Shown: in pieces, positions 1 to 64,000 of the stretch
Numbering within the stretch: position 1 is the first letter of the stretch
How the letters are laid out: each line of letters starts with the position of its first letter
Sequence record: MW749006.1
Direction: 5' to 3' (one strand)
Length of the DNA stretch: 64,000 nt
Program-made: the position numbers and the translations under genes
The notes under the pieces: generated by a model
What the model was told of the DNA's origin: nothing
Database searches by the model: none
The model's input: only the letters and a program-made list of their open reading frames with translations

Positions 1-1
1 A

Positions 2-985
2 GACGGTGTTGGTGAATACTACACTCAACGTCCAACTGACATCATGCAAACAATCGAAGCTACTGAACGATATAACAGCTATCAGATGTCTGAGATGGAT
101 CAGTTCCAGTTAGCTGGTAGCACTATCTCTCCTTACAACAATAAGACTGTTGGTAGTTTAACTGATAACTCCGTTGGTTCCGAGTTCCTTAGTAAGACTT
201 TATCTTCAGGTATCTTAGCACATAAGAGTCGAGATATTGTAGTTGGTTCATTTGAAGTGAATGATCAGTCATCCACAGACACTATGTTACCAGAGCCTAG
301 TATCTCCGATAACCGATTCATTAAAGCGTTGTCAGTTGGTAAAGGTCAGATGGTAACAAGTCCATTGTTTACTTTCTCTCAACTACAACAGTTCGATAAC
401 ACCATCTACGATCGCTTTAAAGTAATTAACCTAACTAAGGAGTATGTTGATGTTAACATGTTGAACACTCCAGAAGTTGGTGAGTACTGGAAAGGTCAAG
501 ATCCTGTTACAGTTAAAGCATATTCTCTATTAGAGAGTTCTGTAGCCATGGCTGTTAAATATGGTTTCAGTAAGCTTTACTTTGTAGCTAGTAACATGAT
601 GAATCCTTCAGCAGGAATGACTGTATATATTACATACTTCCAGAGTTTCATGAAGATTGATGATGCTGGTTTTAACTCTCTGTTAGAGATATTCAAAGAG
701 AAGTTCTCCACAGATATCTTTATGGCAGAAACCTCCGCTGGTCGTATACCTTTACATATGGAATGTTACGTAGACTTACTGGGAACTAGTAAAGTTCTTC
801 TAGAGTACGCAGGATATCCATCTACCTGGTATACTGTACCTACAACAGCTAACAGCGCTTTCTCTAGCGTAGTAACTCCTGATGGTAATGCGTTAAGTAC
901 TCTAGCAGATAACTTCGGTGCACTAACACAAGCATTAACCACAAGACCTGATGGTCAACAAAACTTTGATCCTTACAACTACTAG
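2..985 (+). CDS. 5'-truncated conserved chimallivirus protein, probable PicA/Imp1 (phiKZ gp69-like) nuclear import factor
   Basis: The frame is open from base 2 (DGVGEYYTQRPTDI-M...), so the gene starts outside the window. It lies two core genes upstream of nvRNAP beta, the position of gp69/PicA in phiKZ-like phages. Assignment is by synteny only. Confidence 0.5.
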   Translation, partial: DGVGEYYTQRPTDIMQTIEATERYNSYQMSEMDQFQLAGSTISPYNNKTVGSLTDNSVGSEFLSKTLSSGILAHKSRDIVVGSFEVNDQSSTDTMLPEPSISDNRFIKALSVGKGQMVTSPLFTFSQLQQFDNTIYDRFKVINLTKEYVDVNMLNTPEVGEYWKGQDPVTVKAYSLLESSVAMAVKYGFSKLYFVASNMMNPSAGMTVYITYFQSFMKIDDAGFNSLLEIFKEKFSTDIFMAETSAGRIPLHMECYVDLLGTSKVLLEYAGYPSTWYTVPTTANSAFSSVVTPDGNALSTLADNFGALTQALTTRPDGQQNFDPYNY

Positions 986-994
986 GAGTAATTC

Positions 995-2446
995 ATGTCA
1001 CAACTAAACCCTACGATGGACAGATTCTACCTGTCTATCTTAGACTACGCTGGGTTAGAATACACAGAAGCTGTTATTCAACCCAAGTCTAAACAAATGA
1101 ACCCAATCACTGTAAATGGTAAACCTCTCACCTTACCTTACTTTGATAATCTAAAAGACCCAGGTGAACGTACGGTACTTCATCTACTCAACGAAAACTA
1201 CATCAAACCAGAAACAGCAGTGTTTGATCTATATAAGCGTACACTAACTCTAGAGCTAAACTTAAAGTTAAGTCACTTAGTAGTTACTCTTATAAACGTA
1301 GCTTCAGATCCATCTATCCAAGCTAAAGCTAAGTCAGGTGAACTAGTTGACTTGATTGGTTCGTTAGGTGATCTAGATGTCAGCGTCATTGAAGGTTTTA
1401 CTAACCTATTCAAAGCAGCTAAGAAAGAGAAAGATGAAGGTTTCCTGTTTGACTTCCATCTAAAGAAGAATGGATCTATCGGTGATACTCCATATGCAGC
1501 TATCGGTAAGGTTAACTTCCATAGCTACAACGAGATGCAACGTGCGCTAGAAGACCGTTCACTTGAATATAAGGTATACGGTACTAAGCTACGTAAGAAA
1601 GATCTAGTAGCACTCACAAACCTCTTCGCTGTGATCTTCCCTGAAGTGCAATCAGAAGAAAGTCTAGTAGAAGGTACTGACAACAAGATATTCCGTTACT
1701 TGAATATCTTACTCAAGACTTCTTACTTAGTAGCTAGTCGCATCAATGATCTAGCTAAACTGCTGGAAGAATTAAAAGAACCTAGTCTGAACGTTGAATC
1801 TCTAGTGAGTGATCTTAGTTGGTCAGGTGAATTGGAAGAACTGTACGGTATGGCTGATGCTATCCGACTGATTCCTAGTCAAACAGACGTACGTGGCGAA
1901 GCTTCTAATAAGTTACGTGTTAATGAGTCTAAAGCAACAGTAGCACCACAGACTCAACAACAAGCACCTCAGCCACAACAACCACCTACATTCCAACCAC
2001 CACCACAACAAGCTCCTCAATCAGTAGCACAACAACAAGCTCCTCAATCAACTACACCACCTTCTGCTGAAGATATCATTCGTGGATTAGCCACACAACA
2101 ACAGATGAATCCTTGGCAGCAACAACAGATGATGAGTCAACAACCTATGATGCCTCCACAGCAACAAGTCCACTTACCTATGTGGGCGCAACAAGAACTA
2201 ATGAAACAACAACCACAGATGCAACAACAGATGCAACCTCAACAATGGCAACAACCGCATCAGTATCCACAACAACAACAGTGGCAACAACCTCAGATGC
2301 AACCACAGATGCAACCTCAACAATGGCAACAACCACATCAGTACCCTCCACAGATGCAACTACAGATGCCTGTAGTTGCTCCATGGGAAACCCAACCACA
2401 ACAATCAGGATTACAAGTTAATCCAATGTTCATGCAACGTTACTAA
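995..2446 (+). CDS. phiKZ gp70-like core protein with Q/P-rich low-complexity C-terminus
   Basis: 483-aa ORF with AGGAG RBS. Syntenic position between the PicA-like gene and RNAP beta. The C-terminal ~170 aa are Q/P/M/W-rich. Confidence 0.55.
   Translation: MSQLNPTMDRFYLSILDYAGLEYTEAVIQPKSKQMNPITVNGKPLTLPYFDNLKDPGERTVLHLLNENYIKPETAVFDLYKRTLTLELNLKLSHLVVTLINVASDPSIQAKAKSGELVDLIGSLGDLDVSVIEGFTNLFKAAKKEKDEGFLFDFHLKKNGSIGDTPYAAIGKVNFHSYNEMQRALEDRSLEYKVYGTKLRKKDLVALTNLFAVIFPEVQSEESLVEGTDNKIFRYLNILLKTSYLVASRINDLAKLLEELKEPSLNVESLVSDLSWSGELEELYGMADAIRLIPSQTDVRGEASNKLRVNESKATVAPQTQQQAPQPQQPPTFQPPPQQAPQSVAQQQAPQSTTPPSAEDIIRGLATQQQMNPWQQQQMMSQQPMMPPQQQVHLPMWAQQELMKQQPQMQQQMQPQQWQQPHQYPQQQQWQQPQMQPQMQPQQWQQPHQYPPQMQLQMPVVAPWETQPQQSGLQVNPMFMQRY
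2228..2347 (+). repeat. Two ~42-nt direct repeats (78-nt period) encoding QMQPQQWQQPHQYP
   Basis: cagatgcaacctcaacaatggcaacaacc(g/a)catcagta at 2228 and 2306. Confidence 0.9.
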
Positions 2447-2461
2447 CCAGTAACAAAGAGT

Positions 2462-2503
2462 AGAGTCCCCTAGGCATATAGCCTAGGGAACTCTTTTTTC
2501 TTT
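2462..2503 (+). terminator. Intrinsic terminator, possibly bidirectional between convergent genes
   Basis: agagtcccctaggc-atata-gcctagggaactct hairpin followed by a T-tract. Confidence 0.8.
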
Positions 2504-2505
2504 AG

Positions 2506-2802
2506 TTAAGATGCTGGTATCTTAGGTTTGATCGCTATTCTAAAATCATATTTCTCCCCATTATACTGATGAGGATGAGTATAACCATTTAGATACATAG
2601 TGTAAACATACAAGTCTGGTGCTATACCCATCATCTTAAACAACGAGAACAAATCTCCCTGATGTTTATAACACTCGTCCGGAGACACTACCTGAGTTTC
2701 AAACTTATACGTATTGTTAATGAAGTCTAGATAGAGTAAATTGTTATTTAACACAACCTCATCTTTGAAACTATAATCACTATTCTGAAGGTTCTTAAGC
2801 AT
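2506..2802 (-). CDS. Small protein, possibly LysM/T4 gp53-like baseplate-type
   Basis: 98-aa ORF. The YKHQGDLFSLF..MGI..DLYVYTMYLNG...P..Y pattern resembles gp53/tail-X-like domains (recollection only). Confidence 0.35.
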   Translation of the reverse strand: MLKNLQNSDYSFKDEVVLNNNLLYLDFINNTYKFETQVVSPDECYKHQGDLFSLFKMMGIAPDLYVYTMYLNGYTHPHQYNGEKYDFRIAIKPKIPAS

Positions 2803-2857
2803 TTTGTAACCCCTTATCTAATCAACAGATTAGAGTAGTCACTGAACAACCTATAGG

Positions 2858-2870
2858 TACATATATAGTA
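2858..2870 (+). promoter_or_regulatory. Phage promoter motif copy 1 (tacatatatagta)
   Basis: Intergenic motif upstream of the GIY-YIG gene; recurs 11 times; resembles the phiKZ early TATATTAC promoter. Confidence 0.65.
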
Positions 2871-2925
2871 AGTATGACAGTGTAGTATTAACACTATTAT
2901 TACTTAGCTATAGGAAACTAAAACA

Positions 2926-3756
2926 ATGGAAGAAGAAGTACAGAAACCATTACCAACTAAAAGTCAATTAGAAAGTAGACCTATTGTTCCTGTAAACCTT
3001 AGAGACTTTAAATCTAAGATAGGAGCTTACACAATAAAACATTACCCTAGTGGTAAAGTTTATCACGGTTCTACTAACAATATATATAGTAGGTATCAAA
3101 GACACGGTTCCCATCTTAGAACACAAACTCATAACAATAAAGCTTTCATGGACTTAATGAATGAAAACCCTTTAGCTTACATTGAATTCTTCCCCACAGA
3201 TACTCGCGAAGAAGCTTACGATGTGGAACAGAAACTAATAGATCAAACTGATTCAGAACTATTACTTAACGCTTCATTAGACTCTAGAAGTACAACTAAA
3301 GGTTTGTGGATGCGCGACGAATATAGGGAAAAGTTTAGAGAAGGTATGTTAGGTAATACTCACGGTGCAGCTAACAAAGGAAGAGTTACTTCTGAAGAAA
3401 CTAAAGAGTTGATTAGACAGACTAAGTTAGGAACTAAACTTTCAGTTGAAGCTAGACGCAAAATGAGTAAGGCTAGGATAGGTAATCAAAACGCCAAGGG
3501 AGTTAAACATAGCACAGAAGCTAATCTTAGAAAAGCAGAAGCTATGAAAGGTAGAGTCCACAACGCAGAACATGTAGCTAAAGTTACTCTACATAAAGTT
3601 AAGAACCGGGTAAGTATTGATGGAGTTATTTACGATCACATACGTTTAGCAGCCGAAGCTATTGGAGTAGCGTACAACACAGTTAATAAACGCTGTCAGT
3701 CACCAGACTATCCTAATTACAAATTAGTACCAGTAGAGTTAGGTGTGGAAGTGTAA
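2926..3756 (+). CDS. GIY-YIG homing endonuclease with NUMOD3 repeats and C-terminal NUMOD1-like HTH
   Basis: GAYTIKH...KVYHGSTNNIYSRYQRH catalytic motif, EEAYDVEQKLI and LLN, NUMOD3-like GRVTSEETKELIR / SVEARRKMSKARIG / GVKHSTE. Confidence 0.9.
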   Translation: MEEEVQKPLPTKSQLESRPIVPVNLRDFKSKIGAYTIKHYPSGKVYHGSTNNIYSRYQRHGSHLRTQTHNNKAFMDLMNENPLAYIEFFPTDTREEAYDVEQKLIDQTDSELLLNASLDSRSTTKGLWMRDEYREKFREGMLGNTHGAANKGRVTSEETKELIRQTKLGTKLSVEARRKMSKARIGNQNAKGVKHSTEANLRKAEAMKGRVHNAEHVAKVTLHKVKNRVSIDGVIYDHIRLAAEAIGVAYNTVNKRCQSPDYPNYKLVPVELGVEV

Positions 3757-3772
3757 GGGAAACTATCACAGA

Positions 3773-3785
3773 CACATATATAGTA
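3773..3785 (+). promoter_or_regulatory. Phage promoter motif copy 2 (cacatatatagta)
   Basis: Intergenic, upstream of nvRNAP beta. Confidence 0.65.
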
Positions 3786-3846
3786 ACTACAACTAACGCG
3801 TGGTGTCTTACATCACGCTACTCTTACAAACAGACAGGAGTAACAC

Positions 3847-5934
3847 ATGACTACAAAGAGTAGTAATAAGAAAACAGAGATCCATATGGAGTTCCTAGGG
3901 ACGGCTGCAATCAACCCTTTTGTCGCTAACAACTCGAGTAGTCGTATGGTAATGGATTCTAGCCACTTTAGACAGACAGTGCCTTTAGTGTATCCAGATG
4001 AAATTACTATCAAAACTGGGATGTGTTATGAGCTCGGTAAGTACATTGATGATGTTCGTGTAGAAGATGATTCTGTTGTACGTGGTGCTGTGTCTAAGTA
4101 TCGTGAGATGAATCTAGAACATCCACCTGAGTACGCTTTACTAACTGAAATTGAACGCCACGGTGAACCTTTCTTAGACATCATTGAGATGCCTATGTAT
4201 AAAGCTTCTCATGGTTTCTTTGGTTATCAGTTAGAACCAACGCAAGAGTTCTCTGATATTGGTCACGCAAGTGTTCTGGCTAAGGATACTATCCTAGCTA
4301 AGACTACAAGCTTATCTGACTCTGGAGCTTATAAGTTTGGTGTTAGTGCTAACACAGTGTTCATGTCACACCCATCTGTAGCTGAAGATGGTTTTGTGGT
4401 ATCTCAATCGTTCTTAGATAAGACACAATTCACATCTATCACCACTCGCATCATTGATCTAGATAAGAAGTGTATGCCTCTTAATCTATACGGTAAGACT
4501 GGTGAGTTTAAGTTCATACCTGACATTGGAGAGAAGGTACGTCCAGATGGTTTGTTGTGTGCTACCCGGGAACGATACGATTGGTTATCTGTGTCTGACT
4601 TGAATGACGCTAACATCTCTGAACCAGACTACACTTTTGACTTGTTGACTTATGTTAACGTAGACTCAACTGTTATTGATATTGAAGTTATTAAGGGAGA
4701 ACACTTTAAACCTGAGTATCCTGAATCAATGCGAGTTCAGTTGGATAAGTATTATGACATGTTTATTAACTACTGTAGAAACGTAGTGAACAGTTATGAG
4801 AACATCCTTAAAGAGAAACGAGCTATGTATGGTAAGGACGATGCTATTCGTTTGACACCGCGTTTACATCGTTTCTTGACTGAGGCTAAGGTACATTTGT
4901 CTTTAGCTGATGGTGGGCGTAATAAACTGTCTTATCGTAGACAACAGATAGATCAGTATCGTGTCAAGGTAACTACTATGTCAGTGGTTCGTCCTAGTCA
5001 TGGTTTTAAAATCACTGATATTCACGCTAGTAAGGGTGTTAACTGTCACGTTTTGCCTGATGAGTTTATGCCTGTAGATGAGAATGGTGTTCGTGCTGAT
5101 GTGATTGCAGATAACACAAGTACCATCTCGCGTATGAACTTAGGTCGTGCTTATGAGAGTTACTTGGGGGCTTGTAGTCGAGATAACAGAACAAGATTGA
5201 TTAATTACTTTGTACCTAAATATGGTCAGAGTGTGGAAGCGGTGGATGATGCTGACTTAGAGTACTTTCGTAACTATGTTACGGGTATGTATGAGTTAAT
5301 CAATCCTGATATGGTTGAGTTCCTTAATGGATTAGACTCAGATGGATTAAGAGCACATTTACACTCAGTGTTGTTTGAGGACTTGTACTTGTACTTCCCT
5401 CCAGATAACGCTATTAACATTGTAGACGTGATTAGACGCTTAGAGGAAACTCCTTATAAACCACATCTTGGTAAAGTGAGTTACATGGATGACTTAGGTA
5501 ATTATGTAACTACAGATGAAAACATTCGAATGGGTAAGTTATACTTCTTAGTGTTAGAGAAGATAGCTAATGACTATTCAGCTGTGAGTAGTTCACGTGT
5601 GAATAACTTTGGTTTCCCTATCCGTACTAATAACCGTATAGATAAGTTTAAGTATCCACATAGCTTAGCACCAACTAAAACGTTGGGTGAGACTGAGGTT
5701 CGAATCATTACTAGTTATACTCCACCGGAGACTATAGCTGAGTTAGTGGATCAGAACTTGAGTTTGACTACACATAAACAAATCATTAAACAGATACTGG
5801 AGAGTGGTACAGCTTTTGATGGTAATCTACATCTAGATAGAACAGCTAATCCGTACGGTAACTCTAAGTCGTTAGCTGTACTGAAACACATGTTCAACGC
5901 TTCTGGATTTGACTTCACCAAGAGTAACGATTAA
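3847..5934 (+). CDS. rpoB: Non-virion RNA polymerase beta subunit, C-terminal part (phiKZ gp71-73-like)
   Basis: SSRMVMDSSHFRQ, EDGFVVS, GEKVRPDG, GFKITDIHASKGV (divergent GDKxxGRHGxKGV), SRMNLG, LGETE; uninterrupted 695 aa. Confidence 0.9.
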   Translation: MTTKSSNKKTEIHMEFLGTAAINPFVANNSSSRMVMDSSHFRQTVPLVYPDEITIKTGMCYELGKYIDDVRVEDDSVVRGAVSKYREMNLEHPPEYALLTEIERHGEPFLDIIEMPMYKASHGFFGYQLEPTQEFSDIGHASVLAKDTILAKTTSLSDSGAYKFGVSANTVFMSHPSVAEDGFVVSQSFLDKTQFTSITTRIIDLDKKCMPLNLYGKTGEFKFIPDIGEKVRPDGLLCATRERYDWLSVSDLNDANISEPDYTFDLLTYVNVDSTVIDIEVIKGEHFKPEYPESMRVQLDKYYDMFINYCRNVVNSYENILKEKRAMYGKDDAIRLTPRLHRFLTEAKVHLSLADGGRNKLSYRRQQIDQYRVKVTTMSVVRPSHGFKITDIHASKGVNCHVLPDEFMPVDENGVRADVIADNTSTISRMNLGRAYESYLGACSRDNRTRLINYFVPKYGQSVEAVDDADLEYFRNYVTGMYELINPDMVEFLNGLDSDGLRAHLHSVLFEDLYLYFPPDNAINIVDVIRRLEETPYKPHLGKVSYMDDLGNYVTTDENIRMGKLYFLVLEKIANDYSAVSSSRVNNFGFPIRTNNRIDKFKYPHSLAPTKTLGETEVRIITSYTPPETIAELVDQNLSLTTHKQIIKQILESGTAFDGNLHLDRTANPYGNSKSLAVLKHMFNASGFDFTKSND

Positions 5935-5938
5935 CAAC

Positions 5939-5967
5939 AACCTCCCTTACATAGAGGGAGGTGTTTT
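5939..5967 (+). terminator. Hairpin between RNAP genes
   Basis: acctccct-tacat-agagggaggt followed by gtttt. Confidence 0.55.
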
Positions 5968-5985
5968 AACTGGAGGTAATGTTAA

Positions 5986-7926
5986 GTGGATCTAAACGCT
6001 AGAGAGATATTCAATCAACCAAGACAGATGGTCTGGGATATACCTGATGGTTTACATGAGGTTATGTACGAAGATGGTATAGTGAACACTGAGAACAAGA
6101 AAGACTTAGTGTTGAATCGTTATGCTTGGGAGATCATGCAGTTGTATCCTAACACTCCTATAGATAGCGTGTGGAGTGTGAGTGCTATTGTGGGTGAGGG
6201 TAACTTTGACTCTAACACTGTACCTAAGTTATTGGAAGCTATCTTTAAGCAAGTGTGTGTTCATAATAACATTCATTTCTATAAAGATAAAGAACCGTTA
6301 CTTCGGTTAGCTTACCAGACAAGCAATTGGATCTTTAATGAAGTAGTACATCGTATCTCTAGTAGTGTAACAACTATTGACGCGGTTGACTTCATTAACT
6401 TAGTTAACGATAAAGAGATTAAACAAATACATAAAGACTTAGAACCTTCTATACGTTCAGTGGAGAGTACGTACTTAGGTATCCGTAACTTTATTAAAGC
6501 AAGTCCTGTAACTAACAGACTAGCAGCAGCCTATAAGTCTAAGGCTGTTAACGATAACCAAGCTAACCAGTGTATAGGTCCGCGTGGGTTTGTTACTGAC
6601 TTAGATAGAACGGTGTTTAGACAACCTATCTTGAATGGTTATATTCGTGGTATGGGTGATCTGTTTGAGTTGTTAGCAGAGTCTCGTACAGCTGCTAAGT
6701 CACTGAACGCACAAGAGAGTCACGTACGTATTTCTGAGTATGCTTCTCGTCGAGTACAATTATTGACTATGACTGTAGCTGAGACAGAACCAGGTGACTG
6801 TGGTAGTACAGAGTACATGGACATGTTAATGACTCCTAAACGACTACGTAATATGATTGGAATCTATTATATAGATCCTGATAGTAACTCTTTACGTTAT
6901 CTGGATGGAACTGAAGAACATCTATCTGAACAAATCATTAAGATACGTACTCCGTTTGGGTGTAAACATCTCGTTGAGACTAAAGTGTGTTCAGTGTGTT
7001 TAGGTAAGATCTCTGAGAATCTTAAAGAGAACTCAAACTTAGGTTACACGATGACTTCATTCTTGATGGAGAAACTAACACAATCTATTTTGTCTACTAA
7101 ACACTTGATCAGGTCTGTTCGTAAGACAATGATTCAGCTGGAAGGTATGGCAGTAAAGTACTTTAATATTAAGAATGGAGATGAATACTATCTAAATAAG
7201 AACTTAGACTTAACCCACTTAGATATAATCCTACCCGGTAACCGTATGGGTAGACTAACAGATATACTTAGCTTACAACACACCAACGTTTCTTTAACTA
7301 GAGCAGGTGAGTTAGACGCTATTAGTATACGTGATAATAGTAAGAAAACAACCTTCACTGAGTCTGTTAGTATATCATATCGAGATCGTGAATCTGTTAT
7401 AACTAAAGAGTTCTTGGACTACATTAAGAAGACTACGTTTGAAACAGATGCTCGTGGTAATTTCATTATTCCTCTAGCTGGATATGATAAAAGAGAACCT
7501 ATCTTTGTTACACCGTTGAAAGAAGATAACGTACTTGCTTTTGTTAATAAGATTGCAGATGTTATTGAGAAGACTAAGACTCTGAAAGGTAAACCTGTTT
7601 GTCCTTATGACAAATATGTAGAGTTGTTTGATATGGTCTTAGAACGATTTGAGTGTAACTTAACTGTAGTTGGTGTAATGATTTATGCTATTACAGCTAA
7701 GAATGCTCTTGACGGTGACTTTAGTCTAGGTAGAAACTCTGTTAACAGTTCTTGTGTTGACGCAGCTACATTGTTTAGAAGTCGTAGTGTCAGTCAGTTG
7801 CTGGTATATGAACGACAAACTCCAGAACTCATCAAGAAACCAATCGGTCTCTTCAATGCTGGTAAACGAACGGATCATCCTTTTGATGTCCTATTCATAC
7901 CTAATGAGATGCTGGGTACATCATAA
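5986..7926 (+). CDS. rpoC: Non-virion RNA polymerase beta' subunit, C-terminal part (phiKZ gp74-like)
   Basis: QCIGPRGFVTD, ESRTAAKSL...SEYASRR (bridge-helix region), GDCGS, IRTPFGC...VCSVCLG Zn motif, QSILSTKH. Confidence 0.88.
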   Translation: MDLNAREIFNQPRQMVWDIPDGLHEVMYEDGIVNTENKKDLVLNRYAWEIMQLYPNTPIDSVWSVSAIVGEGNFDSNTVPKLLEAIFKQVCVHNNIHFYKDKEPLLRLAYQTSNWIFNEVVHRISSSVTTIDAVDFINLVNDKEIKQIHKDLEPSIRSVESTYLGIRNFIKASPVTNRLAAAYKSKAVNDNQANQCIGPRGFVTDLDRTVFRQPILNGYIRGMGDLFELLAESRTAAKSLNAQESHVRISEYASRRVQLLTMTVAETEPGDCGSTEYMDMLMTPKRLRNMIGIYYIDPDSNSLRYLDGTEEHLSEQIIKIRTPFGCKHLVETKVCSVCLGKISENLKENSNLGYTMTSFLMEKLTQSILSTKHLIRSVRKTMIQLEGMAVKYFNIKNGDEYYLNKNLDLTHLDIILPGNRMGRLTDILSLQHTNVSLTRAGELDAISIRDNSKKTTFTESVSISYRDRESVITKEFLDYIKKTTFETDARGNFIIPLAGYDKREPIFVTPLKEDNVLAFVNKIADVIEKTKTLKGKPVCPYDKYVELFDMVLERFECNLTVVGVMIYAITAKNALDGDFSLGRNSVNSSCVDAATLFRSRSVSQLLVYERQTPELIKKPIGLFNAGKRTDHPFDVLFIPNEMLGTS

Positions 7927-7935
7927 CAAACAGAT

Positions 7936-7962
7936 AGAGTACCTTCGGGTACTCTTTTCTTT
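7936..7962 (+). terminator. Intrinsic terminator with UUCG loop
   Basis: agagtacc-ttcg-ggtactct-tttcttt. Confidence 0.85.
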
Positions 7963-7978
7963 CACAGGAGATACTAAC

Positions 7979-9499
7979 GTGTCTGTTAAACTACTCAAGT
8001 TTAATCTGTCGGTCTGTTTAGAGGTAAAAGATCCTAGATTAACACGGATGGTTAGTGACTTCTTAGATAAGTTCTATACCTCCAAACAACAAGGTTTTGG
8101 TGCTAATCAAGATACAGACGACAAGATGTTTGCTAGTCGTGTGAAAAACTCTGGAGTCTTCTTTTTACACAACAGACAGTTTGCTCATCTATATCACTAT
8201 TTGAAAGAACAAGGTATTACTTTAGTTGCTGAAGAGGTAGAAGATTACAGAGATTACATAGTAAAGAAGACTAAATACAAAGTAAGAGAAGGTTGGAAGC
8301 TACGTGATGCTCAAGTGCCAGTCTCTGAGTTCCTGTTAGACGATCCTAGTGGTTCTAAACTAGTACCCCTTGCAACTGGGTCAGGTAAGACAGCTACAGC
8401 TCTAATCACACTAGGAGCTCTCAAGAAACGATTTGCTATTATCATCCTACCGTTCTTAATGGATAAGTGGGTATTAGATATAGTAGAGATTCACGAAGCT
8501 AATACTGAAGATGTTCTGTTAGTTCAAGGTTTCAAAGCTTTAGCTACTCTTATAGATATGGCAAAAGAAGGAGATGTTAACTGTGATTACTTTCTAATCA
8601 GTAATAGAACTATGCAGGATTTCATTAAAGCATATGAAGCTGATCCAGAAGGTTGTATAGAGATCTACGGTTGTAGTCCTATTGAATTGTTTCCGTTGTT
8701 AGGTATTGGTGTTCTTCTGATTGATGAAGTTCACATGTCCTTTCATAGTGTCTTTAAGACTCTAATACATACTAACGTAGAGTTCCAAATAGGACTCTCA
8801 GCTACCTTACTATCAGAAGACCCGTTAGTAACAAGGATACACAACGTAGTATATAAGAAAGAAAATGTGTATGGCGATAGGATGATACAGAAGTATGCTG
8901 ACGTTTATCCTATTACGTATAACATCCAAGAAGATAAGATGCGTTTCATTAAGACAGCTAACTATGGTTCTAAGAACTATTCACATATAGCCTATGAACA
9001 AAGCATCATGAAAAACCACAGTCTATTACAATCCTACTTTAAACTCATAGAGTCTGTAGCTGAAGATTATTTTAATCAATTCTATATGGAAAACGATAAG
9101 TTAATTATCTTCGTATCTACAATTAAATTTGCTACCATATTAACTGAGAGAATGGAACAATTCTTTCCTAAGTTATTGGTATCACGTTACTGTGAGAAAG
9201 ATCTTTACGATGAGATGATTAAAGCTGATGTGATTGTAACTACAGTTTTGTCAGCAGGTACTGGTTTGGATATACCTAACCTACGTGTTGGTATACAGAC
9301 AGTTTGTATTTCATCTACTGTAATGAACATCCAGAGTCTTGGACGTTTGCGTAAGCTTAAAGACAGAGATGTTAAGTTCTGCTATCTATACACTAACAAC
9401 ATACCTAAACAGTATCAGTACCATCGTAAACGTATGGAGATATTTGCTGATCGAGTTGCTACTATTACACAAAGACGTAGTAGAGTTGATCTACGCTAG
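7979..9499 (+). CDS. SF2 DEAD/UvsW-like helicase (phiKZ gp75-like)
   Basis: LATGSGKT Walker A, LIDEVH, GLSAT, SAGTGLDIP, QSLGRLR. Start reassigned to GTG 7979 (AGGAG RBS, after the terminator). Confidence 0.9.
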   Translation: MSVKLLKFNLSVCLEVKDPRLTRMVSDFLDKFYTSKQQGFGANQDTDDKMFASRVKNSGVFFLHNRQFAHLYHYLKEQGITLVAEEVEDYRDYIVKKTKYKVREGWKLRDAQVPVSEFLLDDPSGSKLVPLATGSGKTATALITLGALKKRFAIIILPFLMDKWVLDIVEIHEANTEDVLLVQGFKALATLIDMAKEGDVNCDYFLISNRTMQDFIKAYEADPEGCIEIYGCSPIELFPLLGIGVLLIDEVHMSFHSVFKTLIHTNVEFQIGLSATLLSEDPLVTRIHNVVYKKENVYGDRMIQKYADVYPITYNIQEDKMRFIKTANYGSKNYSHIAYEQSIMKNHSLLQSYFKLIESVAEDYFNQFYMENDKLIIFVSTIKFATILTERMEQFFPKLLVSRYCEKDLYDEMIKADVIVTTVLSAGTGLDIPNLRVGIQTVCISSTVMNIQSLGRLRKLKDRDVKFCYLYTNNIPKQYQYHRKRMEIFADRVATITQRRSRVDLR

Positions 9500-9525
9500 G
9501 GGTAACTCCCTAGCTTTCTTTTTTT
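9495..9525 (+). terminator. Intrinsic terminator
   Basis: gctagggg-taac-tccctagc followed by a T-tract. Confidence 0.7.
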
Positions 9526-9542
9526 CTTGGATGAGTTTGAGT

Positions 9543-10016
9543 ATGTCGGATACTATAGAAAAACAGTTGACTAGGTATTTAGCTGGTGTTAAAGATGAAG
9601 GTTTAAACGAGATAGCTAATCTGATAGACTTAGAAACTAACTTCTTGAAAGCTAGATGGCAAGTGTTATCTAAGGTAGTTCCACACATGGTCTTTGTTAA
9701 CGGTTATACGTTAGAGATTACTACCTGTGAAGAAGCTGGTGATATTACATATATCTTCAATAAAAGAACTACAAAAGAAATAACTATAGATTATGAAAAC
9801 TTCTATATAGATTTCATAAGTAAAGAAGAAGAACAGTTGGGTAGAGTGCAGTTAGTCGATATAGAAGATATCTTACTAATAAACAGTGACACTGGTGTGC
9901 TACATGACCTATGCGACATCTTAAGTTTTCTTTCAGACGAGCATGTAATGCCAACCCAGAAACCAGTGACTGATAACATCATTGAAGTAAACTTTAAAAC
10001 AAAGAAACTAATGTAA
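9543..10016 (+). CDS. Hypothetical protein
   Basis: Start moved to ATG 9543, downstream of the helicase stop and terminator. Confidence 0.6.
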   Translation: MSDTIEKQLTRYLAGVKDEGLNEIANLIDLETNFLKARWQVLSKVVPHMVFVNGYTLEITTCEEAGDITYIFNKRTTKEITIDYENFYIDFISKEEEQLGRVQLVDIEDILLINSDTGVLHDLCDILSFLSDEHVMPTQKPVTDNIIEVNFKTKKLM

Positions 10017-10028
10017 AGGGAGAAATGC

Positions 10029-10817
10029 ATGTACAGTTATTTTGGCTCATTAGAAGAAGCTAAACGTTACGGACCTATTCTTACAGGTAAAGTAGAAGGT
10101 AATGGTTCTAGGTTAATAGCAATCAATAACTATATCGACGATATTTCTAGCAATCGTGGTGTAGTTACTAGTAGCTTAGTAATACGTTTAAGTAAAAGTG
10201 CTAAGTGTAAAGTGTTGGAAATCAAACTACCTTTCTTAGTTAAGAATGAATGGTTTATTCGCAATACAGATAACATCCTTCATTTAAACGGTTTTGGTAA
10301 GAATAAAGTAATTACTCTCTTCTGGAAAGATAATGTTCACGTGAAGACTGAAGGACTAGATCCCTCTACTGGTGATGTTTTACTAGAAACTGAAAGTGCC
10401 TTTTATCTTAATAGTTGCGAAGGTGAATTCATTAGCGATTACTATTTAGTTAAGAACAAGAACAGTGATAAAGAGATAGGTTGTAAAGCACATATGTGTA
10501 GACATACCTACCGTAGACTCCCTAACTATCTTAAATATCTGGGTATGTTACTACCAAAAATCAAAGTTGACCGTATGGAACTTAAGTTCACAGATGAAGT
10601 AGGTCCTGAGTCTGGTAGCTGGAAAGGTGGTATATATAGTGCTAGTGGTATGACTGTCTTTAAAGAAGAGAACTTACCTAAAGCTGTAGCGCGTTACCTT
10701 GATAAGAAACAAGTTACAATTATACGCAAGTTAACTAAAGAAGAGTACTACGCTAAGTTCCCTGAAAAGAAACCTGAGAAAACAATGAATTACACTGGAG
10801 TAAACAAATGCGATTGA
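10029..10817 (+). CDS. Hypothetical protein
   Basis: 262-aa ORF with GGGAG RBS. Confidence 0.7.
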   Translation: MYSYFGSLEEAKRYGPILTGKVEGNGSRLIAINNYIDDISSNRGVVTSSLVIRLSKSAKCKVLEIKLPFLVKNEWFIRNTDNILHLNGFGKNKVITLFWKDNVHVKTEGLDPSTGDVLLETESAFYLNSCEGEFISDYYLVKNKNSDKEIGCKAHMCRHTYRRLPNYLKYLGMLLPKIKVDRMELKFTDEVGPESGSWKGGIYSASGMTVFKEENLPKAVARYLDKKQVTIIRKLTKEEYYAKFPEKKPEKTMNYTGVNKCD

Positions 10818-11473
10818 TATCACCTTCTGTAGAGATAATGAACTACACACCAAACATGGAAGCTACTATTGAAGAAGCTATTCGTACTTGTTATAAAAGT
10901 GAAGATAAGATCTGTGAAGGTTCTGCTAACAAGATCATTCGTAACATCATGGATCGTCACCACGAATCTACTATCGAACACGCTTTAATTACCGTTCGGT
11001 TTGTATGTGACCGTGGTGTAACACATGAAGGTGTTCGTCACCGTCTTAGTTCATTCAGTCAAGAGTCTACTCGTTACTGTGGTTACGATAAAGGTAAGTT
11101 CGGTAATGAGATCAGTGTGATTGATATCCGTGGTGGATTCCCTAACATGGGAGCTAGATTTGATGTCTGGTTAGAAGCTATGGAAGCAGCTGAAGGTTAC
11201 TACATGAAGATGAAGGAGATGGGGGCTACTTCAGAAGAAGCTCGTTCTGTTCTACCTAACTCTTTAAAGACTGAACTAGTCTGGAGTGCTAACCCTCGTT
11301 CGTGGCGACATGCTTTCCAGATGCGAGTAGAGAACTCTGCTCACCCGCAGATAGCAGAAGTGATGGTTCCTTTGTTGGAAGAGTTCAGTTCTAAGTGGCC
11401 AGTATTGTTTGAAGACATTGTTGTAGGTAGTAAACACCGTAGGTTTCTGAAAGATCCACAAACACATATATAG
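10808..11473 (+). CDS. thyX: Flavin-dependent thymidylate synthase ThyX
   Basis: HESTIEH, DRGVTHEGVRHRLSSFSQESTRY (RHRxxSxxxxSxRY motif), EEARSVLP, AHPQI. Confidence 0.95.
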   Translation: MRLISPSVEIMNYTPNMEATIEEAIRTCYKSEDKICEGSANKIIRNIMDRHHESTIEHALITVRFVCDRGVTHEGVRHRLSSFSQESTRYCGYDKGKFGNEISVIDIRGGFPNMGARFDVWLEAMEAAEGYYMKMKEMGATSEEARSVLPNSLKTELVWSANPRSWRHAFQMRVENSAHPQIAEVMVPLLEEFSSKWPVLFEDIVVGSKHRRFLKDPQTHI

Positions 11474-11536
11474 TACCTAGACTACTGAGCTATTCATTTA
11501 GCTCAGTAGCTTACTAACACATTTTAATATAAGGTA
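11464..11536 (+). promoter_or_regulatory. Promoter motif copy 3 + leader stem-loop + RBS module (paired with 42263-42334)
   Basis: acatatatagtac overlaps the thyX stop codon; hairpin ctactgagcta-ttcatt-tagctcagtag at 11482-11509. Confidence 0.75.
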
Positions 11537-11542
11537 ACTGTT

Positions 11543-11710
11543 ATGTCTTGTAATTGTGAGTTGAAAGAAGTAGTGTCAAAAAAGGATCTAGTAGACCGAC
11601 TTAAAAAGCTAGTTGGGGGTGACACTCAAGATCATTTTAAATACTTCTCTCCGATGTTAGTAACTAAACATCTTGAAGAAAAAAACAATTCTTCTAAATC
11701 TATAAATTAG
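11543..11710 (+). CDS. Small hypothetical protein (55 aa, below ORF-track cutoff)
   Basis: AAGGT RBS, ATG 11543 to TAG 11710, directly after the promoter module. Confidence 0.55.
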   Translation: MSCNCELKEVVSKKDLVDRLKKLVGGDTQDHFKYFSPMLVTKHLEEKNNSSKSIN

Positions 11711-11718
11711 GAACATCT

Positions 11719-11985
11719 ATGTCAGACTCACATGAAGAACGAGTGAAAGCATTGAAGGAAGGGATGTTAGTTAAGATTGACGATCTAGATGAACAAATGG
11801 AAAGGTTAAAGAAAGAAATGCTTGCTAAGATTAAGAGTCTTGAAGAAGACGATCCTATGCGTGAAAGGTTTCTAGGAGTGTATGAGTTACTAGAAGAAGA
11901 ATCTCCTCAAGAATTTGAAGAGAAGTTAAAGCAAGCTGAAGAAATAAATAACTCAATCGTGTTAAATCGAGAAACTAAACGTTAG
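11719..11985 (+). CDS. Hypothetical charged helical protein
   Basis: 88-aa ORF with RBS. Confidence 0.65.
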   Translation: MSDSHEERVKALKEGMLVKIDDLDEQMERLKKEMLAKIKSLEEDDPMRERFLGVYELLEEESPQEFEEKLKQAEEINNSIVLNRETKR

Positions 11986-11993
11986 AGGTTCCT

Positions 11994-12500
11994 ATGTCAG
12001 AGAAAACAGAATCTGAGCACAATTGGTCTTTGAGAGAAGAACGTGCTGTCCTAGAACAAGCATTTGAGCACTCCTCTAATCCGAAGAAATTGAAGAAGTT
12101 TGTAGCTAATCTATACAAGAAAGTTACAACTGACGAAGCTCGTTTAATGTGTCAGGATATCTATTCCTCTAAAGATCCTGTAAAGTATGTTAAAGATTCC
12201 ATAACTAGAGTTCGAGACTTTGCTATTCTAATCGAACAGTTTATGGAAGACGGTAACCATGGTGCTATCATCACTGGTAGTGGTGGTAGAGACGTTTATC
12301 CTATTAAGGTAGATGCCTTACCTCAGTGGTTAACTGGAGACGATCCATGGACTCAGGAGGACGAACTAGAGATCATGCTTAAAGCTACACGTGGTTGGAT
12401 GCAAGAGTATAATAAAGATTACTTCTACGGTAAGATAGTGTTGTTCCCTTACTTTGGATTCTCAGGTATACCTCGGGTTTACGAGTTAACAGCTAAATAA
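11994..12500 (+). CDS. Hypothetical protein
   Basis: 168-aa ORF with GAGG RBS. Confidence 0.7.
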   Translation: MSEKTESEHNWSLREERAVLEQAFEHSSNPKKLKKFVANLYKKVTTDEARLMCQDIYSSKDPVKYVKDSITRVRDFAILIEQFMEDGNHGAIITGSGGRDVYPIKVDALPQWLTGDDPWTQEDELEIMLKATRGWMQEYNKDYFYGKIVLFPYFGFSGIPRVYELTAK

Positions 12501-12515
12501 ATTAAGATAACTACT

Positions 12516-12545
12516 AGTCAACTACCCCTACCCAAAGGAAGGGGT
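12516..12545 (+). repeat. 30-bp hairpin-forming direct repeat, copy A
   Basis: agtcaactacccctacccaaaggaaggggt; 29/30 identical to 14859-14888. Confidence 0.85.
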
Positions 12546-12564
12546 CTCTGTAGAGTAAATTCCG

Positions 12565-13077
12565 ATGAAAGATAAACACGTAATATTAACAGGTGGAGTT
12601 CGTAAAGGGGAGTTTACAGTAGTATCCGCTAGTACTCCGCGCAAGGTAGCTATAGTTGGTGGAGAACTTAGTATACCGTTAGGTGACTACACCGTTGAGA
12701 ACAAACCAATCTTTAACACAGCTTTCAGAACACACACTGTAAACACTCTACTCTATGACAGTATCTACTCCCTCTTGTTAAGTAGTAGAGATAAAGAAAT
12801 AGCAATAGAACTCACTCACCCTGATAGAGTAGTCGATTTAACTTTACATCCCAACGGAGATCTAACCCAAACAGATAGCGATGTGATGCGAGGTTATATT
12901 GAGGATAACCTTATATCAGTAACCAACCCTAAAACCAATAAGGTTACACTCACTGTTAAGGTCTCTAACCATAAACTAAATATCAGACGCTACGACAATA
13001 AACAAATTATTGGTAGTGTTAAATTAGGTTTGAATATCAGATCCGAACCTACAATCTTTATTAAATACAAGGTTTAA
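12565..13077 (+). CDS. Hypothetical protein
   Basis: 170-aa ORF. Confidence 0.65.
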   Translation: MKDKHVILTGGVRKGEFTVVSASTPRKVAIVGGELSIPLGDYTVENKPIFNTAFRTHTVNTLLYDSIYSLLLSSRDKEIAIELTHPDRVVDLTLHPNGDLTQTDSDVMRGYIEDNLISVTNPKTNKVTLTVKVSNHKLNIRRYDNKQIIGSVKLGLNIRSEPTIFIKYKV

Positions 13078-13081
13078 TAAC

Positions 13082-13591
13082 ATGACTACATTAACTAAAG
13101 AAGATATAAACAATAACTTCATGGTAGATCCGAAGCTACGTAAGAAGCTTAACACATGGGTACAGCAGTACTATAACAACGTAACAGATTTAAGTTATAT
13201 TGCTGCTGGTTATTTTAGTAACTTCATAAATTGTCATTCTGACGGATTCTTTCGTATAGCATTTGACGGAGATTACTTTGACGTTGATACTCTAGAGGAC
13301 TCTGTGAAGACTCTACTTAAAGTTGACTCTGAACAGAACACCTTGTTAGTTGCAGCTGGAGACTGTGCTAGTCGCGTCTCTGATAGTGGTAAGTTTGTTA
13401 TTAGTATAGAAGGTCTAGGTGTGAAAGTTCGTCTAGTGATAGACACCCTGGCTATAGAAACAATACTTCACGAGCGGATACCTGGTGACACTGGTTTAGA
13501 TTGCGGTAGGATGTTAAACGAGATGCTTGAAAGTAATAGTAAATTACCAGAACGCAAAGTTCAAGTAATCGTTAAGAATATAAACAAGTAG
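13082..13591 (+). CDS. Hypothetical protein
   Basis: 169-aa ORF. Confidence 0.65.
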   Translation: MTTLTKEDINNNFMVDPKLRKKLNTWVQQYYNNVTDLSYIAAGYFSNFINCHSDGFFRIAFDGDYFDVDTLEDSVKTLLKVDSEQNTLLVAAGDCASRVSDSGKFVISIEGLGVKVRLVIDTLAIETILHERIPGDTGLDCGRMLNEMLESNSKLPERKVQVIVKNINK

Positions 13592-13600
13592 GGGTAGCAC

Positions 13601-14878
13601 ATGTACAGTGAAGACATCTTAAATAAAGTCTCTGTTGAAGTATTGAAAAAGATTCAGGGAGAGTTTGGTATTGAGGTCAGACTATCCCGAGGTCACACTG
13701 GCGAGGTTTGGAGTGAAAACTTAAGTTACATAGTTGATCTTCTTAACGGATCAGTTAAGAAGTTACTTGTGTGTTTAAAGGACAACACTATAGCTGAAGT
13801 ATACGTTCTTGAAAGAGATGAACATCGCTTAGTCATTAGAATAGCACCTACTGATAAGAAACTAGATTCTAGTCGCTTGGTGTTTGAACTTAGCCATTTA
13901 GTTGAAAACAAAGAAAGTTCTTACAATAACGAGTTGTTGTGTAAGCTGTCAATTCGGATTATTAAAGACATCAAACAAACAGTAGAGACAGGAACTTTAA
14001 GTTACGAAAATATCAGCATTAACTCGGGTATAACTCGACTACCTTTCACTAAGGAAACAGTAGTTAATTTATTATCCCAGACTAGTCTTAAAGTGGTGGT
14101 AAATGTAATAAGTGATAGTCTAGTAAGAAGTTCTACTTGGTGTATAACTTTCACTAAGAAAGAAGATCATCTGTTAATGAAGTTACAACGAACTTTCAAT
14201 ACAAAAGTTCATGAATTTAGTTACGCACTAGCAAACTACGTTACTATTATAAACGAAACTTCTGAAACTAATGAACAATTCAACACTATGTTGAAATTAA
14301 TCAGACCGTATGAAACGGATCGCTTAACTTCAGTCAACATGCCCTCTAACCGATATCCTAAGGAAGAAAACGTGATTAAACAAGAACAAGGTTTGCCTTT
14401 TGACCTAGAACAGTTATGTAACAAGGTTAGTAACACATGCGGTTCTGTTCACTCGTTAAAGGAAACAATAAGCGCTATCACACAAAACCAAGAACTTACA
14501 GTTCAGCTAGAAAGACAAAAGACACGCTTTCTGCTAGAAGTAACCGGTGATATTGTTTCTAATTGGAACTCAGCTGTAGAGTTTCGATTCTCCCCTGACT
14601 TACCTGTAGAATCTCTGTTCTTACATTTCCCAGAAAGAAGTGTAGATCTGAACCGATACGTAGTTACTTTTCTAAACAACTGTAAACTAAAGTACATTCA
14701 TAAAACAGATGTTAAAGAAGAACATTACTTACTGAGTGTAGAGTTAGACGATAAAACTTACAACGTAGGTATTCCTGTTAACGCTGTTGATTTCATCACC
14801 ATTCTATCTGCCTTCGGTGGTCGAGTGGAGATCAGCACTCTGTTGGATCATTTTCGAAAGTCAACTACCCCTACCTAA
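13601..14878 (+). CDS. Hypothetical protein
   Basis: 425-aa ORF; last codons (KSTTPT*) are supplied by repeat copy B. Confidence 0.7.
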   Translation: MYSEDILNKVSVEVLKKIQGEFGIEVRLSRGHTGEVWSENLSYIVDLLNGSVKKLLVCLKDNTIAEVYVLERDEHRLVIRIAPTDKKLDSSRLVFELSHLVENKESSYNNELLCKLSIRIIKDIKQTVETGTLSYENISINSGITRLPFTKETVVNLLSQTSLKVVVNVISDSLVRSSTWCITFTKKEDHLLMKLQRTFNTKVHEFSYALANYVTIINETSETNEQFNTMLKLIRPYETDRLTSVNMPSNRYPKEENVIKQEQGLPFDLEQLCNKVSNTCGSVHSLKETISAITQNQELTVQLERQKTRFLLEVTGDIVSNWNSAVEFRFSPDLPVESLFLHFPERSVDLNRYVVTFLNNCKLKYIHKTDVKEEHYLLSVELDDKTYNVGIPVNAVDFITILSAFGGRVEISTLLDHFRKSTTPT

Positions 14879-14888
14879 AGGAAGGGGT
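14859..14888 (+). repeat. 30-bp hairpin-forming direct repeat, copy B
   Basis: agtcaactacccctacctaaaggaaggggt. Confidence 0.85.
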
Positions 14889-14907
14889 TTCCATGGAGTA
14901 AACAATT

Positions 14908-15249
14908 ATGAAAGATCTAGGTAAGATAAACTACAAGTACATCAAAGACCCAGAACCAACTAAACAAGAAGGTTTGTGTGTGGTTGTAGTGTTTCGAAAA
15001 GATATAAGCGTCTTGGAAGATTTACTTATACTAGGTATGTGTAACACTAATTTACCAAGTAACGTCCTTAAACTTAAACCTTGCAAGTTCAACTTAACTA
15101 CAGATGTTGAGAAGAACGAATTCATTCTAGATATAGACACTGAGATTCTTGTAGACTACAAGATCAAATGTCACTTGTTCTTAGTTGACGAAGTATATCT
15201 AGCGTTACCAGATGGTCGTAAGGTACATAACCTTTACACTAAACTTTAA
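14908..15249 (+). CDS. Hypothetical protein
   Basis: 113-aa ORF with GGAG RBS. Confidence 0.65.
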   Translation: MKDLGKINYKYIKDPEPTKQEGLCVVVVFRKDISVLEDLLILGMCNTNLPSNVLKLKPCKFNLTTDVEKNEFILDIDTEILVDYKIKCHLFLVDEVYLALPDGRKVHNLYTKL

Positions 15250-15259
15250 GGAGTATAAC

Positions 15260-15754
15260 ATGACTCACATTGAGAAATTGAGTAAGTTGATCTTAGATGA
15301 CAATAAGATCACTACAATGATTAGCGATGCGTTAAAAGAACGGTATCGTTTAGAGTTGGCTTATCTAAAGACTGAAGATAAGTTACAAGAATTAGCAGAC
15401 GCCATGATTCTTCAGTTAGTTAATAACTGGAACCAAGGGGCTGTTATTACTTTTAACAAAGAAGTAATAGTAGAAGAACACTTCACAGGTTCTAAAGTTG
15501 TAACTATTGATATCGTAAAGAACTCTGTAACTACGAAGGACTCTGTGCTTCGCATTGACATTGACACTGAAGTTAGTGAAGGTGGGTATTTGATTACCAT
15601 CTTCCGCGATGATGAAGCCACTCGGGTTAAGTGTCACCGTGACTTTATTAAGGAGATTCTGTTGATCACTGAAGATGATACACGCATATCTTTAAGTGAA
15701 GTAGTTCTTAACGTAACGAAAGAGCTAACTGAGAAACTATCCAATAAAGAGTAG
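15260..15754 (+). CDS. Hypothetical protein
   Basis: Start at ATG 15260 with AAGGAG RBS. Confidence 0.7.
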   Translation: MTHIEKLSKLILDDNKITTMISDALKERYRLELAYLKTEDKLQELADAMILQLVNNWNQGAVITFNKEVIVEEHFTGSKVVTIDIVKNSVTTKDSVLRIDIDTEVSEGGYLITIFRDDEATRVKCHRDFIKEILLITEDDTRISLSEVVLNVTKELTEKLSNKE

Positions 15755-15760
15755 AGCGAT

Positions 15761-16405
15761 ATGCAACCACATGTTTTCTTTGTAGATGGACCCAATGCTG
15801 TTGGTAAAGATTACTTCATTGAAGGACTAACTAATACTATTAATGAACTACACCCAGAAGTAGAAGTTATTAACATACGAGCTACAGACTATCTCCCTAA
15901 GAAGGTGGTCCGTAAGTATGAAAATGACCAAACTAACCGTGTGTTCGCTGAAGAGATCTTCCGTGGACACATTAAACTACTGTGTGATATAGCAGATAAA
16001 GCTAAAGAGAATACAGTAATAATCCTTAACCGTACCTTGATTACTTACTTAGTCTACAATGTCTACCCTCGCTTACAAGCTCTGAGTGACCGTGTGGATG
16101 GGGATTACGATGAGGTACATAGTAGCATTGAAATCTACGGATTACTCCTCCAGAAGGTTCTACCGGACGCACAGACTACCTTTGTGCGTTTAGATCTACC
16201 TGGAGATTCAGTTCAAGCAACAGAAGATACTATTGAACGTATGTTAGCTCGTGGTGAGTCTAAAGAAATAGACAAGACATGGGTAAGATACTTAATAGAT
16301 CAGTTCCGTGAAAACTACGATACACATTACACTAGTTACAAAAACTATGTACATTGTAGTAGTGAACATTATAAAATAGTAGCTAAGAAATACTTAGTCA
16401 ACTAA
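15761..16405 (+). CDS. Deoxynucleoside monophosphate (thymidylate-like) kinase
   Basis: N-terminal FFVDGPNAVGKD P-loop, ILNRTLITYLVY (DR-motif region), ERMLARGE lid. Confidence 0.7.
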   Translation: MQPHVFFVDGPNAVGKDYFIEGLTNTINELHPEVEVINIRATDYLPKKVVRKYENDQTNRVFAEEIFRGHIKLLCDIADKAKENTVIILNRTLITYLVYNVYPRLQALSDRVDGDYDEVHSSIEIYGLLLQKVLPDAQTTFVRLDLPGDSVQATEDTIERMLARGESKEIDKTWVRYLIDQFRENYDTHYTSYKNYVHCSSEHYKIVAKKYLVN

Positions 16406-16447
16406 CTCAACGAAAGTTATTATTCTTAACATATAGGAAACATAAAC

Positions 16448-16927
16448 ATGTTAGACAACTTAGATACTCTTGAAATTGTAGACGACGAACTTGTAAAGAA
16501 AACAAAACCAAAGAAAGACTACACTAAGTATTACTATTGGTTATTTGCTCTCTTCATTCTAACTTCGATCTTTGGTGTATTAGCTAAAGAAGCTAAAGAC
16601 TCGTTTGTTAGTAAAACAGTAGTGGATGTTCGTCCCTGTGAATACAACGTGAAAGGAGTGGAGGTCAAAGGTAAACGTTACTATACTTATAAGTACAACG
16701 AAGTGTTTGGTATTCGTTTCATTGATACCTCTAAGATTGGTGAACGCACGGATATTCTACATGAGTTTAAAGGAACTACAATTATCGGTATGAACGACTC
16801 TGAATGGTGGTCACTTAACTTAGGTAAAGGTGAACCCACTATTAAAACACTAGGTAAAGCAGAGTCCTACACTTTTGTTCAAGATGGTTTAGCTGGAGTA
16901 GTAAGCTATGACAACTTCTGTAAATAA
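16448..16927 (+). CDS. Membrane-anchored hypothetical protein
   Basis: Single hydrophobic segment YYWLFALFILTSIFGVLA after a basic patch. Confidence 0.65.
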   Translation: MLDNLDTLEIVDDELVKKTKPKKDYTKYYYWLFALFILTSIFGVLAKEAKDSFVSKTVVDVRPCEYNVKGVEVKGKRYYTYKYNEVFGIRFIDTSKIGERTDILHEFKGTTIIGMNDSEWWSLNLGKGEPTIKTLGKAESYTFVQDGLAGVVSYDNFCK

Positions 16928-17426
16928 GGTAGATCACGTACAGGAAGACCTAGTTAAGACTATAGGTATTAGTAAACGACATAGTAACCGTGCTTTAGTC
17001 AGTATGTCTAAACTGATTAGAGCTAACCGTGAAATACTTAGTCTAGTTAACACCTCAAAAGTTATCTATAATAACCTGTGGGTAGACTTAGTTAACAAGT
17101 GGTCTTCTGTTGGTACTGTAGAGATTATATTTCCTGAAGACTTCGATCTAATAGCTATGTTCGATGTTAACGAAGACTTAATAATCAACTTAACAGAAAA
17201 CTCTATAAGTTATAAATCTAACCAATTCATACTGGGTACTAGAAACACTAGTGAAGGTAAGTTCATTACTATCACGGGTAAAAAGAAATATAAGGATTAT
17301 CTTACTACCTTTGACTCTGAATTAGTGATGGACGTAACTTTAGTTTGGATGGATGGATCTAACGCAACGTTAATCAGTGTAACTACTTTAATAGAGAGTT
17401 ACCTTGAAGAACTAAAGTCGATGTAA
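16908..17426 (+). CDS. Hypothetical protein
   Basis: 172-aa ORF. Confidence 0.65.
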   Translation: MTTSVNKVDHVQEDLVKTIGISKRHSNRALVSMSKLIRANREILSLVNTSKVIYNNLWVDLVNKWSSVGTVEIIFPEDFDLIAMFDVNEDLIINLTENSISYKSNQFILGTRNTSEGKFITITGKKKYKDYLTTFDSELVMDVTLVWMDGSNATLISVTTLIESYLEELKSM

Positions 17427-17434
17427 AGAAACAG

Positions 17435-17472
17435 GAGAGAGGGGATTATTCCTCTCTTTCTTTTTTCTTTTT
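17435..17472 (+). terminator. Intrinsic terminator
   Basis: gagagagggg-atta-ttcctctc followed by a T-tract. Confidence 0.7.
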
Positions 17473-17528
17473 TATAATTAGCTGTATGATATGAAATCAT
17501 TACCCTCTTTGTCGTGAGATATATACAT

Positions 17529-19067
17529 ATGGATGCCCGAACAATCTTATCCAAGATCATTGCCCTCATTTATAGAACTAGATTGTTAGGTGAGTTGGAG
17601 AATGATGACCTTACAAAAACGGTCTTAGGTACTATTGAAACAGATTCACCGGACTTTAACTTCCTTGGGAAGAATAGTGTAAAGAGTTTTAAAGATCTTT
17701 GTATGTCGTTGTTAGAGGAAACTGATCCTATTCCTAAAGAAGTGTTGATACCTCAAGTATCCATTGTTTTAGAGAACGATCCTAAGTTGTTGAAAGTGGT
17801 TAAAGATTCTATCGAACAAGAGTATGATGACTCTTCAAGTAAACGTATCATCACTAACATCACAAAGACATTAAACAACTACTACCGTGAACAGTTAGCT
17901 GTAGGTATTTTATCTAAGCTAAGTTACAATCTAAAGTTTAACCGTAACAAGATCGGTAACTTCGGGGATTACTTACAAAACGCTATCTCTGAATTAGAAC
18001 CATTAACCACTGTAGTGTCTTCTATGAAAGATCCTGCTGTAGTTAATGAGTTAGACTTTGAGAACTCTGAGTCTGTTGAGAAAGTCTTTAATGAAGTAAA
18101 GAACTTAAATAACAACAAGAGCGTTTACAAGACCGGTTGGCAAGGTTTAAACAGAATGACTCAGGGTGGTATTCGTCGTGGTGAGTTTGTCACTATGGGA
18201 GCACTACAACACAAGTATAAGACTGGTAGTACATTGAGTATGTTTATGCAGATAGCATTACATAACCAACCTATCGTAACTCCTGAAGAGGCAGGTAAGA
18301 AACCTTTACTGTTACGTATCTCTTTTGAGGATAGCTTAACTAACAACGTACAGTTCATGTATCAATACTTGAAAGCGGTAGATGGTGAAATGCTTAAACC
18401 TAAAGACTTTGAGTATTTAGATAGTAAAGACATGACTCAATACGTTATGCAGAAACTAACTGCTACTGGATTTCATGTTAAGATGATGCGGGTAGATCCT
18501 AGTCAATGGACTTATAGTTCTATCTTTAATAAGATACTAGAGTATGAAGCGCAAGGTTACTGTGTTCACTTACTAATGGTTGACTACTTATTAATGATAC
18601 CGACTACAGGGTGTGTACAAGGAGCTACAGGAGCTGATAAGCGTGACTTGATACGTCGGGTACGTAACTTCTGTTCAGCGCGTGCTGTGGCGTTCCTGAC
18701 TCCTCTACAGCTATCAACTGAAGCTAAACAACTAACACGTAACGGTGTACCTAATCACATGTTCTTAAAAGAGATTGCTGAGAAAGGTTACTACGATGGT
18801 TGTAGGACAGTTGACCAAGAAATCGACTTAGAGTTGTATGTACATCTGTTTAGTCATAAGGGTAAGAAGTTACTTCAGTTCCAACGAGGTAAACACAGGT
18901 TACCTACAGTGATACCAGATGAAGATCTTAACTTTATGTTACAATTTCCTGGTTTAAACATTCCAGTGTTAGAAGACATTAACGGTGATGATAGTTCATT
19001 TACTCGTTTACCTACTGGTGGTGACTCTTCAGGTAATAGTGGGTTGCTAGACGAGATCTTAGGGTAA
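17529..19067 (+). CDS. dnaB: DnaB-like replicative helicase (phiKZ gp118-like)
   Basis: TGWQGLN, GGIRRGE, degenerate Walker A GALQHKYKTG typical of phiKZ-like DnaB, ISFED, MVDYL, TPLQLS, QRGKHR. ATG 17529 preferred over GTG 17514. Confidence 0.88.
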   Translation: MDARTILSKIIALIYRTRLLGELENDDLTKTVLGTIETDSPDFNFLGKNSVKSFKDLCMSLLEETDPIPKEVLIPQVSIVLENDPKLLKVVKDSIEQEYDDSSSKRIITNITKTLNNYYREQLAVGILSKLSYNLKFNRNKIGNFGDYLQNAISELEPLTTVVSSMKDPAVVNELDFENSESVEKVFNEVKNLNNNKSVYKTGWQGLNRMTQGGIRRGEFVTMGALQHKYKTGSTLSMFMQIALHNQPIVTPEEAGKKPLLLRISFEDSLTNNVQFMYQYLKAVDGEMLKPKDFEYLDSKDMTQYVMQKLTATGFHVKMMRVDPSQWTYSSIFNKILEYEAQGYCVHLLMVDYLLMIPTTGCVQGATGADKRDLIRRVRNFCSARAVAFLTPLQLSTEAKQLTRNGVPNHMFLKEIAEKGYYDGCRTVDQEIDLELYVHLFSHKGKKLLQFQRGKHRLPTVIPDEDLNFMLQFPGLNIPVLEDINGDDSSFTRLPTGGDSSGNSGLLDEILG

Positions 19068-19097
19068 TATTTTGGTTGTATCAATAGTCTATTTGGA

Positions 19098-19424
19098 GTG
19101 ACAAAAATGAAGTTTAGAAATGTTTTCTTGGGTATTGGTTCTATCTTAACTATCCTTGTGTTGTTCTTAAGTGATCCAGATGGTGGTTTAGTTCAAAACC
19201 TTCCATTTGGTAGTGGTACTGTTTCACTGTTGATTATGTTGGTTATTAGTATTCTTTACATTGGTCTGTTACACTTAGCTCGTAAAGCTTTGTTTGACTA
19301 TCTTAACTTAGAAGCATACTTTAAGAAAGCATTGTTAACACCAGAAGGTTCTGGTATGGCTTTGATCTCAGTGGCGATCGCGATGGTTGCTATTGCTGTA
19401 GTTATTCTAGCTGCTACAAATTAG
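19098..19424 (+). CDS. Three-TM membrane protein, putative holin-like
   Basis: Three hydrophobic segments. LSDPD and RKALFDY motifs resemble holin-annotated proteins of N4-like phages (recollection). Confidence 0.5.
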   Translation: MTKMKFRNVFLGIGSILTILVLFLSDPDGGLVQNLPFGSGTVSLLIMLVISILYIGLLHLARKALFDYLNLEAYFKKALLTPEGSGMALISVAIAMVAIAVVILAATN

Positions 19425-19434
19425 ACTGTTTAAT

Positions 19435-19468
19435 ACCCTCCTACTAATAACAGTAGGAGGGTTTCTTT
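19435..19468 (+). terminator. Intrinsic terminator
   Basis: accctcctac-taataaca-gtaggagggt-ttcttt. Confidence 0.8.
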
Positions 19469-19484
19469 ATTGGAGTGAGGTTAC

Positions 19485-20144
19485 ATGAAAGCTAAATGGT
19501 GGGTAAGACTCTGGACTTACCTCGTAGGGTTACGTTACAAAGTAGTAATGGAATCAAGTAAAGTATTAGAAGTAGTATATTTAGACGATAACGGAAAGAA
19601 ACAGTGTGAAGTAGAATATGATTGCACTAAGACTATTAAAGACAAAGAGTCTCTATTCTTTACTTACGATTCAGACGGTGGAATCATTAGTATACGTCGG
19701 ATAGGTAAAGAGGAGGTTGTAGATAGAGTACTACGCATCCAAACACCTACTAAAGTTAAAGTAAGTAATTCCTTAGGAGTCACTGAGAATATAGAAGCTC
19801 GCTTAGAAGTAGTGACAACTAAACACTGGTACACTATCTTGGGACTATTCCGAGTTAATCTACCTATAGAAACTACAAAAATAGTAGAGTTGTGGGTTGA
19901 AGGTAAACCTGTATTCCTTAGAGGATATAGTTCCAGTAAAAGTAACAAAGGTTCTATTAACTTAACCATTAGAGAATACTGTATGGAACACGGTTTTACT
20001 AGTATAGTTAATAGTAACGAAGAAGGTACTCACAACCAACTAGAAACAGTAACTCCTCCTAAAAGTTATAGTATACCCTGGCCTCCAATTTTACCTAACG
20101 AAAGTTTAGAAATGCAAGCAGCTAGAAAAGCAGCTCAAGGATAA
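19485..20144 (+). CDS. Hypothetical protein
   Basis: 219-aa ORF with GAGG RBS. Confidence 0.65.
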   Translation: MKAKWWVRLWTYLVGLRYKVVMESSKVLEVVYLDDNGKKQCEVEYDCTKTIKDKESLFFTYDSDGGIISIRRIGKEEVVDRVLRIQTPTKVKVSNSLGVTENIEARLEVVTTKHWYTILGLFRVNLPIETTKIVELWVEGKPVFLRGYSSSKSNKGSINLTIREYCMEHGFTSIVNSNEEGTHNQLETVTPPKSYSIPWPPILPNESLEMQAARKAAQG

Positions 20145-20148
20145 GAAT

Positions 20149-20676
20149 ATGTTGTCTAGTTTTAGAAATCTGTTAAGTAACATAATTAGTTTACAGTGTA
20201 ACGTTAAAGAACGTGTATACTTGAACACACATAACACCAAAGCTTGTTCTGTTATGTACGATCAAGACCTTAACGGAGATCCTGACGTAGGTTTACTTCT
20301 TAGTTACAATAAGCGTGGGGAATTAAGCGGTTGGGATCATTCATCTATAGAGTTCATACTCAAAAAAGCTTATCAACTACAAGAACCTTTAGTTATAGAG
20401 GTTGTTGATTTACATGGAGAGTATACTGATCTGGACATCAGAGTGGAAGAGAACACAAACGAAATAAGATTGGTATTCTTTTCTAAGTTCACACTTAAAC
20501 TATTTACCACTAAGGATATAGTTATTCGTATTTTAGGTGGTCGTTGTCCTACTTGGGCTATGAGTTATCCCTTTAACAATAGTATAGCTACCGTTGTTCT
20601 TGACGCTTTAGCTGAGTATTGTGAAGCTTATGAATACAGTTCTATAGTAGACACTGGTTGTACTGTTTCTGAATAG
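20149..20676 (+). CDS. Hypothetical protein
   Basis: 175-aa ORF. Confidence 0.65.
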   Translation: MLSSFRNLLSNIISLQCNVKERVYLNTHNTKACSVMYDQDLNGDPDVGLLLSYNKRGELSGWDHSSIEFILKKAYQLQEPLVIEVVDLHGEYTDLDIRVEENTNEIRLVFFSKFTLKLFTTKDIVIRILGGRCPTWAMSYPFNNSIATVVLDALAEYCEAYEYSSIVDTGCTVSE

Positions 20677-20684
20677 AAGATAGG

Positions 20685-20745
20685 TACATATATAGTACTT
20701 AGATATCCACTCCTACTCATTGACTAAAGTTTGTGAGTAGGAGAC
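20685..20745 (+). promoter_or_regulatory. Promoter motif copy 4 + leader hairpin
   Basis: tacatatatagtac, then ctcctactca...tgagtaggag stem. Confidence 0.7.
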
Positions 20746-20800
20746 TACCTAACAACAATCCCCCCCACCCACAAGTAAACGTTAAACAAGGAAGCAATAA

Positions 20801-21040
20801 ATGCTTATTTTGAATCAAGAACTAGAACCAAACATACTCAAGGCTACTGTAGAACTACCTGAAGGTAAGGTAATACAGATACAAATACAAGACGCAAAAC
20901 TTTCAGCGGTGAACGGTTTTGGAATGGTCCACTATCTAACAGGTGACGAAGTTGTCCTAATTCTTAACACCCTAGGTTATCCGTATGGCAGTGTTAGTGG
21001 TTTAGTTACAGCGCCTAACGCTATCTGGGAGATTAATTGA
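20801..21040 (+). CDS. Hypothetical protein
   Basis: 79-aa ORF with AAGGA RBS. Confidence 0.6.
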   Translation: MLILNQELEPNILKATVELPEGKVIQIQIQDAKLSAVNGFGMVHYLTGDEVVLILNTLGYPYGSVSGLVTAPNAIWEIN

Positions 21041-21432
21041 TGAAAAGGTACATCACTTTAGCTTCGGTACTTTCAGTGGTGATGTCAACAACTTCTATTG
21101 CGTCTTCTAACGACGTGAGTGGAGTTACAAACGTAGTCTACCCAGATCACGACCCAAAGGTTATGGTAGAGATAGAAACACTTCGTAGCGTGTCTATACA
21201 AGTTCACGCTGGTGAAGATGATCTAGAACTACAGAACATATCTGTTAACAAAGGTAACTGTGTTATGTCTAGTATAGTTACTGTTAACGATAAAAGAAAA
21301 GTATTCCCTGTTAAACTAAATGTTAACGAAACTGCTAGTGTTCAGATGCTTAGTGATTGCGAAGTATTGTTTCTAGATGTAACTATTAACAGTAAGAAAC
21401 TATCCTACGAAATAAACACTGTAGAAATCTAA
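21037..21432 (+). CDS. Exported protein with signal peptide (paralog of the 21844-22344 C-terminal domain)
   Basis: MMKRYITLASVLSVVMSTTSIA signal; ISVNKGNC...FPVKLN...C motif. Confidence 0.6.
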   Translation: MMKRYITLASVLSVVMSTTSIASSNDVSGVTNVVYPDHDPKVMVEIETLRSVSIQVHAGEDDLELQNISVNKGNCVMSSIVTVNDKRKVFPVKLNVNETASVQMLSDCEVLFLDVTINSKKLSYEINTVEI

Positions 21433-21441
21433 AGGTGCATT

Positions 21442-21768
21442 ATGAAACTTAAAGTCATACTAGAACAACGAACTACATTAAACTCTAACGTAGAAAACGC
21501 AGTTAGTTCTAAGGAATACATTCTTAAGGAACTCAAAGGTAGTAAGAAGTTTCGATTGGAGGAAACTCTTATATCTTCTACGCCAGAAGAATACAAAGAT
21601 GTCTTTAAACCCAAAGATCAAGTTATAGCTATAACTGATTTAACTTACACTGATAGTTCCTCTCCGGAAGAAGGACCTCAGTGTGGGATGAAATACATTA
21701 ATGAAGTTTTAGCTTCTATAAAGAAATACAACAGCATAAAGTTACTAAGACCAACGCCTTTGTTCTAA
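21442..21768 (+). CDS. Hypothetical protein
   Basis: 108-aa ORF. Confidence 0.6.
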   Translation: MKLKVILEQRTTLNSNVENAVSSKEYILKELKGSKKFRLEETLISSTPEEYKDVFKPKDQVIAITDLTYTDSSSPEEGPQCGMKYINEVLASIKKYNSIKLLRPTPLF

Positions 21769-21843
21769 AAGAAATCTAAACCTCAACCCACTACTCGACA
21801 CAAAGTTGAGTAGAGGGTAACTTAACCTAAAGAGTAAAAAACG

Positions 21844-22344
21844 ATGAAAAAGATCCTAGCTATGTTTGCAATTGTTATGTCATTTAACGTAATGGCTGAT
21901 AGTGATGTGGAGAAATGCGTCACTAAGAAAATTGAAAGTTTCCATAAAGTAATGGGTGAAGACGAACCTATCTCTATGGGTATGTTAGAGGAGTGGGAGT
22001 ACGAATGTGATCTAGGTGGATACACTGACTACGTTGATCCTAACGCAGAGCAAGTAGCTGATCCTGAGATTAAGTTGTACATTGAACCAGTTTATGTGGG
22101 GAACAGTCTTCGCCATATGGTAAAAGTACAAAGTATGGAAAACAACTTAATCGTTAAAGAGATGATTATTAATCGAGGTAATTGTACTGTAGGAGCAGAT
22201 GCTAAGAACGGTCACTACACTTATAAGTTACCTGTAACTCTTAACTACGGTGAAGGTATTAGTATTCCAGTAATAAGTGCCTGTGATATCATAGAGATTA
22301 CTTTGAAACTTAACGATGTAGAAGTGTCATATAACGTAAACTAA
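21844..22344 (+). CDS. Exported two-domain protein with signal peptide
   Basis: MKKILAMFAIVMSFNVMA signal; Cys-bounded helical N-domain; IINRGNC...LPVTLNYG...C C-domain. Confidence 0.65.
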   Translation: MKKILAMFAIVMSFNVMADSDVEKCVTKKIESFHKVMGEDEPISMGMLEEWEYECDLGGYTDYVDPNAEQVADPEIKLYIEPVYVGNSLRHMVKVQSMENNLIVKEMIINRGNCTVGADAKNGHYTYKLPVTLNYGEGISIPVISACDIIEITLKLNDVEVSYNVN

Positions 22345-22349
22345 AGTTA

Positions 22350-22388
22350 ACAACTAAGAACCACCACCCGGCTTTCGCTAGGTGGTGG
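22350..22388 (+). repeat. 39-bp direct repeat copy A (hairpin without U-tract)
   Basis: acaactaagaaccaccacccggctttcgctaggtggtgg, identical to 23021-23059. Confidence 0.92.
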
Positions 22389-22415
22389 GATACTTAATGT
22401 AGAGAGAACATAAAG

Positions 22416-23018
22416 ATGGAAGAAGTAAAGACAGAACATCAGTTGCGTGAGTTAATAAGAACTAATCCGGGAGCAGTAAACTGGGATAACGTTAGTTACC
22501 ATCAGACTCTATCAGAGGAATTCATCCGTGAGTTCCAGACTAAGTTAGATTGGTATGGCATTAGTTTTAACCAGAAACTATCGGAAGAGTTCATTCGTGA
22601 GTTCCAGGATAAGGTAAATTGGAGAGGCGTTAGTTACCGACAGTCCTTATCCGAGGAGTTCATTCGTGAGTTCCAAGATAAGGTAAACTGGGAACAAGTT
22701 AGTCAACAACAGACTTTATCGGAAGAGTTCATCCGTGAATTCCAAGATAAGTTAAATCTTGAGATTATCTTCACCGTTCAAGACTACAGTGAAGACTTTG
22801 AGCTAATGAAAGTATACACACAAAACAACCCTGACTTACTCAGGGTGACTAAGATAGCAATCAACAAAGAACTACTAGAGAAACTAGAAGCCTGTGAAGA
22901 TGGCGTTGTGTGCTTCCTAGAACACACTAAACCGGATGAATCTATCGACTGGTTCGAACTCAAGAGACGACATAAATGGAAGAGTGACTTGTCTTGGTTG
23001 TTTGAGAGATTAGTTTAG
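22416..23018 (+). CDS. 23-aa tandem repeat protein (W..[VI]S..Q.LSEEFIREFQDK[VL][ND])
   Basis: Four complete 69-nt repeats at 22482-22757 plus a degenerate fifth. Confidence 0.85.
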   Translation: MEEVKTEHQLRELIRTNPGAVNWDNVSYHQTLSEEFIREFQTKLDWYGISFNQKLSEEFIREFQDKVNWRGVSYRQSLSEEFIREFQDKVNWEQVSQQQTLSEEFIREFQDKLNLEIIFTVQDYSEDFELMKVYTQNNPDLLRVTKIAINKELLEKLEACEDGVVCFLEHTKPDESIDWFELKRRHKWKSDLSWLFERLV

Positions 23019-23020
23019 AG

Positions 23021-23070
23021 ACAACTAAGAACCACCACCCGGCTTTCGCTAGGTGGTGGTTTCTTTTTTC
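23021..23070 (+). terminator. 39-bp direct repeat copy B acting as terminator (U-tract present)
   Basis: Same hairpin as copy A followed by tttcttttttc; lies between convergent genes. Confidence 0.85.
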
Positions 23071-23076
23071 TTTCTT

Positions 23077-25668
23077 TTACGCAGTTACAGTTATGTATCC
23101 TGATAGGTTAATCTTCTCAGGTTTGTTATTAGTCAACACTCTAACTAAGTTAGCCACGAATCTATACTGATGTAAGTTTAGATTGACGTGTGTGTTACCT
23201 AAGTGTGGGTGTATCTCCACTAAGTTATCTGGAAGGTTAGCTCTGATAGGGTCTAACTTATGTAGTAGTTTATAGTCTTCTTGATTCAACAAATCAAAGA
23301 ACACCGTGTCGTCATACGGATTGATATAAGTGGATGCAGGTATAACACCCATTAACATTTCATGTATTACTCTAGACACTACTGGAGAGTATAGATAGTG
23401 GTGATCTGAGATGATGTTAAACTCATCTATATTAGGTTCAGGATAGATCAAGTTAAATAACCCAGCTATCCTTTCGTTAAGATCACTACTTTCCTTATAG
23501 AAATCTGTAGTGTTTAAACCAGTCATGTCATATAAAGGAATCATAGTCTCTGACATAGAGTAAGGTAAACCATTCAGAGCGTCATCTAAACGAACAGTGT
23601 TATCCTCTTCAGCAAACCTTAAGTTATCTCTACTGTAGATCTTACCACCAACAAAGATACTAAAGACTCTATCGTCTCTTATGTCGTAAAGGTTATTTCT
23701 GCCTAACACACCGTTGTTAACGAAGCCATTGATTTCATGTTGATTAAGTTCATCAATGCTACTAACAACTCCTCTAGCTCGTATGTGTACTTTTTGATTC
23801 TCTTTAGTGTAGTCTATATAAGTCTTATTGACTATGTTAATATTAGGTAACTCTAAGAAGTAGTCTAGGTTATAGTTAAGACGATATCCGTTTAAGTAAA
23901 CTTCTAATGTCTCAGGTACATAGTCAAGAGGATGGCGTTTCAAACCTAATCCTCTATCCTCTACATAACTAATAGGAAAGAACATGGTACCTTGTGTTAA
24001 CGGAACATCTACATCCCACAACACCGGGTTATCCTGGTAAACTACTTTAACCTTTTCTATATCAGATAGATTAAGAGTAGCTAGTTGTCCGTTTATAACT
24101 ACTTTGCTAGCATCGTTAGTTATATCTACCCAAGGAGACTGTCTAGTGAAGTCCTGGAAGCTAGCCATCAATAAACGATACTCAAAGTTACGTAGATTAA
24201 TCACTTCACCTTTAACATACAACGCACCGTGACTCGCAACTTCAGTACCACGTATAAACTCTAAATGTCGGATGTTATTGCTACTAGGAATGTAAGCGGG
24301 ACCTTGTGTAGTAAAACGACCAGTCATTCGTCTATTCTTATCGTACTCATAGACAGTAGAATCGTTTCTATAGATTCTTGGAACTTGAACATAGTTATCA
24401 GTACTACTTATTCGTATAGGAGACTTACCATATTCAAAAGAAATACCGTTGTAACCTATAGCTGATCTAGATAACTCTTCAGTTACTTTTGACATAGATT
24501 TAAGTGATGCTAATTCAAAGTAGTCACTTGCTTCTAATGTCTCAGCACGAAACTCAGTGATAGTATAGTTAGTATTAGTTAAAACATCCAACTGTACTGT
24601 CTTAGGTAATTTATATAGTTCATGTAACTTTAAGGAAGTGTATTTCAACTCTCTACTTAAACCACTCTTACGAGTATATATAGTTATGTATTTATCACCA
24701 GAGACTCCACCTATTTTATTAGATAAAGTAGTTGCTTGATTATTAACATACTGAGTGTATAAACTATAGTCTTTATCAGTTACGTTTCTAACAACAAAGT
24801 CTTTATGTTGATAGAAGTATATACCTGTTGTGTGACCTGTTGGAATCGAGGTGATGTAGATTTCATTATCATCTTCATACTGAATTCTGTTTATAACAGG
24901 ATCTCTATATAGTAAGTATTTTAACTTGGTATCCTTACTAGAAGAGAAAGTACGTAATCCGTTAATGGGGTATCTTTCTTTAGAGATGATAGATTGATCA
25001 TACAGAACTTCAACTCTAGATGGTGTTGGTAAATGTAACGTGACGTTATCGGTATAATAACCGTTTACGTATACCATTACATCACCACCACTTTGCTTAT
25101 ACTCTGCTATCTTAGTTTGTACAGTTACTTTATTAGCGTTGTTATTTACTATATAAGAACTTAACTGAATGCCTTTACGAACAGGTTGTGTTAAATACTC
25201 GTTAGTTGTGAAATAACGATTACTGTAAACTCTGAGGAACTTGAAACTCTCCACGTCAAAGTTTCTTGACATCTCTAAATCTATTTTAGTTGCAAAGATG
25301 ATACTGTTCTCATCTATGAACATATAGTAGATGTTAGCTCTGGGAAACATAACTCCTTCTTGGTTATATAGTTGTAAGATATAGTCTCTGTCAACCATAT
25401 CTTTACTTACTTGAACCCAAGAGTCTTTGTACCAGTCTCTGTTCTGTCTTAAGAGGTTTATAACCGTAGGGTTAAGGTTTCCTATAAGGTATACATGAAA
25501 CGTGTTAGTGGAGTCTGGGAGGTGTTTAGAAGCACCAGAATAAATAGCTACATTACGTTTAGCTGGTCGCTTAGGTTTAGTAACTCTAATTAGATTAAAA
25601 GTATACTGTCTATCTTGATGTGGTGCACAGTAGATGTTTTCTAAGGCAAATCTTTGTATTTCACGCAC
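23077..25668 (-). CDS. Large virion structural protein (phiKZ gp27-like)
   Basis: 863 aa; begins with FALENIYCAP.QDRQY; syntenic, divergent from tail sheath. Confidence 0.65.
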   Translation of the reverse strand: MREIQRFALENIYCAPHQDRQYTFNLIRVTKPKRPAKRNVAIYSGASKHLPDSTNTFHVYLIGNLNPTVINLLRQNRDWYKDSWVQVSKDMVDRDYILQLYNQEGVMFPRANIYYMFIDENSIIFATKIDLEMSRNFDVESFKFLRVYSNRYFTTNEYLTQPVRKGIQLSSYIVNNNANKVTVQTKIAEYKQSGGDVMVYVNGYYTDNVTLHLPTPSRVEVLYDQSIISKERYPINGLRTFSSSKDTKLKYLLYRDPVINRIQYEDDNEIYITSIPTGHTTGIYFYQHKDFVVRNVTDKDYSLYTQYVNNQATTLSNKIGGVSGDKYITIYTRKSGLSRELKYTSLKLHELYKLPKTVQLDVLTNTNYTITEFRAETLEASDYFELASLKSMSKVTEELSRSAIGYNGISFEYGKSPIRISSTDNYVQVPRIYRNDSTVYEYDKNRRMTGRFTTQGPAYIPSSNNIRHLEFIRGTEVASHGALYVKGEVINLRNFEYRLLMASFQDFTRQSPWVDITNDASKVVINGQLATLNLSDIEKVKVVYQDNPVLWDVDVPLTQGTMFFPISYVEDRGLGLKRHPLDYVPETLEVYLNGYRLNYNLDYFLELPNINIVNKTYIDYTKENQKVHIRARGVVSSIDELNQHEINGFVNNGVLGRNNLYDIRDDRVFSIFVGGKIYSRDNLRFAEEDNTVRLDDALNGLPYSMSETMIPLYDMTGLNTTDFYKESSDLNERIAGLFNLIYPEPNIDEFNIISDHHYLYSPVVSRVIHEMLMGVIPASTYINPYDDTVFFDLLNQEDYKLLHKLDPIRANLPDNLVEIHPHLGNTHVNLNLHQYRFVANLVRVLTNNKPEKINLSGYITVTA

Positions 25669-25677
25669 ATTAACCTC

Positions 25678-26643
25678 CTACCAATCATTGTTGTTGGTAC
25701 CTTGAATTCCGTCTACTACAGTGTTGATCAACTTAACAAACTCATCACCACGACCTCTTTTATTAACTCGCTCAATAACACCAGAGATACCAGTGCGTTT
25801 AAAGCTACGGTCAGTTAAAGAAGTATAGACCATAGCACACCAAGTAGGTGGATGAGACAATGCTAATAGAGCTAACTCTTTACTACTGCTACCCATCCAA
25901 GAGTTCGCAAACAAAGAAAACAGTAAGTTAGAGTCTAATCCCTTTAAACGGATATTATCAGTGACTATATAGCAAGCTTCACAAAAATCATCTAGTGTCT
26001 TCATGTCACCAGCTTCTTGGTAAACTTCTTCAATTAACTTAGGAACTAAAATCTCTTCCTTAGAACGAATCAATAGTTTATCAAAGTCATCGCTAGTAAA
26101 GGTATCAATGAACAGACTTGAGTAGTATATTAAAGCCAATACTTTAAGTCGTAATTGATCACCCATACCTAAACCAAACTTACGAGTGAGTCCGTCTGAG
26201 ATCCATTCGGCATATGCCATATGAGATAGTTTGAGAGAGTAAATAGAACTTTCCTTACCTAAGTACCATTGAGCACTTAAAAGGTAACGTCTGTATGCTA
26301 ACCCAAACTCAGACTGGTTTCTAATCTCAAAAGAATCTTTACTAGGACTCAACTTAACATACGGACGCATATCCATGGCTAATATATTGGAGTCGGGAAC
26401 CGCATACATATGGTTGAATGCTGGAATGTCTTTTTCACTATCAGTTAACCCAACAAGGAACACAGGTGAGTAATCACTACTAGTTAAATTAGATACCATA
26501 TTCTTATCTAACAAACCCTTTTGTCCAATCTTACTACGTATATACATATAGTCAGTAATTACATAATGTTTTAGTGGTCTGTTAATTCGGTTCACGTCCA
26601 CTAAATCTAGTGGTTTTGTATCGTATGGATTTCTTAGGATCAT
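25678..26643 (-). CDS. Virion structural protein (phiKZ gp28-like)
   Basis: Start moved to ATG 26643 (AAGGA RBS, removes overlap with the sheath gene); PYDT motif; synteny. Confidence 0.6.
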   Translation of the reverse strand: MILRNPYDTKPLDLVDVNRINRPLKHYVITDYMYIRSKIGQKGLLDKNMVSNLTSSDYSPVFLVGLTDSEKDIPAFNHMYAVPDSNILAMDMRPYVKLSPSKDSFEIRNQSEFGLAYRRYLLSAQWYLGKESSIYSLKLSHMAYAEWISDGLTRKFGLGMGDQLRLKVLALIYYSSLFIDTFTSDDFDKLLIRSKEEILVPKLIEEVYQEAGDMKTLDDFCEACYIVTDNIRLKGLDSNLLFSLFANSWMGSSSKELALLALSHPPTWCAMVYTSLTDRSFKRTGISGVIERVNKRGRGDEFVKLINTVVDGIQGTNNNDW

Positions 26644-26712
26644 GGTTAATTCCTTCCCAAATTTATGTGGTAGTTCAAAAAATGCCCTTCTGCTCTCAAA
26701 GGAGTTTAAAAT

Positions 26713-28806
26713 ATGTCTGATATCATCAACGCAGCACCGATGGTTATTGATCAAGGCACTCAAGATTTAAGTACTCGAGTTGTTCCTACTCAACCATTAC
26801 TGTTCCCCCAACATTTACCAAAAGTATATCTTTTTGCAGAGAAGGGTCCTATTGGTCCTAACTATGTAGATTTTGATAACACCGCTATCACTAAAGTTTA
26901 CGGTGATAACACTTTTGATGTTAACGGTAAATACCACACACACCAAACTCCATTTGCTCAGAAGTTCGCTGCTAACGCTAACAACTGTGTAATCCACCGT
27001 TTGGTTCCACAAGACGCTAATGACCGTGCTAACGTTGCACTGTACCTAGACATCTTAGAAACACAAGTACCTGTCTATGAAAAGAACTCTGATGGTTCTT
27101 TGAAAGTAGATGATTTCAACAACCCAATCGTAGCTGAAGATTCAGGTGGTGAGCCAATCACCATCAATGGTTATAAAGTAGCATGGGTAACTGATAAAAC
27201 TGAAGCACTGGTTGGTGAGTATACTCCAGGTCAGTTGACTGTTCGTCCTGGTGTACAGGTAGACGGTTCTACTCAATCACAACAGTACCCTATCTTCGAA
27301 TTCGCAGCTCAAGACGCTGGTGAAGGTGGTAACTTATTAGGTGTTAAACTGTATGCTGCTAACGGTGCAGACGTAATGCCTTTCCCTTCAGCTCAGTTGA
27401 ATGAAGGTAAACAATACCCATACTACTTCGGTATGAGTCGTGTAGTAGATTCGATTTCTGGTAAAGTCAACGCTGTGATGAATAGCTTTGGTTCACAGAT
27501 GTCTAAGTTATCTTTCAAGTCTGACGGTATTGATCCAGCTAGCGGTGCTAACATTAGTTTAGCTAAAGTAGTTAAGGATCAGTATATCGACCTACCTTCT
27601 AACTTAAGCACTGATTTAGGTACTGCTTTTGTTTATGATGGTAACTTGAATACTGTTCTTGGTTTGATGTATAACCTTGAAAAGAACATTACTGATGAAC
27701 ATCGTGATAACGTTATTCGTAACGACGAAGATAACTTGTTTGCTCTGAACATTCTTAACTTCACTAGCAGTAACGGTTCACCTTACCAGGCTCTTAAGTT
27801 AGTTGATGTTTCAGGTAGCGTTCGTTTAGGTAAAAACACTAACGTATTCTTGAGCGGTGGTAGTGATGGTACTATCAACGAAGCTGTACTAGATTCATTA
27901 GTAGCTGCTGACCTACAGAACTACGCTGACGGTCTACATGAATACCAGGACTTAGTTGGTCACCCAGAATCTATCATTTACGATAGTGGTTTTGGTTTGA
28001 GCACTAAGAAAGTATTCCCTAAGTTCATTGCACTACGTAAAGATACCTTTGTTGTTCTGTCTAGCTACGCTCATGACATCGGTATGAGTATGTTAGCGGA
28101 CCAAACGTCTGTTGCCATTGCTCTTAAGACAATGATGGAACTGTATCCTGAGTCAGCTACATTCGGTACTCCGGTTATGCGTGGTGTTGTTATGGCTGCT
28201 TCTGGTTATATCAACGGTTCACTGTACACCAAACGTGTTCCTACTACCTATGAGTTAGCTCACAAAGCTTCTCGTTACATGGGTGCTAAGAACGGTGCTT
28301 GGACTAACGGTCTGCGTTTTGATAAGGCTCCATTGTCTGTTATTACTCAGTTGCGTGATCTTGATATCACTTGGGTTCCAACGTCTACTCGTAATAAGTT
28401 GTGGGCTGTTGGTCTTAACTTCCCGCTGAACTACCAGGCTCGTCGTCAGTTCTTCCCTGCAATTCAAACTGTTTATCAGGATGACACTTCAGTGTTGAAC
28501 AGCTTCTTCACCACAGTTGCTATCTCTTACCTTAACAAGATTGCTCACGCAGCTTGGAGAGAGTTCACAGGTGATGTAAGTCTGACTTCAGCTCAGTTAG
28601 AAAACGAAGTTAATAACTTTGTATCTGGTTTGGTTAAAGATAAGTTTGATGGTCTGTTTGTTATTGTTCCTGATTGTACAGTAACTGAGTTGGATGAGTT
28701 GCGTGGTTTCTCTTGGACTTTACCAATTAAGATCTACTCTAACAACATGAAAACTGTAATGAGTACTTCGGTTCAGGCTCTACGTCAGTCCGATTTAGAT
28801 TCTTAA
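26713..28806 (+). CDS. Tail sheath protein (phiKZ gp29-like)
   Basis: INAAPMVIDQGTQDLS start, PQHLPKVYLFAEKGP, LSGGSDG, YDSGFGLSTK, C-terminal FSWTLPIKIYSNNMKTV; 697 aa. Confidence 0.88.
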   Translation: MSDIINAAPMVIDQGTQDLSTRVVPTQPLLFPQHLPKVYLFAEKGPIGPNYVDFDNTAITKVYGDNTFDVNGKYHTHQTPFAQKFAANANNCVIHRLVPQDANDRANVALYLDILETQVPVYEKNSDGSLKVDDFNNPIVAEDSGGEPITINGYKVAWVTDKTEALVGEYTPGQLTVRPGVQVDGSTQSQQYPIFEFAAQDAGEGGNLLGVKLYAANGADVMPFPSAQLNEGKQYPYYFGMSRVVDSISGKVNAVMNSFGSQMSKLSFKSDGIDPASGANISLAKVVKDQYIDLPSNLSTDLGTAFVYDGNLNTVLGLMYNLEKNITDEHRDNVIRNDEDNLFALNILNFTSSNGSPYQALKLVDVSGSVRLGKNTNVFLSGGSDGTINEAVLDSLVAADLQNYADGLHEYQDLVGHPESIIYDSGFGLSTKKVFPKFIALRKDTFVVLSSYAHDIGMSMLADQTSVAIALKTMMELYPESATFGTPVMRGVVMAASGYINGSLYTKRVPTTYELAHKASRYMGAKNGAWTNGLRFDKAPLSVITQLRDLDITWVPTSTRNKLWAVGLNFPLNYQARRQFFPAIQTVYQDDTSVLNSFFTTVAISYLNKIAHAAWREFTGDVSLTSAQLENEVNNFVSGLVKDKFDGLFVIVPDCTVTELDELRGFSWTLPIKIYSNNMKTVMSTSVQALRQSDLDS

Positions 28807-28844
28807 TCTTTCTAACCAGATAAAAAACTTGAGAGGAATAAACA

Positions 28845-29711
28845 ATGAGTCGTATTACTAACGCTTTGTTGTCCAATGGTTACAACAAAACAAACAATGC
28901 AATGCTTGACCTGCAACATGGTGGTCAAGGTGGTTGGATGCCTAACCACACTGAGTGGATCAGTAACCAAGCTTACGTATCACGTCCTTTGGTATGTGTT
29001 ATGTTGGAAGCTCCTCAGATGTTTAAGCGTATGCCTAACCCTGAGAAGTGGATTGCTAGCTTGAAAGCTTTATTTGAACTACATCCACGTAGTATCGAAG
29101 GTTTGGCTGCTGGTCTTAAAGTTGATACTGATGAGCACGCTGTAGGTGGTGCTGGTGAAATGCAAACTGAGATTGTTAACGTTACTCGTGAACGTTCAAC
29201 TCCTCGTTTTGCTTACACTGAGAAGTATGGTCGTCCTATTCAGAACTTGTTAGACTTCTGGATTCGCTACGGTATGATGGATCCAGAGACTAAGTTTGCT
29301 CTTCTGGGTGCTACTAGCGGACAAGGTATGACTGATCACCTGGCTGATTGGTATAGTGCTACATGTCTGTTCTTTGAACCAGACCACAACCACAAGCGTG
29401 TTGATAAAGCTTGGATTGTTACTAACATGTTCCCAACTAGCAACGGTGATTTAGTTGCTAAGCGTGACTTGACGAGTTCACAAGAAATTCTGCAGTTGGA
29501 TATTGAATTTCCTGGTATTGCTCAATCAGGTTTTGGTGTTAAAGCTTTTGCTCAGGGTATCCTTGACAAGATCAATATCACTAACGCTGATCCTAACATG
29601 AAGCCTTCTTTCATTACTGACATTCACGCTGACGTTAAAGCAGCTGACAAAGTTGGTTATAAGAGCTGGACTGAAGAAGTAGGTAAAACAGCTATGGATA
29701 AGATGTCTTAA
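28845..29711 (+). CDS. Tail tube / major virion protein (phiKZ gp30-like)
   Basis: Follows sheath; WISNQAYV, FELHPRSIEGL, EKYGRPIQ, GMMDPETK. Confidence 0.8.
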   Translation: MSRITNALLSNGYNKTNNAMLDLQHGGQGGWMPNHTEWISNQAYVSRPLVCVMLEAPQMFKRMPNPEKWIASLKALFELHPRSIEGLAAGLKVDTDEHAVGGAGEMQTEIVNVTRERSTPRFAYTEKYGRPIQNLLDFWIRYGMMDPETKFALLGATSGQGMTDHLADWYSATCLFFEPDHNHKRVDKAWIVTNMFPTSNGDLVAKRDLTSSQEILQLDIEFPGIAQSGFGVKAFAQGILDKINITNADPNMKPSFITDIHADVKAADKVGYKSWTEEVGKTAMDKMS

Positions 29712-29730
29712 TCCTAACTGTGTGAAGAAT

Positions 29731-29768
29731 CCACCACCTAGGGTTCGCCTTAGGTGGTGGGTATCTTT
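29731..29768 (+). terminator. Hairpin of the ccaccacc..ggtggtgg family
   Basis: ccaccacctagg-gttcg-ccttaggtggtgg. Confidence 0.65.
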
Positions 29769-29802
29769 TGGATATTTAGCTAACAGTTAAAGGCGGTGTG
29801 TT

Positions 29803-30591
29803 GTGGAGATCATCAAGTTTACAGAAGCAGTATTTGCTTCTAAGGGAATGAAGGGTATTATTACCCCTGATAGTGACGGTTATTATACAGTAGTTGTTGG
29901 TGCTCTCAACACTTATAACAGTGCTGGTGAGTACTATACCGCACAAGACGCTACAGAGCTGTTTAACAGCTCTTCTATCTTTATGCGACGTGTTAAGAAT
30001 GGTGCTCTTTACGCTGAAGTAGGACACCCTAAGAAGCTTCCTGGGATGGGTAACGACGAGTTCTATAATCGTGTTCTCTCTATTGAAGAGACTAACGTAT
30101 GCGGACACTTTAGTGAGATCAGTTTAGATCCTAGTTTTGGTGCTAAACATCCTGAATTAAACAATCCTGATTTGATCGCTATCATTGCTAAAGTTAAACC
30201 AGCTGGTCCTAAAGCTGAAGCATTACGTATTGCGTTAGAGAATCCTAAACAGAACTCAGCTTTTAGTATTCGTGCTTTGACTGAGAACAAGTTTAGAAAT
30301 GGTCGAGTAGAAAGGCGCTTAACTACTATCGTTACTTTTGACTTTGTATTAGAACCTGGTATCAGTGTGGCCACTAAAGCTATGTCTCCTGGTTTAGAAG
30401 ATCATAAAGAACGTCAGAGTTATTCTGTTAAAGAGGTAAGTGATACTACAGTTGATCGTGCTGTCTTAGCAAGTGTGCTTAAACGTAACTTGGAGTTTGT
30501 TGGTATGGAGTCTAACAGTCGTGCTTTGTATGATGACGTACTGAAAGGTTTAGCTCCTCGTCAAGTTAAGAGTAAGTTGAGTGATTGGTGA
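29803..30591 (+). CDS. T4 gp21-like prohead protease-fold protein (phiKZ gp32-like)
   Basis: GALNTYNSAGEYY, GALYAEVGHP, VKPAGP, AFSIRALT, IVTFDFVLEPGI. Confidence 0.65.
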   Translation: MEIIKFTEAVFASKGMKGIITPDSDGYYTVVVGALNTYNSAGEYYTAQDATELFNSSSIFMRRVKNGALYAEVGHPKKLPGMGNDEFYNRVLSIEETNVCGHFSEISLDPSFGAKHPELNNPDLIAIIAKVKPAGPKAEALRIALENPKQNSAFSIRALTENKFRNGRVERRLTTIVTFDFVLEPGISVATKAMSPGLEDHKERQSYSVKEVSDTTVDRAVLASVLKRNLEFVGMESNSRALYDDVLKGLAPRQVKSKLSDW

Positions 30592-30602
30592 TTAACATTA
30601 CT

Positions 30603-30632
30603 AGGAGAGGAGGACTTCGGTTCTTCTCTCTT
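30603..30632 (+). terminator. Hairpin/terminator with UUCG loop
   Basis: gagaggaggac-ttcg-gttcttctctc. Confidence 0.65.
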
Positions 30633-30653
30633 GGTTATTGAAGTTTTTATGAT

Positions 30654-30666
30654 TACATATATAACA
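30654..30666 (+). promoter_or_regulatory. Promoter motif copy 5 (tacatatataaca)
   Basis: Intergenic, upstream of the HD-domain gene. Confidence 0.6.
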
Positions 30667-30714
30667 CTTAGAGACTATACAGAATACATCTGTTAGGACA
30701 TTGGAGTAATAATT

Positions 30715-31323
30715 ATGAAAGAAGAAGTATTTAATAAGTTAGTTTTAGAACACATTACTAACCTTGGTGGATTCTACAACACAATGGACCGAGCTCACGG
30801 GTTAGATCACTTTAAACGAGTGTTTGATTGTGGAGTTGTTTTAAACAATTCATTGTCCTACGAAGATCAGTTCAGTGAAAGAATGATCTTTGCAGTTGCT
30901 TACACCCATGACATATTCACTGCTGTTTGTCGTGAACACCACCACACTTTCGCTGGGCAGTTTGTGCGTAACAACGCTAAACTCTTCTTTGGGTACTTGT
31001 GTTCAGGTGAGATAGAATTTGTAGCTTTAGCTTGTGAACAACACAGGGCTAGTTACACTGGTAAGTTTACTAATCCTTTCTGTGAACTTATGAACTCAGC
31101 AGACCGAGAACTACCTACGTCAGCTAAAGATATCTTAGCCAGAGCTATTCTTTACCGTGAGGACCATTATCCTCATGAAACTAAAGAACAAGTCTTAGCT
31201 GAGTCAGTCCAACACTTGAAAGACAAATTCGGTCACGGAGGTTACGCACGCTACCCTGATCTTTACGAACGTACCTTTAAGAAGGAGTTAGATTTTATTA
31301 GAGACGAGATAGCTCATATGTAA
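30715..31323 (+). CDS. HD-domain metal-dependent phosphohydrolase
   Basis: AHGLDHFKRV, YTHDI, EQHR, NSADR. Confidence 0.82.
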   Translation: MKEEVFNKLVLEHITNLGGFYNTMDRAHGLDHFKRVFDCGVVLNNSLSYEDQFSERMIFAVAYTHDIFTAVCREHHHTFAGQFVRNNAKLFFGYLCSGEIEFVALACEQHRASYTGKFTNPFCELMNSADRELPTSAKDILARAILYREDHYPHETKEQVLAESVQHLKDKFGHGGYARYPDLYERTFKKELDFIRDEIAHM

Positions 31324-31326
31324 TAC

Positions 31327-31360
31327 AGAGAGAGGACTAACCATCCTCTCTTTCTTTTTT
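31327..31360 (+). terminator. Intrinsic terminator
   Basis: agagagagga-ctaacca-tcctctcttt followed by a T-tract. Confidence 0.7.
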
Positions 31361-31406
31361 CCTTTAACCTTACATTTATTGAACCTAACCAAAGGAGTTA
31401 ATTCTC

Positions 31407-31526
31407 GTGAAAATTAAAACTAAGTTTGGACAAGTCCCTTCTAAACAGAAGACAGTTGCTGAAGTAATGGAACAGCGTTTAGAAGAAGAGAAAGCTAAAC
31501 GTAAAACTGAAGAAAAGAAAGACTAA
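31407..31526 (+). CDS. Small basic peptide (39 aa)
   Basis: AAAGGAG RBS, GTG 31407 to TAA 31526. Confidence 0.45.
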   Translation: MKIKTKFGQVPSKQKTVAEVMEQRLEEEKAKRKTEEKKD

Positions 31527-31529
31527 CTA

Positions 31530-31832
31530 ATGCTTAAGATATCTTCAGTTCAAGATGACTTATCTTCGTTGTTAGAATCTGAACACATCGTTGTTTGTTT
31601 CAATGACCTATATAAGTCGGTTGGACTTAACCCACCAACTAAAACCCTACACATGGACTTATTCTTACACCACGCTTATTGTCCAACTGTAGAGATAGAT
31701 ACAGATATAGAAGCTGCTAATCCTGATTTAGATAAATGGGATATTGCAGTTAGAGTAGATATGATAGAAGTTATATTATCTAAAGTCTACACTGATAAAA
31801 GATTAGATTCAATATTACAAGTGTACTTCTGA
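31530..31832 (+). CDS. Hypothetical protein
   Basis: 100-aa ORF. Confidence 0.6.
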   Translation: MLKISSVQDDLSSLLESEHIVVCFNDLYKSVGLNPPTKTLHMDLFLHHAYCPTVEIDTDIEAANPDLDKWDIAVRVDMIEVILSKVYTDKRLDSILQVYF

Positions 31833-31844
31833 ACAATACATAGG

Positions 31845-31897
31845 TACATATATAATACATAGATGTCTATACCTATCAGCTTAGGTTGGTAGGTATA
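31845..31897 (+). promoter_or_regulatory. Promoter motif copy 6 + leader hairpin
   Basis: tacatatataatac, then ctatacctatcagc-ttag-gttggtaggtatag. Confidence 0.72.
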
Positions 31898-31922
31898 GTT
31901 ACTTCCATATAGGAGAAACAAT

Positions 31923-32273
31923 ATGCTTTACATTGTACGTGGGTTATCAGATAACGCAAATAGCGATATTGCAGTGCAGATGGGTATAGATGGTTTAGTT
32001 GATTCGGTAATCGGAACTAGCGATATGTTATACCAAGCTGCTTGTGTTCGTGAAGCTGAACTGGAATTAGCAAAAGGATTACGAGTAGCTGTGTCTTGTC
32101 CTCTTTGGTATAAAGAAGCGGTTGAACTCTTTACTAAGTTAACTGATAAGTTTGAAGTAATCCGTGTAGAACCTAACACCGATGGTTTAGTAGACAAAGC
32201 TACGTTGGGTTATCTTGAAGATCGTTTTGAAGATTATCCAGGTGAAACTATTATTAACGCTATTAATAACTAA
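31923..32273 (+). CDS. Hypothetical protein, possibly a degenerate P-loop kinase fold
   Basis: MLYIVRGLS start resembles AAA_33 kinases but GKS/T is absent. Confidence 0.5.
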   Translation: MLYIVRGLSDNANSDIAVQMGIDGLVDSVIGTSDMLYQAACVREAELELAKGLRVAVSCPLWYKEAVELFTKLTDKFEVIRVEPNTDGLVDKATLGYLEDRFEDYPGETIINAINN

Positions 32274-32284
32274 GAGGATAAGTT

Positions 32285-32944
32285 ATGTGGTTGAAACTAA
32301 TTACTGCAGTAGAACAATTACCTAAAGGAGTTGTACCTGTTAAGTTACCTGTCGTGTATGACACTATGACAGAGTTGTATTATGAATTAGGAGAAGGTAA
32401 ACCGTTCACTAAAGACGAGTCTTACATAGAACCTATTCCGCTAGTTAACTTAGATCGAGATAATCGAATCTTAAAGTTCATGTCTGTCTTAACTGGGATT
32501 AAAACTGGCACTCCAAGACAGCAAAGTAAGATACATAGTTTTCTTCTTACTAAACACTCCAAGACAACAAACAACAATGACTATCTAACTAGAGACTGTA
32601 TGTCGCCTCGTTGTATCTACAATCTAGGTTCTCTCTGGAGACGATTAACTGACATGTATCACTGTGGTCAAAAGTTCTTAGTAGAAGAATTAGATGTCAG
32701 AGATCGTGACACGGTAAAAAGAACATCGTTGATTGGTTACACTAATAGAAACCTAACAGGTTACATCTGTGTTGCGTTTGGTATCATGGGTGGTTTGAAA
32801 GGTATTGTAGAAGTGACTAAACACGAAGGTGACAAGGTAGAATTTAAGATGTTAGGTATTGGCAATAGAAGTAGTAATATTAAAGGATATCTAGCACCCA
32901 TTCACCATGTATCTAAACAAGAAGTTTGGAAGACAACGGAGTAA
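32285..32944 (+). CDS. Hypothetical protein
   Basis: 219-aa ORF with GAGGA RBS. Confidence 0.65.
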   Translation: MWLKLITAVEQLPKGVVPVKLPVVYDTMTELYYELGEGKPFTKDESYIEPIPLVNLDRDNRILKFMSVLTGIKTGTPRQQSKIHSFLLTKHSKTTNNNDYLTRDCMSPRCIYNLGSLWRRLTDMYHCGQKFLVEELDVRDRDTVKRTSLIGYTNRNLTGYICVAFGIMGGLKGIVEVTKHEGDKVEFKMLGIGNRSSNIKGYLAPIHHVSKQEVWKTTE

Positions 32945-32948
32945 ACTC

Positions 32949-33383
32949 ATGAGACTATTTCAGAAGACCAAAGACGGTGGTAAAGATTCTACGGTAGACG
33001 CTTTCTTTCTAATTGAATTGAAAGGTTTATTTAGTGTAGCTTTGTTACGCTTTAATAAAGGTAGTAGAGTTAACTATCACAGTCACGCGTTCAATGCTTT
33101 TACTTGGTTCCTATCTGGAGACATGGTAGAACATCGTTTAAGTAATAACTCAGTTACTGTGAAGGAAACTAAATACAAGCGTAGTGTATTCCCTAAGGTC
33201 ACAAGTAAAGATAACTTACACAAAGTTATAGCTAACGAGACTTCATGGTGTTTTACTATCCGTGGTCCGTGGTCAGATCAATGGGTAGAGTTTAATCAAG
33301 AAAGACTTGAGAAGATTACATTAACTCATGGTCGTAAAGTAGTGAAAGTTGAAGAATTAAAAGATATTATTAAAGTAGTTTAA
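32949..33383 (+). CDS. Cupin-fold protein
   Basis: YHSHAFNAF...GDMVE...LHKV...WCFTIRGP metal-binding cupin pattern. Confidence 0.65.
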   Translation: MRLFQKTKDGGKDSTVDAFFLIELKGLFSVALLRFNKGSRVNYHSHAFNAFTWFLSGDMVEHRLSNNSVTVKETKYKRSVFPKVTSKDNLHKVIANETSWCFTIRGPWSDQWVEFNQERLEKITLTHGRKVVKVEELKDIIKVV

Positions 33384-33398
33384 TTAGAGAGAACAATT

Positions 33399-33905
33399 AT
33401 GTTGGATAAATTACAGATCCATATTAAAGAGTTACAAAACGACCCTGAAGGAAACTCTAGAGAAATTAACACCAAATACGGAGTCATTACTGTTAAGTTT
33501 CATCGCGACACTAGGTTAGGTGAGATAATAGCAAACCCCGTAACAGTTACTAGTTTGTTTTTAAAGAACGTTATTAGTGACACCCCGTCCGCTTCACTTG
33601 TAATAGAAGATCTACTTAAAATCACCTGCCTACTTAAAGATGTTCGCGTGGAAATGAATAATTTTCAGGATGCCAAGATACACTTGTATTCTGAAGTATT
33701 GGACTTAGCTTCTATTGATGTTATAGCTGTAACCATTGATGTCAGATCTAAAGTCAAATTAACCCGAGTAGAAAAGATCTATCAAACAGAACAACTTTAC
33801 AAACAAGGTTACACTCAGATGGAGATTGCTAATCGTTTAAACGTTAGTCAAAAAACTATCAGTAATTACATTAAGAAAATTGGAGAAACAAATGTCAAAA
33901 GCTAA
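33399..33905 (+). CDS. Protein with C-terminal helix-turn-helix
   Basis: GYTQMEIANRLNVSQKTISNYI. Confidence 0.75.
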   Translation: MLDKLQIHIKELQNDPEGNSREINTKYGVITVKFHRDTRLGEIIANPVTVTSLFLKNVISDTPSASLVIEDLLKITCLLKDVRVEMNNFQDAKIHLYSEVLDLASIDVIAVTIDVRSKVKLTRVEKIYQTEQLYKQGYTQMEIANRLNVSQKTISNYIKKIGETNVKS

Positions 33906-34905
33906 AGACGTAGTTCTATTTCACGCACAGTGCACCGACGGTATGTTTGCGGCATACGCACACTACCTCTGTAAAGGCAGTAGAGCTAACACAGTGTATA
34001 TCCCTGTAGGTTACACAGGTCTTCGGGATAAGTCTCCTAGTGAAGTTGTAGAGTCTCTACTATGTAATATTGAAGATATTGAAAAACGTGATGTTTATAT
34101 CTTAGACTTCTCGTTTGATCCAGTAGTCTTAGAGTTGATGGGTAAGAAAGTTAACAGTGTTCTTATTTTAGATCACCACCTATCTGCTAGTAAGGTCTAC
34201 TCAGACCACTACAAAGAAGAAGCTAAAAATGGTATTCTACAACTGAACATCACTGATAACACTCGTGTCTTCTTCGACATGAATCGCAGTGGTGCTATGA
34301 TTGCGTTCAATTACTTCTTCCCTGATATTTCTACTGAGAACGTACCTACCCCGTTCAAGTGGGTGCAGGATCGTGATTTGTGGAAGTTTGAATACGGTCA
34401 GACTAAAGAGTTTGCGGCTGGTATTCGTCACCATACTGCTATGTTAGACTTTAAGAAAGTGGGAGATCTTCAAGTACTACATAACCTACTTGAACATGAG
34501 CTTTCTAAAGTAATGTCTACAGGTACTTTACTTGTTACTGAACGAGAAGATCGTGTTAACCGTGAGAAGAAAAACGGTTATAAGCAAGTGTGGATTAACG
34601 GTCAGAGAGTAGCATTCATCAACGCACCTTTAGACATTGCATCTGAGTTAGGTAACTCTATTGTAATGGACGGTCGTGTTGGTATTGCTGTTATCTATGT
34701 AGTAGCACCTGGACGTTCTAGTGATCAACGCGAAGATCTTCCTACAGTGTTATGTTCTATTCGCTCACATGACGACGTAGATAGTTTGTTCTTTGCTAAA
34801 CACTTTGGTGGTGGTGGTCACGCTCAATCTAACGGTTGCGCTATCTCCTTAGAACAACTCAACCGCTTCTTAACTGTGAAGGGTAACCACACTCTAGTTA
34901 AGTAA
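33892..34905 (+). CDS. DHH/DHHA1 family phosphoesterase
   Basis: FHAQCTDG, ILDFSF, LDHH, SGA, QDRDLWKF, SIRS, FGGGGH. Confidence 0.9.
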   Translation: MSKAKDVVLFHAQCTDGMFAAYAHYLCKGSRANTVYIPVGYTGLRDKSPSEVVESLLCNIEDIEKRDVYILDFSFDPVVLELMGKKVNSVLILDHHLSASKVYSDHYKEEAKNGILQLNITDNTRVFFDMNRSGAMIAFNYFFPDISTENVPTPFKWVQDRDLWKFEYGQTKEFAAGIRHHTAMLDFKKVGDLQVLHNLLEHELSKVMSTGTLLVTEREDRVNREKKNGYKQVWINGQRVAFINAPLDIASELGNSIVMDGRVGIAVIYVVAPGRSSDQREDLPTVLCSIRSHDDVDSLFFAKHFGGGGHAQSNGCAISLEQLNRFLTVKGNHTLVK

Positions 34906-34954
34906 TTTAAACACTCCCAGAGGGATTGTAGTTCCTCTGGGTTAGGGTACAGAA

Positions 34955-35203
34955 ATGCACATCGAGAATAAAGAAATAACTTATAAATTCACTATCAGAG
35001 GGAATAAGTTTAAGATTGTTATATGGAAAGGTTTCATTAGAGTTTACAAGGAAAGGAGTGAAATCACTACCTTAATACCTAGTCAACTAAAGAACATACT
35101 AAACGCTTTAGAGTATAAAGTATTTGGTGTATCAAATTACACTGAATTCGGATATGAAATACTATCCCCTCCAGAACGTTTTAATCTTGCTACCAAGGAA
35201 TAA
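34955..35203 (+). CDS. Hypothetical protein
   Basis: 82-aa ORF. Confidence 0.55.
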   Translation: MHIENKEITYKFTIRGNKFKIVIWKGFIRVYKERSEITTLIPSQLKNILNALEYKVFGVSNYTEFGYEILSPPERFNLATKE

Positions 35204-35207
35204 CCTA

Positions 35208-35459
35208 ATGACTAAACATATTATAAGTCACACCAAGTTAACAAATGAATCTCATAACTTAGTTATCTACGAAGGAGACACTAAAGACATTTACAAAGTA
35301 CGCGTGGATGGTGAAAAGATAAAAATCCATCATCTATTACAAGACGACCAGGGGTTGATAAAATACCCAGTGTCTCTCCTGTCTGAGATCGGGTTGGATA
35401 TTACTTCTTTATTAAACTTTGAAGCTTGGAGTAGTGACGATGACCATGTTAGTAGTTAA
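35208..35459 (+). CDS. Small paralog-array protein 1
   Basis: VIYEGDTKDIYKV motif; ATG 35208 with AAGGA RBS. Confidence 0.6.
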   Translation: MTKHIISHTKLTNESHNLVIYEGDTKDIYKVRVDGEKIKIHHLLQDDQGLIKYPVSLLSEIGLDITSLLNFEAWSSDDDHVSS

Positions 35460-35754
35460 CACTAAATCAGATAACCACGGTAATAAAAAGGTTCTCGTAC
35501 ACGACTCAGCTACAGGTCATTTATATGAAGTAGAATATCTGTCTACAGGAGGAGCTTCGGTTAAGGTATTAAATACAACTGATACTGGTGTGGTAAACAA
35601 GAAAGCAGTTGACTTATCCACAGAAGAAGCTAAGAAACTTTTCTCTTCTGTTAAGGGTATGAACGTGACTAACACTATTCTTAAAGAACACTTGATAGTC
35701 TACACTCTAGTGGAATCTAAACCACGTTCCAGTGGTAGTGGGGTGTTAGCGTAA
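35440..35754 (+). CDS. Small paralog-array protein 2
   Basis: VLVHDSATGHLYEV motif. Confidence 0.6.
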   Translation: MTMLVVNTKSDNHGNKKVLVHDSATGHLYEVEYLSTGGASVKVLNTTDTGVVNKKAVDLSTEEAKKLFSSVKGMNVTNTILKEHLIVYTLVESKPRSSGSGVLA

Positions 35755-36029
35755 TGGCTATGTTTATCTTGAACCACCAACAATCAGCTGGAGAACAGAT
35801 CTTTACTGTGCTAGATGGTTCTGCTAATATCCTTTACTATGTATCACTGGAAAAGAACTTGATGGGTATTTCAGTTCTTAAAGAGGTTGTCGGTAGATTA
35901 ACTAGAATAGTAGTTGACATACCAGACAGTAAAGCTAAAGAAATAGCTGACTTAGTTACTCCGGACGGAGTAGATGAAATTAGACCTATTAAAGAAATCC
36001 GTTATGTATTAAAACTAGCTAAGGGGTAA
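35754..36029 (+). CDS. Small paralog-array protein 3
   Basis: TVLDGSANILYYV motif. Confidence 0.6.
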   Translation: MAMFILNHQQSAGEQIFTVLDGSANILYYVSLEKNLMGISVLKEVVGRLTRIVVDIPDSKAKEIADLVTPDGVDEIRPIKEIRYVLKLAKG

Positions 36030-36035
36030 AGTCCG

Positions 36036-36278
36036 ATGACTACTGAAAGAGATTTACACACTATCAACGCTAAAGAATCTGAGGGAACTGAAAAGTATCC
36101 TTGGTTTATCTTTGACTTTAACTCTAAGGTATTATATACCGTGTCCGTTATTAAAGGTTATTTTAGAGTTGGTCGATACTACTCCGATAACGGAGAAGCT
36201 AAGATTGAGTACACTGATATTAGTGACGAAGAGATAGATGCTTTGTTCTATCACGTTTACCCTAAACCAACCGAATAG
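36036..36278 (+). CDS. Small paralog-array protein 4
   Basis: FIFDFNSKVLYTV motif. Confidence 0.6.
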   Translation: MTTERDLHTINAKESEGTEKYPWFIFDFNSKVLYTVSVIKGYFRVGRYYSDNGEAKIEYTDISDEEIDALFYHVYPKPTE

Positions 36279-36329
36279 TAATATTAACTCTACACTAAAC
36301 CCATAAACTTAAAAGAAGAGAGACAACAT

Positions 36330-36668
36330 ATGTCATTTCACCTGATCAAAAAAGAAGACAAAGACAACAACCTAACTGTAGCTACCGTGTTTGACGGTAC
36401 AATGGGTATGTTGTATCGAGTAACTAAGAACGTAGATAAGTTCTATGTTGAACATTTATCTGAGTCTAGTAACGGTGAAACTCTATTAGCTACAGAAGCT
36501 AAGTTAGACGATAGCACTGCGTTAGAGATTCTTAAGGTAGCTATTCCTAGTACTGTACTTGGTATCAAGAAACTAGTAACTACTCACTATGAATTAAGTA
36601 AAGAAGAAGTTAAAGATAATACTTGTGTCATTACTCAGTTTAAAGTAGAAGGTAGCGCAGCTCACTAA
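36330..36668 (+). CDS. Small paralog-array protein 5
   Basis: TVFDGTMGMLYRV motif. Confidence 0.6.
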   Translation: MSFHLIKKEDKDNNLTVATVFDGTMGMLYRVTKNVDKFYVEHLSESSNGETLLATEAKLDDSTALEILKVAIPSTVLGIKKLVTTHYELSKEEVKDNTCVITQFKVEGSAAH

Positions 36669-36679
36669 TAAAGACTTAT

Positions 36680-36726
36680 CCACCAAGAAGCCTAATAAGC
36701 TTCTTGGTGGTAGTGTTCTTTTTTTC
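36680..36726 (+). terminator. Intrinsic terminator
   Basis: ccaccaagaagc-ctaataa-gcttcttggtgg followed by a T-tract. Confidence 0.8.
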
Positions 36727-36737
36727 TTTAGATGTGA

Positions 36738-36797
36738 CTGAAATTCTTACAGTTACATATATATTACCTAGAGAGATACAGTGTAATTCTATACTGT
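36738..36797 (+). promoter_or_regulatory. 60-bp promoter (copy 7) + leader hairpin module, paired with 49095-49154
   Basis: 54/60 identical to 49095-49154; contains tacatatatattac and tacagtgta-attc-tatactgt. Confidence 0.8.
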
Positions 36798-36819
36798 ATA
36801 ATTATTGTTGGAGGTCTCT

Positions 36820-37104
36820 ATGTGTAATTTATCAGCTTTAGTTAATGGAGATCTCACTGATCGCCAGATACTATCAGTTAAGAAACTAGATGAAGTTCGT
36901 AAAGAAGGACTACCTTTAGTAGAACGCATTCCGTACATAATGGAATGTATGTTCGAAATGGAACTCTCTTTTGAGTACGTTGAAAGTTTTATTGTTAAGT
37001 TGATTAACAGAGCCAAAGAAAGACACTTAAAAGAAGTGTCTTCTAATTTAACAAACCTAGACACTGAGTTGATGGAGTTATCTCCACGGGTGTTTCTAGG
37101 TTAA
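36820..37104 (+). CDS. Hypothetical protein in a monocistronic cassette
   Basis: GGAGG RBS then ATG 36820. Confidence 0.65.
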   Translation: MCNLSALVNGDLTDRQILSVKKLDEVRKEGLPLVERIPYIMECMFEMELSFEYVESFIVKLINRAKERHLKEVSSNLTNLDTELMELSPRVFLG

Positions 37105-37147
37105 GAAGGAACACATAACCGACGTTTAATAAAGTATAGTTTAAAGA

Positions 37148-37187
37148 AACCACTACCCGGCTAACGCTAGGTAGTGGTTTCTTTTTT
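37148..37187 (+). terminator. Intrinsic terminator; exact reverse complement of the 49461 hairpin
   Basis: aaccactacccggctaacgctaggtagtggtt followed by tcttttttc. Confidence 0.85.
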
Positions 37188-37193
37188 CTTTCT

Positions 37194-39626
37194 TTACAAC
37201 TCAATTACTTCTACATCTCTAAAGTTAGCTAGAGTCTGGTCTACATGTGTGATCAAGAAGATCTGACTGTAGAAACTACCTGACATCAAACTAAAGATTA
37301 AGTTAAACAACTTAGCTCTATGGTTAGTGTCTAGTGTTAAACCAAACTCATCTAAGAACAAACAACTCCCTTCTAACCCTAACAACCTGTACATCACTAA
37401 CTTAAAACTAAGATTGATGATCTCCTTCATACCGTTAGATACTAAGTTGATATCGTCTATAGTCATCTTGTCTTCTACCTCTACCTTAAACTTATAGTTC
37501 AAAGCTTCACTCTCTATATCTAGAGGACGCAGTATCATCTTGTAATCCCAGATACCACGGATAGTGTTATTGATGTTGTTAATTATGTTGTTAAGGAAAC
37601 TACTCACTGACTTAGCAATAATACCGTTCTTAGGTGATAGTTCATCTAGAGTGATGTTAAGTACTTTAGAGTTCTCTTGGTAGTCTTCTATTAATTTCTT
37701 AGCTTGTTCTACGGAGTAAGAGATAGTCTTGTGGTGTGCTAACTCATTCTCAGTCTCTACTATGATTACCTTTGACTTTGTTAAGTCAGTGTCTATAGTC
37801 GCTATGATCGCGTCTACAACGTTTGAGAGGTTACTGGTAGTGACATTAGTCCTAGACGTTTCTATCTCAGTGTGGAGCTTATCAAGGTACGTGTGGAGAG
37901 TGTTAGCTCTTTGTATGTGAGAAAGATTAGCTAGTAAGTCTTTCTTCTTAGCTTGTAGCTCAAACGCTAAGCTACTTAGTGTATTAACTTCTTCTTCTAT
38001 ATTAGAGAGAGATGTATTACGTAATGTATTTAGAGTTTCTAGACCTTCGTGTATCTCTGATAGTCTAGTGTCTATTTCTGTTAATCTTCTAAGGTACTTA
38101 ACATCTAAAGCAGCTTGTGCTATGACTGTCATTATCTTAGGTGGATCTTCGTAGACGTAACCTAATGAATTTACTCTATTCCAAACTTCTTGAAGAGATT
38201 CTCTAGTAACAGAAACAAGACGACTAAACTGTCTGTGTTGGTTGAAGTACTCTTGTTGTTGCTCTTGAATAGCTTCTATCTCTTTAACTTTAGTCTGTGC
38301 TTTATGTTTGTCCCCTAGAACTGTCTGTAGCTTTGTTCTAGCATCTTTTAAGAGAGTAGGGATATCCTTGGGTGACCAAGTGTATTCACAGCTAGGACAG
38401 GTCGTGGTGTCGTTAGAGGAGGTGTAGTCTTCTATAGCTTTCTCTAAACGAATCTCTTCTTGAATAGCTTTGTTAAGAAGTTCGTTGTAGTGTCTTAGGT
38501 TGTTATCAGCCGCGTAAGCTGAATCTCTAGAATACTTAAGTATGTTGTCTACCGTTGGGTTAGGTTGCATCTCACTTAGTATCTCAGGTAGAGATGTTTC
38601 TAACTGATATATCTCATTAGAGTAGAGAGTTACCTTTGACTTGTCTTTAAGTAGGGTAAGAGAAGACTCTAGATTAGATTGCTCCATAGCTAGATGTGCT
38701 TCTTCTTGTAGTAGAGAATCTACGTCTACTGAAGCTAACAAGGATAAAGCTTTACGTTCCTTATCTTTTTCCTCTAGTGTAGTGTAGAGTTGATTGAGTT
38801 GAAAGTCTACTACGGATAGTTCTGAGTTATACTTAGTAGTGTACTTAGGTATATCACCACGAGGGAAAGATGTTCTTAGAAGATAGTACCTTTTGTTAAG
38901 GTCTTTTAACTTCATAGTTAAGTCTTTGTGTGTGTGGTAGAGATCTAACTGAGATCCATCTGACTTATGTTTGTAAAGGGTTGTTCTCATCTCTAGAAGT
39001 AAGTCACTGTAATCTTTAGTTCTTTGTAGTGTAGCGTTAAGAGTTTCAAGACGAGTAGTGTCTGAAAGTTTAGCTTCTTCACGTTGTAGTATAGACGCTT
39101 GAGACTTTAATAGTAACTCATTGTTCTTTAGCTCTTCTCGCAGCTTCTCGTACGCTTCTAAGACACTATCTATGTTAAGGTGAGTGATAGTATTGAATAA
39201 CTTCTTACGTGCAAGGAGCGACATACTAGTGAAGTTCTCTTTACCAACAAAGATGTCATGTACTACTTGAGAGATATTAAAGTGTTTAAGAACTAATGCT
39301 CTTTGTGTAGATACAATAGCTGCAGTGTTTAATTCTTCTCCATTCATAACGAATCTAAACTTAGCTGACTTCTCTGTGAAGTCTGAGATAAGAATATACT
39401 TGTCATGGTCTTTCTCTATATGTATCTCTTTGTATCCACCTTGATTGAAGTCGTTCTTATCTGAAGGTAGTGGAGTAAGTTCATTGAAGAGAGAAGACTT
39501 ACCAGATCCATTAGGACCTGAGATCATGGTTAATTTGTTTGTTGGGTTGAAGGTATGTTCAAAGGTGTTATCGTCTCTGAGTGGCATACGTTTAAAGTTA
39601 ACTAGTTGTATGTAAGTGATGAACAT
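37194..39626 (-). CDS. sbcC: SbcC/Rad50-like SMC ATPase (phiKZ gp165-like)
   Basis: ISGPNGSGKSS Walker A, coiled coil, CPSC zinc hook, VSNGMKE signature, FLDEFG Walker B, ITH. Confidence 0.9.
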   Translation of the reverse strand: MFITYIQLVNFKRMPLRDDNTFEHTFNPTNKLTMISGPNGSGKSSLFNELTPLPSDKNDFNQGGYKEIHIEKDHDKYILISDFTEKSAKFRFVMNGEELNTAAIVSTQRALVLKHFNISQVVHDIFVGKENFTSMSLLARKKLFNTITHLNIDSVLEAYEKLREELKNNELLLKSQASILQREEAKLSDTTRLETLNATLQRTKDYSDLLLEMRTTLYKHKSDGSQLDLYHTHKDLTMKLKDLNKRYYLLRTSFPRGDIPKYTTKYNSELSVVDFQLNQLYTTLEEKDKERKALSLLASVDVDSLLQEEAHLAMEQSNLESSLTLLKDKSKVTLYSNEIYQLETSLPEILSEMQPNPTVDNILKYSRDSAYAADNNLRHYNELLNKAIQEEIRLEKAIEDYTSSNDTTTCPSCEYTWSPKDIPTLLKDARTKLQTVLGDKHKAQTKVKEIEAIQEQQQEYFNQHRQFSRLVSVTRESLQEVWNRVNSLGYVYEDPPKIMTVIAQAALDVKYLRRLTEIDTRLSEIHEGLETLNTLRNTSLSNIEEEVNTLSSLAFELQAKKKDLLANLSHIQRANTLHTYLDKLHTEIETSRTNVTTSNLSNVVDAIIATIDTDLTKSKVIIVETENELAHHKTISYSVEQAKKLIEDYQENSKVLNITLDELSPKNGIIAKSVSSFLNNIINNINNTIRGIWDYKMILRPLDIESEALNYKFKVEVEDKMTIDDINLVSNGMKEIINLSFKLVMYRLLGLEGSCLFLDEFGLTLDTNHRAKLFNLIFSLMSGSFYSQIFLITHVDQTLANFRDVEVIEL

Positions 39627-39701
39627 GTCTATAGTCCTTATCTGATCATTGGATGTTTCCTTTAGTTCTTTTTGAATAGAAGAATAGGGAAGTTATTTAG
39701 C

Positions 39702-39715
39702 TACATATATAATAG
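39702..39715 (+). promoter_or_regulatory. Promoter motif copy 8 (tacatatataatag)
   Basis: In the divergent intergenic region upstream of the XRE gene. Confidence 0.6.
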
Positions 39716-39903
39716 ATAGAAGTTAATAGTGAGTAATAAAAAACTCACAGTAATATTTGTTGGTCTTCTCTTTCTTATCTAAGGAAGGGAAACCTAAGGA
39801 AGGGAAGGTTTAAAGACATAGATATAGAGAGAGAGTATAGAGGAATAGTAAGTGTAGAGAGATATACTCTCTATAGTCATTAACCTAGTGAGTGTTACTT
39901 GTT

Positions 39904-40257
39904 ATGAGTTTAAGTGAACGTTTAAAGGAGTTAAGAGAGAATAAGAAAGTATCACTACAAACAGTAGCTGATAGTGTTGGTGTAACTAAACCCCATATAT
40001 GGGAGTTAGAGAAAGGTACATCTAAGAATCCTAGCATTAGTTTAATAGTTAGCTTATGTGTTTACTATAATGTTACTGTAGACTATCTACTTGGAGTTAG
40101 TGTTGATAGTTCTAATCCTTTAACGTTGTACTTCGAAAGGACACTAAAGAAGTCTGGTATTCGTGAGTTAAGTGTTGATGATATGGATGTTTTGACACTG
40201 GCTATTGATATGGCGATAGCTCTCATAAAACAACGGAAAGAAAGTAATAAGGACTAG
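39904..40257 (+). CDS. XRE-family (HTH_3) transcriptional regulator
   Basis: LSERLKELRENKKVSLQTVADSVGVTKPHIWELEKG...PS...YYNVTVDYL. Confidence 0.9.
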   Translation: MSLSERLKELRENKKVSLQTVADSVGVTKPHIWELEKGTSKNPSISLIVSLCVYYNVTVDYLLGVSVDSSNPLTLYFERTLKKSGIRELSVDDMDVLTLAIDMAIALIKQRKESNKD

Positions 40258-40260
40258 GTT

Positions 40261-40608
40261 ATGTCAGTACGCATTAATTTTGATCTAGCAGTAGAAGGTA
40301 AGACTGAGTGGTCTTACAATAAGGTATTACCGACAGAGAATAGTCTTGTTATACAGAGTTATGCTGAGCGGGTTATCAAGGATATAGTGGATGGTATTCG
40401 TGTAAGAGTATTTCGTTTGAACGAATTAGGTTGGGATTCTTCTTACACTACGGAGTATGAGAGTTCTTTACGTAACTTGTTAAGTGGAGTGTTTAGAGTT
40501 AGTTGTATAGCCCAGGATACTATTCACAAACAATATCCTTGTAAAGACAGCATTATGTTAGCTACAATTATTACTCCTTGTGTTACTGGTGTAAAGAGTT
40601 TAGTATAA
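40261..40608 (+). CDS. Hypothetical protein
   Basis: 115-aa ORF. Confidence 0.6.
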   Translation: MSVRINFDLAVEGKTEWSYNKVLPTENSLVIQSYAERVIKDIVDGIRVRVFRLNELGWDSSYTTEYESSLRNLLSGVFRVSCIAQDTIHKQYPCKDSIMLATIITPCVTGVKSLV

Positions 40609-40689
40609 ACTATTGAGAAGGGGTGGCTTAGGCTGCTCCTTCTTATTATTATTTTATTGTGAATGAGATGATTATTTAAGGGGAAGATT

Positions 40690-41598
40690 ATGAGTTTAGT
40701 TAAGAACGAAGACGGTAGTTATACTGTTAATGCTACTAAGTTAGATGTTAAGAATGAAAGTAATCAGATTTGGAAGAGTCAGCTTGTAAAGGCTATTTTG
40801 GATAATGCTGATAGTTCATTTAGAACTAAGTTGAAAGAAGGTGGTGTGTATTCTAACTGGGGATCACCCACACCTTCTAAAGACATGTCTATTGAGGAAA
40901 GTTTTGAGTTCTATACACAAACAAATACTGAAGATACATGTGCTATCGTTGTAGATTGCAACTTGGAGGAAGATAACGTAGTACAAGTACGTTTCCGTCC
41001 TTTCGGTCCAAAGGGACATCTACTACAGTCTTTAATAGAGGGAGGAATTAAACCAACTTTCGGCATACGAAGTATTGGTGAGGTTAATTACGACGAAACA
41101 CACACACAGATCGTTTCGGTTAAAGAGATAATTACTTTAGATGTAGTTACTAAGGGTCTTAAGGACCTAACATCAAAACTTTTCTTTCCGGAACTTCAGA
41201 CAGTTTACAATGACCCTGATGTGGTGTTGGTTGACTTAGATAACATTGCTGCTAAATATTCCGTTAAAGGTGAAGAATTAGAACGCATACCTTTAGAAGA
41301 AGTCTTAACTACCACACGCGAAACAGTTGTGTCTCCCGATAATTTTAAACATGTCAGTGGTGATATCTACATAGTTAGAACTCAAGCGGGTTTAAAGAAT
41401 GCACTTAAACAGTACGTTAACCAACACAACACTGAAGACCTTAGAGAAGCACGATACTATCTAGTAGGTTATCCTAAGTCGTATCCTTCTGTAGTTTCAT
41501 TCTCTACAGAGTACCAAGGATATCACTATGTAAAGGTTAACTGTGTGCATGTTAATAAATTAACAAAAGCTATTACTGAATCGGAGAATAAAATATGA
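40690..41598 (+). CDS. Second prohead-protease-fold paralog fused to an unknown C-terminal domain
   Basis: GGVYSNWGSP (cf. GALYAEVGHP), FRPFGPKG, PTFGIRSIG, IITLDVV. Confidence 0.5.
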   Translation: MSLVKNEDGSYTVNATKLDVKNESNQIWKSQLVKAILDNADSSFRTKLKEGGVYSNWGSPTPSKDMSIEESFEFYTQTNTEDTCAIVVDCNLEEDNVVQVRFRPFGPKGHLLQSLIEGGIKPTFGIRSIGEVNYDETHTQIVSVKEIITLDVVTKGLKDLTSKLFFPELQTVYNDPDVVLVDLDNIAAKYSVKGEELERIPLEEVLTTTRETVVSPDNFKHVSGDIYIVRTQAGLKNALKQYVNQHNTEDLREARYYLVGYPKSYPSVVSFSTEYQGYHYVKVNCVHVNKLTKAITESENKI

Positions 41599-42242
41599 TC
41601 ATGTCAGATAAGTGGTTGATTAAGAATCTACATAAACTAATGACTGGAGGTAGCAGAGGCGCTGTACGGTACGTTGACCGTGAGACAGGTATTCCTTTAG
41701 CTAACAACTTTCAAATGGGTAGAGAGCTTCCTGGGGACGCTAGACGAGTTGTTTCGTATGGTGTTAGTAGTTATGGTTACGATGTTCGTTTAGATAACAA
41801 TGTTAATCACATCCGTATCTTTAGTAACGTCAAGGTTACAGAGATTAATCCTAAGAAGATGAGTGAAGATAACTTCTATCAACCGACTGTTTTAGTAGAT
41901 GAAGATGGTGGTGAGTACGTGTTGATTCCACCTCACTCCTATCTACAAGCTCCTACGGTTGAGTACTTTGATATACCTAGAGATATCATGGTGGTTGTGT
42001 TGGGTAAGAGCACATATGCTCGTAGTGGGGTTGTGTGTAACGTTACTCCTATTGAACCAGGATTTCAAGGTAACGTAGTTATTGAGTTAGCTAACGTTAC
42101 TAGCTCTCATGTTCGTTGTTACTTGAATGAAGGAGTAGCTCAGTTTCTATTCTTCCAAGGGAATGAACCTTGTGGTTTAAGCTACGCTGACAAAGGTGGT
42201 AAGTATCAAGGTCAGACGGGTATGACTATGGCTAAGGTATAG
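41595..42242 (+). CDS. dcd: dCTP deaminase
   Basis: SYGVSSYGYDVRL, GKSTYARSG, VTPIEPGFQG, EGVAQFLF, GKYQGQ. Confidence 0.93.
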   Translation: MIMSDKWLIKNLHKLMTGGSRGAVRYVDRETGIPLANNFQMGRELPGDARRVVSYGVSSYGYDVRLDNNVNHIRIFSNVKVTEINPKKMSEDNFYQPTVLVDEDGGEYVLIPPHSYLQAPTVEYFDIPRDIMVVVLGKSTYARSGVVCNVTPIEPGFQGNVVIELANVTSSHVRCYLNEGVAQFLFFQGNEPCGLSYADKGGKYQGQTGMTMAKV

Positions 42243-42262
42243 TTTTGGAGATAGTTACAAGT

Positions 42263-42334
42263 ACATATATAGTACATAGACTACTGAGCTATTCATTTAG
42301 CTTAGTAGTAAACTAACACACTTTAAAGAAGGTA
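42263..42334 (+). promoter_or_regulatory. Promoter motif copy 9 + leader stem-loop + RBS module (paired with 11464-11536)
   Basis: acatatatagtacatagactactgagctattcatttagcttagtag...aaggta. Confidence 0.75.
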
Positions 42335-42341
42335 TTACAAT

Positions 42342-42530
42342 ATGACTACTGTAGAAGAAAACTCCGAGTTAAGTAAAATCTTGCAAGAAAACTTAAAGGA
42401 AAGAGAACAGTTTAAGAAAGAAGGTAAACTTCGATCTAAAGAAGAACTAGATTCTTTACAGAAACAACAATTTCTAAACGTTAATAAGAACTTCGGTTCA
42501 ATGGGTAACTTTGTAAAGAATAAGGAATAG
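42342..42530 (+). CDS. Small hypothetical protein
   Basis: 62-aa ORF directly after the promoter module. Confidence 0.6.
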   Translation: MTTVEENSELSKILQENLKEREQFKKEGKLRSKEELDSLQKQQFLNVNKNFGSMGNFVKNKE

Positions 42531-42533
42531 CGT

Positions 42534-43106
42534 ATGTCTGAATACAAAGTAATCTTCAGTAATCCTAATCTATTAATCTATGTTGATTTAAACGAACAAG
42601 ATCAACGTAGTCTATATGTTAAAGAAGCTATAACTAATGTAGGTTTTAATTCTAGATTTCCTCACGGACTAACTGTTTATTTGAATCACTCTCGTAACAA
42701 GTTAATCTTCCAGTTCACAGGACCCGGTAAGAAACGTACTCTTTGTACTTTAAACATGTCTACAGTTGAAGGAGCTGCGTCTGTTCTTGAAACATATCGT
42801 AGATTCCTTAAGAGAGTATACGATAGAACTACTCAGTTGTATGATCTTAGTTTGTCTCAAGGTTGTGGTGCTATCTTATATAAACGGAAATTACCATTTG
42901 TGTATGATACTACTGTAGGGGATAAGGTACACTTCTACAATCCCTTTACTAAGAAGACTGCTTATTTAGCTAAGACAGACGACCCAGCTCTTAAACGAAA
43001 ACAACGTAAGGTTTCCAAAGAGATCTTACTGGAGATGAGAACATATAGAGTCTCACACAGAGACGTGTTAGGTTCTATAGTGTATAAAGGATTACGTAAA
43101 AGGTAA
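42534..43106 (+). CDS. Hypothetical protein, tandem paralog A
   Basis: Shares FSN.NL.IY, GF..RFP.GL, FQ[FY]TGP.KKRT and DRTT.L[YF]DL with the next gene. Confidence 0.75.
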   Translation: MSEYKVIFSNPNLLIYVDLNEQDQRSLYVKEAITNVGFNSRFPHGLTVYLNHSRNKLIFQFTGPGKKRTLCTLNMSTVEGAASVLETYRRFLKRVYDRTTQLYDLSLSQGCGAILYKRKLPFVYDTTVGDKVHFYNPFTKKTAYLAKTDDPALKRKQRKVSKEILLEMRTYRVSHRDVLGSIVYKGLRKR

Positions 43107-43112
43107 AGTCCG

Positions 43113-43703
43113 ATGAAGTCATATGTCGCTGTTAAGGAACAGAGTAGAGTAGATGTCTTTAGCAATGATAATTTAGATATTTACTTAACTTTAGATGCAA
43201 AAGAACAACGTAGGTTAGTAGTTATTAGTCCAGACACTGGAAAGGGTTTCTCTGTTAGGTTCCCTAAAGGGTTAGTTATCTACTACGGTGTAGTTGATTC
43301 TAAACTTAAGTTCCAATACACAGGACCTAATAAGAAAAGAACTATAAACTCTACGGTTATATATAAAGTTGACTCACCAGACGTTGTTCTTGATATGTAT
43401 AAGAACCACTTAGAGAAAGTATTTGATAGAACTACTAGACTGTTTGATCTAAACATCACTCAGTCCTACGGTTCTTTAATCTACGGTGTTAACGGTAATA
43501 GAGCTTTCATTCATCCAAGGTCTAAAGAGAACAAGGTAGACTACTATGATCCTGTTCTCAAAAAGAGTTCCTACTTGACAACTAAAGACAATCCACATAG
43601 GGTTGACATAGAGTTGAAGAAATCCAAAGAGATGAAAGATAAACTAGCTGGGTATATAGTAACTCATAAACAAATTATAAGTTCTATTAAAAGGATTCGA
43701 TAA
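43113..43703 (+). CDS. Hypothetical protein, tandem paralog B
   Basis: See paralog A. Confidence 0.75.
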   Translation: MKSYVAVKEQSRVDVFSNDNLDIYLTLDAKEQRRLVVISPDTGKGFSVRFPKGLVIYYGVVDSKLKFQYTGPNKKRTINSTVIYKVDSPDVVLDMYKNHLEKVFDRTTRLFDLNITQSYGSLIYGVNGNRAFIHPRSKENKVDYYDPVLKKSSYLTTKDNPHRVDIELKKSKEMKDKLAGYIVTHKQIISSIKRIR

Positions 43704-44012
43704 ATGAGTATGAGAGTAGTTACACTTACTATCACAGTAGACAATCTCGGAACATTAACTGTTCTTAGATATTTACCAGTGACGAAAGGAGGTAAGATCT
43801 TTCTTGCCTCTATTAAGTCTATGGATCTCGCTATGAGAACTGAAGTACCTAAATGTAAGAAACTAAAGTCGTTAGATAAAAATGACTTAATGGTATACAT
43901 TAAAGACTGTGTAGCTACAATGATTAACTACGACAGTTATATGGAAAACATTAACTTAGATCGTACTCTTAATGTTAGTGTTAAGTGTACTTTTACTATT
44001 AGGAAGTTTTAG
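43704..44012 (+). CDS. Hypothetical protein
   Basis: 102-aa ORF. Confidence 0.6.
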   Translation: MSMRVVTLTITVDNLGTLTVLRYLPVTKGGKIFLASIKSMDLAMRTEVPKCKKLKSLDKNDLMVYIKDCVATMINYDSYMENINLDRTLNVSVKCTFTIRKF

Positions 44013-44013
44013 C

Positions 44014-44340
44014 ATGAACGCGGATTTATTTATACACGCAACTATCACTGATAACGAAAAACGTGTGTTGTTCTATAGAAGTTTACCGGTCTTCTATCAA
44101 AGTGGAGATAAGACATTAAACGAATCTATAGTTAGAGAAGTTCTTAATAAACTTAAGTCAGAACACCATATGTGGGCTGTGAGTACTGGAATATATTCTA
44201 GTCCGGAAGCAGGTTTTATCGGTGACAAATTCAACCAGTTCTTAGATTTAATTAAACCTCACCTTTATAACCCTACCGGTATAGAGTCTTCAGAACTCAT
44301 TGAGTCTGATAGATACTTTCGTATTTGGGTTACAACTTAA
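44014..44340 (+). CDS. Hypothetical protein
   Basis: ATG 44014 after AGGA RBS. Confidence 0.6.
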   Translation: MNADLFIHATITDNEKRVLFYRSLPVFYQSGDKTLNESIVREVLNKLKSEHHMWAVSTGIYSSPEAGFIGDKFNQFLDLIKPHLYNPTGIESSELIESDRYFRIWVTT

Positions 44341-44355
44341 TTTGGGAGTGGTAAC

Positions 44356-44649
44356 ATGAAACGTTATGTAGTTTGGAATCAAGCTAAGACTATGGGGTTG
44401 TTTACAACTGATAAAGAATTAGCTCTTAGAGTTTCTAGTAACGCTTTTACTGGATGTTACGGTAAAGACGGTAGAGTAATAGACATAGCTACTTCTTTTA
44501 GTGCTGAGTGGTGTAAAGTTAAAGGGCAGTGCACTATGGAAAAGGTAGATCGTAAATTCCCTTGGCCAGTTGGAGTTGAGCACTTTACATTAGAATTTGA
44601 TCAAGGCGAACCTGTCTGGTTAACCCTTAAACTACACGGAGACATTTAA
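44356..44649 (+). CDS. Hypothetical protein
   Basis: 97-aa ORF with GGGAG RBS. Confidence 0.6.
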   Translation: MKRYVVWNQAKTMGLFTTDKELALRVSSNAFTGCYGKDGRVIDIATSFSAEWCKVKGQCTMEKVDRKFPWPVGVEHFTLEFDQGEPVWLTLKLHGDI

Positions 44650-44651
44650 AC

Positions 44652-44981
44652 GTGAATATTGATTACAATGTAGAGTTTGAAATCATGAAAGAAAACCACT
44701 CCATCTTTTCCCGTAAGGACTTGATGGAAGCTTGTGACTTCACAGGTAAACCTAACGTCGGTTACTTGAAAGAACATTTGAACGAAACATATAACCAGCT
44801 AGACAACTCCAGTGTGAGAGATCACTACAACTTATGGTTGGATAAAGAAGTCTTAGATTTCTTTGAGCGCTTCTGTAATCAACTACAGGAATGTAAAGCT
44901 CCTTTAACTAGAATGTCTAGAGTAGAGACTACTAAGAACGGAGTCAAGTTTAAACTATCTATACAACAAACAGGCACTTAG
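44652..44981 (+). CDS. Hypothetical protein
   Basis: 109-aa ORF. Confidence 0.6.
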   Translation: MNIDYNVEFEIMKENHSIFSRKDLMEACDFTGKPNVGYLKEHLNETYNQLDNSSVRDHYNLWLDKEVLDFFERFCNQLQECKAPLTRMSRVETTKNGVKFKLSIQQTGT

Positions 44982-44982
44982 A

Positions 44983-45120
44983 ATGTCTATTAGAAAACTA
45001 ACTATTTTTGCTGTGGTTTGGAAAGACTTACCTTATGTACGCTTTTCATGGACATCTGCCTCTTTCCCGGGTAACCCTGATGAAAGAAGAAGCAGAGTTG
45101 GTTCATTAAAGAATTCCTAA
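44983..45120 (+). CDS. Small ORF (45 aa), possibly a gene remnant
   Basis: ATG 44983 to TAA 45120 fills the gap between ORFs. Confidence 0.35.
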   Translation: MSIRKLTIFAVVWKDLPYVRFSWTSASFPGNPDERRSRVGSLKNS

Positions 45121-45163
45121 CGAAGTAAACACTATTCCTAAATTGAAGAAGAAGGTAAACAAC

Positions 45164-45541
45164 ATGACACACTTTGTATTAGAGTTAGAAGTTATCCTCA
45201 CACAACAACCCGTATTTAAGATGTCACTACCCGTACTTGCGACTACAGATGACTACGAACAGAAACGTAACTTTCGTCGTGCGTTAGATAACTGTAAAGA
45301 CGGTTACGTTGATTGGAGTAATTCCCAAGAAGAATCTAAAGGTGGGTTTGGGGATTTTGCAACTTTTGGTTTAAGAAAGAATAGACTCGAATACCTTTTA
45401 GGTGAGTTTGGTTTAGTGGAAGAGTTCATTAACTACGTTGAAAATTTAATTGAAGAGAATATAAATCTACCAAGTGGTATTACTTATGGTAAGTTTATTG
45501 GTCCAGATCTATTCTACCAAGTTAGTGTAAAGGAGATATAG
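45164..45541 (+). CDS. Hypothetical protein
   Basis: ATG 45164 with AAGGT RBS. Confidence 0.6.
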   Translation: MTHFVLELEVILTQQPVFKMSLPVLATTDDYEQKRNFRRALDNCKDGYVDWSNSQEESKGGFGDFATFGLRKNRLEYLLGEFGLVEEFINYVENLIEENINLPSGITYGKFIGPDLFYQVSVKEI

Positions 45542-45543
45542 TA

Positions 45544-45882
45544 GTGGAAGACTATTACAGAATTAATCTAGAAGTTAACAACAAAGAAAACAAAAAACTC
45601 TTCGTTGAGTCCTGTGAATTTACACAGAACACTTCTACACTCACTATAGATAATTTATCTGGTTTACTGGAATCACTACGCTTCCTTAAAGATAAATTTA
45701 AACTGTGGATGAAAGAAGATACTGATAGTAACTGTGACGAGTTCACTATCGACAAGTTTCTTGATCCGGTTATTAAGACACTATACTTCGATGGTTGTAA
45801 TAAACCAAACGAATTACATGTGATGCAAAGGGTAAGTGTTGATTTATATGTACACATCTACATAGATAAATTAATCAAATAG
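45544..45882 (+). CDS. Hypothetical protein
   Basis: 112-aa ORF. Confidence 0.6.
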   Translation: MEDYYRINLEVNNKENKKLFVESCEFTQNTSTLTIDNLSGLLESLRFLKDKFKLWMKEDTDSNCDEFTIDKFLDPVIKTLYFDGCNKPNELHVMQRVSVDLYVHIYIDKLIK

Positions 45883-45895
45883 GAAGGTATTAGAT

Positions 45896-46222
45896 ATGTT
45901 GTCACATATAGTAACAGTTAGTTTAAAGGATAAAACAGGTAACGTTCTTTTCAGTTCAAGGCTAGCAACTGAGAAGTACGACCCAAGTAGCAGAGACGTT
46001 GTAAGATACGGAGTTCACCACACCTTTAATCTTATCCTCAAATCGTACGAGCAATGGTTCGAACGAGAATTCCAGTCCATTTCTATTGAAGAATACGTTA
46101 AAGACTTTAGAACTCTTTTAGAGGAACACGACCTTAATCCAAACGGTAGTGACGAGCTTAACGTTTCAATAGACGGAGACAAGTTCCTACACTTAAGTGT
46201 CATCAGTTTAACACACCAATAA
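45896..46222 (+). CDS. Hypothetical protein
   Basis: 108-aa ORF. Confidence 0.6.
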   Translation: MLSHIVTVSLKDKTGNVLFSSRLATEKYDPSSRDVVRYGVHHTFNLILKSYEQWFEREFQSISIEEYVKDFRTLLEEHDLNPNGSDELNVSIDGDKFLHLSVISLTHQ

Positions 46223-46304
46223 CTTTACTCGGAGTTCTACTTAACTTCACAAAGAATACAGTGGAACTCTTTAGAGTATATCTTTAACTTAACGGATACA
46301 TCCC

Positions 46305-46727
46305 ATGCTTGATCTTAAAACAATAGTAGACAACTACACTAGAGAAGAAAACATAGTCCCTGTAGAAGTCCTCCCTTTACTATTCGACGCACATAGCGAA
46401 GAAGAACAGTTAGTTGAAATTGAGAAAGACCACAAAGCAATCACCAAAATTAGTAATCGGGAAGAACACTTCCTAATGAAAGTGGTTAACGCTAACCCTT
46501 GGTGTGTGGGTGAGATTTTAAATCCTAGCGAATACGTGGCACTCGAAGCTATCAGTGTTAATCCGTTAGCTATAGCGGTTATTGATGAACCGTCTTTAAG
46601 GGTGTGTAAATATGCCCTCGGGAAAGATCCTAAGGTTGCGATCTATATACCTGGGGAGTATTATGATCAGTTAGGTTTATCGGAGAAATGTCAACCTAAA
46701 CCTTTCTTTCATAACTTACCTAGTTAA
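46305..46727 (+). CDS. Short helical-repeat protein (DUF4116-like)
   Basis: Repeats V..NP..[VI]..I..PS..V...A[IL]. Confidence 0.5.
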   Translation: MLDLKTIVDNYTREENIVPVEVLPLLFDAHSEEEQLVEIEKDHKAITKISNREEHFLMKVVNANPWCVGEILNPSEYVALEAISVNPLAIAVIDEPSLRVCKYALGKDPKVAIYIPGEYYDQLGLSEKCQPKPFFHNLPS

Positions 46728-46740
46728 AAGCATACCGAAC

Positions 46741-46781
46741 TAACTGGAGGGTAATTCCTCTGGTTAGTTTCTTTTTTCTTT
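46741..46781 (+). terminator. Intrinsic terminator
   Basis: aactggaggg-taat-tcctctggtt followed by a T-tract. Confidence 0.7.
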
Positions 46782-46819
46782 TCTTATCAAATTCTCTGAA
46801 TAGAATCAGGAGTAGTAGG

Positions 46820-47710
46820 ATGTTAAATTTATCAGAACAAACGGTAGGTTATATAGAGACTACCTTTAATGAAGTAATGAAACCAATCATCTACAACACC
46901 TTCTCTATGTTAGAGACCTTTGGTATTAGTTTCTACGAGGATAAGTATGTAGACTTACTACACCGTGAGTTCAGCATTGACTCTAGTGATAAGCAAGATA
47001 CTTTTACTTCTATGTTAAGAGAAGATGTTTTCGATATCCTTAAAGAACACGCAGTGTTATTAGATCTAGAACAAGAACCTAATCTAACAGAACTTAACCA
47101 TATAGCTAAAGGTTTGTTGATGTTCCAAACCCAAGAAGACTACCAACCTTTAACATACATCTTAAACAACGAGACTTCAGATAAAGAGAAGTTCATTGCA
47201 GTTATCCATACACTAACTGACTTCTCTATCTATCGTCTAATGGAGTTAGTAGAAAGTGTTGGTGTTAACTTGATTCCTTCAATGACTCAGTTCGCTAAAG
47301 ATAGTCAAGAGGAAGAAACACCAGAACAGTTCGATAAAGAATGGTTAGTTCACGTAGCTAAGTTCTTTAAGTTCATTGACGAAACTCCATGTCTAGGTTT
47401 AGAACTCTTCACTAGTGGTTATGTTAACCTAGAACTCTCTGAGGTGATTGATCTTCTTCCATATGAGCTAGACTCTAAGATCAAACCGAACATCTCCCTA
47501 AACGCACCACAAGCTGCCTTAGACGTACTCAGTGTTCTTCTAGTCACTAAAGATAACTACACCAAACCTTTAGAGAAACTAGATGAACATCTTTACACTT
47601 TCTTTTCTGACTTAACAGAAGTGAGTAGAGTAAAACCAATCATTGTAACTATGGTAACTGACTTCAGTAACTACCTATTAGTTCATAAACAAGTAGAGGC
47701 AGTCCAATGA
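46820..47710 (+). CDS. Conserved chimallivirus protein upstream of vRNAP beta' (phiKZ gp79-like)
   Basis: 296 aa; ATGA overlap with the RNAP gene; synteny. Confidence 0.5.
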   Translation: MLNLSEQTVGYIETTFNEVMKPIIYNTFSMLETFGISFYEDKYVDLLHREFSIDSSDKQDTFTSMLREDVFDILKEHAVLLDLEQEPNLTELNHIAKGLLMFQTQEDYQPLTYILNNETSDKEKFIAVIHTLTDFSIYRLMELVESVGVNLIPSMTQFAKDSQEEETPEQFDKEWLVHVAKFFKFIDETPCLGLELFTSGYVNLELSEVIDLLPYELDSKIKPNISLNAPQAALDVLSVLLVTKDNYTKPLEKLDEHLYTFFSDLTEVSRVKPIIVTMVTDFSNYLLVHKQVEAVQ

Positions 47711-49002
47711 CAGCTAAGTTAGATTACTTCAAGTTAGCTATACAGAACTTAAAGGTACTGGAGAGTAAAGACTGGTATCTATATACAATAGCTATTCCAA
47801 TCCTTAAAGCTATGAAACAACCAGAAGAAGAATTGGCTCTATTCACTAAACCAGATGGTCTCTACTATAGCACTTATGTAAGTGGTACTTGGGAAGCGGT
47901 TAAGATCTCAGATTATCGCGAAGGTGAACCTCTCTTTCAGTTTGAAGATAAGATCAACGCAGATCCTAGTTGGTTACCTACTATCTCTAAACCAATAGAA
48001 ACAACTATAGGACGTATGTTAGTTAATGCTTTTGTTCTATACGGTTCCTTTGGTGTGAAGGTTCCTTATCGTAATGAAATAATGGAAGTTAAAACTTTCA
48101 ACGAGATATTGATTAGACAACTTAGAGATGAAGACAAAGCTAAAGGAGATGATATTAAAGTATCGGAGATGGTGCAGTGTTTCGATAGACTTACTTTCAT
48201 CAGTAGTTTAGCGACTATCATTAACGTAGCTGCTACTAAGAAAACTATATCTGCACCGGAAGGACTAGAGAAGAAGAAGAAAGAACTACTAGCTAAATAT
48301 GAAGGTCAATTAACCGACCCTGTTAAGTTAGCTGAGTTTGAAGGGGAGTTGGATAAGTTCGATAGAGACTTCTTATCTGACGATCCAGACTCTGATAAGA
48401 TACTTAGTAGTAAAACACGTACAGCTAGACGTAAGATGTATTTAGCCTTTGGTAAACCTTCTGGATTTGACAATAACGCAACAGCTATTACCTCATCACT
48501 CATGGATGGTCTAGAAGTAAGTAGACAAAACTTACCACAATACATGGATGACTTACGATTCGGTAGTTATTCTCGTGGTGGTTCAACAGCTAAGTCCGGT
48601 TATATATACAAGATTCTACAGAGAGCTTTGACTAGTCTAAACGTTGTAGGTACTCCTTGTAATACAACTACAGGTTTAGTTAGATATATAACAGATAAAG
48701 ACTATATGAACTTAATGGATCGTTCTGTTAAAGTGTCTGGTAAATGGAAGATACTTTCATCACCAGAAGAAGCTGAACATTTCGTTGGTAAAGACACAGA
48801 GATACGTTCACCTATGTATTGTACCTCTCCAGGTGGTACGGTTTGTTATAGTTGTCTGAGTGAGAGTTATAAAGACAGTGAGGCTGGTATCACTAACTTA
48901 GCTGCAGTGTTCTCAGATGCGTTAATGAGTTTGTTTCTTAAAGCTATGCACTCGACTTCTACGTATCTAACAACAGTCACTATGGATGATCTCTGTACAT
49001 AG
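47707..49002 (+). CDS. rpoC: Virion RNA polymerase beta' subunit fragment (phiKZ gp80-like)
   Basis: TTIGRMLVN, SYSRGGSTAKSGYIYKILQRA (bridge helix), IRSPMYC..PGGTVCYSCL Zn motif, FLKAMH. Confidence 0.8.
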   Translation: MTAKLDYFKLAIQNLKVLESKDWYLYTIAIPILKAMKQPEEELALFTKPDGLYYSTYVSGTWEAVKISDYREGEPLFQFEDKINADPSWLPTISKPIETTIGRMLVNAFVLYGSFGVKVPYRNEIMEVKTFNEILIRQLRDEDKAKGDDIKVSEMVQCFDRLTFISSLATIINVAATKKTISAPEGLEKKKKELLAKYEGQLTDPVKLAEFEGELDKFDRDFLSDDPDSDKILSSKTRTARRKMYLAFGKPSGFDNNATAITSSLMDGLEVSRQNLPQYMDDLRFGSYSRGGSTAKSGYIYKILQRALTSLNVVGTPCNTTTGLVRYITDKDYMNLMDRSVKVSGKWKILSSPEEAEHFVGKDTEIRSPMYCTSPGGTVCYSCLSESYKDSEAGITNLAAVFSDALMSLFLKAMHSTSTYLTTVTMDDLCT

Positions 49003-49094
49003 ATCTACAACCCTCCACAGCGCCCTTCTAGAGAAATCTAGAGGGCGTTGTTAGGGTTATGTTTATAAGTATCTAGAAACGACTCACAGTGTAT

Positions 49095-49154
49095 CTGAAA
49101 TCTTTATGGTTACATATATAATACCTAGAGAGATACGGTGTAATTCTATACTGT
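49095..49154 (+). promoter_or_regulatory. 60-bp promoter (copy 10) + leader hairpin module, paired with 36738-36797
   Basis: ctgaaatctttatggttacatatataatacctagagagatacggtgtaattctatactgt. Confidence 0.8.
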
Positions 49155-49218
49155 GTCATTATTACTGAAGCTATTCCTTACATATAGGATAGCAATCACT
49201 GTCCTGGAGGACAACACT

Positions 49219-49455
49219 ATGTTTAATTTACAAGACATCCTTGACACTATAACAAACATCAATCCAACAACAAAAGTCTTTGATCGACCATTCGAAGACA
49301 TTATCAAAGAAGTTAGACACACTACCGAAGACGTAGTTGTTAGTTCAGCTTCTAATCAAACCGATCCAAAGGCTTCTACATATTTTAAAGTAGGAAGTAA
49401 AGAGTATGTTGCTCGCTATCGTGGAGCATACACTCAGATCTCTTTAGTGGCATAA
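49219..49455 (+). CDS. Hypothetical protein in a monocistronic cassette
   Basis: GGAGGA RBS then ATG 49219. Confidence 0.65.
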   Translation: MFNLQDILDTITNINPTTKVFDRPFEDIIKEVRHTTEDVVVSSASNQTDPKASTYFKVGSKEYVARYRGAYTQISLVA

Positions 49456-49460
49456 AGATT

Positions 49461-49505
49461 AACCACTACCTAGCGTTAGCCGGGTAGTGGTTTCTTTTTT
49501 TTTTT
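49461..49505 (+). terminator. Intrinsic terminator; inverted copy of the 37148 hairpin
   Basis: aaccactacctagcgttagccgggtagtggtt followed by a T-tract. Confidence 0.85.
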
Positions 49506-49510
49506 CTTTC

Positions 49511-50428
49511 TTAGTACTGTTTAATGAAGTCATTGATTCTATCTAACACGTCTTTCTTACCTAAGTTAAACACAGGGATGTTATTCTCACTAGCTATCTT
49601 AATAGCCATACCAGTCCCACCTGTCTTACTAGTTACTTCACTAGCTTTCTCAGCTCCGTCTGAAGTATAACAAACAACAAACTCAACTGGAGTATTCAAG
49701 TTATAGCCAAACACTTGACCTACGTTTCTAGCGTGTAACTTACGTACACCTTGAGATAGTCTATCCCAGACAGGATGTAACTTAGAAGCAAATTCCATAT
49801 GTTTAAGAGTAGGTAAGTGTTGAGAAGAATGCTCATTAAAACCTTCCCACGGTAACCAGATCTCTTTCTTACCTTTTACTTTATCACATCCAACTTCGAA
49901 TGCTTTATCAGCACCGACAGCAGCTCCTGAACGTAGTGTAAGACCTTTCTGTGCTAAGACCTCACCTATCCTAACCATTATGTCTAAGATGTCGTCAGGA
50001 GTCTCTCGTGAACCTATACCAGCGTAGTACTTAATTTCTATATACTTCTGCCAGTCTTTAGGAAAACTACAATTCTTACCGCATCCTTTAAACAAAGGAG
50101 CTATTTGATCTTTAGTGAATCCAGCTAAACCAGTACCCACTCCAGTTACCCAGAACTTCTTATCTGGATTACTGTTAACAAACTGTTTAAAGGAGCTAAC
50201 ATATCCTTTAATAACGTCTAATGGTAATGTTTTTATTTCGTTGTCTTTAGTTGGTATAGCATAACACTTTCCAGTTACACCTAAACCAATACCTATCTCT
50301 GCATTAAATAGATTTCTAGCAACTAGAGCAGCACCTTTACCATGTATGCCTGCTAAGTTACTTCCAAATACCCAATAGTAATCACTACCTTCTGGTGGTA
50401 GATCACCATGATTGTGATAATGAAACAT
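49511..50428 (-). CDS. Fusion of macro-like (A1S_2505-type) domain and SLOG/DprA-like domain
   Basis: N-terminal VFGSNLAGIHGKGAA, CYAIPTK, VTGVGTGLAG; C-terminal YAGIGSRETP, LRSGAAVGADKAFE, HARN, TGGTGMA. Confidence 0.75.
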   Translation of the reverse strand: MFHYHNHGDLPPEGSDYYWVFGSNLAGIHGKGAALVARNLFNAEIGIGLGVTGKCYAIPTKDNEIKTLPLDVIKGYVSSFKQFVNSNPDKKFWVTGVGTGLAGFTKDQIAPLFKGCGKNCSFPKDWQKYIEIKYYAGIGSRETPDDILDIMVRIGEVLAQKGLTLRSGAAVGADKAFEVGCDKVKGKKEIWLPWEGFNEHSSQHLPTLKHMEFASKLHPVWDRLSQGVRKLHARNVGQVFGYNLNTPVEFVVCYTSDGAEKASEVTSKTGGTGMAIKIASENNIPVFNLGKKDVLDRINDFIKQY

Positions 50429-50494
50429 AATAGTTTCCTTTTAAACATAAAGAACACTCTACCCTAATTGGTGTAGAGTGTTCTATTAGTATAG

Positions 50495-51265
50495 TTACAC
50501 GCTGTAGAATGAACCCAGACGGTTAACTTGTACTGGTTTAAGACCTTCGACTAACAACTCGAAGTTAATTTCAGACATAGCATCTTTACGTGTCTTAGGA
50601 TCAGCAGTGTTAAGAATCAACATAATCAAACGACGATACTGATTAAACTCTGAACCGCTACCTGACCAAGCGTCAGTGTGACGGAAGATCCACTTCTCAC
50701 TGTAAACACCATCACGGTTCTTATTAACGAAACCTAAGAGTGTACCCCACTCGGTGTTGAAATCAGATTGTTCTTCAGTACTCAAAACACGTTTGATCAG
50801 AAGGAACAATGTCATGTGCCATTGAGCGGCTGCTTCTTTAGTGATTGACTTCTTAGGGTCCATTGCTTCAGCAAAGTTGTTTAACTCAAATTCTACTTTA
50901 TGCATTAAGATTGCTCCGCGATCTTGTTTAGATGGTTGTGGTTTTTCTCCAGTAGGAGGTAGTTCATCTTCAGTAACAGGACTTTCTACTACAGGTGCAA
51001 CTTCTTCCACGTTTGCAGTAACTTCTAACTCTACAGGAACTTCTGTTTCGTCAACAACAACTTCTTCTGTAGTTTCAACCGGTGGAGTTTCTTCTACTAC
51101 TTCTTCAGAAGGTTGTTCAACTTCTACTACTTCTTCACCTGGGACAACTTCTTCAGTTGCTTCAGTGGAGTTTTCAGTAGGTAAGCTATTTAACAACTCT
51201 TCAGCTTCTGTTTCGTCAACACCTAAATTGGATTTGTCTAACATACGGTTCTTCTTTTTAGCCAT
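50495..51265 (-). CDS. Protein with acidic E/V/T/P-rich N-terminal linker and helical C-terminal domain
   Basis: EEVVE/TEEVV low complexity; WSGSGSEF..Y..L motif. Confidence 0.65.
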   Translation of the reverse strand: MAKKKNRMLDKSNLGVDETEAEELLNSLPTENSTEATEEVVPGEEVVEVEQPSEEVVEETPPVETTEEVVVDETEVPVELEVTANVEEVAPVVESPVTEDELPPTGEKPQPSKQDRGAILMHKVEFELNNFAEAMDPKKSITKEAAAQWHMTLFLLIKRVLSTEEQSDFNTEWGTLLGFVNKNRDGVYSEKWIFRHTDAWSGSGSEFNQYRRLIMLILNTADPKTRKDAMSEINFELLVEGLKPVQVNRLGSFYSV

Positions 51266-51279
51266 GGGATAAAACTCCT

Positions 51280-52077
51280 TTACAAATTAAAGACTCTAGC
51301 TAACATATCTTCAGCGCCAGCTTTCCCTAAGTTAATAACAGGGAAGTGGTACTTAGATGCTAAGCCAATCATGAAAGATCCTTTACCAGTATCTTTAGTA
51401 ATCTCAGCTGATTTACTCACACCATCTGGACTCCAAGTTACAAGACACTTAACGATACTGTTATTCTTACCTCCAAACATCATACGTACGTTTCGAGCTA
51501 ACATAGACTTTACTACGTCGGGTACTTTGTCCCAAGCCGCAAAGTTTACACTCGCCATGTGTTTGCTAGTTTCCATATTGAAGTAGTGTTTTGTTTCGAT
51601 ATCATTGAAACCTTTCCAAGGAGTATAGACTTCAATATTCTTACTTGGTAGAGTAGCGATGCGATCGTGAAACTCTTTATCGTCACCGTTTACTCTCACA
51701 ACAATGCCGTTATTTATTAAACGAGTAATAACGTTAAATAATTGATCTTTTACCTGTGGAGGATAGTCTCTGTCAACATAGACAGCCACTGGTAGATAAG
51801 GATCTTCAACTACATCTTCTTTCTTTTGAAAACCACCACCACCACCGTTCCAAGGTTTCTTAGCACCACCACCATAACTAGGTTTGTTTGAATTATAACC
51901 ATTGTTTTGTTGCTGCTGATATTGTTGTTGTGGAGCTTGCTGTTGGTACTGTTGTTGTTGAGGTTGTTGCTGATACTGCTGTTGTGGAGCTTGTTGTTGC
52001 TGATATTGTTGTTGTGGTTGTTGTTGTGTGAGGTCACTCACGTCCATACCACCAAAGTCTTCTAATTCGTCGAACAT
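51280..52077 (-). CDS. Q/Y/G-rich N-terminus + SLOG-like C-terminal domain
   Basis: QQQYQQQ repeats; EVYTPWKGFN, LARN, CLVTWSPDG, TGKGS...YHFPVINL parallel the SLOG half of 49511-50428. Confidence 0.6.
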   Translation of the reverse strand: MFDELEDFGGMDVSDLTQQQPQQQYQQQQAPQQQYQQQPQQQQYQQQAPQQQYQQQQNNGYNSNKPSYGGGAKKPWNGGGGGFQKKEDVVEDPYLPVAVYVDRDYPPQVKDQLFNVITRLINNGIVVRVNGDDKEFHDRIATLPSKNIEVYTPWKGFNDIETKHYFNMETSKHMASVNFAAWDKVPDVVKSMLARNVRMMFGGKNNSIVKCLVTWSPDGVSKSAEITKDTGKGSFMIGLASKYHFPVINLGKAGAEDMLARVFNL

Positions 52078-52172
52078 GACGCACCTCTATATCTTTAAGC
52101 TTGGGTATCACTCTATGTTATCTAGAATTTAAAAACACACGACCCCACCGAAGTGAAGTCGTGTAGTTTTAT

Positions 52173-52844
52173 TTATGCACCAATTACAGTACCAACAATG
52201 AAGTACTCAGTGTTAACTTTATCTGACTTGAAGAAGATACGCTCACCAGGAGCAAGTAACATAGCTTCAACAATAACAGTGTCGTGACTTGGGATAGCAA
52301 GCTTAATAAACTTATCGCCAGCACTTGGAGTGGTAGAGTTAGTGATCCAACCTTCAATAATACAGTCATTAGCGTCAGTGTTAAACACAGTCAATGAAGC
52401 AGCAGTGTAAGCTGATGCTGGAGTATCGTTGTTAAAGATTTGAGTTTGGTTAACGCTAGGAACAGCAACTGCACCAAGACGACCAGCTTTCAGAACTTTA
52501 GGGTTGTTTTCTTCAACACCAGCCAAACGTACACTTACATCTGGACCAGATAGAACTTTGATGTAAACTTTCTGACCTTCACCAACAACCAACTTGTTCA
52601 ACTCAGCAAAGTTAACAGAACCAATCAGTTCAATGTCATCAATGAAATAGTCAACAGTAGATAAAGAAGAAGGATCACTACTTTCGGTTACAGCAATAGC
52701 GATCAAGCTATCTAGATCTTCGTTATCTTTAAAGAAAGAAACGTCTAGAATAGCATGGGTTTTACCTGCTGGACAAGAGTAGACTTGGGTAGCTACTTGT
52801 TCAGTTAACAGGAACTTAGAAATTACAGGGTTAAGGATACTCAT
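52173..52844 (-). CDS. Beta-rich protein with two tandem ~110-aa domains, possibly virion-associated
   Basis: KLVVGEGQKVYIK vs MLLAPGERIFFK internal repeat. Confidence 0.5.
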   Translation of the reverse strand: MSILNPVISKFLLTEQVATQVYSCPAGKTHAILDVSFFKDNEDLDSLIAIAVTESSDPSSLSTVDYFIDDIELIGSVNFAELNKLVVGEGQKVYIKVLSGPDVSVRLAGVEENNPKVLKAGRLGAVAVPSVNQTQIFNNDTPASAYTAASLTVFNTDANDCIIEGWITNSTTPSAGDKFIKLAIPSHDTVIVEAMLLAPGERIFFKSDKVNTEYFIVGTVIGA

Positions 52845-52890
52845 GTGTGGTTCTCCAAACTTAAAGGAATGACTTCAAAATCCACTCGAT

Positions 52891-54333
52891 TTAAAACACC
52901 GAGGTAGGGTATTTAAGAAACTTGTTATCAATGTTGACCGAGTACACTACACGTTCGTCTGTATGTAGCTTAACATAGGAAGTTACAAAGTTAGATTCAT
53001 CTTCAACTAGAATCAATTCTACCTTACGAATATCTGCTTCCATAGATTTAAGGGACAGATAACTAGGTAGATCAAAACCTAATGACAAACGAAACACTTG
53101 CTTAAGATTCTTCTTAATAAAGTTTTTATCAAACTCTAGGAATTTATCCATGTTAGTGAACGCAAGTTTACCATCTTTTATTATACGATCAGTTATGTCT
53201 ATTGGATTAAGTAAAGATCCTTGTTTAAGTGTTTCATTAACATCTAAGATTCTAGTGAATAGTCTATTACTACTCATTATGAAAGGGAGATTATTATTAT
53301 CACTATAAACAAAAGGAGTTGTACCACCAACCATACCGAAGTATGTCTCATAACCATCATGTTTAGTTACCATCATATCTTCTATATTGATGTACTTAGA
53401 TAGACGTAATATAGTCTTGTCAGTCAATAAAGGAAGTCGTATACTCACCATACGAGAATAACCAGCTACCATAGAACGGTATCTAGCTTTGATACGATTG
53501 ATTACTTCCGGAACATAACCTACGTTTACACTAAACAAAGAGGTGATGTCTCGCTTACCTATCCCTGATATATCATTAGCACTAGTAAGGAAACAGTAGT
53601 TAACATCGTCCTGTTCTTTACTTCCGAAGAATAAGTGATTGTAATTATACACGATATCCTTATCGTTAAAAGAATCTTTGTAGGTTTTATAGTCACTGAC
53701 TTGATCTAGAATAACACGAACTTCAGGTGAGTTGTCGTTAACACATTCCTTAGCAGCGTTAGATCCTATACCAGCAAAAAGATCCACTAAGTTATTACCG
53801 AACGAATCACTATGTCCTTTCACCCACTCCAATTCTACACTGATTTCCTTTTCAGTTAACGTAGTTCTTAATGTATCAATGTCCTGCCAAATCTCTAAGT
53901 GAGATACAGTTTCACCGTTAGAACGACGCCAATTATTCTTTTTCCAATTAGAAATATATTCGTTGAAGGAGGAGACGATGTACTTACTATCCGTCTTTAT
54001 AAGGACTCTAGTTAGTCCTTCAATCTCTAACGCTTTTCTCATTACAGTCTGTACTGCTAACAACTCAGTTTCGTTGTTGGTTACCTTAGAATGTTTGACT
54101 GCTAAAATAGCTTCAAACACTTCAAGTACTTCAATGTTCTCCTTTTCGTTATTGGTTGCCATTCCCTTAGTGGTGAAGATTACGTTAGCCTTAATAGGAT
54201 ATCTAAAGTTCTTTGCCTTCTCCAATTCAACACAAGTAAATCCAAAGATACCACACCCACCAAAACCTTGGTTGGGTAAACAAGAACCATCAGTATAAAC
54301 TATAAGTTGTTTAGACACATTACTTACCTTCAA
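52891..54333 (-). CDS. rnhA: Ribonuclease HI with long C-terminal extension (phiKZ gp155-like)
   Basis: IVYTDGS, TNNETELLA, IKTDSKY, WKKNNW, WVKGHS..FGNNLVD. Confidence 0.9.
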   Translation of the reverse strand: MKVSNVSKQLIVYTDGSCLPNQGFGGCGIFGFTCVELEKAKNFRYPIKANVIFTTKGMATNNEKENIEVLEVFEAILAVKHSKVTNNETELLAVQTVMRKALEIEGLTRVLIKTDSKYIVSSFNEYISNWKKNNWRRSNGETVSHLEIWQDIDTLRTTLTEKEISVELEWVKGHSDSFGNNLVDLFAGIGSNAAKECVNDNSPEVRVILDQVSDYKTYKDSFNDKDIVYNYNHLFFGSKEQDDVNYCFLTSANDISGIGKRDITSLFSVNVGYVPEVINRIKARYRSMVAGYSRMVSIRLPLLTDKTILRLSKYINIEDMMVTKHDGYETYFGMVGGTTPFVYSDNNNLPFIMSSNRLFTRILDVNETLKQGSLLNPIDITDRIIKDGKLAFTNMDKFLEFDKNFIKKNLKQVFRLSLGFDLPSYLSLKSMEADIRKVELILVEDESNFVTSYVKLHTDERVVYSVNIDNKFLKYPTSVF

Positions 54334-54889
54334 AAAGTTTATCAGTATCAGCAGTGTTTAACATGTGATGTATACTAGTTAAAGTGGAATAGTGTTCCTT
54401 GTAGAACTCATCCAATGCTTCTACTATTGGTTTAAGAGAACGAACGTGTTTAGGACTAGTAATACAAATAGGATAGGTCTTCTTAGACAGTAACTCATAA
54501 ATGTAAACTATACCAAACAAAGACTCAGGATCAATAGTATCACTCGTGTTGAAAACATACTTCTCTAACTGTTGTTTGTATTTCTCTTTGAACTTACCAC
54601 CTGTCATAGTTAACCTGGATGGTTCAAACACAGTACCACAGATAGCGTAATGTAACTTACCTTTACCTTTAACTGTAGTAAAGAAAGGTTTCTGTTTATC
54701 TGGTCGATCTGAGAAAGATACATTGTCATTAAAGATACTAGCGATATCAGCTTGTAACGAATCTACCACTTCTTGACCTGCCTCATTAAACTCTTCTGGA
54801 TCTATAGTGTATGATCCTGGTTCATCTATAAGTTGTTCTGGTTCTTTAACTAATGAATCGTTTTTAGTGTATAGGTTTTTAGTAGACAT
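54320..54889 (-). CDS. Hypothetical protein
   Basis: 189-aa ORF overlapping the RNase H start. Confidence 0.65.
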   Translation of the reverse strand: MSTKNLYTKNDSLVKEPEQLIDEPGSYTIDPEEFNEAGQEVVDSLQADIASIFNDNVSFSDRPDKQKPFFTTVKGKGKLHYAICGTVFEPSRLTMTGGKFKEKYKQQLEKYVFNTSDTIDPESLFGIVYIYELLSKKTYPICITSPKHVRSLKPIVEALDEFYKEHYSTLTSIHHMLNTADTDKLFEGK

Positions 54890-54965
54890 ATTAATATTCC
54901 TAGTTGGGTAGATTTCATTGCATTAAGATCAATATAAAAAAGACATCACCGGAGAGATATATAAC

Positions 54966-54979
54966 TACATATATAGTAC
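54966..54979 (+). promoter_or_regulatory. Promoter motif copy 11 (tacatatatagtac)
   Basis: Divergent intergenic region upstream of an accessory cluster. Confidence 0.65.
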
Positions 54980-55048
54980 TTATGTTAGCACAGTAAATTC
55001 ACTGTACTGTACCCTTTAACTCACTCAAGCTACACAAGGATTTAAAAC

Positions 55049-55462
55049 GTGATCAGAACTAAAGACTGTCTCATCAATCTAAGTAATCTAAAAAGTCAGA
55101 TAGACAACGATTACTTTAAATACCGCGATATGTTCTACAGATGTTTGATTGTTAACTTAGGTCTTTACAACTTAACTAAAGAGGAAATTCGTAGCACCAC
55201 CATCATTGAAGATTCACACTACCATCAAACTTTCTTTACAATGTTAGAAGGTAGTCCTTCAATAGAACACCTACTGCGTGATGTAGAGTCAAGCGAATAC
55301 ACTATGTTGTTAGTGGATATGAACTTATACTTAGATGGTTTTCTAGAAAAGAACCACAACCACAACACAATGAACATTTACAGTTTGTCTATAGAAGACA
55401 ACTTCCACGTCCGGATATCTAACAAACAGATATCTAGAGGACAACCAATCTACCGGAGATAA
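55049..55462 (+). CDS. Hypothetical protein
   Basis: 137-aa ORF. Confidence 0.6.
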   Translation: MIRTKDCLINLSNLKSQIDNDYFKYRDMFYRCLIVNLGLYNLTKEEIRSTTIIEDSHYHQTFFTMLEGSPSIEHLLRDVESSEYTMLLVDMNLYLDGFLEKNHNHNTMNIYSLSIEDNFHVRISNKQISRGQPIYRR

Positions 55463-55464
55463 GT

Positions 55465-55872
55465 ATGTTAGGTAAATCTCTAACAATCCAATTGAAACAT
55501 CTCTCCATAAACTCCCTAGATAAGGGTAAGTTTACGTTAAACATATTACACACTATCGTATGTGAAGCTATTAGCGTCACTGTAGATTCACGCACTGTTA
55601 GTAATATGAATGTCTCATGTAACTTCGAACGTAACCTAGGTCAAGTAGATCTATACCCTCAACTAGATTGGCTTTACGAAGCATCTGAGGGCGAGTTACT
55701 AACACTCAAACATTCGTTCCAAAACTTTGTAATTAGTACTATGGAACACTTTAATTATTCTAAACTTAAGAGTACACACACTCTAAGTTTTACCACCGCC
55801 GTTCTTGGTAATAACCTAGCCGTGATAAGTTACGGTATTATTGGAGATAGTTTTAATGTTGAATCATGTTAG
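55465..55872 (+). CDS. Hypothetical protein
   Basis: 135-aa ORF. Confidence 0.6.
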   Translation: MLGKSLTIQLKHLSINSLDKGKFTLNILHTIVCEAISVTVDSRTVSNMNVSCNFERNLGQVDLYPQLDWLYEASEGELLTLKHSFQNFVISTMEHFNYSKLKSTHTLSFTTAVLGNNLAVISYGIIGDSFNVESC

Positions 55873-56440
55873 ACCATTCTTACTTAATCGTCAAAACAAC
55901 TTAGCTCTACAAAAGGAATTAAGTCTTGACTATGCTAAGATAGATTACATGGCCACGGTTAGCGAATTAATGTACACGTACAATGCTCCTGTCGAGATTC
56001 AAATAGAATTAGGACAGCGGTTATTTCGACTAATCAACTTGGTAATGATACACAACTTGTTTATCTACATCGCGGAGAACCGTATTCAAGATTATGTTGT
56101 ACATCTTGAGAAAGGAACTTTGGGATCAGAATTGTATGTCAGTTACTATTACTTGAATCCTATAGCTGAGTTACTCTTTGGTAATCATAGCGAACATCAG
56201 GACGATAACTTAGACTATTTAGTACAGGTAATAACTAATTACTTAAATAGAACTATATCCAAAGACCATGAGCGATACTCTTTAGTTCTACACCAAGTAT
56301 TTGAAGAACTACTAGAGACGTTTCAAGGTTATCCATTAGGGTCGTTTAAGTTAGAAATGATGGGGGATAGTTCTCCTGTTATATTTCTAGTAGACCCCAC
56401 AGAGGGAGCTTCATGTGCTCAAGCTAATTCGTTTCTCTGA
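55856..56440 (+). CDS. Hypothetical protein
   Basis: ATG 55856 with GGAG RBS. Confidence 0.6.
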   Translation: MLNHVRPFLLNRQNNLALQKELSLDYAKIDYMATVSELMYTYNAPVEIQIELGQRLFRLINLVMIHNLFIYIAENRIQDYVVHLEKGTLGSELYVSYYYLNPIAELLFGNHSEHQDDNLDYLVQVITNYLNRTISKDHERYSLVLHQVFEELLETFQGYPLGSFKLEMMGDSSPVIFLVDPTEGASCAQANSFL

Positions 56441-57002
56441 TCAAGACTTTTCTGATTTATTAGATCACATACCAGATGTGAGTAATACATCTAAGAATCT
56501 TTTTGATGACATCATTAACTCAAACGACTGTACTTATGTGGACTTCATATATAGTACTTTAATCAACCATAACCGATTGTATAAAGAACCAGAGTTTCCG
56601 ATTCGTATACCAAGGATGTTCATAGAGTCTAAAACCTTAATGGTTGACGTTATGGAATTAATGATTTCTGGGTACTTAAACACCGACTGTCCTCTATCGG
56701 ATAAGTATAGTAGTTTCTTTTATGATGACATGAATTCCGTCATAGATGATGTACTTGGTGTAGTCATAGGTCCTAGTAACGATCCTGTTGTAGACTACGA
56801 ACATAAAATCAGATTAGAGTACCTAATGGAGGTAATAGAGATCGTTAGTGTTATAGACGATTACATAGAAGGTATTCTTAAGGGTGCGTTAATCGGGTTT
56901 GGGGAGATCTCCTCTATCATGGTAACTATAGCTCATGATAGCGAATACCTATACCTGATACTATCTGATGAATTTAGACACGAGTTCTCTACGATATATT
57001 AA
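56415..57002 (+). CDS. Hypothetical acidic protein
   Basis: 195-aa ORF. Confidence 0.6.
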   Translation: MLKLIRFSDQDFSDLLDHIPDVSNTSKNLFDDIINSNDCTYVDFIYSTLINHNRLYKEPEFPIRIPRMFIESKTLMVDVMELMISGYLNTDCPLSDKYSSFFYDDMNSVIDDVLGVVIGPSNDPVVDYEHKIRLEYLMEVIEIVSVIDDYIEGILKGALIGFGEISSIMVTIAHDSEYLYLILSDEFRHEFSTIY

Positions 57003-57013
57003 AGGGGTAACAT

Positions 57014-57688
57014 GTGCGGATCACAACTGGAACAAACACACCGGAGGGGGTATTAGTACGAATCAAAGATAAACTATGTTTAACTATTGGTTTAGACGTA
57101 TCTCGTATAAAACTACTTGTTGACCGTTACGTTATCAAAACTGTAAGCTTCGATGGAAGTAAATCACACTTCACAAAAGTTAATATGTTTAACGATCTAA
57201 CTAGAGACCGGATGACTATAAAAGTCTTCTTCAAGTTTCTTAGAGTGATCTTAGTTAAGCGAGTTATACTAAGTGTTAGTGTTACTACTATAGATGATGA
57301 CGACTATACGGTTATAGATGAGTTATCTTTATCACAGTTAGAGGAGGCTGCTAGTGATAACGGTAAAGGAACTAACACCCCAGAAGGAGTGTTAGTTCGA
57401 ATTAAGGATAAGCTAAGTACAATAATGGAATTGGATATAGATAGAGTTAAGTTACTCGTAGATAGATTCGTCACTCAAAGTTTAAACGTAACGGGTAGTA
57501 AAGCTCATTTTACTAAGACAAATACCTTTAACGATCTAACTAGAAAGAAAATGACGATTAAAGTCTTCTTCAAGTTTCTTAGAATTATACTGGTGAAGAA
57601 GGTAACTATATCCATTACAGTAACAACTGTGGATGATAAAGAGTTTACAGTTTCAGAGACTATGACTATATCTCAAGCACGAGTGTAA
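57014..57688 (+). CDS. Protein made of two near-identical ~110-aa domains
   Basis: GTNTPEGVLVRIKDKL...FNDLTR..MTIKVFFKFLR occurs twice, 113 aa apart. Confidence 0.8.
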   Translation: MRITTGTNTPEGVLVRIKDKLCLTIGLDVSRIKLLVDRYVIKTVSFDGSKSHFTKVNMFNDLTRDRMTIKVFFKFLRVILVKRVILSVSVTTIDDDDYTVIDELSLSQLEEAASDNGKGTNTPEGVLVRIKDKLSTIMELDIDRVKLLVDRFVTQSLNVTGSKAHFTKTNTFNDLTRKKMTIKVFFKFLRIILVKKVTISITVTTVDDKEFTVSETMTISQARV

Positions 57689-57700
57689 TAAGACAAAAGG

Positions 57701-57727
57701 AACCACTACCAACAAAGGGTAGTGGTT
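57701..57727. terminator. Hairpin between convergent genes
   Basis: aaccactacc-aacaaag-ggtagtggtt. Confidence 0.7.
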
Positions 57728-57997
57728 CTATTGTTTTACTTCTTCTAATATAAGGATAATATCTTTAGCTAGTTTTTCTTTTTGTCTTTCTGTAAAATAA
57801 GTAGGACAATGTTGATTTACGTTGTCATAGATAGTATTGATTTTGTATAAGAGAAAAATAGATAGAACAAAACCAGAGGTAAGAATAGTAACTACTATGA
57901 CCTTAAGAGGATTGAACTTTTTACTTGTTATTTTATACTCGCCATCAGTGAAGATAGTTCTAAGTAAAAATGTCTCTAATAGTTTTAAATAAACCAA
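57728..57997 (-). CDS. Small single-TM membrane protein
   Basis: VIVVTILTSGFVLSIFLLY hydrophobic segment. Confidence 0.6.
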   Translation of the reverse strand: MVYLKLLETFLLRTIFTDGEYKITSKKFNPLKVIVVTILTSGFVLSIFLLYKINTIYDNVNQHCPTYFTERQKEKLAKDIILILEEVKQ

Positions 57998-58057
57998 TAT
58001 ACACCTCCTTGGTCATTTTTTGATTTGTGCTTCTTTTTTATATGTGAGGACGGTACC

Positions 58058-59374
58058 GTGATAAAACTAAAAGGGTTTGTGACGAGGGATGACTTTGTAG
58101 TCCCCTCCTCTAAAGTAACATCTCCAATATATGAATTATCCTCTAAGGGGATGACTTACGCTAAGGTTCGTGGTGATCATTACTATACCGTAGATCCTCG
58201 TTACAGTTTAAAGGTGTTTAAGTTAGAAGGTGGAGATTTCATTACTAAACCTCAAGCTGACTTAGTGATGAAAGTAGTTACAGCATTCACTACTTTTTTA
58301 CCTACCATCATCAACATCAACAAACAAAACACTATCTTGTTGTTCACATCTAACTACAACGCTTTGAACCCAAGTACACCTGTATCTGGATTCACTTACA
58401 ATAATATCGTAGAACATAACTTAATACAAGTACCTGATTACATTTCTTTTGTTACTGGTGATATATCGGTTAACATCTGGTTAAGTAGTGGTTTGTTTGA
58501 GTCGTTCTACCCTGACTATGATATCGACGTAGTTCTACCGTTTGAGAACTTTGTTCATAAGGTAAATAACCCCGGTGAGTTCATTGGTCAACTAAATGAC
58601 TTTAACCTCATTAAGTTCAATGATCGTATTGACTTTGCTAAGTCTCAAGCACCTTGTACCTCTACACGTATTCTTAACATACCTTATAAGTTAGGTAACA
58701 CTGACACTTTGAAAGATTGTTACTTTGCGTTTAACGTGTATGGTGCTCAAGGTAACTATGAACACATCCTTAAATTAGAACTGTATCGTTATTTAACTGA
58801 AGAATTGAGCATCGAAGGTAGTGTTGTAGAAACATTATTTCCTACTCTACTAAACGTGAATGAGTTCTTCTTTGTACCTCGATGGGATAATATAGCTATA
58901 CCTGGATCTACTGGTATCTCTAGTATTAACTCACAGGTAGTTCGTTCTTACAGTGCTGACTTTGATATCACTAAGTTTGTTAAAGGTTATGGTGATCACG
59001 TATTCCTTAAGAACAACACATACACTGTTCCTTTTGACTATAACAACTTGAACATCCAAGTAGTAAACGGAATGTATACTGACTTTGGTATTCGTGACTT
59101 TAAAACTTATTATAGTGACTTCATAAGTGTACCTACATCACATCCGGATTTCTCTAGAATGAAACAGAGAACTCAGCGATTAGTTACCTTGTTGGAAAGT
59201 ATGTTAGATGTAGCTACCAGTAGTGATTCAACTGAACTGTTTAATAAGATACAACAAAACAGTAGCTACAACTTCAACGTGATTGTTCGCAGTGGTGTTA
59301 CTTACTTATCTTACCTCTTTGAAGATCACCAGTTGTATATCATTCCTCGTTATGAATTCTTAGCTAATCAGTAG
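58058..59374 (+). CDS. Probable chimallivirus virion structural protein
   Basis: GTG 58058 with GAGG RBS, preceded by a T-run and TATG (late-promoter-like); IFF/FFVPRW-type motif. Confidence 0.5.
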   Translation: MIKLKGFVTRDDFVVPSSKVTSPIYELSSKGMTYAKVRGDHYYTVDPRYSLKVFKLEGGDFITKPQADLVMKVVTAFTTFLPTIININKQNTILLFTSNYNALNPSTPVSGFTYNNIVEHNLIQVPDYISFVTGDISVNIWLSSGLFESFYPDYDIDVVLPFENFVHKVNNPGEFIGQLNDFNLIKFNDRIDFAKSQAPCTSTRILNIPYKLGNTDTLKDCYFAFNVYGAQGNYEHILKLELYRYLTEELSIEGSVVETLFPTLLNVNEFFFVPRWDNIAIPGSTGISSINSQVVRSYSADFDITKFVKGYGDHVFLKNNTYTVPFDYNNLNIQVVNGMYTDFGIRDFKTYYSDFISVPTSHPDFSRMKQRTQRLVTLLESMLDVATSSDSTELFNKIQQNSSYNFNVIVRSGVTYLSYLFEDHQLYIIPRYEFLANQ

Positions 59375-59382
59375 GAGGTTAA

Positions 59383-60036
59383 ATGCCTAGCGTAAGTATA
59401 CACACACCTAACATTGGTTTAGAAGGTTATTTTACTTTCAAAGAACCTATTAACTTCTATGTTCGTAATAAGTTTAATCTAGATGAGAAATCAGTTAAGC
59501 TTAAAATAGTTAGTTTGATATCCATGGGTGATATCATTATTAACGATATGCGAGATCCTTACACTGATCTATACGAACCTGCTGGTATAAGTGAAAGTGA
59601 ATACAAGAAAGATTTGATAGATAGAGTGCCTTTAGTTACCTTAGCGTTTCTTAATGATACTTGTAACAATCAGTTCTTACGAGTGCCACTTAACTATATA
59701 GACAGTATAAGTGACATAAGTAGTATAGATTATCACAGTAAGGTTATTCTCATTGACTTAAATAAGTTACCTGTTAATCTTAAGTTGAGTCCTTTCTTTA
59801 ATGACCTTAGTGATTTCATTGAAACACGTGTAGGTATTACACCTACTATAAAGGAAGTTAGTTTAGGACGTGTAGAGTTTGTAGATGACTTAGAACATAC
59901 TACAAGAGAAACTATCCGTAGTAATATGGTATCAGTACACAAGACTACGGAGATTCAACTAGAAGAAATAACAACTCGTTACAATGAGTTACTCCATCGT
60001 TTAGACGAAATGGGTATCATGTTAACTACGCAATAA
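59383..60036 (+). CDS. Probable virion-associated protein
   Basis: 217 aa; AGGAGG RBS; co-oriented with the previous gene. Confidence 0.5.
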   Translation: MPSVSIHTPNIGLEGYFTFKEPINFYVRNKFNLDEKSVKLKIVSLISMGDIIINDMRDPYTDLYEPAGISESEYKKDLIDRVPLVTLAFLNDTCNNQFLRVPLNYIDSISDISSIDYHSKVILIDLNKLPVNLKLSPFFNDLSDFIETRVGITPTIKEVSLGRVEFVDDLEHTTRETIRSNMVSVHKTTEIQLEEITTRYNELLHRLDEMGIMLTTQ

Positions 60037-60044
60037 ACTACATA

Positions 60045-60075
60045 CACCTACCTGTAAAAGGGTGGGTGTATGTTT
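60045..60075 (+). terminator. Hairpin/terminator
   Basis: catacacctacc-tgtaaaa-gggtgggtgtatg. Confidence 0.55.
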
Positions 60076-60143
60076 ACCCCCTATATATCCTGTGGTTTTA
60101 GAATACCACCTGTTTTGGTGGACTCAATTAAATTGGAGGCTAC

Positions 60144-60533
60144 ATGTCTAGCTACGACGAAGAAGGTATACGGTTATTAGATAAGACAGTAGCCGTCAGA
60201 GAAAGAATGATTGACCACTTATTAAAGTCGGAAGAGCTACCCACTAAAGCACGAGATGTAGAGAAATTTGTTACTCTACTAGACTCTACAGATAAGAGTA
60301 TCTTTACTCGCGCTAAGATTAAGTTAGAAGAAAGTAACCAGAAGACTAGTGAAGAATCTAAAGAGTTACTACGTGATCTTTTACTTAGTTTACATCAAAC
60401 ACCTAAAGAAAAAGACATTACTCCAACTACTGGAGTTATACCTCAATTTGTTTCTTCCTCTATGGTTGTTACTGATGCTGAAATTATGTTAGAAGAAGAT
60501 GAACCAGACATCGAACAGTACTTAAGTAATTAA
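60144..60533 (+). CDS. Hypothetical protein
   Basis: 129 aa; GGAGG RBS. Confidence 0.65.
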   Translation: MSSYDEEGIRLLDKTVAVRERMIDHLLKSEELPTKARDVEKFVTLLDSTDKSIFTRAKIKLEESNQKTSEESKELLRDLLLSLHQTPKEKDITPTTGVIPQFVSSSMVVTDAEIMLEEDEPDIEQYLSN

Positions 60534-60540
60534 GACACAT

Positions 60541-60568
60541 CACCAGAGAGCCGTCAAGCTCTCTGGTG
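60541..60568. terminator. Hairpin between convergent genes
   Basis: caccagagag-ccgtcaag-ctctctggtg. Confidence 0.7.
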
Positions 60569-60577
60569 AGTGTTTGT

Positions 60578-60814
60578 TTATATCTTTAACTTACTATTAA
60601 GTAAAGCGATAGAACCGCTGTACTGAGGTCGTACTTCCCTTGAGGCTATGTAAATAGCTTTCTCTGGAGTTAGAGTAGTAGAGTTTATTTCTTCTGACAT
60701 CAATTTGTAGAACTCTATAGGGTCTATCTTAGTAGGTACGTTTACTTCCGTAGAAGTTATTCGAGTCTTCTTAAGAACGTTTATGGGCAAGGACGCTAAG
60801 TAATCTTTAAGCAC
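60578..60814 (-). CDS. Small hypothetical protein
   Basis: 78-aa ORF with AGGAG RBS. Confidence 0.55.
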   Translation of the reverse strand: MLKDYLASLPINVLKKTRITSTEVNVPTKIDPIEFYKLMSEEINSTTLTPEKAIYIASREVRPQYSGSIALLNSKLKI

Positions 60815-63170
60815 AGATCTCTCCTATCAACACTAGTGATGTTGGATGTAAGTCTAAAGGACGATGTGCACCTAGATCCACTAGATCAGGTATAGAAGCT
60901 AAGTACTCTTCTTCTTTCTTAGATAGTTTAGGAAACAGTTCAGTGAAGTCTACATCCATCCAAGCTCCAGTTTTGTTATCTCTAGATACTAAAGATTTGT
61001 CATTCTGAATGGTCTTCTGTAGTTCTTTTAACTTCTCTAAGAAACTTCTTTCTATTTCATTTAACAAGTTACTGTTAATTTCATCTAAGTTAATGTCTAG
61101 TAATTGTTTTAGGAAGTTACCTATCTTATCAGCAAGATTACCGTTAGATATAACGTGTTCTCTTCTACCTTCACTTATCATAGGTAGATTCTTAAGTTCA
61201 CCTAAAGCTTGTAGTAGTAGAGACTCTTTATCAGGTATTGGTTTGTAGCTAGCTAAGATAGCTAAGATAGCTGATAATTTAGCATTAATCTCGTCTAGAG
61301 TAAGTTGTACTCTACCAATATCTCTAATCATTGTTTCTAGATCAGGAGAGATTATTCTTGTAGTGGCTAGTTCTTCTAAGATAGAATATATTAAAGCATC
61401 TCTAGCTGCTTGTGTTAGTGTAGAGTCTTTTAGTTGATTTAGTTTATCCAAGATAGTAGAAGATGCGTAGTGTTTAGATTGGATTAAATCTAAGATAGCT
61501 AAGTTTCTTTCTTCTATCTCTTCTGGAGTTAATTTAGTTCTAGCACTATCTACAACCAATGCTTCTAACTCAGGAGTTAACACACCTAAAGCGTTTAGCT
61601 GACTAAGTACACTAGCTATAATAGCATCTCTTTCTTCTTGAGTTAAATTAGGGTTAACTAATTGATATAGTATTGTTAAGGATTCTATTATTTGTTTTTG
61701 TCTATCTGACTCTTGGTTAGTTAAAGATAGTATTAACTCGTCTCTTTCTTCTTTAGTTAGATCTGGGTTAGCTACTGCTCTAATCTGTGCTTCTAATTCA
61801 GGAGTTAGATATCCTAGGTTTCTTAAATCAGCTAAGATAGTGTCTAGTATAGTTAATCTTTCTTCTGGAGTTAGAGCATCGTTGTTAAGAAGATCTAATC
61901 GTTGGAACACAGTAAGAACTTGCTCGTGTGTTTCTTTTGTCTTATCTATTATAGATTGTATTCTATCTCGTTGTTCTTCTTCAGTGTAGGAATCAGAACC
62001 TATGTTATTTATGGAATCAGTAACAATAGGAGATACCTTACCAGGGAGACTAAGTTCTTCTAGCACACTTTCAATTAGTAAGTCTCTGTCTGTTTGAGTA
62101 AAGAGAGGATTGTTAAGATCGGCAATCATACCAGCTAACTCAGGAGTAATACCTTCTTGTTTAACTATAGTAGTTACTACCTCAACAGTACGTTCTTCCC
62201 TTTCCTCTACACTAAACTCACCAGTAACAGCGGTGGTGATGTCTCTTATGTCTTTATCTGTTAACGGGAAATTAACACCTAGTTCATTAACGTATTCACT
62301 AGTGGCTAATATCTTTTCTTCTTTAGGTAGAGTAGTTAAAGATAGTAGATTATCATTAACGTTAGCTATGGTAGGTTTAGGTAATTCCATATCGTACCAT
62401 GAATCTTTAATGATGAAGTCTTTTTGTTCGTCACTAATCTCTGCGTTCTGAACATAGATATTAGTTTGTTTAGGTCCTTTGGTAAATAGACTAGCAAGGT
62501 AACTATTACTAGAGATGTTGTAAGGTAAAGACGGGTTTTGATATTTGGGTTCGATACCATTACGATTGATAGTCATGAAGGTACCTAGGAACTCGTTAGC
62601 TGACAATAGATCATACATAGATCCAGTCATAGCTTCTAGTCTACCAAGAGGTGAGAGACTAGCTAGAGACTCTTTACTGTTCTCAGAGCAAATACGATTA
62701 AGCCATGAGAAAAGTAGTCCCATCAACAGACCACTAAGAATATTCTTGGAGATAGCATAACCTGTAAAGAAACCTAGTAACATATCTAGGTTGTTACAGA
62801 AGAGAGAAGCTCCTACCTTTAAGATACGCTGGAAGAAGGATTTGAATCCAGACAGATCCATACTCTTTAATTTATCTAGGATGTTACGAACAAAAGCTGG
62901 TAGTTTGATCTTAGACATACGATCAACTATCTTAGCCATTAAGTCCTGTACAAACTTAAGTAGTTTAGCTGGCGCTTCCTCTACAGCTTTCATTATGTCT
63001 TTAATCTTAGACTCAGCAAACTCTGCCTTCTTACTCATTGATTCAGCAAGTTTAGTTAACTTAGCTACAGGAGCACTATAAGCGTCGTTACTTTGGATAT
63101 CATTAAAGTCCATAACCGCTAGATTAGTTTCACGGTCTAGGACTTTATTTCTCTGTGCAGCTATGGCCAT
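60807..63170 (-). CDS. Large helical protein with four 76-aa tandem repeats, possibly virion-associated
   Basis: Repeats L.N..LT..ERD..I..VL..L...G..TP.L at exact 228-nt spacing, starting at 62117 and running to about 61206. Confidence 0.7.
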   Translation of the reverse strand: MAIAAQRNKVLDRETNLAVMDFNDIQSNDAYSAPVAKLTKLAESMSKKAEFAESKIKDIMKAVEEAPAKLLKFVQDLMAKIVDRMSKIKLPAFVRNILDKLKSMDLSGFKSFFQRILKVGASLFCNNLDMLLGFFTGYAISKNILSGLLMGLLFSWLNRICSENSKESLASLSPLGRLEAMTGSMYDLLSANEFLGTFMTINRNGIEPKYQNPSLPYNISSNSYLASLFTKGPKQTNIYVQNAEISDEQKDFIIKDSWYDMELPKPTIANVNDNLLSLTTLPKEEKILATSEYVNELGVNFPLTDKDIRDITTAVTGEFSVEEREERTVEVVTTIVKQEGITPELAGMIADLNNPLFTQTDRDLLIESVLEELSLPGKVSPIVTDSINNIGSDSYTEEEQRDRIQSIIDKTKETHEQVLTVFQRLDLLNNDALTPEERLTILDTILADLRNLGYLTPELEAQIRAVANPDLTKEERDELILSLTNQESDRQKQIIESLTILYQLVNPNLTQEERDAIIASVLSQLNALGVLTPELEALVVDSARTKLTPEEIEERNLAILDLIQSKHYASSTILDKLNQLKDSTLTQAARDALIYSILEELATTRIISPDLETMIRDIGRVQLTLDEINAKLSAILAILASYKPIPDKESLLLQALGELKNLPMISEGRREHVISNGNLADKIGNFLKQLLDINLDEINSNLLNEIERSFLEKLKELQKTIQNDKSLVSRDNKTGAWMDVDFTELFPKLSKKEEEYLASIPDLVDLGAHRPLDLHPTSLVLIGEICA

Positions 63171-63186
63171 GGTAATTATCCTGTTG

Positions 63187-63990
63187 TTATAGTTCCGGTA
63201 GATCTACATCAGTTAAGTCTACTTCATCTAACTTCTCTTCTTTAAGACTGTCATTTAAGTCTTTAAGATAGATTGCAGTGGTGACTAAGTTACTGTAGAA
63301 AACTACTGGAAGGAATGAAAGGTTAAGATACCTAGAAAGAAGAAACTCAGTGTAAGAGAACATGTCACTAAAACCTATCTCTTTAATCTTCTTAAGATCT
63401 TCTTTAGTTGGTGATTTTTGCTGTAGAGCCGGGAAGTACATTGTTACTTCTTTTATATCTACGTTCTCTAACTGCTTGGAGTGTAAATTTATCCAAGTAG
63501 TGAAGTCATACATAAAGATAGCAGCAAACCCGTTTTGCTTAATATAAGCAGGTGAAAGTTGTTTTGGTTTAATTAGAACTACTGATATCAAACATTCTGC
63601 TTGTAACTTAACAAAGAGAAGGTTCTGTATATGTTCAGCTTCTTCATGTGTTAGTTGTAACGGATAAGTATTGAGTACTACTTCTACTCGTTTGTTATCT
63701 GTATACATTCCAGTCATTTTCTCCATAGAAAGAATCTTGTTTCTAACTGGAGAGATGATGTGTGATAAAGAAGACGCTGGTAGTATAGACTTAGTCATGT
63801 TAGCGTGTGCTTTCTTATAGGCTTCATCTTCTACTAAAGAGAACTTATCTACATCACGATAGTTATAGTCATTAGAGAGTAAGTACTCTATAAGAACTTC
63901 AGTGTCTTCCACTGTTTCAAAGAGTAGACCTTGTCTTAGATCCAATAAGGATTCTATATCAACATAGATTTTATTTGTTTCAGACATCAA
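63187..63990 (-). CDS. Hypothetical protein, probably conserved in phiKZ-like phages
   Basis: 267 aa; IYVDIESLLDLRQG, LNTYP. Confidence 0.6.
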   Translation of the reverse strand: MMSETNKIYVDIESLLDLRQGLLFETVEDTEVLIEYLLSNDYNYRDVDKFSLVEDEAYKKAHANMTKSILPASSLSHIISPVRNKILSMEKMTGMYTDNKRVEVVLNTYPLQLTHEEAEHIQNLLFVKLQAECLISVVLIKPKQLSPAYIKQNGFAAIFMYDFTTWINLHSKQLENVDIKEVTMYFPALQQKSPTKEDLKKIKEIGFSDMFSYTEFLLSRYLNLSFLPVVFYSNLVTTAIYLKDLNDSLKEEKLDEVDLTDVDLPEL

Positions 63991-64000
63991 TATTACTCCA

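Follow-up and report, generated by a model that had tools for sequence, protein, structure and literature searches.

A duplicated promoter and hairpin leader at variable gene junctions of the chimallin-encoding Bacillus phage AgentSmith

Why should two unrelated small genes of one phage be preceded by nearly the same leader? The question arises in the window, a 64-kb stretch of the 200,233-bp genome of Bacillus phage vB_BspM_AgentSmith, where a unit of about 100 nt made up of promoter, hairpin and ribosome binding site (RBS) is duplicated at 11443-11542 (copy A) and 42242-42341 (copy B). AgentSmith encodes chimallin, PhuZ and split RNA polymerases. Its chimallin, AGENTSMITH_98, matches Pfam PF25677 with 82 bits against a cut-off of 27 (E = 3.5e-23) and also the PDB chimallins 7sqt and 7sqq, while the annotation includes a tubulin-like gene. 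By its protein matches, AgentSmith is a chimallin-encoding jumbo phage that possesses the shell protein used as the criterion for Chimalliviridae, and the assignment to a chimallivirus made in the initial annotation of this DNA holds. The annotation assigns seven genes to RNA polymerase subunits, six of them under the name beta subunit and one as DNA-directed RNA polymerase; among the beta subunit genes, g133 is homologous to PhiPA3/phiKZ subunits. The relatives compared with AgentSmith are 12 metagenome contigs at 84-92% nucleotide identity.

The cassette spans the interval from one gene's stop codon to the next gene's ATG, and its parts follow one order on the + strand: yTGrA, CATATATAGTAC 13 nt later, TAGA, hairpin and an unpaired RBS. 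Copy A follows the ThyX gene (AGENTSMITH_138, 10808-11473, from annotation and ORF), whose last 30 nt and TAG stop lie inside the copy-A promoter. The upstream promoter element CTGAA (11447-11451; consensus yTGrA from an alignment of 23 motif sites) stands 13 nt before CATATATA, and the element recurs at identical spacing at 20687, 31847, 36756 and 49113. The core promoter ACATATATAGTAC, located by motif search and alignment, occupies 11464-11476. TAGA and the predicted transcription start region come next (11478-11483), the start being placed by the AR9/phiKZ rule at 6 nt after the motif (PMC5312081). The hairpin (11482-11509), supported by folds and covariation, has an 11-bp stem (11482-11492/11499-11509) and the loop TTCATT (11493-11498). 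A leader tail (11510-11542) with the conserved ACTAACAC and the RBS TAAGGT (11530-11535) leads to g139 (11543-11710), a 55-aa ORFan for which no Pfam family was matched. Copy B begins directly after the stop codon of the dCTP deaminase gene dcd (AGENTSMITH_183, 41595-42242). Motif alignment and search place its upstream element TGGAGA at 42246-42251 and its core promoter ACATATATAGTAC at 42263-42275; TAGA and the predicted start region lie at 42277-42282, and the homology with two relatives (L017 and L019) ends at 42283. The hairpin spans 42281-42308 (stem 42281-42291/42298-42308, loop 42292-42297, G-U pair 42286/42303), and the tail (42309-42341), again with ACTAACAC and with the RBS AGAAGGT at 42327-42333, precedes g184 (42342-42530), a 62-aa ORFan.

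How alike are the copies, and are there others? As repeat family D7, 11443-11527 and 42242-42326 are 82% identical over 85 nt. A 45-nt core, CATATATAGTACnTAGA plus the hairpin, is present only at 11465-11509 and 42264-42308 with 2 differences, where 100 shuffles gave an expectation of 0 such pairs. A whole-genome search allowing up to 6 mismatches found exactly two copies in 200,233 bp, and a covariance model run on the whole genome scored them at 87 and 84 bits, the next best hit reaching at most 26. Within the stem the copies differ by C>T at 42303 (copy A 11504), which turns G-C into G-U; the remaining differences lie outside it, in column 13, columns 46-48 and the tail. The proteins encoded downstream, g139 and g184, are unrelated, and the module pair is therefore not a by-product of gene duplication. 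The initial annotation had described near-identical modules, each before a different small ORF, with a stem substitution that keeps pairing as G-U; all of this is borne out, and the genome-wide and covariance searches it had proposed return these two copies alone. Both leaders fold far more stably than shuffled sequence, with z = -4.9 (copy A) and -4.6 (copy B) for the 68-nt leaders and z = -6.9 and -5.9 for the two hairpins at 45 nt. At gathering score, Rfam gave no match in the 64-kb window, and in related loci it matched only group I introns, away from the module.

Which polymerase reads the promoter? Copies A and B are the closest pair among about 24 sites of the motif yTGrA-N13-CATATATAGTAC-nTAGA, all on the + strand; 23 are exact-motif sites with a common upstream element, and one more variant precedes the chimallin gene. 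The sites lie on the strand of the non-structural genes, RNA polymerase and chimallin genes included. The early promoter of AR9, read by its virion RNA polymerase, is AAATATATATTAT-N6-G (PMC5312081), and the copy-A core matches the AAATATATATTAT consensus at 10 of 13 positions. The AgentSmith core TATA[GAT]TAC falls in the 8-mer class of the repeated phiKZ TATATTAC-N6-G sites; the early promoters of phiKZ and 201phi2-1 have conserved -10, -20 and -30 regions (PMC11512511). The motif thus appears closer to the early promoters of phiKZ and AR9 than to a clear sigma-70 promoter, a likeness by which the injected virion RNA polymerase would be its reader. A strong host sigma-A promoter, as in the PeSL cassettes of T4-type phages (Arbiol et al. 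2010, PMC2839356; Comeau et al. 2014, PMC4122927), is in our judgement unlikely and would leave the rest of the explanation unchanged. The DNA can indeed be read as xTGAAA or TGGAGA, a 16-nt spacer and TATAGT, TATAAT or TATATT, with 9-10 of 12 matches for xTGAAA-16-TATAGT. However, the invariant CATA before and AC-nTAGA after the -10-like hexamer exceed the needs of sigma-A and match AR9/phiKZ early motifs (PMC5312081), the phage has its own genes for two sets of split beta and beta' subunits, and the region shows no enrichment of sigma-70-like sites (26 vs 40 in shuffles). Transcription most likely starts at the conserved TAGA, which is invariant across the 7 module sequences, if AR9 and phiKZ are a guide. 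Applied to AgentSmith, their start spacing puts the predicted start within the stem, by 1 nt, and would leave several of the other family hairpins beginning upstream of it. The A/B hairpin would be transcribed, lying at the 5' end of its mRNA or close to it.

What had been treated as a two-copy module is one sub-family of a promoter and hairpin architecture at about 24 sites, although exactly two copies bear this particular hairpin. At most of the sites a hairpin lies within about 10 nt after the motif, its sequence different from site to site, and in every case it is downstream of the -10-like box. The stem of the A/B module starts 1-5 nt after TAGA, and across the family the hairpin begins 0-10 nt after it. 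Mean MFE is -10.0 kcal/mol at these sites versus -5.5 kcal/mol in random windows (Mann-Whitney p = 3.3e-7), with a mean folding z of -2.3 for post-motif windows; over all 23 sites the difference in stability between + and - strands is not significant (p = 0.16). Single members on the + strand, each a promoter with its hairpin, are 3774-3818 upstream of g133 (hairpin 3798-3818, z = -4.6), 20686-20743 (hairpin 20710-20743, z = -5.2), 31846-31898 (a 14-bp hairpin at 31867-31898, z = -4.5) and, by motif and fold, 39703-39748 upstream of the HTH gene g180 (hairpin 39729-39748). At least two further paralogous leader families exist besides the A/B pair. The promoter and hairpin at 30655-30696 (+ strand, hairpin 30675-30696) belong to repeat family D13, with a leader paralogous to those at record positions 42688 and 93722. 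Family D9 forms a second pair on the + strand, upstream of g178 (36733-36813; promoter 36755, hairpin 36776-36799) and of g197 (49090-49170; promoter 49112, hairpin 49132-49157). These two are 84% identical, and both stem differences of the 49090-49170 copy from the 36733-36813 copy give G-U pairs.

Is it the sequence of the A/B hairpin that is kept, or its pairing? The covariation set comprised 7 module sequences and 11 stem pairs, or 75 cells. Every cell is paired (100% of 75), a result that 0 of 500 shuffles equalled, and slid controls were only 10-40% paired. Five of the 11 pairs vary and none is ever unpaired: three change by compensatory double substitutions and two by G-U only, the G-U cells numbering six in 3 pairs. 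Stem variants are AG/CT in both AgentSmith copies and GA/TC in L014 (site B) and L022 (site A). Since all 11 pairs are kept via compensatory or G-U changes, the RNA structure is under selection, as had been supposed at the outset; pairing rather than sequence of the A/B hairpin is selected. In the alternative hairpin of L017 and L019, too, differences are only G-U-compatible.

Six of the 7 sequences share an identical loop TTCATT and closing pair, and A and B types alike retain ACTAACAC, whereas the 3 nt just after the stem vary. Such conservation exceeds what a generic stabiliser would need and hints at a sequence-specific partner. Could the hairpin, then, be an RNA operator whose loop and ACTAACAC are recognised by a phage or host RNA-binding protein or a small RNA, co-regulating the operons after ThyX and dcd? 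Other promoters bear different hairpins, and a generic role would need no A/B identity; furthermore, the module of L023 is 98.5% identical to copy A while its flanking genes are at 84%. Still, we would not expect such an operator. The relative from sample SRR11702755 has this hairpin at site A (L023), but at site B (L017) its promoter, the same one, is followed by an unrelated UUCG hairpin, so that co-regulation of A and B is not conserved, and the A/B conservation could equally reflect recent common descent or gene conversion.

The reading we favour, with confidence a little better than even, is that of an early-transcript leader cassette: a 5'-proximal hairpin would protect or mark the mRNA, and the cassette would double as a junction for gene exchange, function and mobility both being what we infer. 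The hairpin would limit 5'-end-dependent decay, carried out in Bacillus by RppH and RNase J1, and/or mark early transcripts. Hairpins do protect 5' ends in Bacillus, and BsRppH requires at least 2 unpaired 5' nucleotides (PMC3997798). Recombination between co-infecting relatives may swap the ORFs adjoining the cassette, as proposed for T4-type PeSLs, because the cassette would offer a conserved 100-nt patch between genes.

How do the relatives bear on such exchange? In all of those seen, the module is at the same two loci, after ThyX (site A) and after dcd (site B). Around it, AgentSmith and the 12 contigs have six different downstream neighbours (g139, a g141 homologue, another gene, g184, fam20, or g185' directly) and four different upstream neighbours (ThyX, orf94, dcd or fam19). 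In L022 and L023 the C-terminus of ThyX differs and an extra 94-aa gene lies ahead of the module, and in L022 g139 is absent and the module stands directly before the g141 homologue. At site B, L018 has an unrelated 129-aa gene in place of g184, which is absent from L007, L017 and L019. Breakpoints in blastn alignments (42243/42245, 42283, 42314, 42337 and 11448/11460) fall at the module's left edge, the promoter/hairpin border and the start codon. The stretch homologous to relatives opens at the stop codon (42243/42245) and closes at 42314 in L007 and at 42337, 5 nt before the ATG, in L018; in an independent metagenome contig the homology breaks off at 42283, precisely where promoter meets hairpin. 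The initial annotation had proposed a mobile PeSL-like cassette and had named confinement to these two sites with invariant downstream genes in all relatives as evidence against it. Genes differ among relatives on both sides of the module, the downstream ones included, and breakpoints lie at module edges, which fits that proposal; the constancy of the two loci does not. Module-free gene borders in the same region (g187-188, g189-190 and g192) also carry indels, and neither the fam22-fam19 insertion nor that of orf94 has a module on each side. The module may therefore just mark a plastic region without mediating exchange. The order of events cannot be deduced from relatives that are short metagenome contigs from different samples. 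The A-type tail also precedes other genes in L022 and L010; in L010 it stands ahead of a gene cluster located at site B in L018, at most a hint of recombination between units.

Might the hairpin instead work as in PeSLs, attenuating or terminating read-through from the upstream gene and so insulating the cassette, with the promoter restarting transcription? The unit is intergenic, from stop codon to ATG, some PeSL sub-classes place the stem-loop after the -10 box (PMC2839356), and two other promoter-proximal hairpins (39729 and 49132) pass a lenient terminator scan. We nevertheless regard this action as very unlikely: neither the A nor the B hairpin is called terminator-like, their tails (CTTACTAACA and TAAACTAACA) are without a U-tract, canonical GC-rich terminators with T-runs are found elsewhere in the phage (family D5), and a terminator placed after the start site would cut short the very transcript that the cassette initiates. 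Because it lies after the -10-like box, has no U-tract and draws no terminator call, the AgentSmith hairpin is, on sequence grounds, best taken for a structure of the transcribed 5' leader and not for half of a promoter-terminator composite.

A long shot is that the hairpins are address tags on virion-polymerase transcripts, read by a phage factor for the sorting, export or preferential translation of early mRNAs, and doubling as integron-like exchange sites. If so, new ORFs would gain expression and addressing in one recombination step, and the identical ThyX/dcd tag would mark out a regulon handled as one, its two tags homogenised by gene conversion. We give hardly any credence to the inverted repeat working as DNA, whether as operator for a dimeric protein (e.g., HTH g180) or as a cruciform or recombination site causing the rearrangements: in its favour, copy A forms a perfect palindrome of 11 bp, rearrangement breakpoints gather at the module (one of them right on the border between promoter and hairpin) and the PeSL authors speculated on a stem-loop-binding recombination protein (PMC2839356), but the six G-U cells in 3 pairs (G-T in DNA, C-A on the other strand) break DNA symmetry and keep sense-strand RNA pairing, the copy-B minus strand folds worse (-15.9 vs -18.5) with an internal mismatch, and the stem sequence varies freely while pairing is kept, which is unexpected for a protein operator.

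Where does the proposed early-transcript leader cassette stand among known systems? The analogy with PeSLs, drawn at the outset, survives in part. Like them, the unit is a stop-to-ATG composite of about 100 nt with early promoter, stem-loop and Shine-Dalgarno sequence, repeated in the genome, and it precedes small ORFans and adjoins the insertions, deletions and replacements that separate close relatives. Unlike the near-perfect sigma-70 promoter of PeSLs, its promoter appears to be of the phiKZ/AR9 early type; its hairpin, unlike that of most PeSLs, always follows the -10-like box, in what would be the transcribed leader, and has no U-tract. AgentSmith hairpins differ by site, and only 2 copies share the whole unit. 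Moreover, the host is Gram-positive and the phage a chimallivirus. Terminator activity and mini-circles have been demonstrated for PeSLs (PMC2839356, PMC4122927).

With the early promoters of phiKZ and AR9 the unit shares an extended, highly conserved AT-rich core and further conserved upstream positions, and phiKZ likewise has a duplicated promoter and leader unit before two different genes (phiKZ positions 2665 and 4516). AgentSmith, in contrast, conserves TAGA 2-5 nt after the core and not G at position +7. No such hairpins follow the 8 annotated early promoters of AR9 or 7 sites of phiKZ, and polymerases of this class thus do not need the hairpin. In Cluster K mycobacteriophages the start-associated sequences (SAS/ESAS) are short conserved units, some with inverted repeats, just upstream of many start codons. 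They are similar in being short units repeated before many genes, but SAS are tied to translation starts and the AgentSmith unit to a promoter. Finally, 5'-terminal stem-loops stabilise the B. subtilis aprE leader and E. coli ompA and papA (reviewed in PMC3997798). Conservation of the AgentSmith loop and tail is unexplained by a stabiliser role, and the 5' end is here a predicted one; in common with these leaders, a stable hairpin lies at or within a few nt of that predicted end with an accessible RBS after it, in a phage whose host genus relies on 5'-end-dependent decay.

The initial annotation described a promoter, stem-loop and ribosome binding site (RBS) module repeated ahead of two different small ORFs with a stem substitution that keeps pairing, and each of these points holds. 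Copy A, behind ThyX at site A, has its 45-nt core at 11465-11509, and copy B, behind dcd at site B, at 42264-42308. The core comprises CATATATAGTAC, one free base, TAGA, and an 11-bp stem with a 6-nt loop; the two cores differ at two positions, and no such pair is expected by chance. Likeness extends over 11443-11527 and 42242-42326 (82% over 85 nt, repeat family D7) and continues more weakly as far as the ATG. The lone stem difference produces a G-U pair, and the leaders of copies A and B fold with z = -4.9 and -4.6, respectively. The downstream genes, g139 and g184, share no similarity. A mismatch search and a covariance model agree on exactly two copies in the whole genome, with copies A and B scoring 84-87 bits and no further copy of the hairpin above 26 bits. 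No Rfam family matches the module.

The chimallivirus label given to this phage is borne out, because the product of AgentSmith gene 98 is a chimallin: it scores 82 bits with Pfam PF25677, whose cut-off is 27, and also matches PDB chimallins. The genome (200,233 bp, 37% GC, with the window at 136234-200233 of MW749006.1) encodes a tubulin-like protein and several split beta-type RNA polymerase subunits; its closest RNA polymerase homologues, in PhiPA3 and the phiKZ group, are ~33% identical. Near and distant searches of GenBank returned only AgentSmith itself and no close phage relative, and a literature search found no paper on it. Exact and degenerate hairpin patterns gave 0 matches in the IMG/VR and JGI metagenomes, as did a ThyX query of IMG/VR, where a dcd query retrieved L005 (55% GC), unrelated except for dcd, and the distantly related L006 (45-55% amino acid identity), which has one promoter-like site. 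Querying Logan and ENA assemblies from wastewater, landfill, biogas and food samples with the g185, dcd and ThyX proteins yielded relatives; runs that contain them include SRR11702755, SRR10769902, ERR8135930, ERR8135937, ERR5317353 and SRR3747713. We read 15 contigs, 84-92% identical to AgentSmith in nucleotide sequence; the comparison leaves out the site-A relatives P0257, P0259 and P0265 and a 114-kb contig with a 69%-identical ThyX (P0140). Contigs from a wastewater metatranscriptome (run X4) are 99-100% identical to 40700-40869 and 42713-42866, within the stretch 40700-46200, so close relatives are present in wastewater and possibly transcribed there. Rfam matches in the related loci are group I introns only, away from the module. 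One, at L022 184-535, splits the gene for an RNA polymerase beta subunit at a point (5028/5029) where the window copy is uninterrupted, and a related intron lies between AgentSmith genes 112 and 113 (record ~117384-117713, L004 17584-17913; RF00028, 77 and 82 bits).

The promoter part is not peculiar to the two copies, which belong to a larger family. The motif CATATATA-n-YA occurs at 23 sites in the genome, all 23 on the + strand and 13 in the window; yTGrA is shared 13 nt ahead of the core, TAGA is conserved 2 nt past it, and a variant of the motif precedes the chimallin gene. The 45 nt past the motif fold at a mean of -10.0 kcal/mol versus -5.5 for random genome windows (Mann-Whitney p = 3.3e-7, mean z = -2.3), and the hairpin sequence varies site by site. 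Other repeats in the window include a GC-rich unit, AACCAC[CT]ACC..GGT[GA]GTGGTT with a long T-run behind it (22359-22406, 23030-23077, 37148-37195 and 49461-49508; families D5 and D10), whose copies are 77-92% alike and stand where convergent gene blocks end. These are the canonical terminators of AgentSmith, distinct from the promoter-proximal hairpins. Coding tandem repeats occupy 1955-2369, 22476-22751, 51909-52046 and 61320-62147; families D1, D3, D4 and D8 are Gln/Pro-rich with a 12-15-nt period, g158 holds three 69-nt units, and 114-nt periodic units lie near 61.3-62.1 kb.

Which polymerase would use these promoters? Of the 13 positions of ACATATATAGTAC, 10 agree with AAATATATATTAT, the early consensus that experiments defined for AR9 (PMC5312081). 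The early motif TATATTAC-N6-G recurs within the opening 50 kb of phiKZ, and the early promoters of phiKZ and 201phi2-1 have conserved -10, -20 and -30 regions (PMC11512511). By analogy with AR9 and phiKZ, the AgentSmith promoters would belong to the early class transcribed by the virion RNA polymerase. It is possible that they are sigma-A promoters instead, as xTGAAA, a 16-nt spacer and TATAGT give 9-10 matches in 12. A promoter-proximal hairpin as a general trait of jumbo-phage early promoters is ruled out for AR9, where the leaders of the eight annotated early promoters are essentially unstructured (mean MFE -1.2 versus -3.6 for random windows), and no consistent hairpin is seen at seven phiKZ sites. 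These hairpins are a lineage feature. Near-identical promoter, leader and RBS units at phiKZ 2635-2740 and 4486-4590 precede the small genes gp6 and gp10.1, so duplicated early cassettes are not unique to AgentSmith; unlike the AgentSmith modules, the phiKZ units have no hairpin.

Is the structure itself under selection, as the initial annotation proposed? A gap-free alignment of seven module sequences shows no loss of any of the 11 stem pairs (100% of 75 cells paired, versus 10-40% with slid partners). Five pairs vary, three by changes on both sides (U-A to C-G, A-U to G-C and G-C to A-U) and two to G-U only, and 0/500 shuffles matched the observed pairing or covariation score. The three bases immediately past the stem vary freely. 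In an alternative hairpin of two relatives (L017/L019) and in the window's second leader pair (36756/49113), all differences are G-U-compatible transitions. Since G-U pairs occur on the sense strand only and the antisense fold of copy B is poorer, the pattern points to RNA structure in the sense transcript. Genome-wide, the strand asymmetry of hairpin stability is not significant (p = 0.16), so the case for RNA is built on the substitutions seen among orthologues. The module of L023 is 98.5% identical to copy A, and its neighbouring genes are 84% identical. At two swapped stem pairs, L014 (4987-5029, site B) and L022 (7367-7422, site A), from different samples, carry GA/TC, and both AgentSmith copies carry AG/CT. 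If the two contigs share one lineage, copies A and B would be evolving in concert.

The genes beside the module vary among relatives at both sites. At site B, AgentSmith has dcd, the module, g184, g185 and g186. In L018, dcd and the module are followed by an unrelated 129-aa gene (fam20) and the homologues g185', g186' and g189'; in L014, with L007-9, the order is dcd, fam22, fam19, module and g185'; in L017 and L019, dcd is followed by the same promoter with an unrelated UUCG-loop hairpin, absent from AgentSmith, and by g186'; and L011 has SbcC, dcd and the module, with g180-g182 missing. At site A of AgentSmith, ThyX runs into the promoter, its stop lying within the TATA box, and g139, g140 and g141 follow; L022 has ThyX, orf94, the module and g141', and L023 has ThyX, orf94, the module, a second hairpin and another gene. 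This second hairpin (3088-3114) begins with the same CAACTACCC as another repeated AgentSmith leader unit, CAACTACCCCTACCnAAAGGAAGGGG (hairpin plus RBS, family D17; 12516-12573, 14859-14916 and record 71772), which precedes g142 and g145.

At site B, blastn blocks stop at the left edge (42243/42245), at the promoter/hairpin border (42283), at 42314 and at the right edge (42337), and at site A they stop at 11448/11460; an independent landfill contig also breaks at 42283. Right-hand breakpoints fall at the ATG or just ahead of it. Many module-adjacent genes start with ATGTC(A/T)GA, encoding Met-Ser-Glu or Met-Ser-Asp (window 11543, 11719, 11994 and 42534; L007 484, L010 26 and 426, L022 7425), which may reflect either a short patch that cassette borders share or simply a favoured context for starts. 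An A-type tail in L010 (19/20 identical to copy A) precedes the fam20-g185 cluster found at site B in L018, which hints at exchange between A and B module types. In every relative, the module occupies one of the same two loci. A strictly module-driven process is disfavoured because module-free borders in the region (g187-188, g189-190 and g192) also carry indels and the fam22-fam19 and orf94 insertions have no flanking module pair. L011 (2530-2680, against window 39703-39905) lacks g180-g182 together with ~170 nt of the g180 leader; the 8-nt repeat TAGTGAGT, present twice in AgentSmith, marks one junction of the deletion, and dcd now stands directly behind the promoter at 39703. Gene duplication as the origin of the likeness is rejected, because within each of the three paralogous leader families (A/B; window 36756/49113; record 42688/93722/166889) the downstream proteins are unrelated.

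How might the module work? The virion polymerase would start in TAGA or just past it, which would put the hairpin no more than a few nucleotides from the 5' end and leave the RBS open in the leader fold. Hairpins located at the 5' end or close to it stabilise the mRNA downstream of them in Bacillus, where RppH requires two or more unpaired 5' nucleotides (PMC3997798). For these reasons, the simplest role, by analogy, would be protection from 5'-end-dependent decay, and we leave room for a specific partner of the conserved loop and ACTAACAC tail. Being a conserved intergenic patch, the cassette could also offer homology for swapping adjacent ORFs between co-infecting relatives.

Exchange of this kind is the idea behind the promoter-early stem-loop (PeSL) cassettes of T4-type phages (PMC2839356, PMC4122927), to which the initial annotation likened the module. 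The likeness stands for layout and for association with ORFan turnover, and fails for the terminator stem-loop, which is not predicted in the module, and for promoter class; we therefore do not count it as a PeSL. For a sequence-only study, the evidence for selected structure and for junctions is solid. It gives a concrete picture of small-ORFan swapping in the AgentSmith group, and the natural compensatory variants provide a ready test set for the role of a 5' hairpin in transcripts of an injected multisubunit RNA polymerase. The leader architecture, in which a hairpin at or close to the predicted transcript start follows most early-type promoters, is absent in AR9 and phiKZ. The cassette is not a new principle; regulatory cassettes that double as recombination junctions, so far T4-type, would now also occur in a jumbo phage that encodes chimallin and infects a Gram-positive host.

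Follow-up and report, generated by a model that had tools for sequence, protein, structure and literature searches.

The window analysed here is a stretch of 64,000 nucleotides that corresponds, at 100% identity, to the last 64 kb of the genome of Bacillus phage vB_BspM_AgentSmith (MW749006.1, 200,233 bp); subtracting 136,233 from a record position gives the window position, and window positions are used below unless the record is named. The annotation of AgentSmith includes several split RNA polymerase (RNAP) beta subunits and a tubulin-like protein, and its virion proteins are of the phiKZ type (DUF7193, phiKZ sheath and tube families), which together identify it as a phiKZ-like jumbo phage of a Gram-positive host. 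Given the split beta-subunit genes and the phiKZ-type relatives, AgentSmith is presumably transcribed by its own multisubunit RNAPs.

The locus of interest comprises three genes. Gene 157 (21844-22344, plus strand) encodes a 166-aa protein with a signal-peptide-like N-terminus, and its orthologues in relatives show 89% and 74% identity. It is followed by gene 158 (AGENTSMITH_158; 22416-23018, plus strand), which encodes 200 aa, and by the convergent gene 159 (23077-25668, minus strand), a phiKZ-type virion protein gene (DUF7193). An exact 39-nt direct repeat, present at 22350-22388 and 23021-23059 with a spacing of 671 bp, encloses gene 158, such that nothing lies between the two copies other than a 27-nt leader with the ribosome-binding region (22389-22415, plus strand) and this single plus-strand reading frame. 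The pair is the longest exact non-coding direct repeat of the whole 200,233-bp genome; zero matches of this kind are expected in shuffled sequence, and the window holds no third copy at up to three mismatches. Within each copy, an 11-nt flank precedes a 28-nt hairpin (22361-22388; 23032-23059), in which an 8-bp stem continues past a mismatch for another 3 bp and is capped by a tetraloop; the fold energy is -21.8 kcal/mol (z -3.3) for the upstream copy and -27.2 kcal/mol (z -6.2) for the downstream one.

The two copies differ in what follows them. A T-tract (23060-23078) comes after the downstream copy and runs into the stop codon of gene 159, whereas the upstream copy has no plus-strand T-tract and is directly followed by the leader and the ATG of gene 158. 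Thus, on the plus strand, the downstream copy combines the features of an intrinsic terminator, i.e., a G+C-rich hairpin, an immediate U-tract and a position at the 3' end of the unit, and the upstream copy does not. Read on the minus strand, the 11-nt flank provides a U-rich tail, with 5 T in the first 8 nt past the stem in both copies, and for this reason each copy has the appearance of a complete terminator on that strand. The site formed by the downstream copy and its T-tract (23021-23078), conserved in L006, L007, L008 and L017-L020 among the relatives introduced below, therefore looks bidirectional, a predicted intrinsic-terminator-like site between the convergent genes 158 and 159. The earlier note on this DNA had described perfect 39-bp repeats around exactly one gene with a U-tract on the second copy only, and this description is accurate, the latter part for the plus strand.

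Upstream of the locus, a promoter-like motif (20686-20698) and a 5' stem-loop (20710-20743), both on the plus strand, likely mark the start of a transcription unit that comprises genes 154-158. This motif (ACATATATA, one variable base, TA) occurs 17 times in the genome, always on the plus strand and with a stem-loop within a few bases; ten copies fall in the window (at 2859, 3774, 11464, 20686, 31846, 36755, 39703, 42263, 49112 and 54967) and seven more elsewhere in the record, and CTGAA is often found about 13 nt upstream of it. Between 20743 and gene 158 there is no further promoter-like motif, and neither the phage motif nor a sigma-70-like site is present in either 39-bp copy or in the leader; the whole interval 22345-22415 is free of promoter motifs. 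Gene 158 would therefore have to be transcribed by read-through of the T-less upstream copy, as the earlier note had proposed. Within the same unit, the spacer between genes 156 and 157 holds another hairpin, hpB (21787-21817, plus strand; -20.3 kcal/mol, z -4.1), which also lacks a T-tract, is followed by a conserved leader and has a core motif restricted to this locus and its relatives. A short distance upstream lies a single copy of an 11-nt direct repeat (21769-21779, plus strand), discussed below. Pfam and PHROGs assign no known function to genes 154-158. Gene 155 (21037-21432) is likely a paralogue of gene 157, judging from an N-terminal hydrophobic stretch and a Gly-Asn-Cys motif recognized by eye, and a tblastn search with gene 157 returned a second match within the AgentSmith record.

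The hairpin of the 39-bp repeat belongs to a family with seven dispersed copies in AgentSmith, including the gene 158 pair. Five of the seven carry a T-tract, and four of these five are located at convergent gene junctions, such as those between genes 178 and 179 (37150-37195, plus strand) and between genes 197 and 198 (49463-49508, plus strand). Across the family, 97.7% of the stem positions are paired, and compensatory changes at two pairs support the predicted structure. Collectively, these features agree with the earlier view of the hairpin as a terminator-type element. The fifth stem pair is C-G in both gene 158 copies and U-A in the other T-tract copies, from which it follows that the gene 158 copies are each other's closest relatives. 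Experimental mapping in the giant phages 201phi2-1 and phiKZ has revealed conserved terminator motifs, some of them bidirectional (PMC11512511), so that a terminator family as such is to be expected in AgentSmith. Those motifs resemble the AgentSmith hairpins in being dispersed over a giant-phage genome, in sharing a common motif and in being bidirectional in some cases, but they were described as regulatory elements, and neither gene-boxing pairs nor a role in gene exchange was reported for them. One AgentSmith copy departs from the others in its orientation: the hairpin at 49463-49490 is the exact reverse complement of that at 37150-37177, while the flanks and the side of the T-tract are unchanged, as though recombination between the two arms of this hairpin had inverted its centre.

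These regulatory features give rise to one reading of the pair, of low but appreciable probability, in which the upstream hairpin is a regulatory duplicate that is kept by selection, its identity to the downstream copy being due to constraint or gene conversion and not to gene mobility. It could act as a 5' stem-loop that stabilizes the gene 158 mRNA after processing, as a partial attenuator that reduces expression of the last gene or as a second, backstop terminator against minus-strand read-through from gene 159. The U-rich tail common to both copies on the minus strand is in line with the last of these roles, and the presence of a 5' stem-loop after 17 of 17 promoter motifs suggests that AgentSmith uses such structures systematically. 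In Bacillus, 5' stem-loops protect mRNAs against 5'-to-3' decay, which also counts in favor of a regulatory duplicate. Such a role can coexist with the exchange of gene modules at the same hairpins, which is the reading developed below.

The enclosed gene encodes a protein in which an N-terminal solenoid of four to five 23-aa tryptophan-containing repeats is followed by about 85 C-terminal residues. It matches phrog_3532 (E = 5.9e-39), has more than 2,100 homologues and contains the same 23-aa repeat as the 'tryptophan repeat gene family' of Firmicutes jumbo phages, a name taken from the BpSp record. In an AF2 model, residues 10-120 form a helical repeat solenoid with a pLDDT above 90, and the C-terminus is poorly defined. 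Pfam, PHROGs and sequence and fold searches of the PDB gave no function for gene 158, and no relative was found in the PDB by either kind of search. The record label 'putative oligoendopeptidase F' finds no support, since Pfam detects no peptidase M3 domain and the PDB searches gave no match. According to tblastn, paralogues of the family are abundant in LPJP1, G, BpSp and c-st, with dozens in LPJP1, G and BpSp, whereas AgentSmith has one copy, placed at the end of an operon and outside any tandem array; a remnant of a tandem array of paralogues was ruled out on the basis of this single copy. The 69-nt coding repeat (22476-22751) varies in copy number between close relatives, with proteins of 167, 200 and 269 aa, and two contigs of relatives end inside arrays of at least six gene 158 repeats.

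Relatives were collected from Logan and ENA contigs by protein look-ups with genes 159, 158 and 157 as queries and by clusters, which was the source of all useful relatives. Within the annotated phage collection, no phage exceeded about 29% protein identity to AgentSmith for a core virion protein. Exact scans of IMG/VR, JGI metagenome contigs and GTDB genomes with the hairpin family and the conserved 3' end of gene 159 gave no match, a peptide-pattern search of IMG/VR found no relatives of gene 159, and a search of the literature on AgentSmith or the tryptophan-repeat family returned nothing relevant. The resulting comparison set consists of ten partial metagenomic contigs of AgentSmith-like phages (named where needed: L006-L008, L011, L012 and L017-L020), whose gene 159 products are 73-92% identical to that of AgentSmith. 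The position between genes 157 and 159, for which these two genes provide the conserved left and right borders, holds a tryptophan-repeat gene in 8 of the 10 relatives, the scar of such a gene in one (L007) and a different gene in another (L012).

Two of the relatives, L017 and L018, share the AgentSmith arrangement. Their exact repeat is 36 nt long, and gene 158 carries three extra 23-aa repeats, such that the spacing increases to 878 bp, i.e., 671 + 3 x 69. As the hairpin pair recurs in at least two other genomes, it is inherited, and its inheritance in at least three genomes makes the arrangement stable rather than visibly mobile. The finding of the same pair in independent assemblies from other samples, together with the zero matches in shuffled sequence, also rules out a chance similarity or an assembly artefact, the probability of which is negligible. 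A target-site duplication of the transposon type was likewise rejected, since the 39 bp duplicate a pre-existing regulatory element and there is no transposase. In three further relatives (L006, L019 and L020), the 3' end of gene 158, the hairpin and the T-tract adjoin gene 159.

Another arrangement is found in L008, where gene 158 has two fewer repeats, gene 157 is absent and a gene of 69 aa followed by the T-less hpB lies upstream. L007 is organized like L008, but its gene 158 is reduced to the leader, the ATG and the last approximately 40 nt. The junction of this loss maps to an imperfect microhomology of about 15 nt inside the gene (the left copy corresponds to 22408-22423 and the right copy to 22970-22983 of AgentSmith, plus strand), and not to the flanking hairpins. 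The leader of gene 158 is conserved in L008, L011, L017 and L018 as well as in the L007 scar. Because the hairpin in front of gene 158 is hpB in both L007 and L008, the gene is not invariably accompanied by the identical pair. The presence of an unrelated hairpin at the same place also argues against a regulatory duplicate of defined sequence, as it implies that no particular sequence is required there.

In L011 the gene order is the 69-aa gene, hpB, gene 157, a hairpin and gene 158, and the spacer between genes 157 and 158 equals that of AgentSmith except for one flank base and the 13-nt hairpin centre. This centre is of the hpB type, and the hairpin is thus chimeric. An exchange of a 13-nt patch between near-identical flanks could also mean that the hairpin, not the gene, is the mobile or converting unit, i.e., that a palindromic element spreads, or overwrites other intergenic stem-loops by short-patch gene conversion, and so turned an older spacer hairpin into one of the terminator type. 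The family copy whose centre is exactly inverted between unchanged flanks and the existence of seven dispersed copies fit this explanation, which we nevertheless consider improbable: 11 nt of the repeat lie beyond the palindrome, there is no sign of target-site duplications, and a mobile hairpin accounts neither for the replaced gene of L012 nor for the mosaic junction that separates L017 from L018 (see below).

In L012 genes 157 (74% identity) and 159 are kept, and an unrelated gene of 165 aa lies between them. This gene is flanked by a pair of hairpins that are related to each other but different from those of AgentSmith; the upstream one is degenerate with a broken T-run, and the downstream one is strong and carries a T-tract. 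In a sliding comparison of AgentSmith and L012, identity collapses just past the stop codon of gene 157 and returns, at 90-95%, at the T-tract. A regulatory duplicate of the gene 158 terminator leaves unexplained both why the L012 gene has a matched hairpin pair of its own and why homology between relatives breaks exactly at hairpins. For gene 157, the 69-aa gene and the gene found in L012, searches of Pfam, PHROGs and the PDB, by sequence and by fold, revealed no function.

The alternative gene of L012 also bears on the analogy with integrons drawn in the earlier note. In an integron-like capture, a dedicated recombinase would recognize the folded hairpin and insert or excise gene circles of 671 bp. 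As in integrons, the unit is a promoterless single gene that would be read from an upstream promoter, its ends are imperfect palindromes, and one site can hold alternative cargos. However, neither an integrase nor any other site-specific recombinase is found among the 215 annotated features of the record (evidence at the level of annotation), and the attI site and the conserved attC architecture of integrons are missing as well. The hairpins that accompany the different cargos are unrelated to one another (terminator type, hpB and L012 type), and the junctions vary between the hairpin centre, the 3' arm and plain direct repeats, which fits general homologous or microhomology-mediated recombination. 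An empty site, i.e., gene 157, hairpin, T-tract and gene 159 in direct succession, which the earlier note had proposed to look for, was found in none of the ten relatives. A dedicated integron-like capture system is thus very improbable, and the likeness to integrons is weak. Two other proposals of the earlier note fared better in part: alternative cargo does occur in the slot and is boxed by hairpins, albeit hairpins that differ from the AgentSmith pair, and recombination at a terminator hairpin is backed by junctions that map to hairpins, whereas the sole observed loss, that of L007, went through microhomology inside the gene.

Further breakpoints emerge from sliding comparisons among the closest relatives. 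Between L017 and L018, identity is 100% over the stretch that begins at gene 156 and reaches into gene 158, and about 72% from the terminator onward. AgentSmith and L017 are approximately 100% identical over about 290 nt of gene 158, whereas the flanking genes show 80-95% identity, which suggests that this segment was exchanged recently. Additionally, the hairpins are identical in AgentSmith, L017 and L018, whereas the adjacent leader and genes have diverged by 4-16%, and this implies that the hairpins are under selection or undergo gene conversion with each other. Accordingly, selection on a functional RNA or DNA element, and not a recent duplication, could be the reason why the copies are identical within and between genomes, an observation that favors a regulatory duplicate as well.

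A true empty site exists for the neighboring 69-aa gene. This gene is present in four relatives (e.g., L011:1254-1463 and L007:5156-5365) and is exactly absent from AgentSmith, L017 and L018. In L007 and L011 it has the 11-nt direct repeat on both sides; in the three genomes without the gene, a single copy of the repeat remains, located at 21769-21779 in AgentSmith. Moreover, more distant relatives, at about 53% identity, have wholly different small genes between DnaB and gene 159, and the region is therefore hyperplastic.

Taken together, these results are best explained, at a moderate level of probability, by homology-guided exchange of modules at terminator hairpins, similar to the shuffling mediated by promoter-early stem-loops (PeSLs) in T4-type phages. 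Exchange at stem-loops is supported by the chimeric hairpin of L011, the matched pair around the unrelated gene of L012, the edges of the slot, the switch in identity between L017 and L018 and the arrangement of gene 62 (see below). In such a scenario, the downstream copy and its T-tract would be a working bidirectional terminator that closes the unit of genes 154-158 against the convergent gene 159. A unit composed of hairpin, leader, gene and hairpin would be joined to an operon with a similar hairpin at its end, with a crossover by homologous recombination inside the hairpin or at its 3' edge. Consequently, the T-tract side of the resident hairpin would be replaced by the leader of the tryptophan-repeat gene, and the T-tract would move behind the new last gene, yielding the order hairpin, leader, gene, hairpin and T-tract. 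The added gene would borrow the upstream promoter by read-through and end at a proper terminator. On this account, the position between gene 157 and the T-tract is a recombination slot in a hyperplastic region, where short conserved stem-loops, and even shorter direct repeats, provide the homology for the gain, loss or replacement of single small genes. The exchange would probably take place in mixed infections with the phage's own recombination proteins, and either a circle or linear exchange between co-infecting genomes could serve as the route; genes annotated as UvsX-like, SbcCD and Holliday-junction resolvase are present in AgentSmith. At present, the upstream copy may well act as an RNA stabilizer, an attenuator or an antisense backstop terminator, which is compatible with an origin by recombination.

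Gene 158 is not the only gene boxed by hairpins in AgentSmith. Gene 62 (80 aa) has a T-less family hairpin and a ribosome-binding site upstream (record 60350-60381; L003:10350-10381) and a family hairpin with a T-tract downstream (record 60639-60666; L003:10639-10666), the latter at the convergent junction with gene 63. In a permutation test on 71 G+C-rich hairpins, four single genes (37, 58, 62 and 158) were found between similar neighboring hairpins versus 1.07 expected (P = 0.024), a modest enrichment. The stem-loop pairs of gene 37 (record 40526-40556 and 41997-42026) and gene 58 (record 54864-54893 and 55478-55509) lie outside the window and have almost no other relatives in the genome; in the gene 58 pair, the likeness extends about 15 nt beyond the hairpin, and the differences between the stems are compensatory. 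The small genes 178 and 197 (36733-37195 and 49090-49508), which are unrelated, have in common an 81-nt promoter-plus-stem-loop segment upstream (84% identical) and a family terminator downstream. A bolder and distinctly improbable proposal is that the hairpins of this lineage are dedicated gene-capture sites, at which a structure-specific phage enzyme takes up or releases single-gene circles, making up an integrase-free functional analogue of the integron system. The annotated Holliday-junction resolvase or one of the nucleases, for instance, would then act on the hairpin extruded at operon ends. If true, this would account for the finding of four genes between matched hairpins in a single genome.

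The closest known counterpart of module exchange at the gene 158 slot is found in T4-type phages, where PeSL cassettes and PeSL-mediated modular shuffling have been described (Arbiol et al. 2010, PMC2839356; Comeau et al. 2014, PMC4122927) and mini-circles were detected by PCR (PMC2839356). In both systems, short conserved regulatory stem-loops flank single small genes without known function in hyperplastic regions, and close relatives differ by insertions, deletions or replacements with breakpoints at the motifs, here in L012, L011 and L017/L018. Transcription stays correct after PeSL exchange, as is predicted for AgentSmith, and the circle suggested in the earlier note corresponds to the published 'mini-circle' model. 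The two systems also differ in several respects. In a PeSL, a strong early promoter is combined with a stem-loop to form a single motif, whereas the AgentSmith repeat is a terminator hairpin without a promoter, and the boxed gene would rely on read-through. PeSL phages are T4-type phages that use host sigma-70, in contrast to the phiKZ-like AgentSmith with its presumed RNAPs. The AgentSmith motifs are not homologous to PeSLs, and the mini-circles detected by PCR are those of T4-type phages. Separate composites of promoter and stem-loop, similar in kind to PeSLs, do exist elsewhere in the AgentSmith genome, in the 17 copies mentioned above.

Other known forms of gene addition are more distant. 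Morons of lambdoid and other temperate phages are single extra genes inserted between conserved genes, with a promoter and a terminator of their own. Like a moron, gene 158 is an extra gene between two conserved genes and ends in a terminator, but it has no promoter, the terminator is duplicated, and AgentSmith is a lytic jumbo phage. Jumbo phages contain hundreds of small genes without known function, and to our knowledge the route by which these are acquired is poorly documented. The present locus may offer a worked example from a phiKZ-like Bacillus phage, in which single genes appear to be added, swapped and lost at regulatory stem-loops while transcription would remain undisturbed. A concept that has so far been demonstrated for T4-type phages would thereby reach another phage lineage, unrelated to the first, and the example would imply that a bare terminator without a promoter is able to serve as an exchange site. 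The hairpin-flanked gene slot represents a known type of phage genome plasticity in a variant form that is new. In practical terms, the operon-end slot between hairpin and T-tract could provide a natural, tolerated insertion site for phage engineering.

Two further observations concern other parts of the genome. A 58-nt repeat (83% identical) at 12516-12573 and 14859-14916 includes a short stem-loop rich in G+C and extends up to an ATG. The repeat probably represents a 5' leader common to both sites, and a similar stretch follows the promoter motif at record position 71755. Lastly, L006, L017 and L019 have an extra gene between those for the tail sheath and the tail tube (L006:2985-4505; L017:7602-8963; L019:1-711), which encodes 453-506 aa with DUF723 and a zinc-ribbon-like domain. 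AgentSmith has only a 38-nt spacer at this position (28807-28844), and the extra gene looks like a mobile insertion.

Follow-up and report, generated by a model that had tools for sequence, protein, structure and literature searches.

Two one-gene units of the Bacillus jumbo phage AgentSmith are probably built from repeated promoter, leader and terminator modules

Why should two single-gene units of one phage genome carry nearly the same switches at both ends and yet enclose unrelated genes? The units, cassettes A and B, lie in a window (the whole stretch of 64,000 nucleotides analyzed here) that corresponds to bases 136234-200233 of record MW749006.1, Bacillus phage vB_BspM_AgentSmith. A preliminary description had attributed them to an undescribed cassette-shuffling system of a jumbo phage, in which a standard slot would hold an exchangeable, probably anti-host, ORF. 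The assignment to a jumbo phage was well founded, as AgentSmith is phiKZ-like, possesses a tubulin-like gene and encodes its own split RNA polymerases, with two sets of subunits. With respect to the slot, our analysis favored another answer: A and B are probably ordinary one-gene early units assembled from regulatory parts of which the phage has several copies, and their switches would be nearly identical because one promoter family and one terminator hairpin are used repeatedly in this phage.

Shared ends and unrelated cargo

Alignment of the two promoter-leader regions (36738-36797 and 49095-49154) gave the 54 identical positions out of 60 that had been reported, and the repeat extended to 68 of 81 over a wider stretch (36733-36813 and 49090-49170), a length and identity far beyond chance. 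The a/g difference within the leader stem, said to preserve pairing, indeed yields an A-U pair in one copy and a G-U pair in the other. The shared 32-bp terminator element is inverted, as had been stated: the hairpin of A is the exact reverse complement of that of B, with unchanged arms around a flipped central segment of 12 nt (cf. Table 1). The non-coding ends of the two cassettes are 84% and 100% identical, and one leader is about 45 nt longer than the other. Also in agreement with the preliminary description, each cassette holds a single small ORF, preceded by a good Shine-Dalgarno sequence (gp178 in A, gp197 in B), and adjoins a convergent minus-strand gene, that for SbcC (gp179) in A and a DprA-like one (gp198) in B. 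Homologs of gp179 were found in phiKZ-like phages and many metagenomic jumbo-phage contigs, while the 90% cluster of gp198 has 15 members.

Table 1. Window positions of the features of cassettes A and B and of related copies
Feature	Position	Strand	Description
Promoter + different leader hairpin	11443..11527	+	Paired with 42242-42326, 82% over 85 nt
gp158 + two bracketing terminator-family hairpins	22350..23077	+	22359-22390 without T-run; 23030-23061 with T-run
Promoter + leader, third one-gene unit (gp164, HD domain)	30639..30700	+	Terminator near 31349
Upstream terminator	36680..36717	+	12-bp stem, T-rich tail; ends 11-gene early unit gp167-gp177
Promoter A	36738..36772	+	-35-like hexamer 36738-36743; AT-rich 14-nt core 36754-36767; conserved TAGA 36769-36772
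Leader stem-loop A	36775..36800	+	Predicted fold; 10-11 bp stem, 4-nt loop
gp178 (cargo A)	36820..37104	+	Annotated CDS; 94 aa, predicted all-helical ORFan
Terminator A	37148..37196	bidirectional	Family hairpin 37148-37179; T-run on + strand, A-run upstream
gp179 (SbcC-like ATPase)	37194..39626	-	Annotation; convergent with cassette A
Promoter, leader hairpin, gp180, gp181, terminator	39702..40653	+	
Stem-loop after gp196 (RNA polymerase subunit)	49019..49050	+	Just 5' of promoter B; weak T-run
Promoter B	49095..49129	+	-35-like hexamer 49095-49100; core 49111-49124; TAGA 49126-49129
Leader stem-loop B	49132..49157	+	11 bp stem
Second hairpin + degenerate promoter-like core	49170-49195		Downstream of leader stem-loop B
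gp197 (cargo B)	49219..49455	+	78 aa, predicted alpha/beta ORFan
Terminator B	49461..49513		Family hairpin 49461-49492, central 12 nt flipped, then long T-run
gp198 (DprA-like)	49511..50428	-	phrog_768, E = 2.5e-60; convergent with cassette B

The cargo genes were compared with each other, with protein and fold databases and with related phages, the latter being metagenome contigs (labeled L0xx), some of which share one sample and possibly represent the same genome. BLASTP indicated no relatedness between gp178 and gp197 (E = 0.9). Neither a Pfam or PHROG family nor a Foldseek match at E <= 0.001 was found for gp178, while gp197, searched among 1.84 billion representatives, fell into its own cluster only and had no family or fold match; nothing in these searches pointed to the anti-host function that had been proposed. 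An ortholog of gp178 is 81% identical, with 14/7/29 changes by codon position, i.e. a third-position excess, and gp197 is 96% identical at the amino acid level in L011, where the DNA is 85% identical (2/1/7 changes by codon position). Both cargo genes are small, lineage-restricted and under purifying selection, which is strong for gp197.

Could the whole cassette have been duplicated, its ORFs then diverging past recognition? That the ORFs might be diverged paralogs had been put forward earlier as an alternative. Both unit ends are common to A and B, and small phage ORFs do evolve fast, gp178 being 81% identical where the relative's DNA is 79% identical. However, ends as well preserved as these enclose ORFs without similarity and with different predicted folds, the leaders are of unequal length, gp197 is strongly constrained, and two further module pairs also head unrelated genes, all of which makes such a history highly improbable. 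The modules of A and B are not private to these cassettes, since further copies occur across the window and the genome, and the early transcription units of AgentSmith comprise 1, 1, 1, 2, 5, 5, 11 and 11 genes. With one gene each, A and B stand at the lower end of this ordinary range.

Promoter, leader and terminator families

Both promoters belong to a family that is present 12 times in the window and about 28 times genome-wide (28 matches at >=14 bits; the 18 seed promoters are intergenic), with all copies on the + strand. The 14-nt core alone had 15 matches, compared with 6.3 expected, and 15 was reached in none of 100 shuffles. Conservation is concentrated at about -33 to -30, at about -24 to -20, in the core and in TAGA. 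Promoter B is among the top-scoring members; promoter A is 94% conserved in L010, compared with 79% for that contig as a whole. Family members also stand at the start of larger units (2 to 11 genes), and some precede the RNA polymerase genes gp133-134, gp102 and gp59-60. It is quite possible, though in our judgment less than likely, that the host sigma-A RNA polymerase rather than a phage polymerase reads them: a -35-like element with a G invariant in 18 of 18 seed promoters is separated by 16 nt from a TATAAT-like hexamer downstream of it, and the sigma-A pattern is matched at 10 of 12 positions in promoter B and 9 of 12 in promoter A, with a spacer of 16. On the other hand, the invariant C of the core and TAGA fall outside the sigma-A hexamers, the core is retained in L007, whose SbcC is only 47% identical, and the phage genome encodes two split polymerase subunit sets. 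Furthermore, the reports on AR9 and phiKZ-type phages describe extended AT-rich early motifs, conserved in phiKZ types at about -10, -20 and -30, as those used by the virion RNA polymerases (PMC5312081, PMC11512511), and the AgentSmith family is likewise an extended, conserved, many-copy AT-rich motif. This 35-nt promoter would be read early, most likely by the phage virion RNA polymerase.

A stem-loop was predicted within the first 50 nt downstream of 17 of the 18 seed promoters, with z <= -1.7 in 13 of them. Across the family, these leader hairpins are mostly different in sequence and devoid of T-runs, and the hairpin shared by A and B was found genome-wide at these two sites only. In its six copies, orthologs and paralogs together, pairing is preserved in 97% of pair cells, and each stem change, by way of G-U, still gives a standard pair, whereas three of the four loop bases vary; this retention of pairing works only in + strand RNA. 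The 5' stem-loop, lying a few bases past the promoter, would act at the RNA level, most likely by protecting the mRNA 5' end. Could it instead serve as a control site, recognized in a sequence-specific way by a protein or an RNA, so that gp178 and gp197 would form a two-gene regulon and the hairpin would be more than a relic of module copying? Its restriction to A and B, the maintenance of its stem across six copies and the better conservation of the L010 promoter-leader than of the ORF (94% vs 82%) are compatible with this. Nevertheless, in the B orthologs of L011 and L019 the stem is retained with wobble changes, but three of the four loop bases and the upper stem differ, and a search of the window against Rfam 15 at the gathering score gave no match. 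Moreover, structure seems to matter more than sequence, because other family promoters carry unrelated hairpins in the same place. We consider such a control site unlikely.

The leaders also bear on how the modules spread. Three promoter-leader pairs have leader identities of 0.90, 0.85 and 0.65, compared with a median of 0.275 for 153 pairs, and within each pair the downstream proteins are unrelated. Besides A and B, these include the copy at 11443..11527 and its partner, which precede gp139 and gp184, and the leader of the gp164 unit, which is paired with one at record position 42686. Such pairs support the view that regulatory modules have been duplicated independently of their cargo.

At the other end of each cassette, a G+C-rich hairpin lies directly before a T-run, as in an intrinsic terminator, and the earlier reading of the shared parts as a promoter with a 5' leader stem-loop plus such a terminator is thereby supported. 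The predicted fold of terminator A has -30.1 kcal/mol (z = -6.9) on the + strand and -31.5 kcal/mol (z = -6.9) on the - strand, and that of terminator B -24.3 kcal/mol (z = -4.9). The + strand T-run is present in both, while the minus-strand T-run is fair for A and weak for B; terminator A is predicted to serve both gp178 and the convergent SbcC gene. This strong hairpin would stop early transcription before an antisense run into the convergent gene, and the same hairpin would also end that gene's transcript. The family has four copies in the window and seven in the genome, four of the seven at convergent junctions. Terminator hairpins also occur directly 5' of some promoters (record 13299-13403; window 36680-36772). 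The latter, consisting of the upstream terminator and promoter A, is a terminator-promoter composite conserved in L010 and L016, and a composite of about 120 nt is shared, at 82% identity, by the gp15/gp16 junction of AgentSmith and the X1/X2 junction of L016 (genes described below). The stem-loop after gp196 is conserved in L011 and L019.

Two of the terminators bear marks of rearrangement. The site of terminator B is unflipped in five relatives, so that the flip is a derived state in AgentSmith. Small hairpin-loop inversions are found in the non-coding DNA of chloroplast spacers; there too, the loop flips in place while arms and flanks stay, but we know of no description of such an inversion for phage terminators. 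The flip could have arisen by template switching or by conversion from an oppositely oriented copy. Terminator A of AgentSmith, in turn, looks chimeric, its loop matching the first copy of L016 and its 3' flank (40 of 40 nt) the second.

Gene turnover beside the modules in relatives

If the slots were exchangeable, relatives should carry other ORFs in them. Instead, gp178 was found in its own slot in three metagenomic contigs and gp197 in two; both genes were fixed in every relative in which the respective slot was seen, the very outcome that the preliminary description had named as speaking against exchange. Gene content does vary beside the modules, and close relatives differ there by whole genes or units. 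In L016 and L017, gp178 is followed by a gene, X1, and L016 has an additional terminator-promoter-X2-terminator unit before SbcC; X1 and X2 are unrelated genes, and for neither of them, nor for gp178 and gp197, were homologs detectable outside the lineage or within AgentSmith. In L020 the leader of an RRXRR gene directly follows gp198, where cassette B would be expected, and the gp62/gp63 junction of L025 is occupied by other genes, one of them a paralog of gp158 with hairpins on both sides. The interval from SbcC to the sheath gene contains 15 genes in AgentSmith and four in L007. In AgentSmith itself, gp158 lies between the two copies of a perfect 39-nt direct repeat (22350-22388 and 23021-23059), and its bracketed arrangement recurs in L023 and L024. 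Many of the short-read contigs (e.g. L006, L010, L018, L021 and L022) stop inside repeats, as expected because the repeats are multi-copy.

These observations allow the proposed dedicated shuffling system, in which the ORF of a standard promoter-to-terminator slot would be actively exchanged in an integron-like manner, to be weighed directly. The same regulatory shell surrounds unrelated ORFs, the extra unit of L016 is bounded by terminator copies, gp158 lies between perfect repeats, RRXRR (HNH-type) genes adjoin the variable junctions of L020 and L025, and in L006 only the promoter-terminator shell of the gp180-gp181 unit is left. This shell was, however, emptied by microhomology deletions that left parts of the lost genes behind; in all relatives seen, gp178 and gp197 keep to their own slots; the modules are ordinary transcription signals, on one strand, that also head multi-gene units; and neither the record annotation nor a few Pfam/PHROG scans revealed an integrase or recombinase in the window or near either cassette. 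Integron cassettes are promoterless, end in attC and need an integrase, whereas the AgentSmith units share with them the frame around single small ORFs of unrelated function but have their own promoter and terminator; the integron combination of a site-specific recombinase, a recombination site at each cassette end and promoterless cargo is not recognizable from the annotation and these few scans. An integron-like system thus seems improbable.

In the reading of A and B as ordinary units, they look alike because promoter-leader and terminator were probably copied by recombination, independently of the genes served, and the repeats sit where relatives gain or lose genes or units because they are dispersed over regions with many small ORFans. 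We infer that the plasticity is a by-product of these repeats and of the phage's own recombination, not of a dedicated shuffling machine. Since the clearest indel junctions (L006, L010) lie at 3-8-nt microhomologies and not at modules, the chimeric-looking terminator is the single case that speaks for repeat-mediated recombination. It is possible, though doubtful, that terminator hairpins and promoter-stem-loops are portable homology patches by which single-gene early units are cut out, inserted and moved between sites and genomes; a PeSL-type mechanism (see below) would then operate in phages using their own RNA polymerases, and recombination of this kind would have left a visible mark in the terminator loop flipped in place.

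Known systems and the early map of AgentSmith

The idea is not a new one: the closest known kind of element, the PeSLs of T4-type phages (Arbiol et al. 2010, PMC2839356; Comeau et al. 2014, PMC4122927), had already been described as promoter-stem-loop cassettes mediating modular shuffling. In both systems, repeated intergenic motifs, each about 100 nt long, join an early promoter (presumably early in AgentSmith) with a stable stem-loop or terminator and lie 5' of small ORFans in plastic regions; one module type precedes unrelated genes, close relatives differ by the ORFs beside modules, and an ORF may have module copies on both sides, as does gp158. Unlike the T4-type phages, AgentSmith is a phiKZ-like Bacillus jumbo phage with its own RNA polymerases, and it probably does not use a plain host-sigma promoter, the PeSL type having a strong sigma-70-like promoter and a stem-loop that acts as terminator or attenuator. 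The AgentSmith stem-loop is located downstream, in the transcribed leader, and lacks a T-run, termination being left to a separate hairpin family. Module-to-module recombination and mini-circles, small circular DNAs arising by exchange between adjacent copies, are features of PeSLs, and several indels of the AgentSmith lineage use microhomology instead.

Conserved promoter and terminator motifs are known from phiKZ, 201phi2-1 (PMC11512511) and AR9 (PMC5312081), where an extended, highly conserved AT-rich promoter motif precedes early genes in tens of copies and terminator sequence families are present in many copies per genome, as in AgentSmith. The AgentSmith motif differs from these in sequence and in carrying an additional -35-like element, and its start site and timing are predicted ones. 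The passages searched in these reports make no mention of 5' hairpins behind almost all early promoters, and a search of the AR9 paper gave no match to the terms "hairpin" and "stem-loop". The closest parallel to the leader hairpin is provided by the 5' stem-loop mRNA stabilizers of Bacillus subtilis, e.g. the aprE leader (reviewed in PMC3997798), which likewise lie near the transcript 5' end, in a Bacillus host, and are followed by a strong ribosome-binding site; for AgentSmith, position is what suggests such a role.

The findings amount to no new kind of system. They provide a first map of the probable early promoters, terminators and 5' leader hairpins in an unstudied Bacillus jumbo phage. 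This map is useful for annotation in that units, strands and probable timing become readable from the sequence, and it also indicates sites of accessory-gene turnover. They further suggest that the layout of T4-type phages, with repeated regulatory modules and ORFan-rich variable regions, recurs in a very different lineage.

Shared modules and unrelated cargo of cassettes A and B

The sequence between window positions 36000 and 50000 matched Bacillus phage vB_BspM_AgentSmith (MW749006.1) with 100% identity, and the window corresponds to positions 136234-200233, reaching the last base of this linear record of 200,233 bp. Because the phage encodes several split RNA-polymerase subunits (gp60, gp80, gp102, gp133, gp134 and gp196), a tubulin-like protein and virion proteins of the phiKZ type, we regard it as a jumbo phage of the phiKZ/AR9 kind; a full-text search on the phage name retrieved no paper. 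CAA/CAG-rich coding repeats, corresponding to glutamine-rich stretches, occur on both strands of the window (see table), and the long minus-strand gene gp214 contains internal periodic repeats of 114 and 228 nt.

The preliminary description had presented cassettes A and B as standardised expression slots with an exchangeable ORF, and the structural observations behind it were confirmed. The 60-nt promoter-leader modules are identical at 54/60 positions, within a wider repeat of 68/81, and the single difference in the leader stem retains pairing via G-U. The terminators are 32-nt hairpins that are exact reverse complements of one another; as their arms are self-complementary, this relation amounts to a flip of the central 12 nt between identical arms, and a T-run is present on the plus strand in both. 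The cargo proteins, gp178 (94 aa) and gp197 (78 aa), are indeed unrelated (BLASTP E = 0.9), and a convergent gene adjoins each cassette, namely the SbcC gene gp179 for A and gp198, which matches a DprA-like PHROG, for B. Duplication of one cassette, with ORFs that have since diverged as paralogs, was rejected as the origin of the pair, as was an integron-like system.

Neither cargo protein was assigned to a Pfam or PHROG family, and a weak Pfam match of gp178 fell below the cutoff and was disregarded. AlphaFold models of gp178 and gp197 were of fair quality (pLDDT 79 and 80, respectively), and Foldseek searches with both against PDB and BFVD returned nothing at E <= 0.001. A phmmer (HMMER) scan of 1.84 billion representatives with gp197 recovered its own cluster alone, while a word-indexed search, which covered about 5.8 billion proteins, gave no further match for either protein past near relatives.

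Promoter, leader and terminator families

All search patterns were short (<=28 nt), degenerate and made from the window's own repeat copies. With a 14-nt promoter core derived in this way, 15 matches with at most two mismatches were found, compared with 6.3 expected. A per-column count table built from 18 intergenic plus-strand sites revealed the following conserved elements: a -35-like element with one G invariant in 18/18 seed sites, a block some 20 nt before the probable start site, the 14-nt core itself, and TAGA, which follows the core at a distance of 1 nt. Scanning with this table located 28 sites in the genome, 12 of which lie in the window; every one is on the plus strand and none on the minus strand, and 10 of the 28 were outside the training set. 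The genes downstream are small hypothetical, nucleotide-metabolism and polymerase subunit genes. Minus-strand genes, which include many virion genes and those for terminase, SbcC, one DNA-polymerase part and RNase H, have no family match. In L007, a relative from a metagenome with an SbcC of 47% identity, the motif recurs three times within 22 kb. A pattern search of IMG/VR gave one match only, on a contig of 21% G+C, which we took as chance because that contig has no similarity to AgentSmith.

The family would act as an early promoter, and its reader is probably the phage virion polymerase, since conservation reaches well beyond the sigma-A hexamers, the core is retained across deep divergence, and the motif is similar to early motifs of AR9 and phiKZ-type phages, which are extended and AT-rich (PMC5312081, PMC11512511). 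The fair -35/-10 fit of the promoter speaks for the host polymerase instead, a less likely reader but one with a substantial chance of being the right one. Conserved promoter and terminator motif families are already known in jumbo phages (PMC5312081, PMC11512511). The leader of cassette B contains another hairpin, and within it lies a degenerate promoter-like core (three mismatches); this could be what is left of an older promoter, ahead of which an A/B-type module was later placed.

A predicted stem-loop follows within 50 nt of 17/18 seed promoters (z <= -1.7 in 13/18). These leader hairpins mostly differ in sequence (median leader identity 0.275 over 153 pairs); three pairs are alike (see table), and the downstream proteins are unrelated in each of them. 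The A/B hairpins have a predicted 10-11-bp stem and a 4-nt loop. When six copies were compared (A from AgentSmith and the relatives' contigs L010 and L016; B from AgentSmith and the relatives' contigs L011 and L019), standard pairs occupied 97% of pair cells, 5/11 pairs varied, on one side only and each time through G-U, and 3/4 loop bases changed. This G-U tolerance points to a hairpin that would act as plus-strand RNA rather than as a DNA cruciform; a shuffle control added no weight, because only transitions occurred, each compatible with pairing either way, and no double compensatory change was among them. Rfam gave no match anywhere in the window. By analogy with Bacillus subtilis, where 5' stem-loops protect mRNA 5' ends (reviewed in PMC3997798), the leader hairpin probably shields the mRNA 5' end, with an insulating or attenuating role as a second option. 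A C/G-rich hairpin leader some 58 nt long is likewise repeated and lies ahead of gp142, gp145 and the two RRXRR-domain genes.

The terminator hairpin has seven genomic copies, five of them with a T-run and four at a junction with a convergent minus-strand gene. Predicted folds reached -30.1 kcal/mol (z = -6.9) for terminator A and -24.3 kcal/mol (z = -4.9) for terminator B. The small genes gp62 and gp158 are each bracketed by two copies, the upstream one lacking a T-run both times, and the copies flanking gp158 share a 39-nt perfect direct repeat. The relatives' contigs L023 and L024 show gp158 in the same bracketed arrangement. Internally, gp158 has 69-nt tandem repeats, and its form in relatives (269 aa) has three more 23-aa units. 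The loop of terminator B is flipped relative to five relatives (L011, L019, L018, L021 and L022), with arms and flanks unchanged; as all five have the unflipped loop, the flip is derived in AgentSmith. The terminator B stems of L021 and L022 contain compensating changes. The predicted terminator would bar early plus-strand transcription from the convergent recombination and replication genes, and would also end the transcripts of those genes.

Neither IMG/VR nor the GTDB genomes contained a copy of the hairpin, and its absence from GTDB indicates that it is not a common host element. Three matches to the terminator pattern in JGI metagenomes lay on contigs without similarity to AgentSmith. Two of them (contigs L013 and L014) are terminator-like hairpins whose inner bases agree with those of the AgentSmith family; we set these aside as probably due to chance or convergence.

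Coordinates of repeated and associated elements (record, MW749006.1)
Feature	Frame	Position	Detail
Terminator copy	record	13299	
Terminator copy	record	60350	
Terminator copy	record	60637	
Terminator copy	record	158592	
Terminator copy	record	159263	
Terminator A	record	173381	
Terminator B	record	185694	flipped
Terminator B, 32-nt hairpin	window	49461-49492	flipped
Leader pair		11463/42262	0.90 identity over 40 leader bases
Leader pair		A/B	0.85 identity
Leader pair	window + record	30654 + 42686	0.65 identity
Second hairpin, cassette B leader	window	49170-49195	
C/G-rich hairpin leader	window	12516-12573	
C/G-rich hairpin leader	window	14859-14916	
C/G-rich hairpin leader	record	about 71780	
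C/G-rich hairpin leader	record	about 1320-1433	
C/G-rich hairpin leader	L020	2769-2882	
gp158 with flanking hairpins	window	22350-23077	
gp158 tandem repeats	window	22476-22751	
X1/X2 start module	L016	690-720	
X1/X2 start module	L016	1445-1475	
Start-module remnant	window	37108-37120	
Terminator-like hairpin	L014	2313-2334	
Terminator-like hairpin	L013	194-215	
CAA/CAG-rich repeat	window	1974-2346	plus strand
CAA/CAG-rich repeat	window	51909-52046	minus strand
CAA/CAG-rich repeat	window	61320-62147	minus strand

The two slots and gene turnover in relatives

Megablast and tblastn searches of 50,697 phage records, made with the region and with the two cargo proteins, matched AgentSmith alone; SbcC matches in reference phage records stayed at <30% identity, and no relative was found in IMG/VR through SbcC. 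A large protein collection held one SbcC homolog at 95% and more than 100 below about 47% identity, and the 90% clusters of gp178, gp197, gp198, gp157, gp159 and gp63 had more members on short Logan/ENA contigs. Relatives are present in the public runs SRR28060971, SRR9030905, ERR8135940, ERR8135937, ERR8529195, SRR25904989, SRR11702755, SRR10769902 and in the data sets ERZ1645011, ERZ27298659 and ERZ926043. In slot A, the promoter and leader hairpin of AgentSmith recur in L010, L016 and L017, each time with an ortholog of gp178; in L010 the promoter-leader is identical at 82/87 positions versus 79% for the whole contig. In slot B, promoter, hairpin, gp197 and terminator are all present in L011 and L019. 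The distant relative L007 was set aside for this comparison, being too diverged despite the common promoter motif. Many relatives' contigs break off inside the promoter or terminator repeats, which fits multi-copy repeats breaking short-read assemblies.

The L010 ortholog of gp178 has 81% identity, its changes being distributed 14/7/29 over the three codon positions, and gp197 in L011 is 96% identical at 85% DNA identity; the cargo genes are under purifying selection. Since gp178 is kept in all three slot A contigs and gp197 in both slot B contigs, the cargo is fixed among near relatives, and it is absent beyond them. The proposed exchange of ORFs in these slots was therefore not borne out.

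Genes come and go beside the modules. In L016 (about 90% DNA identity to AgentSmith), gp178 is followed, with no terminator between, by an extra gene, X1 (196 aa). After X1 come a hairpin of the terminator family, a promoter that belongs to the family but has another leader hairpin, a second extra gene, X2 (112 aa), a second terminator copy and SbcC. X1 is present in L017 too, and in L010 the terminator lies 4 nt past the gp178 stop. No relationship was found between X1 and X2, or between either and AgentSmith. Both share a 31-nt translation-start module (small hairpin plus Shine-Dalgarno site), also found in L017; AgentSmith retains the first 13 nt of this module past the stop codon of gp178. 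Between X1 and X2 lies a composite of terminator and promoter that matches the one between gp15 and gp16 of AgentSmith (82% over 121 nt). Terminator A of AgentSmith has the loop of the first L016 copy and a 3' flank identical at 40/40 positions to the second; such a chimera is the expected trace of exchange between two copies, which is suggested only.

Another relative, L006 (about 90% DNA identity; SbcC protein 95% identical), has a homolog of the promoter at window 39702, followed almost at once by gp181's downstream terminator and then the dCTP deaminase gene. The genes gp180, gp181 and gp182 are missing, remnants of gene ends are left, and the junctions lie at 7-8-nt direct repeats, an arrangement that reads as three microhomology deletions leaving an empty promoter-terminator shell. 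L016 lacks gp180 and the promoter core of the same unit. In the relative L020, the leader element of an RRXRR-type gene lies directly past the gp198 stop and replaces terminator B and gp197; this placement of the C/G-rich leader suggests a mobile RRXRR (HNH-type) gene. At the gp62/gp63 junction of the relative L025 we found an RRXRR gene together with an ortholog of gp62, a hairpin that has the family outer stem, and a paralog of gp158 that has diverged to 64-67% identity. The frame of this paralog ends early, with one premature stop versus its relatives, and its 3' end and terminator share 93% identity with the corresponding parts of AgentSmith gp158.

Relation to known phage cassettes

The likeness of A and B would have arisen from modules copied by homologous recombination, independently of the cargo. 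The closest concept is that of the PeSLs of T4-type phages (PMC2839356, PMC4122927). These repeated cassettes combine an early promoter with a stem-loop; they are located upstream of ORFans where the genome is plastic, bring about insertions, deletions and replacements among closely related phages, and can give rise to mini-circles. AgentSmith differs in belonging to another lineage, probably with another polymerase, in having the promoter-linked stem-loop in the transcribed leader together with a separate terminator family, and in that module exchange is suggested only. In our literature search, no paper was found to extend the PeSL concept to jumbo phages; a review lists the reference without more. 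The preliminary description had also proposed a cassette-shuffling system here, as a candidate for an undescribed system, a view we do not retain: A and B are real and well structured, yet ordinary in kind. Units in the window, counted from promoter to next terminator, comprise 1 (gp164), 1 (gp178), 1 (gp197), 2, 5, 5, 11 and 11 genes, which places cassettes A and B among the smallest versions of a single standard transcription-unit design.
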